36,797 bases of DNA. Source: Malacoraja senta. Lineage: Eukaryota. Positions 1 through 36,797 of this stretch are shown piece after piece; within the stretch, counting starts at the first letter, position 1; every line of letters starts with the position of its first letter. Both the position numbers and the translations under genes were made by a program. The stretch lies in the NCBI GenBank assembly GCA_038087875.1, contig JAXLNO010006024.1:1-36797 (forward strand). Reading direction: 5' to 3'. The notes under the pieces were generated by a model. The model did not search any database. It saw only the letters and a list, made by a program, of their open reading frames with translations, and was not told where the DNA came from.

Positions 1-1009
1 TAATCTAATATCGTATTATATAATATCATTTTAAACATAGAAATACCCACAACAGAAGGAATTAGAAGAGACTGGGAACAAGAATTAGCTATAAAAATTT
101 CAAAAGAGAGCTGGGATAACCACTTACTACAGGTGCATAAATGTTCGATCAACGTATACGCTCATCCAATTCAAAACATTACATAGACTATATTATTCAA
201 AAACTAAATTAAATAAAATCTTTCCTAATGTTTCACCAATCTGTGATAAATGTCTATGTCAAGAAGCTACCATAGCGCATTCTTTTGTTTTTTGTACAAA
301 AATCCAAAAATTTTGGTATGAAATATTTGATATTTTCTCAAAATTAATTAAAATAAAACTGGTACCAAAACCAGAATGGATCATTTTTGGAATATCGGAA
401 GGTATCCCTGAATTAAACGTGTATCAGAAGAACTTATTCAATTACGGGCTAATAATGGGAAAAAGGCTCATACTTAAATTCTGGAAAAATGCGCCCACAC
501 CAACAATAAAAATGTGGACATCAAATATGTTGGAAACATTACATCTGGAACAGATGAGATTCCTCTTAGCAGGGAAAGCAGACCAATTCCAAAAGACGTG
601 GTCTACGTTTTTGGACCTATTACAAGCATGAGGTGCAATAGTAATTTAAAAAATAAAGAAAGAAAGAAATGGTATCAGGACCTGGTAATGGGAGATAAAA
701 CAATAAAAACAGACTTGGTCGGTGGTTCCCTTTCTGCGATTGTTCCTACTTTTTTTTCTTTCTTTTCTAGGATCTACTTTCTTACTTTACTTCCTTCTCT
801 AACTTCTTTTCTAAGGGGCTTTCTTTTCACAACACTCTCTTGCACCTCACGACTCTTGCGCACTTTCTTTACTTTTCTTACTTCTATCTTTCTCTTAAAG
901 CTCAAAAAAAATGAAGCGGTATAAAAAATGTATTAAGATATAAGTGTTGTGTATTACTGTAATTTACCGTACTTCTAATAAAAATAATTAAAAAAAAAAA
1001 AAAAAAAAA
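1..1009 (+). mobile_element. L1/Tx1-clade LINE 3' end (ORF2 C-terminus, 3'UTR, poly-A); partial copy
   Basis: CDKCLCQEATIAHSFVFC CCHC zinc knuckle at ~242-295; ORF2 ends ...TWSTFLDLLQA* at 631; pyrimidine-rich 3'UTR; AATAAA then an A-tail ending at 1009. Confidence 0.9.
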
Positions 1010-1167
1010 CATATTCACCAATCAGGACATGATATATATCACAATGACATGCAGCAAAATTATAATACTGTATCTCAACTCTTTTTACACGTTGCAATGA
1101 ATGCAATGTCTATTATTTCTTTCCACTTCCAAACAAAAATGTGGTTGGATTATTCAGCGTATGATCA

Positions 1168-1766
1168 ACCGAAGCGCAGGCTTGGCGATCGCTTCGCACA
1201 ACACCTCCACTCAGTTCGCAATAACTAACCTGATGTCCCGGTGGCTCAGCACTTCAACTCCCCCTCCCATTCCGAATCCGACCTTTCTGTCCTGGGCCTC
1301 CTCCATGGCCAGAGTGAGGCCCGCCGCATATTGGAGGGGCAGCACCTCATATTTGCTTGGGTAATTTACACCCCAGCGCTATGCACATCGGCTTTTCTAA
1401 TTTCAGGTAGTCCTTGCTTTCTCCCTCGAATTCCCAGCTCTCCCACAGCCTACTGTCTCCGCCTCTTCCTTTCTTTTTCATGTCACCCATCCCCCCCCCT
1501 ACATCAATCTGAAGAAGGGTCTCGACCCGAAACATCGTCTATTCCTTCGCTCCACAGATGCTGCCTCACCCGCTTATTTTCTCCAGCTTTTTTGTCTACC
1601 AATGGGACCCACCACTGGCCACATCTTCCCATCTCCTCCCCTGTTGGCTTTCCGTAGAGACCGCTCTCTCCGTAACTCCCTGGTCGATTCGTCCCTTCCC
1701 ACCCAAACCACCCCCTCTCCTGGCACTTTCCCTTGCAATCGCAGGAAATGCTACACTTGTCCTTTT
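1168..1766 (+). mobile_element. Penelope-like retroelement fragments (GIY-YIG endonuclease C-terminus, 3' terminus, then a Cys-rich linker piece); also at 11799-12396, 22428-23012, 33064-33661
   Basis: KRRLGDRFAQHLHSVRNN*PDVPVAQHFNSPSHSESDLSVLGLLH...QHLIF/LG...FSNFR* followed by TTGHIFPSPPLLAFRRDRSLRNSLV...GTFPCNRRKCYTCPF. The out-of-order partial-tandem layout is typical of PLEs. Confidence 0.85.
1509..1539 (+). ncRNA. Minimal hammerhead-ribozyme-like motif in the Penelope terminus; also at 12139, 22769, 33404
   Basis: CTGAAGA-A-GGGTCTCGACCC-GAAAC-ATC-GTC gives a CUGANGA core, stem II, GAAA and a GUC triplet. Stem I pairing is poor, so activity is uncertain. Confidence 0.6.
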
Positions 1767-1807
1767 AATTAAGTTTAAGACTATGGGACTGTACATTGGC
1801 CATAAAA

Positions 1808-2452
1808 TTGCTGCCTAAAAGTGCCAGGGACCCGGAATTGATCCTGAATATGGGTGCTGTCTGTATGGAGTTTGCTCCTTTTCCCTTTGATCGCATGTGT
1901 TTTCTCCGGGTGCTCTTGTTTCCTTCCACATTCCAAAGGTGTGCAGGAACCTATTTCAGACCCAACCCAAAACGTAATATTTTCCTTTTGTCCAGAGATT
2001 CTGTCTGACCTGTTGAGTTACTCCAGCTTTTTGTGTCTATCTTCAGTTTAAACCAGCATCTGCAGTTCCTTCCTACACACACGATACTATACAATAGAAC
2101 GTTATTAATCCCAGGTGGGAAATTGTATGTGTGTGTGGGTATATATTTAATACACACACACACATATATATTTATATAGTTATATATTCATATATAAATA
2201 TACACCGTTTTGTTTTCTCGTTTATAACATTGTTTACAGAGTACTATGTTTACATATGCTGTTGTGCTGCTGCAAGTAAGGATTTCATTGTTCTAACTGG
2301 GACGTGAGAGAATAAAACACTCTTGACTCTTGACTTACTTCGCTAATGTGTGGGAAAGAACTAGTGTACGGGTGATCAATGGTCGGCGTGGACTCGGTGG
2401 CCTGAAGGGCCTGTTTCCACGCTGTCTTTAAATTAAACTAAAGACACTAAAA
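1808..2452 (+). mobile_element. HE1-like tRNA-derived SINE split in two (1808-1947 and 2340-2452) by inserted repeat fragments
   Basis: The 5' part (TTGCTGCC...GACCCGG...GGGTGCTGTCTGTATGGAGTTTG) and 3' part (GGTCGGCGTGGACTCGGTGGCCTGAAGGGCCTGTTTCCACGCTGT...AAACTAAA) match the SINE copies at 7878-8534 on the other strand. Confidence 0.75.
2210..2336 (+). mobile_element. 3' tail of an unassigned non-LTR retroelement ending in CTTGA repeats
   Basis: TGTGCTGCTGCAAGTAAGGATTTCATTGTTCT...AATAAAACACTCTTGACTCTTGACTT; a related copy lies in reverse at 2643-2841. Confidence 0.55.
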
Positions 2453-2463
2453 CCAGAGGGAGT

Positions 2464-2491
2464 CTAAAGAAGGGTATCTACCCGAAACGTC
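2464..2491 (+). ncRNA. Degenerate minimal hammerhead-like motif (core CUGA mutated to CUAA)
   Basis: CTAAAGA-A-GGGTATCTACCC-GAAAC-GTC, followed by a PLE-type terminal sequence. Confidence 0.45.
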
Positions 2492-2642
2492 ACCCAATTT
2501 CTTCTATCCTGAGTTGCTGGCTGCTCCGTGGAGTTCCCCCGCACAATTAAAGCATGGAATATTCTTCACCCTACCATAGTTACCCAACCAGACGCAACTA
2601 AATTTAAGGTACCTTTTTTCCCCAAAGAACCCTTTTTTGCTT

Positions 2643-2841
2643 AAGTCCAAGTCAAGAATCAAGAGAGTTTTATTGTCATGTGTCCCAGATAGGACAATGA
2701 AATTCTTGCTTGCTGCAGCACAACAGAATATGTGAACATAATACAGAACAGGAGATAAAAGTTCAGTGTGTTTATATACCATAGACCATATATATACACA
2801 ATACATAAACAGATAAAATGCAATAGGCTGTTATTGTTCAG
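2643..2841 (-). mobile_element. Second copy of the same CTTGA-tailed retroelement 3' end, minus strand
   Basis: AAGTCCAAGTCAAGAATCAAGAGAGTTTTATTGTC...AATGAAATTCTTGCTTGCTGCAGCACAA is the reverse complement of the 2250-2336 family sequence. Confidence 0.55.
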
Positions 2842-3058
2842 CCCTCTACCACCTCCAGTTTAAATTCCTTTTAGAATGTTTATGGAGGATCAGGAAACCA
2901 GAAGCGAGAGTTACTCCAGGGAGATACTCCTGATCCAGGGTCAGGGAGTGATTCTGTGTTAGTTTTCAGCGGTTGCGGCGAGGCAGCAATGGCGGCCAAA
3001 TCTCCCACAATTCAAAGCGAGGGAGAAAGTGCCCGGCGCTGACCAGTTGCCGTGGCAG

Positions 3059-3070
3059 TGCGCATGCGCA
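3059..3070. promoter_or_regulatory. Perfect NRF1-type palindrome TGCGCATGCGCA in a CpG-rich patch (2960-3199); near-match at 3123-3134
   Basis: Motif seen directly; function unshown. Confidence 0.35.
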
Positions 3071-3759
3071 GGGCGGCCGATGATGTGCGGATGTGCAGGG
3101 GAGGACGTGCTGGCCGTAACAATGCGCATGTGCAAGGCGGCCTGCCGTGCCGGCCTAATGAGGAGCGAGCGGAGAACGGAGACCCGGACACGGATAACGT
3201 GTTTTACCAGCCACTGAGCCACCAAGACAAACATTTCTTTTAATCAAACATTTTTGATTTATTCTAATGATTCATATTTCAATTCCCCAGCTCCAACAGA
3301 GAGATTTGAACATGTTTCTGGGTCAGTAGCCTGACATTCTGACTGATAATGCAACAAGTGTACATTATTCTACCAGACCACTGGGTGCATGAAAAGGATC
3401 ACCTTCAAACCAAGTGATGTTAAATACCACAACCCCCTATCCTCGCTGGATAGAATTAACCCATTCAGTGCCACCCAGAGTATACTCGGGTCAGAGTATA
3501 CAAGTGAAAAAAGAAAACAATTATTTGCAGTGAACAGGTTAAATCCTGGTCCAGACCAAAGGATTTCACATGGATGGGCATTTGCAGGGGCCTCTTCCCC
3601 AAATATTGATTCTTAGCTTTCCATTTTGGCATAACGTTAATCCCCATTTATGAAGAGCGCAATAAAACACGTTCTACAAAGAAACACTTCTGCAATAATC
3701 AGTCTGCCATTATCATGAAAAGTAATATAGTCATTCAATTTACCTACCGACCCACGTTG

Positions 3760-3875
3760 TGTCTCTCTGTCTCTCGCTCTCTCCCTCCCTCTCTCTCTCG
3801 CGGCTCTCTCTCCCCCGTGCGCTCTCTCTCCCGTGCGCGCTCTCTCTCTCCCGTTCCCCACCACTCTAGCTCTCT
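3760..3875. repeat. CT-rich low-complexity/microsatellite tract
   Basis: Interrupted (CT)n runs; source of the ERERER-type ORFs on the minus strand. Confidence 0.85.
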
Positions 3876-3965
3876 CGGCATTCCCGGAATCATTGACGTT
3901 TTGCGGTATACAAAAATGCTGGAGAAACTTAGCGGGTGAGGCAGCATCTATGGAGCGAAGGAAAT

Positions 3966-3997
3966 ATGCAACGTTTCGGGTCAAAACCCTTCTTCAG
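3966..3997 (-). ncRNA. Minimal hammerhead-like motif, minus strand
   Basis: Reverse complement reads CTGAAGA-A-GGGTTTTGACCC-GAAAC-GTTGCAT. Confidence 0.5.
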
Positions 3998-4070
3998 ACC
4001 CGGCTATTTCCTTCACTCCATGGATGCTGCCTCAAGCCCTGTCCCATTGTGCGAGTTCACACAAGAGCTT

Positions 4071-4704
4071 AAAATCTCTGGTAGCATCTCTGTCCCATCT
4101 TCAAATTCCCACTTTGAAATAAAATACAGATTTCGACTTAAACAATTTGCAGCAGGATCGCGATTAGTCGATTCCCACGCATTTTCAATCATCGTTCGAT
4201 TCAGTGTAAAAACTAGTTGATATAGTTTTTTTTTTAAGATACAGTACATTACAATAAATAGTTTCAAGCATACCCAGTACTAAACGCACGAACATTAAGG
4301 TGGTTACTGATGTTACAAACAGTTATAAATGAATATAATTTCAAAGTGAAATAGGAGATTTCCGTGGAAAGAATATTTGACCAGAATATGGCGAGGTCGC
4401 TGCAAAATGCTCACTTAAAACAATGCGCCGTCAACTCAGGATTGTTTCTTATCCCTCTGACAGGTGTTTCAATCTCACCTCGCAGCTCGCTGTTAATCGA
4501 TTCATAGCTATTAATTTTCATTCCTGGTCCGTAAACGCTTCAAGTTACGCTTCTTGTGTGGTGGTAAGGGGGGGGGGGGTGCTAGGATAAAATACCATAT
4601 ATTTGTATCTATATAGCGATCCTGCTGCGAAATTTTTGTCGCAAGTTGTAATTTATTTCAAAGTGGGAATTGGAAGATAGGGGCAGAGATGCTACAGAGA
4701 TTTT
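4071..4704. mobile_element. MITE-like element with ~90-bp imperfect terminal inverted repeats
   Basis: 4071-4161 (AAAATCTCTGGTAGCATCTCTG...CCCACTTTGAAATAAA...GCAGCAGGATCGC) is the imperfect reverse complement of 4616-4704. Confidence 0.65.
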
Positions 4705-5410
4705 GATAGGAGGGAAACGTTACAGCAGCTGAGTAAAAGATTAGTCAAATGGTAGGTTCAATGGAGATCGGGCGAGGGGGATTGGGTGTGGGGGAAAAGT
4801 ATCTATAGTTTGGGACTTGCCTAAATGAGTACTGAGATGGATTATCATTCCACACCAAATTTCTTAGACAACAATACATGTTATGCAATTATCACAACAT
4901 TTTGTTGGATATGGATCAACCTATGGTACATGCTCGTAAATTAGTAAAACAAATGTTCTTTAAGTACTGTTGTTTCTGGATGGGATTTCTGATAACAAAT
5001 AACCTACATTCTATATTTTGTCATAATGTGGCTGAAACAATGGCATATTTTGTGATATTTATTGAGATAGAAAGATACAACTGAGTTTGGGCAAGATATT
5101 ACCTTGCAACATTCTGTATGTCTGATAGATATTGTGAAATGGAACAGAAATTATGGGAGGATTGCATAAAACTACAATTCAAAGGTAATGAATATACAGA
5201 GTATTCTTATTTCCATCATGAACATACAATAGTGATATAGGGCACCAGGTCCTACTACGGTAAACTCACGAGCTACTACGGTATGACTACGTGTTAAAAA
5301 GTATAAATTTTTTACATCCTGAGTATATTTTACATGTGGACATTTTTCAACATGTTGAAAAATCTTCACAAGTTACCACGTTTCCCGAGTACCTGCCGTT
5401 AGCGCTAAGA

Positions 5411-6057
5411 AATGGCATGTTGGCCTTTATAACAGGAGGAATCGAATATAGGAGCAAAGAGGTCCTTCTGCAGTTGTAGAGTTCTAGTGAGACCGCACCT
5501 GGAGTATTGTGTGCAGTTTTGGTCCCCTAATTTGAGGAAGGACATTCTTGCTATTGAGGGAGTGCAGCGTAGGTTTACAAGGTTAATTCCCGGGATGGCG
5601 GGACTGTCATATGCTGAGAGAATGGAGCAGCTGGGCTTGTAGACTCTCGAGTTTAGAAGGATGAGAGGGAATCTCATTGAAACATATAAGATTTGTTAAG
5701 GGCTTGGACACGCTAGAGGCAGGAAACATGTTCCCGATGTTGGGGGAGTCCAGAACCAGAGGCCACAGTTTAAGAATAAGGAGTAAGCCATTTAGAACGG
5801 GGACGAGGAAACACTTTTTCTCACAGAGAGTGGTGAGTGTGGAATTCTCTGCCTCAGAGGGCGGTGGAGGCCGGTTCTCTGGATGCTTTCAAGAGAGAGC
5901 TAGATAGGGCTCTTAAAGATAGCTGAGTCAGGGGATATGGGGAGAAGGCAGGAACGGGGTACTGATTGTGGATGATCAGCCATGTTCACATTGAATGGCG
6001 GTGCTGGCTCGAAGGGCCAAATGGCCTGCTCCTGCACCAATTGTCTATTGTCTATTG
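5411..6057 (+). mobile_element. CR1/HER1-like LINE 3' fragment inserted in the Harbinger-like element
   Basis: Degenerate CR1 ORF2 end (VRPHLEYCVQFWSP, RMRGNLIETYK, GESRTRGHSL), CR1-type 3'UTR and a CTATTGT repeat tail. Confidence 0.88.
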
Positions 6058-6757
6058 AAACGTTCCGAGCTCCGACGTACCCGCTACGTTCATTCTACGT
6101 GTTTACCACGAGTTTTGATTTTTTTTTTAACTCGGGAGAGCTCTTGGGTGAACTCGCACAGTGGGACAGGGCTTCACACCCGCTGAATTTCTCCAGCATT
6201 TTTGTCTATCTTCGATTTTCCAGCATCTACAGTTCCTTCTTAGACATTGTGCGGTGACGGCTGCATCTGCGGTTCCTTTCTGTTGGGGGGAGGGGTGCGG
6301 GGGGGAGGGTCCTGGCCCGTGGCGGCTCCTGATAAGTGATATGTTTCCTCCGCAGGTGCTGCCTTGCCCGCTGAGTTCCTCCAGCACTCTGTGTTTTTTG
6401 TTTGGCTCTGAAGTTGAAGGTGGACCCCCTGTGTCTACCTTCAACTCCCTGTCTGTGGTGGCTCAGCGGGACGGGCAGGGGCTCTGGGGAGAGGGTTGCG
6501 GTTCTGGTCGAGATCCTTCTTCAGACAATCACAAGTACTCTCACCGACGAGAGTTCAGTTCAGTCTGAAGAATGGTCTTCTCTCCAGAGTCGCTGCGTTG
6601 CCTGTCCTGCTGAGCTAGTCCAGCTTTTGTCTGTCTCCAATTTCAGAGTTAGAGAAAATTGCAGACTTGATTTATAAAATCTCAAAATTTTGTAACATTG
6701 CTAGAAAATGTACTCGCATCTTGGAGGCCGAAGGTTAGGTTATTAGCCAAGAAAGAT

Positions 6758-6824
6758 GGACTTTGTTATCCCTCAGTACAGCAACATCAAGAACGATGTT
6801 GTTGTACTGAGGGATAGCCAAGTC
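6758..6824. other. Near-perfect hairpin: 22-bp stem with 6-nt loop
   Basis: TATCCCTCAGTACAGCAACATC (6767-6788) pairs with GATGTTGTTGTACTGAGGGATA (6795-6816), with one G-U pair. Confidence 0.8.
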
Positions 6825-6916
6825 TATCCCTCATTGCTAGCAGCTGATGGGAAGCGGCTGTAAAGTGGGAAGCGGCAGTAAAAGGACAGCGCTGCTGGGG
6901 GGGGGGGGGGGGAGAG

Positions 6917-7475
6917 AGAGTTCATTTCACAGCGTGTGGGTAGTCTGTCCAGGGGTAAAGTAGCGGGGAGGGCAGGAGGGTTGAGGAGGGGGTCGGCCGG
7001 GGATCATCCAACTCGAGCGGGTCAACAGGCGATGGATAACAGGACAGCGGGCGGTGGAGCTTACTCCATATGTCAGGGCGAGTAACCTCAATTGATCCCT
7101 TGTTCGCGTTGACACAGGAGTAAGCTCCACCGCCCGCTGTGATGTTATCCATCACCCGCTGACCCACTCTGCTCTATGATCTTTGCTCTTGAGCTGGTCC
7201 CCTCACTGTTCAGACGGAGAGCACTGCCAGAGGTGAGCGGGCCGTCAGAAGGCGCTGAGATGGCAGTCGGTTCCGCTGTCCGGTGATGGAGGCCGCTCGT
7301 AGCCACGCGAGCTGCTTGCCTCCCCGGCCACAATGCGGTGGCTCCGCGCCCGGAGCGCCGTGGCAGCGGTGAGTGAGTGTTACTGGCATGAACACCGACC
7401 CCCTCCTTCTCAACGCTCCTTCCATCCTCGCAACTTTACCCCTGGCTAGACCCCACACGCTGTGAAAGGAACTCT
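6917..7475. mobile_element. MITE-like element with ~78-bp imperfect outer inverted repeats and an internal 147-bp hairpin
   Basis: Outer arms at 6917-6994 and 7397-7475; inner 49-bp arms at 7019-7067 and 7117-7165. Confidence 0.6.
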
Positions 7476-7571
7476 ACCCCGAATTGTCATGTTACTCACG
7501 GCCCGTGACTCATTTATAATTATTTATTTATATTTCTACGAAATTTTTTCCCAATTGGGCCCCGCACCTCC

Positions 7572-7585
7572 TAAGGCCGGCCCTG
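7572..7585 (-). mobile_element. Terminal inverted repeat of a hAT (Tip100-like) element abutting the MHC alpha-3 remnant; also at 18204-18217 and 28827-28840
   Basis: TAAGGCCGGCCCTG (reverse complement CAGGGCCGGCCTTA) is 12/14 identical to the right TIR of the TSD-validated element at 35270-35283, and has a GGGCCC subterminal motif. The partner end is not in the window. Confidence 0.7.
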
Positions 7586-7785
7586 CTTCTACCCACGGGC
7601 CATCGATGTAACGTGGCTGAGAGATGGTGAGGGAGACCACGAGTCTGAATCCAGTGATCTGTTGCCCAATTGGGATGGGACTTACCAGCTGAAGAATACA
7701 ATTCAACTGAGTAGAGAAGATGTGGCAAAATTCTCCTGTTACATCGAACATGCAACTCTGCTGCAGGGAGTCAATGTTCCACAGG
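7586..7785 (+). pseudogene. MHC class I-like alpha-3 (Ig-C1) exon, 5'-truncated by transposon insertion
   Basis: FYPRAIDVTWLRDGEGDHESESSDLLPNWDGTYQLKNTIQLSREDVAKFSCYIEHATLLQGVNVPQ contains FYP, the conserved Trp, LPNxDGTYQ and CxIxH. It ends in a phase-1 donor CAG G|GTAAGT. Confidence 0.9.
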
Positions 7786-7877
7786 GTAAGTGGCAAGTCA
7801 ATGAGGCTGATCACTTGAGACAATAAACCTCCTGGACTGAGATAACAGCCTCAACACACTCTTAACTAAGCTGTGCA

Positions 7878-8191
7878 TTTAGACTTTAAACTTTAGAGAT
7901 ATGGTGCAGATACAGGCCCCTCAGCTCACTGAGTCCACGCTGAACAGTGATCAGCCCGTACATTTACACTAACCAACACACTGGGGACAATTTACAATTT
8001 TACCTAAGCCAAGTAACCTACAAGCATGTATGTCTTTGTAGTGTGGGAGGAAACCGAAGCACCCGGAGAAAACCCACGCAGTCACAGGGAGAACATACAA
8101 TGTCCTTGCAGACAGCACCTGTAGTCAGTATCAAACCCAGGTCTCTGGCGCAGTAAGGCAGCAGCTCTACCGCTACGCCACTGTGCCACCC
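7878..8191 (-). mobile_element. Near full-length HE1-like tRNA-derived SINE; repeated in each unit
   Basis: Reverse complement begins GGGTGGCACAGTGGCGTAGCGGTAGAGCTGCTGCC...GGGTTTGATACT (pol III A/B-box-like) and ends in a CTCTAAAGTTTAAAGTCTAAA tail. Confidence 0.85.
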
Positions 8192-8248
8192 ATTAATAAT
8201 TTGTGGTTATCTAATTGCCCAGAATTATTGATAGTCAATGGAATGTGG

Positions 8249-8534
8249 TTTTAGTTTAAGAGATACAGCGCAGAAACCCGGCCCTTCAGCCCACCGAGTC
8301 TGCGTCAACCAGCGATCCCTGCACACTTATATTATCTTACTTATTAGGGGACAATTTACAATTATACCACGCCAATTAACCTACCAACCTGTATGTCTTT
8401 GGACTGACGGAGGAAACCGGAGATCCAGGCAAAACCCACGCAAGTCCCGGGGAGAAGGTACAAAACTCTGTACAGACGGGACCCGTAGTTAGAATTGAAC
8501 CGGGTCTCTGGCGCTGTAAGGCAGCAGTTCCACT
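8249..8534 (-). mobile_element. Second HE1-like SINE, slightly 5'-truncated; repeated in each unit
   Basis: B-box-like GGGTTCAATTCT on the minus strand; body and tail homologous to 7878-8191. Confidence 0.85.
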
Positions 8535-8536
8535 AA

Positions 8537-8969
8537 GTGGGCAAAGCAGAGCCAAATGGAATACAGTGTAGTAAGTGTCTGGTTTTACATTTTGGCAGTC
8601 GGAATAAAGACGTAGACTATTTGAGCTACAAAGTGGGAGTACTAGCGCAGGATTCCCAAATAGTTCACTTGCAAATTGAGTCGGTGGTAAGTAAGGCAAA
8701 TGCAATGCCAGCATTCATTTCGGGGGGCCTAGAATATAAAAACAATGATATAATGCTGAGGATTTATCGGGCACTGGTGAGGACACATTTGGAATATTGT
8801 GAGCAGTTTTGGGCTCCATATTAGAAAGGATGTGCTGGCTTTGGAGAGGGTCCAGAGGAAGTATGTCCTGGAGATGATTGATTTAACGTATGAGGAATGT
8901 TTGAAGTCTCTGTGCCTGTGCTCGTGGGATTTAGAAGGATGAGGGGGAAATCTCATTGAAACCTACCAG
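8537..8969 (+). mobile_element. 5' half of a CR1-like LINE interrupted by the hAT element; also at 19170-19602 and 29792-30222
   Basis: KCLVLHFG...KANAM.AFI..GLEYK...LVRTHLEYCEQFWAP...RMRGNLIETYQ, stopping at the TSD. Confidence 0.88.
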
Positions 8970-11900
8970 CAGGGACGGATTTAGATGAAGAGAGGCCCTA
9001 AACTGTTCCACTTGTGAGCCCCCCGCCCCAGTCCCCCACCCCCACGACTAGAGGAAGATGGTCCACCAGATTGACACCGATTTGCAGCCGAGCGTGGCCA
9101 ATGAGATAAGGGGCTGGAAAGCTGGGCTTTATTTATTTATTTATTTATTGCCTGTGCTAGTGTCGAGTTATTGGCTTAAAACACTATTATTCTGAAATGG
9201 AGGGCAAGGAAAATTACTGAAGGGTTGTTTAGAGACTACAGTGCGTTGTGACAGCATATGTAAGAAAGGCCTATACACCTTGCAGGGCTCTCACTTAATT
9301 TTTTTTCTCTGTTGTCAGCCGGGCAACCTTGGCAGCTTTTAAGTTGCCAAATTACAGTTTAGGTGGTTATTTAAGATGGCTTGCATGGCGCGTGCGATAA
9401 TGTGCTTGGACGAAGTGCATAGTTACCTGTCGGAATTATACTCAGTGAAGCACTCGCATATTATTTCTGCTTTAAATAAAACTACAAACTAAACCGCTGT
9501 TATTTGCTTTAGTAATTGAACCCCTTGCTGAAAAAATAAGAACACACATGGATATCTACGGTTATAATACAAAATATTCAAATAACAAAATATCGTTATA
9601 TGCCGATGATGTACTATTGTACATCACAAAACCACAAATTAGTATACCAAATATATTAAATTTAATTGAGGACTTTGGATCCTTTTCAGGATATAGAATA
9701 AACTGGAACAAAAGTGAAATTATGTCGATAAAACCAAAAGACTCAACACACCTCAGGAAATTCCCCTTTAAAATAGCTATAGAAAAATTCAAATATTTGG
9801 GAATTGAAATTACTAGAAATTACCAGGATATGTTTAAAGCCAATTATAATCCCTTACTTAAGAAATTAAATAATATGATTACATTTTGGAAAACACTTCC
9901 GATGTCCTTAATAGGCAGAATAAATGCTATAAAAATGATTTTCTTACCACAAATCCTATACCTATTTCAATCAATACCTATATATCTCCAAAAAAGTTTT
10001 TCAAAAAATTGGACTCAGACATTACAAATTTTATATGGGATTATAAATCCCATAGAATACAAAGAGCACACCTTAATAAATGAAAAGAGTTGGGGGGTCT
10101 CGCGCTCCCTAACTTTATGTATTATAAATGGGCAGTAAATATTAAAAATATGATTCACCTGCTGGACAATTCTGCCCAGCAGGTGGACTGGATTATAATG
10201 GAAAAAGGGGACTGTTCCCCGAGTAATATAGGAGCGATTATTCTCTCTCCAATAAATTTGAATAATAAAATTTATAATAAAAACCCAATTATAAATAGCA
10301 CAATTAGAACATGGAAACAAATAAAACAGAATCTAAAATTAAGAAACCTATCTCTCTCAATACCAATAGTTAATAACCCATCGTTTAAACCCTCAACCAT
10401 AGACAAATCATTTATACAATGGGAAAGAATGGGAATCAAAACGCTCGAAGATCTGTATGAATTGGGAAAATTACTATCATTTCAACAACTACAACTGAAA
10501 TATAATCTGAAAAATAATCAATATTTTAAATATCTACAAATTCGTGATTACCTGAAAAAATGCACAAAAGACTATCATAATATGCCTTCCGACTTACTAG
10601 ATGAAGCAATGAAGACAAAGGCGGAATCAGCTAATTTAATATCGTACTTATATAATATCATTTTAAACATAGAAATACCCACAACAGAAGGAATTAGAAG
10701 AGACTGGGAACAAGAATTAGCTATAAAAATTTCAAAAGAGAGCTGGGATAACCACTTACTACAGGTGCATAAATGTTCGATCAACGTATACGCTCATCCA
10801 ATTCAAAACATTACATAGACTATATTATTCAAAAACTAAATTAAATAAAATCTTTCCTAATGTTTCACCAATCTGTGATAAATGTCTATGTCAAGAAGCT
10901 ACCATAGCGCATTCTTTTGTTTTTTGTACAAAAATCCAAAAATTTTGGTATGAAATATTTGATATTTTCTCAAAATTAATTAAAATAAAACTGGTACCAA
11001 ACCAGAATGGATCATTTTTGGAATATCGGAAGGTATCCCTGAATTAAACGTGTATCAGAAGAACTTATTCAATTACGGGCTAATAATGGGAAAAAGGCTC
11101 ATACTTAAATTCTGGAAAAATGCGCCCACACCAACAATAAAAATGTAGACATCAAATATGTTGGAAACATTACATCTGGAACAGATGAGATTCCTCTTAG
11201 CAGGGAAAGCAGACCAATTCCAAAAGACGTGGTCTACGTTTTTGGACCTATTACAAGCATGAGGTGCAATAGTAATTTAAAAAATAAATAAAGAAAGAAA
11301 TGGTATCAGGACCTGGTAATGGGAGATAAAACAATAAAAACAGACTTGGTCGGTGGTTCCCTTTCTGCGATTGTTCCTACTTTTTTTTCTTTCTTTTCTA
11401 GGATCTACTTTCTTACTTTACTTCCTTCTCTAACTTCTTTTCTAAGGGGCTTTCTTTTCACAACACTCTCTTGCACCTCACGACTCTTGCGCACTTTCTT
11501 TACTTTTCTTACTTCTATCTTTCTCTTAAAGCTCAAAAAAATGAAGCGGTATAAAAAATGTATTAAGATATAAGTGTTGTGTATTACTGTAATTTACCGT
11601 ACTTCTAATAAAAATAATTTAAAAAAAAATAAAAAAAAAACATATTCACCAATCAGGACATGATATATATCACAATGACATGCAGCAAAATTATAATACT
11701 GTATCTCAACTCTTTTTACACGTTGCAATGAATGCAATGTCTATTATTTCTTTCCACTTCCAAACAAAAATGTGGTTGGATTATTCAGCGTATGATCAAC
11801 CGAAGCGCAGGCTTGGCGATCGCTTCGCACAACACCTCCACTCAGTTCGCAATAACTAACCTGATGTCCCGGTGGCTCAGCACTTCAACTCCCCCTCCCA

Positions 11901-13830
11901 TTCCGAATCCGACCTTTCTGTCCTGGGCCTCCTCCATGGCCAGAGTGAGGCCCGCCGCATATTGGAGGGGCAGCACCTCATATTTGCTTGGGTAATTTAC
12001 ACCCCAGCGCTATGCACATCGGCTTTTCTAATTTCAGGTAGTCCTTGCTTTCTCCCTCGAATTCCCAGCTCTCCCACAGCCTACTGTCTCCGCCTCTTCC
12101 TTTCTTTTTCATGTCACCCATCCCCCCCCTACATCAATCTGAAGAAGGGTCTCGACCCGAAACATCGTCTATTCCTTCGCTCCACAGATGCTGCCTCACC
12201 CGCTTATTTTCTCCAGCTTTTTTGTCTACCAATGGGACCCACCACTGGCCACATCTTCCCATCTCCTCCCCTGTTGGCTTTCCGTAGAGACCGCTCTCTC
12301 CGTAACTCCCTGGTCGATTCGTCCCTTCCCACCCAAACCACCCCCTCTCCTGGCACTTTCCCTTGCAATCGCAGGAAATGCTACACTTGTCCTTTTAATT
12401 AAGTTTAAGACTATGGGACTGTACATTGGCCATAAAATTGCTGCCTAAAAGTGCCAGGGACCCGGAATTGATCCTGAATATGGGTGCTGTCTGTATGGAG
12501 TTTGCTCCTTTTCCCTTTGATCGCATGTGTTTTCTCCGGGTGCTCTTGTTTCCTTCCACATTCCAAAGGTGTGCAGGAACCTATTTCAGACCCAACCCAA
12601 AACGTAATATTTTCCTTTTGTCCAGAGATTCTGTCTGACCTGTTGAGTTACTCCAGCTTTTTGTGTCTATCTTCAGTTTAAACCAGCATCTGCAGTTCCT
12701 TCCTACACACACGATACTATACAATAGAACGTTATTAATCCCAGGTGGGAAATTGTATGTGTGTGTGGGTATATATTTAATACACACACACACATATATA
12801 TTTATATAGTTATATATTCATATATAAATATACACCGTTTTGTTTTCTCGTTTATAACATTGTTTACAGAGTACTATGTTTACATATGCTGTTGTGCTGC
12901 TGCAAGTAAGGATTTCATTGTTCTAACTGGGACGTGAGAGAATAAAACACTCTTGACTCTTGACTTACTTCGCTAATGTGTGGGAAAGAACTAGTGTACG
13001 GGTGATCAATGGTCGGCGTGGACTCGGTGGCCTGAAGGGCCTGTTTCCACGCTGTCTTTAAATTAAACTAAAGACACTAAAACCAGAGGGAGTCTAAAGA
13101 AGGGTATCTACCCGAAACGTCACCCAATTTCTTCTATCCTGAGTTGCTGGCTGCTCCGTGGAGTTCCCCCGCACAATTAAAGCATGGAATATTCTTCACC
13201 CTACCATAGTTACCCAACCAGACGCAACTAAATTTAAGGTACCTTTTTTTCCCCAAAGAACCCTTTTTTGCTTAAGTCCAAGTCAAGAATCAAGAGAGTT
13301 TTATTGTCATGTGTCCCAGATAGGACAATGAAATTCTTGCTTGCTGCAGCACAACAGAATATGTGAACATAATACAGAACAGGAGATAAAAGTTCAGTGT
13401 GTTTATATACCATAGACCATATATATACACAATACATAAACAGATAAAATGCAATAGGCTGTTATTGTTCAGCCCTCTACCACCTCCAGTTTAAATTCCT
13501 TTTAGAATGTTTATGGAGGATCAGGAAACCAGAAGCGAGAGTTACTCCAGGGAGATACTCCTGATCCAGGGTCAGGGAGTGATTCTGTGTTAGTTTTCAG
13601 CGGTTGCGGCGAGGCAGCAATGGCGGCCAAATCTCCCACAATTCAAAGCGAGGGAGAAAGTGCCCGGCGCTGACCAGTTGCCGTGGCAGTGCGCATGCGC
13701 AGGGCGGCCGATGATGTGCGGATGTGCAGGGGAGGACGTGCTGGCCGTAACAATGCGCATGTGCAAGGCGGCCTGCCGTGCCGGCCTAATGAGGAGCGAG
13801 CGGAGAACGGAGACCCGGACACGGATAACG
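8970..13830 (+). mobile_element. Left portion of the hAT-like element, lacking its own right end (truncated at the array junction)
   Basis: CCTACCAG|CAGGGACGGATTTAG at 8962-8984; colinear with 30223-35095. Confidence 0.85.
9494..11640 (+). mobile_element. 5'-truncated L1/Tx1-clade LINE (RT domain to poly-A), frameshifted
   Basis: PLLFALVIEPLA...ISLYADDVLLY...FGSFSGYRINWNKSE...KYLGI reverse-transcriptase motifs; GGLALPNF; CCHC knuckle; poly-A tail. Confidence 0.93.
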
Positions 13831-16800
13831 TGTTTTACCAGCCACTGAGCCACCAAGACAAACATTTCTTTTAATCAAACATTTTTGATTTATTCTAATG
13901 ATTCATATTTCAATTCCCCAGCTCCAACAGAGAGATTTGAACATGTTTCTGGGTCAGTAGCCTGACATTCTGACTGATAATGCAACAAGTGTACATTATT
14001 CTACCAGACCACTGGGTGCATGAAAAGGATCACCTTCAAACCAAGTGATGTTAAATACCACAACCCCCTATCCTCGCTGGATAGAATTAACCCATTCAGT
14101 GCCACCCAGAGTATACTCGGGTCAGAGTATACAAGTGAAAAAAGAAAACAATTATTTGCAGTGAACAGGTTAAATCCTGGTCCAGACCAAAGGATTTCAC
14201 ATGGATGGGCATTTGCAGGGGCCTCTTCCCCAAATATTGATTCTTAGCTTTCCATTTTGGCATAACGTTAATCCCCATTTATGAAGAGCGCAATAAAACA
14301 CGTTCTACAAAGAAACACTTCTGCAATAATCAGTCTGCCATTATCATGAAAAGTAATATAGTCATTCAATTTACCTACCGACCCACGTTGTGTCTCTCTG
14401 TCTCTCGCTCTCTCCCTCCCTCTCTCTCTCGCGGCTCTCTCTCCCCCGTGCGCTCTCTCTCCCGTGCGCGCTCTCTCTCTCCCGTTCCCCACCACTCTAG
14501 CTCTCTCGGCATTCCCGGAATCATTGACGTTTTGCGGTATACAAAAATGCTGGAGAAACTTAGCGGGTGAGGCAGCATCTATGGAGCGAAGGAAATATGC
14601 AACGTTTCGGGTCAAAACCCTTCTTCAGACCCGGCTATTTCCTTCACTCCATGGATGCTGCCTCAAGCCCTGTCCCATTGTGCGAGTTCACACAAGAGCT
14701 TAAAATCTCTGGTAGCATCTCTGTCCCATCTTCAAATTCCCACTTTGAAATAAAATACAGATTTCGACTTAAACAATTTGCAGCAGGATCGCGATTAGTC
14801 GATTCCCACGCATTTTCAATCATCGTTCGATTCAGTGTAAAAACTAGTTGATATAGTTTTTTTTTAAGATACAGTACATTACAATAAATAGTTTCAAGCA
14901 TACCCAGTACTAAACGCACGAACATTAAGGTGGTTACTGATGTTACAAACAGTTATAAATGAATATAATTTCAAAGTGAAATAGGAGATTTCCGTGGAAA
15001 GAATATTTGACCAGAATATGGCGAGGTCGCTGCAAAATGCTCACTTAAAACAATGCGCCGTCAACTCAGGATTGTTTCTTATCCCTCTGACAGGTGTTTC
15101 AATCTCACCTCGCAGCTCGCTGTTAATCGATTCATAGCTATTAATTTTCATTCCTGGTCCGTAAACGCTTCAAGTTACGCTTCTTGTGTGGTGGTAAGGG
15201 GGGGGGGGGGGGGGGTGCTAGGATAAAATACCATATATTTGTATCTATATAGCGATCCTGCTGCGAAATTTTTGTCGCAAGTTGTAATTTATTTCAAAGT
15301 GGGAATTGGAAGATAGGGGCAGAGATGCTACAGAGATTTTGATAGGAGGAAACGTTACAGCAGCTGAGTAAAAGATTAGTCAAATGGTAGGTTCAATGAA
15401 GATCGGGCGAGGGGGATTGGGTGTGGGGGAAAAGTATCTATAGTTTGGGACTTGCTAAATGAGTACTGAGATGGATTATCATTCCACACCAAATTTCTTA
15501 GACAACAATACATGTTATGCAATTATCACAACATTTTGTTGGATATGGATCAACCTATGGTACATGCTCGTAAATTAGTAAAACAAATGTTCTTTAAGTA
15601 CTGTTGTTTCTGGGATGGGATTTCTGATAACAAATAACCTACATTCTATATTTTGTCATAATGTGGCTGAAACAATGGCATATTTTGTGATATTTATTGA
15701 GATAGAAAGATACAACTGAGTTTGGGCAAGATATTACCTTGCAACATTCTGTATGTCTGATAGATATTGTGAAATGGAACAGAAATTATGGGAGGATTGC
15801 ATAAAACTACAATTCAAAGGTAATGAATATACAGAGTATTCTTATTTCCATCATGAACATACAATAGTGATATAGGGCACCAGGTCCTACTACGGTAAAC
15901 TCACGAGCTACTACGGTATGACTACGTGTTAAAAAGTATAAATTTTTTACATCCTGAGTATATTTTACATGTGGACATTTTTCAACATGTTGAAAAATCT
16001 TCACAAGTTACCACGTTTCCCGAGTACCTGCCGTTAGCGCTAAGAAATGGCATGTTGGCCTTTATAACAGGAGGAATCGAATATAGGAGCAAAGAGGTCC
16101 TTCTGCAGTTGTAGAGTTCTAGTGAGACCGCACCTGGAGTATTGTGTGCAGTTTTGGTCCCCTGATTTGAGGAAGGACATTCTTGCTATTGAGGGAGTGC
16201 AGCGTAGGTTTACAAGGTTAATTCCCGGGATGGCGGGACTGTCATATGCTGAGAGAATGGAGCAGCTGGGCTTGTAGACTCTCGAGTTTAGAAGGATGAG
16301 AGGGAATCTCATTGAAACATATAAGATTTGTTAAGGGCTTGGACACGCTAGAGGCAGGAAACATGTTCCCGATGTTGGGGGAGTCCAGAACCAGAGGCCA
16401 CAGTTTAAGAATAAGGAGTAAGCCATTTAGAACGGGGACGAGGAAACACTTTTTCTCACAGAGAGTGGTGAGTGTGGAATTCTCTGCCTCAGAGGGCGGT
16501 GGAGGCCGGTTCTCTGGATGCTTTCAAGAGAGAGCTAGATAGGGCTCTTAAAGATAGCTGAGTCAGGGGATATGGGGAGAAGGCAGGAACGGGGTACTGA
16601 TTGTGGATGATCAGCCATGTTCACATTGAATGGCGGTGCTGGCTCGAAGGGCCAAATGGCCTGCTCCTGCACCAATTGTCTATTGTCTATTGAAACGTTC
16701 CGAGCTCCGACGTACCCGCTACGTTCATTCTACGTGTTTACCACGAGTTTTGATTTTTTTTTTTAACTCGGGAGAGCTCTTGGGTGAACTCGCACAGTGG

Positions 16801-18217
16801 GACAGGGCTTCACACCCGCTGAATTTCTCCAGCATTTTTGTCTATCTTCGATTTTCCAGCATCTACAGTTCCTTCCTAGACATTGTGCGGTGACGGCTGC
16901 ATCTGCGGTTCCTTTCTGTTGGGGGGAGGGGTGCGGGGGGAGGGTCCTGGCCCGTGGCGGCTCCTGATAAGTGATATGTTTCCTCCGCAGGTGCTGCCTT
17001 GCCCGCTGAGTTCCTCCAGCACTCTGTGTTTTTTGTTTGGCTCTGAAGTTGAAGGTGGACCCCCTGTGTCTACCTTCAACTCCCTGTCTGTGGTGGCTCA
17101 GCGGGACGGGCAGGGGCTCTGGGGAGAGGGTTGCGGTTCTGGTCGAGATCCTTCTTCAGACAATCACAAGTACTCTCACCGACGAGAGTTCAGTTCAGTC
17201 TGAAGAATGGTCTTCTCTCCAGAGTCGCTGCGTTGCCTGTCCTGCTGAGCTAGTCCAGCTTTTGTCTGTCTCCAATTTCAGAGTTAGAGAAAATTGCAGA
17301 CTTGATTTATAAAATCTCAAAATTTTGTAACATTGCTAGAAAATGTACTCGCATCTTGAGGCCGAAGGTTAGGTTATTAGCCAAGAAAGATGGACTTTGT
17401 TATCCCTCAGTACAGCAACATCAAGAACGATGTTGTTGTACTGAGGGATAGCCAAGTCTATCCCTCATTGCTAGCAGCTGATGGGAAGCGGCTGTAAAGT
17501 GGGAAGCGGCAGTAAAAGGACAGCGCTGCTGGGGGGGGGGGGGGAGAGAGAGTTCATTTCACAGCGTGTGGGTAGTCTGTCCAGGGGTAAAGTAGCGGGG
17601 AGGGCAGGAGGGTTGAGGAGGGGGTCGGCCGGGGATCATCCAACTCGAGCGGGTCAACAGGCGATGGATAACAGGACAGCGGGCGGTGGAGCTTACTCCA
17701 TATGTCAGGGCGAGTAACCTCAATTGATCCCTTGTTCGCGTTGACACAGGAGTAAGCTCCACCGCCCGCTGTGATGTTATCCATCACCCGCTGACCCACT
17801 CTGCTCTATGATCTTTGCTCTTGAGCTGGTCCCCTCACTGTTCAGACGGAGAGCACTGCCAGAGGTGAGCGGGCCGTCAGAAGGCGCTGAGATGGCAGTC
17901 GGTTCCGCTGTCCGGTGATGGAGGCCGCTCGTAGCCACGCGAGCTGCTTGCCTCCCCGGCCACAATGCGGTGGCTCCGCGCCCGGAGCGCCGTGGCAGCG
18001 GTGAGTGAGTGTTACTGGCATGAACACCGACCCCCTCCTTCTCAACGCTCCTTCCATCCTCGCAACTTTACCCCTGGCTAGACCCCACACGCTGTGAAAG
18101 GAACTCTACCCCGAATTGTCATGTTACTCACGGCCCGTGACTCATTTATAATTATTTATTTATATTTCTACGAATTTTTTTCCCAATTGGGCCCCGCACC
18201 TCCTAAGGCCGGCCCTG

Positions 18218-18417
18218 CTTCTACCCACGGGCCATCGATGTAACGTGGCTGAGAGATGGTGAGGGAGACCACGAGTCTGAATCCAGTGATCTGTTGCCCA
18301 ATTGGGATGGGACTTACCAGCTGAAGAATACAATTCAACTGAGTAGAGAAGATGTGGCAAAATTCTCCTGTTACATCGAACATGCAACTCTGCTGCAGGG
18401 AGTCAATGTTCCACAGG
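18218..18417 (+). pseudogene. MHC class I-like alpha-3 exon remnant, copy 2 (open frame)
   Basis: Same 200-bp exon sequence and donor as 7586-7785. Confidence 0.9.
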
Positions 18418-19602
18418 GTAAGTGGCAAGTCAATGAGGCTGATCACTTGAGACAATAAACCTCCTGGACTGAGATAACAGCCTCAACACACTCTTAACTA
18501 AGCTGTGCATTTAGACTTTAAACTTTAGAGATATGGTGCAGATACAGGCCCCTCAGCTCACTGAGTCCACGCTGAACAGTGATCAGCCCGTACATTTACA
18601 CTAACCAACACACTGGGGACAATTTACAATTTTACCTAAGCCAAGTAACCTACAAGCCTGTATGTCTTTGTAGTGTGGGAGGAAACCGAAGCACCCGGAG
18701 AAAACCCACGCAGTCACAGGGAGAACATACAATGTCCTTGCAGACAGCACCTGTAGTCAGTATCAAACCCAGGTCTCTGGCGCAGTAAGGCAGCAGCTCT
18801 ACCGCTACGCCACTGTGCCACCCATTAATAATTTGTGGTTATCTAATTGCCCAGAATTATTGATAGTCAATGGAATGTGGTTTTAGTTTAAGAGATACAG
18901 CGCAGAAACCCGGCCCTTCAGCCCACCGAGTCTGCGTCAACCAGCGATCCCTGCACACTTATATTATCTTACTTATTAGGGGACAATTTACAATTATACC
19001 ACGCCAATTAACCTACCAACCTGTATGTCTTTGGACTGACGGAGGAAACCGGAGATCCAGGCAAAACCCACGCAAGTCCCGGGGAGAAGGTACAAAACTC
19101 TGTACAGACGGGACCCGTAGTTAGAATTGAACCCGGGTCTCTGGCGCTGTAAGGCAGCAGTTCCACTAAGTGGGCAAAGCAGAGCCAAATGGAATACAGT
19201 GTAGTAAGTGTCTGGTTTTACATTTTGGCAGTCGGAATAAAGACGTAGACTATTTGAGCTACAAAGTGGGAGTACTAGCGCAGGATTCCCAAATAGTTCA
19301 CTTGCAAATTGAGTCGGTGGTAAGTAAGGCAAATGCAATGCCAGCATTCATTTCGGGGGGCCTAGAATATAAAAACAATGATATAATGCTCAGGATTTAT
19401 CGGGCACTGGTGAGGACACATTTGGAATATTGTGAGCAGTTTTGGGCTCCATATTAGAAAGGATGTGCTGGCTTTGGAGAGGGTCCAGAGGAAGTATGTC
19501 CTGGAGATGATTGATTTAACGTATGAGGAATGTTTGAAGTCTCTGTGCCTGTGCTCGTGGGATTTAGAAGGATGAGGGGGAAATCTCATTGAAACCTACC
19601 AG

Positions 19603-22600
19603 CAGGGACGGATTTAGATGAAGAGAGGCCCTAAACTGTTCCACTTGTGAGCCCCCCGCCCCAGTCCCCCACCCCCACGACTAGAGGAAGATGGTCCACC
19701 AGATTGACACCGATTTGCAGCCGAGCGTGGCCAATGAGATAAGGGGCTGGAAAGCTGGGCTTTATTTATTTATTTATTTATTGCCTGTGCTAGTGTCGAG
19801 TTATTGGCTTAAAACACTATTATTCTGAAATGGAGGGCAAGGAAAATTACTGAAGGGTTGTTTAGAGACTACAGTGCGTTGTGACAGCATATGTAAGAAA
19901 GGCCTATACACCTTGCAGGGCTCTCACTTAATTTTTTTTCTCTGTTGTCAGCCGGGCAACCTTGGCAGCTTTTAAGTTGCCAAATTACAGTTTAGGTGGT
20001 TATTTAAGATGGCTTGCATGGCGCGTGCGATAATGTGCTTGGACGAAGTGCATAGTTACCTGTCGGAATTATACTCAGTGAAGCACTCGCATATTATTTC
20101 GCTTTAAATAAAACTACAAACTAAACCGCTGTTATTTGCTTTAGTAATTGAACCCCTTGCTGAAAAAATAAGAACACACATGGATATCTACGGTTATAAT
20201 ACAAAATATTCAAATAACAAAATATCGTTATATGCCGATGATGTACTATTGTACATCACAAAACCACAAATTAGTATACCAAATATATTAAATTTAATTG
20301 AGGACTTTGGATCCTTTTCAGGATATAGAATAAACTGGAACAAAAGTGAAATTATGTCGATAAAACCAAAAGACTCAACACACCTCAGGAAATTCCCCTT
20401 TAAAATAGCTATAGAAAAATTCAAATATTTGGGAATTGAAATTACTAGAAATTACCAGGATATGTTTAAAGCCAATTATAATCCCTTACTTAAGAAATTA
20501 AATAATATGATTACATTTTGGAAAACCGATGTCCTTAATAGGCAGAATAAATGCTATAAAAATGATTTTCTTACCACAAATCCTATACCTATTTCAATCA
20601 ATACCTATTATCTCCCAAAAAAGTTTTTCAAAAAATTGGACTCAGACATTACAAATTTTATATGGGATTATAAATCCCATAGAATACAAAGAGCACACCT
20701 TAATAAATGAAAAGAGTTGGGGGGTCTCGCGCTCCCTAACTTTATGTATTATAAATGGGCAGTAAATATTAAAAATATGATTCACCTGCTGGACAATTCT
20801 GCCCAGCAGGTGGACTGGATTATAATGGAAAAAGGGGACTGTTCCCCGAGTAATATAGGAGCGATTATTCTCTCTCCAATAAATTTGAATAATAAAATTT
20901 ATAATAAAAACCCAATTATAAATAGCACAATTAGAACATGGAAACAAATAAAACAGAATCTAAAATTAAGAAACCTATCTCTCTCAATACCAATAGTTAA
21001 TAACCCATCGTTTAAACCCTCAACCATAGACAAATCATTTATACAATGGGAAAGAATGGGAATCAAAACGCTCGAAGATCTGTATGAATTGGGAAAATTA
21101 CTATCATTTCAACAACTACAACTGAAATATAATCTGAAAAATAATCAATATTTTAAATATCTACAAATTCGTGATTACCTGAAAAAATGCACAAAAGACT
21201 ATCATAATATGCCTTCCGACTTACTAGATGAAGCAATGAAGACAAAGGCGGAATCAGCTAATCTAATATCGTACTTATATAATATCATTTTAAACATAGA
21301 AATACCCACAACAGAAGGAATTAGAAGAGACTGGGAACAAGAATTAGCTATAAAAATTTCAAAAGAGAGCTGGGATAACCACTTACTACAGGTGCATAAA
21401 TGTTCGATCAACGTATACGCTCATCCAATTCAAAACATTACATAGACTATATTATTCAAAAACTAAATTAAATAAAATCTTTCCTAATGTTTCACCAATC
21501 TGTGATAAATGTCTATGTCAAGAAGCTACCATAGCGCATTCTTTTGTTTTTTGTACAAAAATCCAAAAATTTTGGTATGAAATATTTGATATTTTCTCAA
21601 AATTAATTAAAATAAAACTGGTACCAAAACCAGAATGGATCATTTTTGGAATATCGGAAGGTATCCCTGAATTAAACGTGTATCAGAAGAACTTATTCAA
21701 TTACGGGCTAATAATGGGAAAAAGGCTCATACTTAAATTCTGGAAAAATGCGCCCACACCAACAATAAAAATGTGGACATCAAATATGTTGGAAACATTA
21801 CATCTGGAACAGATGAGATTCCTCTTAGCAGGGAAAGCAGACCAATTCCAAAAGACGTGGTCTACGTTTTTTGGACCTATTACAAGCATGAGGTGCAATA
21901 GTAATTTAAAAAATAAAGAAAGAAAGAAATGGTATCAGGACCTGGTAATGGGAGATAAAACAATAAAAACAGACTTGGTCGGTGGTTCCCTTTCTGCGAT
22001 TGTTCCTACTTTTTTTTCTTTCTTTTCTAGGATCTACTTTCTTACTTTACTTCCTTCTCTAACTTCTTTTCTAAGGGGCTTTCTTTTCACAACACTCTCT
22101 TGCACCTCACGACTCTTGCGCACTTTCTTTACTTTTCTTACTTCTATCTTTCTCTTAAAGCTCAAAAAAATGAAGCGGTATAAAAAATGTATTAAGATAT
22201 AAGTGTTGTGTATTACTGTAATTTACCGTACTTCTAATAAAAAATAATTTAAAAAAAAATAAAAAAAAACATATTCACCAATCAGGACATGATATATATC
22301 ACAATGACATGCAGCAAAATTATAATACTGTATCTCAACTCTTTTTAACACGTTGCAATGAATGCAATGTCTATTATTTCTTTCCACTTCCAAACAAAAT
22401 GTGGTTGGATTATTCAGCGTATGATCAACCGAAGCGCAGGCTTGGCGATCGCTTCGCACAACACCTCCACTCAGTTCGCAATAACTAACCTGATGTCCCG
22501 GTGGCTCAGCACTTCAACTCCCCCTCCCATTCCGAATCCGACCTTTCTGTCCTGGGCCTCCTCCATGGCCAGAGTGAGGCCCGCCGCATATTGGAGGGGC

Positions 22601-24435
22601 AGCACCTCATATTTGCTTGGGTAATTTACACCCCAGCGCTATGCACATCGGCTTTTCTAATTTCAGGTAGTCCTTGCTTTCTCCCTCGAATTCCCAGCTC
22701 TCCCACAGCCTACTGTCTCCGCCTCTTCCTTTCTTTTTCATGTCACCCATCCCCCCCCCTACATCAATCTGAAGAAGGGTCTCGACCCGAAACATCGTCT
22801 ATTCCTTCGCTCCACAGATGCTGCCTCACCCGCTTATTTTCTCCAGCTTTTGTCTACCAATGGGACCCCCACTGGCCACATCTTCCCATCTCCTCCCCGT
22901 AGAGACCGCCTCTCTCCGTAACTCCCTGGTCGATTCGTCCCCTTCCCACCCAAACCACCCCCTCTCCTGGCACTTCCCTTGCAATCGCAGGAAATGCTAC
23001 ACTTGTCCTTTTAATTAAGTTAAGACTATGGGACTGTACATTGGCCATAAAATTGCTGCCTAAAAGTGCCAGGACCCGAATTGATCCTGAATATGGGTGC
23101 TGTCTGTATGGAGTTTGCTCCTTTTCCTTTGATCGCATGTGTTTTCTCCGGGTGCTCTTGTTTCCTTCCACATTCCAAAGGTGTGCAGGAACCTATTTCA
23201 GACCCAACCCAAAACGTAATATTTTCCTTTTGTCCAGAGATTCTGTCTGACCTGTTGAGTTACTCCAGCTTTTTGTGTCTATCTTCAGTTTAAACCAGCA
23301 TCTGCAGTTCCTTCCTACACACACGATACTATACAATAGAACGTTATTAATCCCAGTGGGAAATTGTATGTGTGTGTGGGTATATATTTAATACACACAC
23401 ACACATATATTTATATAGTTATATATTCATATATAAATATACACCGTTTTGTTTTCTCGTTTATAACATTGTTTACAGAGTACTATGTTTACATATGCTG
23501 TTGTGCTGCTGCAAGTAAGGATTTCATTGTTCTAACTGGGACGTGAGAGAATAAACACTCTTGACTCTTGACTTACTTCGCTAATGTGTGGGAAGAACTA
23601 GTGTACGGGTGATCAATGGTCGGCGTGGACTCGGTGGCCTGAAGGGCCTGTTTCCACGCTGTCTTTAAATTAAACTAAAGACACTAAAACCAGAGGGAGT
23701 CTAAAGAAGGGTATCTACCCGAAAACGTCACCCAATTTTCTATCCTGAGTTGCTGGCTGCTCCGTGGAGTTCCCCCGCACAATTAAAGCATGGAATATTC
23801 TTCACCCTACCATAGTTACCAACCAGACGCAACTAAATTTAAGGTACCTTTTTTTCCCCAAAGAACCCTTTTTTGCTTAAGTCCAAGTCAAGAATCAAGA
23901 GAGTTTTATTGTCATGTGTCCCAGATAGGACAATGAAATTCTTGCTTGCTGCAGCACAAACAGAATATGTGAACATAATACAGAACAGGAGATAAAAGTT
24001 CAGTGGTTTATATACCATAGACCATATATATACACAATACATAAACAGAATAAAATGCAATAGGCTGTTATTGTTCAGCCCTCTACCACCTCCAGTTTAA
24101 ATTCCTTTTAGAATGTTTATGGAGGATCAGGAAACCAGAAGCGAGAGTTACTCCAGGGAGATACTCCTGATCCAGGGTCAGGGAGTGATTCTGTGTTAGT
24201 TTTCAGCGGTGCGGCGAGGCAGCAATGGCGGCCAAATCTCCCACAATTCAAAGCGAGGGAGATAGTGCCCGGCGCTGACCAGTTGCCGTGGCAGTGCGCA
24301 TGCGCAGGGCGGCCGATGATGTGCGGATGTGCAGGGGAGGACGTGCTGGCCGTAACAATGCGCATGTGCAAGGCGGCCTGCCGTGCCGGCCTAATGAGGA
24401 GCGAGCGGAGAACGGAGACCCGAACACGGATAACG
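19603..24435 (+). mobile_element. Left portion of the hAT-like element, copy 2, truncated at the array junction
   Basis: TSD-like 8-mer at 19595-19602, then the left TIR; colinear with 30223-35095. Confidence 0.85.
20126..22269 (+). mobile_element. 5'-truncated L1/Tx1-clade LINE, duplicate copy
   Basis: Same sequence and same 5' truncation point as 9494-11640. Confidence 0.92.
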
Positions 24436-27400
24436 TGTTTTACCAGCCACTGAGCCACCAAGACAAACATTTCTTTTAATCAAACATTTTTGATTTATTC
24501 TAATGATTCATATTTCAATTCCCCAGCTCCAACAGAGAGATTTGAACATGTTTCTGGGTCAGTAGCCTGACATTCTGACTGATAATGCAACAAGTGTACA
24601 TTATTCTACCGACCACTGGGTGCATGAAAAGGATCACCTTCAAACCAAGTGATGTTAAATACCACAACCCCCTATCCTCGCTGGATAGAATTAACCCATT
24701 CAGTGCCACCCAGAGTATACTCGGGTCAGAGTATACAAGTGAAAAAAGAAAAACAATTATTTGCAGTGAACAGGTTAAATCCTGGTCAGACCAAAGGATT
24801 CACATGGATGGGCATTGCAGGGGCCTCTTCCCCAAATATTGATTCTTAGCTTTCCATTTTGGCATAACGTTAATCCCCATTTATGAAGAGCGCAATAAAA
24901 CACGTTCTACAAAGAAACACTTCTGCAATAATCAGGTCTGCCATTATCATGAAAAGTAATATAGTCATTCAATTTACCTACCGACCCACGTTGTGTCTCT
25001 CTGTCTCTCGCTCTCTCCCTCCCTCTCTCTCTCGCGGCTCTCTCCCCCCGTGCGCTCTCTCTCCCGTGCGCGCTCTCTCTCTCCCGTTCCCCACCACTCT
25101 AGCTCTCTCGGCATTCCGGAATCATTGACGTTTTGCGGTATACAAAAATGCTGGAGAAACTTAGCGGGTGAGGCAGCATCTATGGAGCGGAAGGAAATAT
25201 GCAACGTTTCGGGTCAAAACCCTTCTTCAGACCCGGCTATTCCTTCACTCCATGGATGCTGCCTCAAGCCCTGTCCCATTGTGCGAGTTCACACAAGAGC
25301 TTTAAAATCTCTGGTAGCATCTCTGTCCCATCTTCAAATTCCCACTTTGAAATAAAATACAGATTTCGACTTAAACAATTTGCAGCAGGATCGCGATTAG
25401 TCGATTCCCACGCATTTTCAATCATCGTTCGATTCAGTGTAAAAACTAGTTGATATAGTTTTTTTTTTAAGATACAGTACATTACAATAAATAGTTTCAA
25501 GCATACCCAGTACTAAACGCACGAACATTAAGGTGTTACTGATGTTACAAACAGTTATAAATGAATATAATTTCAAAGTGAAATAGGAGATTTCCGTGGA
25601 AAGAATATTTGACCAGAATATGGCGAGGGTCGCTGCAAAATGCTCACTTAAACAAATGCGCCGTCAACTCAGGATTGTTTCTTATCCCTCTGACAGGTGT
25701 TTCAATCTCACCTCGCAGCTCGCTGTTAATCGATTCATAGCTATTAATTTTCATTCCTGGTCCGTAACGCTTCAAGTTACGCTTCTTGTGTGGTGGTAAG
25801 GGGGGGGGGGGGTGCTAGGATAAAATACCATATATTTGTATCTATATAGCGATCCTGCTGCGAAATTTTTGTCGCAAGTTGTAATTTATTTCAAAGTGGG
25901 AATTGGTAATTTATTTCAAAGTGGGAATTGGAAGATAGGGGCAGAGATGCTACAGAGATTTTGATAGGAGGGAAACGTTACAGCAGCTGAGTAAAAGATT
26001 AGTCAAATGGTAGGTTCAATGAAGATCGGGCGAGGGGGATTGGGTGTGGGAGAAAAGTATCTATAGTTTGGGACTTGCCTAAATGAGTACTGAGATGGAT
26101 TATCATTCCACACCAAATTTCTTAGACAACAATACATGTTATGCAATTATCACAACATTTTGTTGGATATGGATCAACCTATGGTACATGCTCGTAAATT
26201 AGTAAAACAAATGTTCTTTAAGTACTGTTGTTTCTGGGATGGGATTTCTGATAACAAATAACCTACATTCTATATTTTGTCATAATGTGGCTGAAACAAT
26301 GGCATATTTTGTGATATTTATTGAGATAGAAAGATACAACTGAGTTTGGGCAAGATATTACCTTGCAACATTCTGTATGTCTGATAGATATTGTGAAATG
26401 GAACAGAAATTATGGGAGGATTGCATAAAACTACAATTCAAAAGGTAATGAATATACAGAGTATTCTTATTTCCATCATGAACATACAATAGTGATATAG
26501 GGCACCAGGTCCTACTACGGTAAACTCACGAGCTACTACGGTATGACTACGTGTTAAAAAGTATAAATTTTTTACATCCTGAGTATATTTTACATGTGGA
26601 CATTTTTCAACATGTTGAAAAATCTTCACAAGTTACCACGTTTCCCGAGTACCTGCCGTTAGCGCTAAGAAATGGCATGTTGGCCTTTATAACAGGAGGA
26701 ATCGAATATAGGAGCAAAGAGGTCCTTCTGCAGTTGTAGAGTTCTAGTGAGACCGCACCTGGAGTATTGTGTGCAGTTTTGGTCCCCTAATTTGAGGAAG
26801 GACATTCTTGCTATTGAGGGAGTGCAGCGTAGGTTTACAAGGTTAATTCCCGGGATGGCGGGACTGTCATATGCTGAGAGAATGGAGCAGCTGGGCTTGT
26901 AGACTCTCGAGTTTAGAAGGATGAGAGGGAATCTCATTGAAACATATAAGATTTGTTAAGGGCTTGGACACGCTAGAGGCAGGAAACATGTTCCCGATGT
27001 TGGGGGAGTCCAGAACCAGAGGCCACAGTTTTAAGAATAAGGAGTAAGCCATTTAGAACGGGGACGAGGAAACACTTTTTCTCACAGAGAGTGGTGAGTG
27101 TGGAATTCTCTGCCTCAGAGGGCGGTGGAGGCCGGTTCTCTGGATGCTTTCAAGAGAGAGATAGATAGGGCTCTTAAAGATAGCTGAGTCAGGGGATATG
27201 GGGAGAAGGCAGGAACGGGGTACTGATTGTGGATGATCAGCCATGTTCACATTGAATGGCGGTGCTGGCTCGAAGGGCCAAATGGCCTGCTCCTGCACCA
27301 ATTGTCTATTGTCTATTGAAACGTTCCGAGCTCCGACGTACCCGCTACGTTCATTCTACGTGTTTACCACGAGTTTTGATTTTTTTTTTAACTCGGGAGA

Positions 27401-28840
27401 GCTCTTGGGTGAACTCGCACAGTGGGACAGGGCTTCACACCCGCTGAATTTCTCCAGCATTTTTGTCTATCTTCGATTTTCCAGCATCTACAGTTCCTTC
27501 TTAGACATTGTGCGGTGACGGCTGCATCTGCGGTTCCTTTCTGTTGGGGGGAGGGGTGCGGGGGGGAGCGTCCTGGCCCGTGGCGGCTCCTGATAAGTGA
27601 TATGTTTCCTCCGCAGGTGCTGCCTTGCCCGCTGAGTTCCTCCAGCACTCTGTGTTTTTTGTTTGGCTCTGAAGTTGAAGGTGGACCCCCTGTGTCTACC
27701 TTCAACTCCCTGTCTGTGGTGGCTCAGCGGACGGGCAGGGGCTCTGGGGAGAGGGTTGCGGTTCTGGTCGAGATCCTTCTTCAGACAATCACAAGTACTC
27801 TCACCGACGAGAGTTCAGTTCAGTCTGAAGAATGGTCTTCTCTCCAGAGTCGCTGCGTTGCCTGTCCTGCTGAGCTAGTCCAGCTTTTGTCTGTCTCCAA
27901 TTTCAGAGTTAGAGAAAATTGCAGACTTGATTTATAAAATCTCAAAATTTTGTAACATTGCTAGAAAATGTACCGCATCTTGGAGGCCGAAGGTTAGGTT
28001 ATTAGCCAAGAAAGATGGACTTTGTTATCCCTCAGTACAGCAACATCAAGAACGATGTTGTTGTACTGAGGGATAGCCAAGTCTATCCCTCATTGCTAGC
28101 AGCTGATGGGAAGCGGCTGTAAAGTGGGAAGCGGCAGTAAAAGGACAGCGCTGCTGGGGGGGGGGGGAGAGAGAGTTCATTTCACAGCGTGTGGGTAGTC
28201 TGTCCAGGGGTAAAGTAGCGGGGAGGGCAGGAGGGTTGAGGAGGGGGTCGGCCGGGGATCATCCAACTCGAGCGGGTCAACAGGCGATGGATAACAGGAC
28301 AGCGGGCGGTGGAGCTTACTCCATATGTCAGGGCGAGTAACCTCAATGATCCCTTGTTCGCGTTGACACAGGAGTAAGCCTCCACCGCCCGCTTGATGTT
28401 ATCCATCACCCGCTGACCCACTCTGCTCTATGATCTTTGCTCTTGAGCTGGTCCCCTCACTGTTCAGACGGAGAGCACTGCCAGAGGTGAGCGGGCGTCA
28501 GAAGGCGCTGAGATGGCAGTCGGTTCCGCTGTCCGGTGATGGAGGCCGCTCGTAGCCACGCGAGCTGCTTGCCTCCCCGGCCACAATGCGGTGGCTCCGC
28601 GCCCGGAGCGCCGTGGCAGCGGGTGAGTGAGTGTTACTGGCATGAACACCGACCCCCTCCTTCTCAACGCTCCTTCCATCCTCGCAACTTTACCCCTGGC
28701 TAGACCCCACACGCTGTGAAAGGAACTCTACCCCCGAATTGTCATGTTACTCACGGCCCGTGACTCATTTATAATTATTTATTTATATTTCTACGAAATT
28801 TTTTCCCAATTGGGCCCCGCACCTCCTAAGGCCGGCCCTG

Positions 28841-29039
28841 CTTCTACCCACGGGCCATCGATGTAACGTGGCTGAGAGATGGTGAGGGAGACCACGAGTC
28901 TGAATCCAGTGATCTGTTGCCCAATTGGGATGGGACTTACCAGCTGAAGAATACAATTCAACTGAGTAGAGAAGATGTGGCAAATTCTCCTGTTACATCG
29001 AACATGCAACTCTGCTGCAGGGAGTCAATGTTCCACAGG
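28841..29039 (+). pseudogene. MHC class I-like alpha-3 exon remnant, copy 3 (1-bp deletion in an A-run)
   Basis: 199 bp; GGCAAATTC versus GGCAAAATTC in the other copies; donor intact. Confidence 0.88.
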
Positions 29040-30222
29040 GTAAGTGGCAAGTCAATGAGGCTGATCACTTGAGACAATAAACCTCCTGGACTGAGATAAC
29101 AGCCTCAACACACTCTTAACTAAGCTGTGCATTTAGACTTTAAACTTTAGAGATATGGTGCAGATACAGGCCCTCAGCTCACTGAGTCCACGCTGAACAG
29201 TGATCAGCCCCGTACATTTACACTAACCAACACACTGGGGACAATTTACAATTTTACCTAAGCCAAGTAACCTACAAGCATGTATGTCTTTGTAGTGTGG
29301 GAGGAAACCGAAGCACCCGGAGAAAACCCACGCAGTCACAGGGAGAACATACAATGTCCTTGCAGACAGCACCTGTAGTCAGTATCAAACCCAGGTCTCT
29401 GGCGCAGTAAGGCAGCAGCTCTACCGCTACGCCACTGTGCCACCCATTAATAATTTGTGGTTATCTAATTGCCCAGAATTATTGATAGTCAATGGAATGT
29501 GGTTTTAGTTTAAGAGATACAGCGCAGAAACCCGGCCCTTCAGCCCACCGAGTCTGCGTCAACCAGCGATCCCTGCACACTTATATTATCTTACTTATTA
29601 GGGGACAATTTACAATTATACCACGCCAATTAACCTACCAACCTGTATGTCTTTGGACTGACGGAGGAAACCGGAGATCCAGGCAAAACCCACGCAAGTC
29701 CCGGGGAGAAGGTACAAAACTCTGTACAGACGGGACCCGTAGTTAGAATTGAACCCGGGTCTCTGGCGCTGTAAGGCAGCAGTTCCACTAAGTGGGCAAA
29801 GCAGAGCCAAATGGAATACAGTGTAGTAAGTGTCTGGTTTTACATTTTGGCAGTCGGAATAAAGACGTAGACTATTTGAGCTACAAAGTGGGAGTACTAG
29901 CGCAGGATTCCCAAATAGTTCACTTGCAAATTGAGTCGGTGGTAAGTAAGGCAAATGCAATGCCAGCATTCATTTCGGGGGCCTAGAATATAAAAACAAT
30001 GATATAATGCTGAGGATTTATCGGGCACTGGTGAGGACACATTTGGAATATTGTGAGCAGTTTTGGGCTCCATATTAGAAAGGATGTGCTGGCTTTGGAG
30101 AGGGTCCAGAGGAAGTATGTCCTGGAGATGATTGATTTAACGTATGAGGAATGTTTGAAGTCTCTGTGCCTGTGCTCGTGGGATTTAGAAGGAGAGGGGG
30201 AAATCTCATTGAAACCTACCAG

Positions 30223-33200
30223 CAGGGACGGATTTAGATGAAGAGAGGCCCTAAACTGTTCCACTTGTGAGCCCCCCGCCCCAATCCCCCACCCCCACGA
30301 CTAGAGGAAGATGGTCCACCAGATTGACACCGATTTGCAGCCGAGCGTGGCCAATGAGATAAGGGGCTGGAAAGCTGGGCTTTTATTTATTTATTTATTT
30401 ATTGCCTGTGCTAGTGTCGAGTTATTGGCTTAAAACACTATTATTCTGAAATGGAGGGCAAGGAAAATTACTGAAGGGTTGTTTAGAGACTACAGTGCGT
30501 TGTGACAGCATATGTAAGAAAGGCCTATACACCTTGCAGGGCTCTCACTTAATTTTTTTTCTCTGTTGTCAGCCGGGCAACCTTGGCAGCTTTTAAGTTG
30601 CCAAATTACAGTTTAGGTGGTTATTAAGATGGCTTGCATGGCGCGTGCGATAATGTGCTTGGATGAAGTGCATAGTTACCTGTCGGAATTATACTCAGTG
30701 AAGCACTCGCATATTATTTCTGCTTTAAATAAAACTACAAACTAAAACCGCTGTTATTTGCTTTAGTAATTGAACCCCTTGCTGAAAAAATAAGAACACA
30801 CATGGATATCTACGGTTATAATACAAAATATTCAAATAACAAAATATCGTTATATGCCGATGATGTACTATTGTACATCACAAAACCACAAATTAGTATA
30901 CCAAATATATTAAATTTAATTGAGGACTTTGGATCCTTTTCAGGATATAGAATAAACTGGAACAAAAGTGAAATTATGTCGATAAAACCAAAAGACTCAA
31001 CACCACCTCAGGAAATTCCCCTTTAAAATAGCTATAGAAAAAATTCAAATATTTGGGAATTGAAATTACTAGAAATTACCAGATATGTTTAAAGCCAATT
31101 ATAATCCCTTACTTAAGAAATTAAAATAATATGATTAAATTTTGGAAAACACTTCCGATGTCCTTAATAGGCAGAATAAATGCTATAAAAATGATTTTCT
31201 TACCACAAATCCTATACCTATTTCAATCAATACCTATATATCTCCCAAAAAAGTTTTTCAAAAAATTGGACTCAGACATTACAAATTTTATATGGGATTA
31301 TAAATCCCATAGAATACAAAGAGCACACCTTAATAAATGAAAAGAGTTGGGGGGTCTCGCGCTCCCTAACTTTATGTATTATAAATGGGCAGTAAATATT
31401 AAAAATATGATTCACCTGCTGGACAATTCTGCCCAGCAGGTGGACTGGATTATAATGGAAAAAGGGGACTGTTCCCCGAGTAATATAGGAGCGATTATTC
31501 TCTCTCCAATAAATTTGAATAATAAAATTTATAATAAAAAACCCAATTATAAATAGCACAATTAGAACATGGAAACAAATAAAACAGAATCTAAAATTAA
31601 GAAAACCTATCTCTCTCAATACCAATAGTAATAACCCATCGTTTAAACCCTCAACCATAGACAAATCATTTATACAATGGGAAATAATGGGAATCAAAAC
31701 GCTCGAAGATCTGTATGAATTGGGAAAATTACTATCATTTCAACAACTACAACTGAAATATAATCTGAAAAATAATCAATATTTTAAATATCTACAAATT
31801 CGTGATTACCTGAAAAAATGCACAAAAGACTATCATAATATGCCTTCCCGACTTACTAGATGAAGCAATGAAGACAAAGGCGGAATCAGCTAATCTAATA
31901 TCGTACTTATATAATATCATTTTAAACATAGAAATACCCACAACAGAAGGAATTAGAAGAGACTGGGAACAAGAATTAGCTATAAAAATTTCAAAAGAGA
32001 GCTGGGATAACCACTTACCTACAGGTGCATAAATGTTCGATCAACGTATACGCTCATCCAATTCAAAACATTACATAGACTATATTATTCAAAAACTAAA
32101 TTAAAATAAAATCTTTCCTAATGTTTCACCAATCTGTGATAAATGTCTATGTCAAGAAGCTACCATAGCGCATTCTTTTGTTTTTTGTACAAAAATCCAA
32201 AAATTTTGGTATGAAATATTTGATATTTTCTCAAAATTAATTAAAATAAAACCTGGTACCAAAACCAGAATGGATCATTTTTGGAATATCGGAAGGTATC
32301 CCTGAATTAAACGTGTATCAGAAGAACTTATTCAATTACGGGCTAATAATGGGAAAAAGGCTCATACTTAAATTCTGGAAAAATGCGCCCACACCAACAA
32401 TAAAAATGTGGACATCAAATATGTTGGAAACATTACATCTGGAACAGATGAGATTCCTCTTAGCAGGGAAAGCAGACCAATTCCAAAAGACGTGGTCTAC
32501 GTTTTTGGACCTATTACAAGCATGAGGTGCAATAGTAATTTAAAAAATAAATAAAGAAAGAAATGGTATCAGGACCTGGTAATGGGAGATAAAACAATAA
32601 AAACAGACTTGGTCGGTGGTTCCCTTTCTGCGATTGTTCCTACTTTTTTTTTCTTTCTTTTCTAGGATCTACTTTCTTACTTTACTTCCTTCTCTAACTT
32701 CTTTTCTAAGGGGCTTTCTTTTCACAACACTCTCTTGCACCTCACGACTCTTGCGCACTTTCTTTACTTTTCTTACTTCTATCTTTCTCTTAAAGCTCAA
32801 AAAAATGAAGCGGTATAAAAAATGTATTAAGATATAAGTGTTGTGTATTACTGTAATTTACCGTACTTCTAATAAAAATAATTTAAAAAAAAATAAAAAA
32901 AAAACATATTCACCAATCAGGACATGATATATATCACAATGACATGCAGCAAAATTATAATACTGTATCTCAACTCTTTTTACACGTTGCAATGAATGCA
33001 ATGTCTATTATTTCTTTCCACTTTCCAAACAAAAATGTGGTTGGATTATTCAGCGTATGATCAACCGAAGCGCAGGCTTGGCGATCGCTTCGCACAACAC
33101 CTCCACTCAGTTCGCAATAACTAACCTGATGTCCCGGTGGCTCAGCACTTCAACTCCCCCTCCCATTCCGAATCCGACCTTTCTGTCCTGGGCCTCCTCC

Positions 33201-35283
33201 ATGGCCAGAGTGAGGCCCGCCGCATATTGGAGGGGCAGCACCTCATATTTGCTTGGGTAATTTACACCCCAGCGCTATGCACATCGGCTTTTCTAATTTC
33301 AGGTAGTCCTTGCTTTCTCCCTCCCATTCCCAGCTCTCCCACAGCCTACTGTCTCCGCCTCTTCCTTTCTTTTTCATGTCACCCATCCCCCCCCTACATC
33401 AATCTGAAGAAGGGTCTCGACCCGAAACATCGTCTATTCCTTCGCTCCACAGATGCTGCCTCACCCGCTTATTTTCTCCAGCTTTTTTGTCTACCAATGG
33501 GACCCACCACTGGCCACATCTTCCCATCTCCTCCCCTGTTGGCTTTCCGTAGAGACCGCTCTCTCCGTAACTCCCTGGTCGATTCGTCCCTTCCCACCCA
33601 AACCACCCCCTCTCCTGGCACTTTCCCTTGCAATCGCAGGAAATGCTACACTTGTCCTTTTAATTAAGTTTAAGACTATGGGACTGTACATTGGCCATAA
33701 AATTGCTGCCTAAAAGTGCCAGGGACCCGGAATTGATCCTGAATATGGGTGCTGTCTGTATGGAGTTTGCTCCTTTTCCCTTTGATCGCATGTGTTTTCT
33801 CCGGGTGCTCTTGTTTCCTTCCACATTCCAAAGGTGTGCAGGAACCTATTTCAGACCCAACCCAAACGTAATATTTTCCTTTTGTCCAGAGATTCTGTCT
33901 GACCTGTTGAGTTACTCCAGCTTTTTGTGTCTATCTTCAGTTTAAACCAGCATCTGCAGTTCCTTCCTACACACACGATACTATACAATAGAACGTTATT
34001 AATCCCAGGTGGGAAATTGTATGTGTGTGTGGGTATATATTTAATACACACACACACATATATATTTATATAGTTATATATTCATATATAAATATACACC
34101 GTTTTGTTTTCTCGTTTATAACATTGTTTACAGAGTACTATGTTTACATATGCTGTTGTGCTGCTGCAAGTAAGGATTTCATTGTTCTAACTGGGACGTG
34201 AGAGAATAAAACACTCTTGACTCTTGACTTACTTCGCTAATGTGTGGGAAAGAACTAGTGTACGGGTGATCAATGGTCGGCGTGGACTCGGTGGCCTGAA
34301 TGGGCCTGTTTCCACGCTGTCTTTAAATTAAACTAAAGACACTAAAACCAGAGGGAGTCTAAAGAAGGGTATCTACCCGAAACGTCACCCAATTTCTTCT
34401 ATCCTGAGTTGCTGGCTGCTCCGTGGAGTTCCCCCGCACAATTAAAGCATGGAATATTCTTCACCCTACCATAGTTACCCAACCAGACGCAACTAAATTT
34501 AAGGTACCTTTTTTTCCCCAAAGAACCCTTTTTTGCTTAAGTCCAAGTCAAGAATCAAGAGAGTTTTATTGTCATGTGTCCCAGATAGGACAATGAAATT
34601 CTTGCTTGCTGCAGCACAACAGAATATGTGAACATAATACAGAACAGGAGATAAAAGTTCAGTGTGTTTATATACCATAGACCATATATATACACAATAC
34701 ATAAACAGATAAAATGCAATAGGCTGTTATTGTTCAGCCCTCTACCACCTCCAGTTTAAATTCCTTTTAGAATGTTTATGGAGGATCAGGAAACCAGAAG
34801 CGAGAGTTACTCCAGGGAGATACTCCTGATCCAGGGTCAGGGAGTGATTCTGTGTTAGTTTTCAGCGGTTGCGGCGAGGCAGCAATGGCGGCCAAATCTC
34901 CCACAATTCAAAGCGAGGGAGAAAGTGCCCAGCGCTGACCAGTTGCCGTGGCAGTGCGCATGCGCAGGGCGGCCGATGATGTGCGGATGTGCAGGGGCGG
35001 ACGTGCTGGCCGTAGCAATGCGCATGTGCAAGGCGGCCTGCCGTGCCGGCCTAATGAGGAGCGAGCGGAGAACGGAGACCCGGACACGGATAACGGGCGG
35101 TGAGAGAGATAGAGAGGGGGGCCGCCCAGAGTTGAACGGCAGGTGTCCGGGAGGCCCCCTACACTTCAGGGCCCGAGGCTTCAGCCTATGAAGCCTAGTG
35201 GTAAATCCTGCTCTGCGAGCCCCCCCCTAGATCTCGAGGCCCTAAGCTGAAGCTTGTCCAGCTTATATGTAAATCCGGCCCTG
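30223..35283 (+). mobile_element. Complete non-autonomous hAT (Tip100-like) DNA transposon, 5061 bp, containing L1, Penelope and SINE fragments
   Basis: TIRs CAGGGACGGATTTA (30223-30236) and TAAATCCGGCCCTG (35270-35283) match 13/14. The 8-bp TSD CCTACCAG is at 30215-30222 and 35284-35291. Removing the element restores a continuous CR1 frame (NLIETYQ|IMK). GAGGCCC motifs lie near both ends. No transposase ORF. Confidence 0.9.
30748..32904 (+). mobile_element. 5'-truncated L1/Tx1-clade LINE, duplicate copy with many single-base indels
   Basis: Same sequence and same 5' truncation point as 9494-11640; YADD motif retained. Confidence 0.92.
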
Positions 35284-35291
35284 CCTACCAG

Positions 35292-35643
35292 ATAATGAAA
35301 TGCCTGGTTTTAGTTGATGGGAAAGGATGTTTTCAGTAATGGGAGAGTCTAGCACAGCCTCACAATAAAAATACCTACCTTCAATATGGAGATGAGGAGG
35401 AATCTCTTTAGTCACAGGGTGGTGAATCTGTGGAATTCATTGATACAGACAGCTGTGTGGGTCAAGTCATTGCATATTTTTCAAGCAGAGATTGATAGGT
35501 TCTTGATTAGTACGGGTGACAAAGGTTACAGGGAGAAGGCAGGAGAATGGGATTTAGCGGTAAAAATAGATCTGCCATGACTGAATGGTGGAGTAGACTC
35601 AATGGACTTGAAAGGCATAATTCCGCTCCAATATCTTATGGTC
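35292..35643 (+). mobile_element. 3' half of the interrupted CR1-like LINE
   Basis: IMKCLV.VDG...EMRRNLFSHRVVNLWNSL followed by a CR1-type 3'UTR; continues 29792-30222. Confidence 0.88.
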
Positions 35644-36275
35644 AAAATTATTCTTATGTCACCCTTAACTCACTCATCCAAATGTAGGAACAATGGAAGC
35701 AAGATAGGCTGATCCTGGACAAGGTCTCTTATCTTCTTCCTTGGGCATCTAGTTAATTTTCTGATAGTAGTTACTTACACAAAAGACCAATAGTGGTGCC
35801 ATATCCGACCCCATTATCAGTCTGAAGTAGCTACACCTGTTGCAAGAGAGCGAGAGCGAGAGAGAGAATATTAAATTCTCAGTTATCATTGAAATATCAG
35901 CAAAGTTTAAAACCTTTGAAGTTTTATCAACTATAAATGGGTTCACTTATTTGCTATAATAACAATCGTCAACATAAGAAAATGGCCTTGTTGACCTCTA
36001 CACTGGAAATAGTCATCTATTTCTGACGTACTTGATTCTTTAAATTCTTAATTAAATGCTGCAGATAAAATCTCAATACCATAATACTAATATGAGCTTA
36101 ATGATTTTTCATTGATCAATTTTAAGCACATCCATCCTCTGTATAAATACATAAATCTAAAACTTTATTACTTTTTAATTAGATATGAACAGTGCTAGTT
36201 TAATTTAGATAATAAAATCATTACAAAGTTGTTATTGATCAATAAATGTTTAAAATGCACTATATATGCCAACAG

Positions 36276-36447
36276 AGAGGGCAGTGAAAGAAGATATAAA
36301 GATTAGGATCGTGACTGGAGCTGTAATCGTCCTCTCATTCTCCTGGGGATCATCCTTGGAATTGGTTGCTGGAAGAAGAGGAAAAAGATAAAACCTTTCA
36401 ATGAACAGTGCCAGCTGACAACAGCAGAGACCAGGAGAGGACCATGA
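36276..36447 (+). pseudogene. Putative connecting-peptide/transmembrane/cytoplasmic exon of the MHC class I-like gene, with a 1-bp frameshift
   Basis: After AACAG (36271-36275) a phase-1 frame reads (E)RAVKEDIKIRIVTGAVIVL. After a shift at 36335-36336 it reads ILLGIILGIGCWKKRKKIKPFNEQCQLTTAETRRGP*, a hydrophobic helix plus WKKRKK stop-transfer. Strand and phase match the upstream alpha-3 donor; the polypyrimidine tract is weak. Confidence 0.7.
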
Positions 36448-36464
36448 AGTACAATCAGCTTCCT

Positions 36465-36797
36465 TTGGGATGCAGAGGAGGTCTACCGGAATGATGCTTG
36501 GATTAGTGGGGTATTAGCCACAGGGAAAAGTTGGACAGACTGGACAGTTGGATTGTTTTCTCTGGAATGTCAGGGATTGAGGGGAGACCTGACAGTAATA
36601 TATCAAACTGGGAGGAGTAGAGATAGGGTAGACCATCCGACTTTTTACCCAGGAAGGAAATATCAAATAAGAGCAGGTACAGCTTTACAATGAGTGGCAA
36701 AGTTTAAAAAGATGTGCAGGACAAGTGTTTTAACGCCAAGGGTGGCGAGTGACTGGAATGTGCTGCCGGGGGTGGTGGTGGAAACAGATATGATAGT
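36465..36797 (+). mobile_element. Degenerate CR1-like LINE 3' fragment running off the window
   Basis: GATGCAGAGGAGG...GGATTGTTTTCTCTGGA...TTGAGGGGAGACCTGA (LRGDL) ...GACTGGAATGTGCTGCC. Confidence 0.75.

Follow-up and report, generated by a model that had tools for sequence, protein, structure and literature searches.

A tandem array in an MHC class I-like gene region of a skate: a probable young segmental duplication cut through a hAT-type element

We observed a head-to-tail repeat of 10.6 kb, present in at least four copies, in an MHC class I-like gene region of the skate Malacoraja senta (single assembly, GCA_038087875.1). The window that we analysed is the whole stretch of 36,797 nucleotides of contig JAXLNO010006024.1. 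The region is probably an ordinary, very young tandem segmental duplication that arose by a non-homologous event and then expanded through unequal exchange. The transposon ends that recur in it would be passengers and not agents. An earlier note on this DNA had proposed that a rearrangement between two neighbouring hAT elements built the array. The genuine hAT element split by the array, the blocks running from its left end to another terminus and the amplified cassette were all borne out, whereas the role of a hAT-hAT rearrangement as the builder was not.

Self-alignment resolved the window into a 3.2-kb partial unit at its start and three full units, the pattern repeating every ~10,630 bp. 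Positions 1-24435 align with 10632-35095 at 99.0% identity, that is, as a single tandem repeat, and 3199/35095 is the precise end of the homology. The units are properly delimited by X at 3200 and Y at 35095 (Table 1). The partial unit matches 10632-13830, 21259-24435 and 31891-35095 at ~99%. Since this partial unit is the interior of the hAT-type element A, the window starts inside the array and at least one further copy of the left end of A lies upstream. The copy number is a lower bound, with the left edge of the array upstream of the window, and both the number and the reality of the array are read from one assembly. On recount in the window, all strings and coordinates of the earlier note were correct. 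The TSD pair that was said to bracket the array instead flanks element A of the last unit, and the array is already running at the window start.

Table 1. Positions of the array units, the inserted element and the host sequences in the window.
Feature	Position	Strand	Description
Partial array unit	1..3199	+	Element A interior up to breakpoint Y
Full unit 1, X to Y	3200..13830	+	10,631 bp; self-alignment
Full unit 2, X to Y	13831..24435	+	10,605 bp; self-alignment
Full unit 3, X to Y	24436..35095	+	10,660 bp, private 25-bp tandem duplication; self-alignment
Junction Y/X	3199..3200; copies 13830/13831 and 24435/24436		A interior joined to SINE head
Truncated SINE head	3200..3223	-	A-box-like motif GGTGGCTCAGTGG; cut by breakpoint X; 13/14 match to head of cassette SINE copy
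B-side DNA	3200..7585	+	Repeat mosaic ending in hAT-like terminus TAAGGCCGGCCCTG
Host cassette	7586..8969; copies 18218-19602, 28841-30222	+	5'-truncated alpha-3 exon, two SINEs, left half of CR1
MHC class I alpha-3 exon remnant	7587..7786; copies from 18219 and 28842	+	FYP start, GTAAGT donor at end
A copies cut off at Y	8970..13830; 19603-24435	+	String match and self-alignment
Left TSD of A, CCTACCAG	30215..30222		String match
Element A, sole complete copy	30223..35283	+	5,061 bp, non-autonomous hAT-type; TSD, TIRs, restored CR1
Last 188 bp of A, outside duplicated unit	35096..35283	+	Two tandem right termini: inner ends 35215, outer ends 35283
Right TSD of A, CCTACCAG	35284..35291		Where CR1 resumes; string match
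Right half of split CR1	35292..35577	+	Collinear with left half (about 8537-8969) after removing A and one TSD copy

Element A is a genuine non-autonomous insertion of the hAT type. Its 8-bp TSD is perfect, with CCTACCAG on both sides, and its TIRs agree at 13 of 14 positions (CAGGGACGGATTTA vs CAGGGCCGGATTTA). Joining the flanks with one TSD kept gives a sequence that lines up with an independent CR1 copy at 5435-5953, without a break in the CR1 reading frame (IETYQ/IMKCL). The element has arms of ~300 bp on the left and ~130 bp on the right. Between them lie ~4.6 kb that include a LINE fragment (RT/zf-RVT), pieces of SINEs and a GC-rich stretch. We found no transposase domain in the window, including all of its units. 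A relative of 475 bp, flanked by an 8-bp TSD of its own (GGTTCGTG), lies on the unrelated contig JYMV01016021.1 (L001:6667-7141, minus strand) and matches A at 1-67, 187-258 and 4929-5061. The second metagenome match to the A-family search (L002) looks like a chance match and was set aside. String counts placed the left end of A (CCTACCAG+CAGGGACGGATTTA) at 8962, 19595 and 30215 and the right end (TAAATCCGGCCCTG+CCTACCAG) at 35270 only, in agreement with the threefold left end and single right end described before.

The B-side DNA is a mosaic of a SINE, a CR1 3' fragment at about 5435-5953 and a 560-bp TIR element. Its terminus TAAGGCCGGCCCTG ends at 7585, the exact break of the alpha-3 exon, where C1-set/alpha-3 homology begins from 7587. 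This terminus matches the right terminus of A at 12 of 14 positions, and we estimate the chance of such a match at a fixed site at ~3e-6. This single 14-nt terminus at the exon break suggests that B may be a hAT-like element. The adjoining string CTTCTACC occurs in the window at 7586, 18218 and 28841 only. Neither a second CTTCTACC nor a plus-strand TIR for B was present in 1-7585, and the left end of B may lie upstream of the array. Position 6585, where CAGAG follows a TSD-like site (6/8), was considered as a left end of B but rejected for its weak TIR match and the lack of alpha-3-like sequence upstream. No transposase domain was found in 3200-7585. The ends of A and B have the terminal motif CAGGGCCGG in common and nothing beyond about 9-12 terminal bases, with no similarity above shuffled controls. 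Neither the A nor the B terminus matched viral or prokaryote genome contigs, and the junction string had no match in metagenome contigs; these collections are without this genome and such blanks carry no weight.

Between the facing ends of B and A lies the host cassette, with lengths of 1384, 1385 and 1382 bp. By profile comparison the alpha-3 remnant corresponds to positions 25-86 of the 86 of a C1-set domain. Among solved structures it best matches residues 203-263 of class I heavy chains. The third copy carries a frameshift in an A-run. The two SINE copies of the cassette are 75% identical. In a word search the remnant had no match among proteins of 46-145 aa, a result that does not bear on full-length relatives, and the tRNA and Rfam scans gave nothing useful. 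The cassette sizes given earlier agree with these lengths and the content with our profile, repeat and CR1 comparisons, and the cassette is amplified in that it is present in every unit. What was amplified of alpha-3 is an exon remnant truncated at its 5' end, so the array does not imply a new immune gene.

The array has a single new junction, at 3199/3200, which recurs in two further copies. On one side of it, Y is inside element A, 188 bp before the right end of A and 120 bp from the inner right terminus. On the other side, X is base 24 of the head of a tRNA-type SINE, on the minus strand, in B-side DNA. In the last unit the sequence past Y continues into the 188-bp right end of A itself. 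We found no transposon terminus and no TSD at the junction or its copies. No homology above shuffled controls was seen between 35096-35400 and 3200-3600, and on the right side of the junction the local alignment score was 19, compared with a mean of 18.1 for shuffles. No SINE sequence is present on the Y side, and a SINE-SINE recombination at the junction was rejected. The idea that a rearrangement between two hATs or their ends built the array is not supported, since the sole novel junction joins the inside of A to a SINE head and is not at a terminus.

An ordinary tandem duplication probably accounts for these features. In the ancestral layout, B-side DNA would have ended within the alpha-3 exon at a hAT-like terminus, and after it would have come the 1.38-kb host cassette, A in CR1, the rest of CR1 and the TM exon. 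A non-homologous event would then have joined Y to X, ~10.6 kb upstream, to give a two-copy duplication. The joining may have occurred by end joining between sister chromatids or by a replication template switch. Unequal exchange between the 10.6-kb copies would then have multiplied them to four or more. We infer this repair mechanism and the later expansion from what is directly observed, namely the array, the junction, A as an insertion and a junction free of homology and termini. Since the left end of A is inside the unit and its last 188 bp are outside, the left end and its TSD appear three times, the right end once, and blocks running from the left end of A to the right end of B arise.

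Could the array be an artefact of assembly? A long-read assembler may have under-collapsed or over-expanded a repeat and inflated the copy number, so that the real genome would have a single unit, or fewer units than the assembly. The units differ by ~0.1-0.5% in substitutions (4-16 per 3.2 kb) plus many 1-bp indels. Among 88 indel events 78 are of 1 bp and 53 are in homopolymers, which is the signature of an unpolished long-read consensus. Nearly all substitutions are private to a single unit, and this star-like pattern also fits an artefact. False duplications are known from vertebrate assemblies, and gaps between the duplicates are listed as typical (PMC9516828). However, the window has no N gaps and so none between units. 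The Y/X junction is a specific novel sequence seen three times, and the units bear larger private markers (one duplication of 25 bp and two deletions, of 12 and 5 bp). Moreover, a purely false duplication of two haplotypes would give two copies, not at least four. We consider an artefact unlikely.

A transposase could also have triggered the duplication, either by alternative (reversed-ends or sister-chromatid) transposition with the right end of B and the left end of A, or by an aborted excision at the right end of A, after which the break was resected and then joined with the sister chromatid. The right end of B and the left end of A face each other 1.38 kb apart, which is the geometry of a reversed-ends substrate (PMC3744419). 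The maize Ac/fAc duplications (Zhang, Zuo and Peterson 2013, PMC3744419) likewise have two hAT-type termini facing at a short distance and a tandem direct duplication nearby. In the reversed-ends model an element terminus with an 8-bp TSD stands at the duplication junction and the segment between the termini is excised as a circle; in maize an Ac terminus forms the junction at the new target, along with the 8-bp TSD, and the DNA between the termini is lost (PMC3744419). In our array the junction is internal to both partners without a TSD, every hAT terminus is still beside its original flank, and the inter-terminus cassette 7586-8969 is retained and amplified in every unit. The lack of a terminus, a TSD and A-B homology at the seam, together with the kept inter-end segment, contradicts both reversed-ends transposition and in-register hAT recombination. 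With a transposase cleavage site 188 bp away from Y, and the inner terminus 120 bp away, a transposase-made break could still have been the trigger, but by our estimate a breakpoint so near one of three termini would arise by chance in ~1/10 of cases. A transposase trigger of either kind seems very unlikely to us. More specifically, it would take a hAT transposase cut at the right end of A, a resection of ~120-190 bp and sister-chromatid joining to seed the duplication, with the A-left to B-right blocks as new composites movable by that transposase; we hold this version highly unlikely. If it were true, hAT pairs would be the driving force behind recurrent 10-11-kb exon-block duplications in skate MHC class I-like clusters.

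In-register or SINE-mediated NAHR between A and B, or between internal repeats, would have made the first duplication and a true recombinant hAT. Both regions contain the same SINE and short-repeat families, and A and B share their terminal motif. This origin is nevertheless extremely improbable: the sequence right of Y (35096 onward) is unrelated to that right of X (3200 onward), no SINE is on the Y side, the hybrid is 9.24 kb long vs 5.06 kb for A, and A and B have no subterminal motifs in common.

The blocks themselves, described earlier as ~9.24 kb long with 11/14-matching TIRs and non-matching flanks, are 9248 and 9238 bp long, and all three points agree on recount. They do go from the left end of A to a hAT-like terminus of another element. 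This hybrid element is a by-product of the position at which the tandem duplication broke, and its mobility is pure conjecture. The ends face outward in the proper orientation with termini complementary at 11 of 14 positions, yet we see next to no chance that the block is a functional composite transposon, mobilisable or already mobilised: the flanks of both copies differ (CCTACCAG vs CTTCTACC) and so neither block has moved, the B end lacks the subterminal motifs GAGGCCCTAA and GAGCCCCCC of A, the window is without a transposase, and no outside copy was found in the scanned metagenome, viral and prokaryote collections, which are without this genome. In macrotransposons or composites and in P-element hybrid element insertion, the ends of two separate elements also enclose DNA in the right orientation, whereas the composite here is without sign of movement.

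Element A resembles non-autonomous hATs (MITE-like or Pack-type hAT) in its 8-bp TSD, short CAG-initiated TIRs, lack of a transposase and 475-bp relative with its own TSD, and, as in these elements, the 4.6 kb inside it are foreign or nested DNA. It differs from them in bearing two tandem right termini, and B is known from one 14-nt terminus. As a whole, the region is most like the tandem segmental duplications of the MHC and other multigene regions. As in these, nearly identical units follow each other head to tail with one novel junction that recurs, the breakpoints are in repeat-rich DNA, and gene fragments were carried along as passengers of the amplification. Nothing essential differs from these. 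One breakpoint here is inside a hAT-type element, and the left end and TSD were multiplied while the right end stayed single. A repeated transposon end with a single partner can mimic a structure built by transposons, and here it is explained by the break position of a plain tandem duplication. The value of the finding is modest: it shows, in a clean example, a copy-number junction that cuts a hAT-type element.

Self-alignment of the window showed an array of units arranged head to tail and repeating every ~10,630 bp. Positions 1-24435 align with 10632-35095 at 99.0%, 1-13830 with 21259-35095 and 1-3199 with 31891-35095. The unit limits were set by the points where homology ends, and the window contains no N bases. 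The exon cassette, a ~1.38-kb host block, was amplified as the earlier note had stated and is present in every full unit.

Units of the tandem array and their limits
Unit	Positions
Partial unit, window start	1-3199
Full unit 1	3200-13830
Full unit 2	13831-24435
Full unit 3	24436-35095

A string search of the window recovered all strings and coordinates of the earlier note. The left junction of the non-autonomous hAT-type element A (CCTACCAG/CAGGGACGGATTTA) has copies at 8962, 19595 and 30215, and the right junction (TAAATCCGGCCCTG/CCTACCAG) was found at 35270 only. Three left ends is the correct count for the window but not for the locus, since 1-3199 continues the interior of A and at least one further left end must lie upstream. 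Element A is complete at 30223-35283 (5,061 bp), where it is flanked by a perfect 8-bp target-site duplication (TSD) and its TIRs match at 13/14 positions. Its flanks, fused with one TSD copy, are collinear with an independent CR1 copy (5435-5953), and the CR1 reading frame is uninterrupted across the rejoined flanks. A is a genuine hAT-type insertion and, as claimed, it is split by the array and keeps its right end only in the last unit. However, the TSD pair brackets A of this last unit and not the array.

The array has a single novel junction, ...CACGGATAACG/TGTTTTACCAGCC..., which joins breakpoint Y (35095) to breakpoint X (3200) and occurs three times (3199/3200, 13830/13831, 24435/24436). 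In the last unit, its left side continues into A's own final 188 bp. On the right, the junction enters a minus-strand tRNA-type SINE head at base 24 (GGTGGCTCAGTGG...), and this head matches that of a cassette SINE at 13/14 positions. We found no similarity between the sequence that follows Y and the one that follows X (score 19 vs a shuffle mean of 18.1) and no SINE on the Y side. The junction thus lies at no transposon terminus, has no TSD and does not represent an in-register crossover between two related elements. The rearrangement between two hAT elements that had been proposed as the cause of the array is therefore not supported. We consider it probable that the stretch between X and Y underwent a plain tandem duplication, later expanded by unequal exchange, and such a duplication alone would dictate the observed structure.

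It is rather unlikely that the array is an assembly artefact or has an inflated copy number. In three-way and four-way alignments of the units we counted 39 columns with substitutions, including several alignment artefacts, and 88 indel events, 78 of them 1 bp long and 53 within homopolymers. Units differ pairwise by 4-16 substitutions per 3.2 kb, and nearly every difference is confined to a single unit. With so many indels, the pattern resembles long-read consensus noise over very little real divergence, which would fit an artefact, and it implies that the units are very young or homogenised. However, a few larger private markers speak for the units being distinct copies: unit 3 has a duplication of 25 bp, and unit 2 has deletions of 12 and 5 bp. 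Gaps between copies are typical of false duplications (PMC9516828), and their absence between the units argues against this type of artefact. The copy number comes from one assembly and is provisional.

A transposase-triggered break is a still less probable origin. The route by which hAT elements are documented to make tandem duplications is that of maize Ac, reversed-ends transposition. There, a terminus of the element lies at the junction along with an 8-bp TSD, and the DNA separating the two reacting termini is cut out (PMC3744419). In the skate array, by contrast, the cassette between the termini is kept in every unit, every hAT terminus still adjoins its original flank, and the junction of Y with X is internal and without a TSD.

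The supposed second hAT element, B, is known from one terminus only. CTTCTACC stands directly after ...TAAGGCCGGCCCTG at 7586, 18218 and 28841 in the window. The 14-nt sequence that ends at 7585 agrees with the right terminus of A at 12/14 positions and with the left terminus at 11/14, in line with the earlier view that the internal blocks end at another hAT-like terminus. This sequence lies exactly where the MHC class I alpha-3 domain homology starts. Of the 86 positions of the C1-set profile, the remnant spans 25-86, and among solved structures it best matches class I heavy chains (residues 203-263). A terminus exactly at the exon break is good evidence for an insertion end, and the chance of such a match at a fixed site was estimated at ~3e-6. 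Within 1-7585 we found no B left end, second CTTCTACC or transposase remnant. The B-side DNA (3200-7585) is a mosaic in which a SINE (~3224-3390) and a CR1 3' fragment occur together with a 560-bp TIR element that has an internal palindrome. This TIR element (28172-28729, copies ~6917-7474 and 17550-18106) has 80-nt inverted arms (84%) around the 154-bp palindrome, lies 111 bp from the B right end and probably represents a nested MITE or a foldback element. The third alpha-3 remnant (28842-29045) is frame-shifted by a 1-bp loss in an A-run, which could reflect either a true mutation or an error in the consensus.

Homologous recombination between the two elements is highly improbable: A and B have no common sequence past the terminal 9-12 bases, the A subterminal motifs GAGGCCCTAA and GAGCCCCCC are absent from B, and the right sides of Y and X are unrelated. 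We give least credence to the ~9.24-kb stretches from A-left to B-right being a working composite transposon, since their flanks do not match and these blocks have thus not transposed.

A consists of a ~300-bp left arm, ~4.6 kb of inner DNA and a ~130-bp right arm. Besides SINE pieces and a GC-rich stretch, the inner DNA contains a LINE fragment with Pfam matches to RVT_1 (9476-10135) and, at a score under the Pfam cut-off, to zf-RVT (95-628). A search of 30 reading-frame pieces spanning one unit yielded no transposase domain. The GC/CpG-rich stretch (~2930-3199), just left of the breakpoint and with copies in every unit, carries GCGCATGCGC-type palindromes and GCCGCCATT, and may be captured promoter DNA. 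An open frame at 1229-1654 (...HFNSPSHSESDLSVLGLLHGQSEARRILEGQHLIF...) has no Pfam match; we take it to resemble the C-terminal endonuclease region of Penelope-like retroelements, which are common in cartilaginous fish. A ends in two tandem right termini (35202-35283), 68 bp apart. The outer one, ending at 35283, adjoins the TSD, and the inner one, ending at 35215, is homologous to the end of a 475-bp MITE.

This MITE lies at 6667-7141 of contig JYMV01016021.1 and was found when metagenome contigs were scanned for a degenerate pattern of the A left end. It has TIRs CAGGGCCGGATTTAG and CAGTGCCGAATTTCC and its own perfect 8-bp TSD GGTTCGTG, and matches A 1-67 (84%), 187-258 (82%) and 4929-5061 (75%) in collinear order. 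The contig is AT-rich, and no vertebrate-type repeats were seen in it. Since this relative has its own TSD, A belongs to a mobile MITE-like family, and its presence in this contig indicates that the family exists outside this skate genome. The A family may have spread horizontally.
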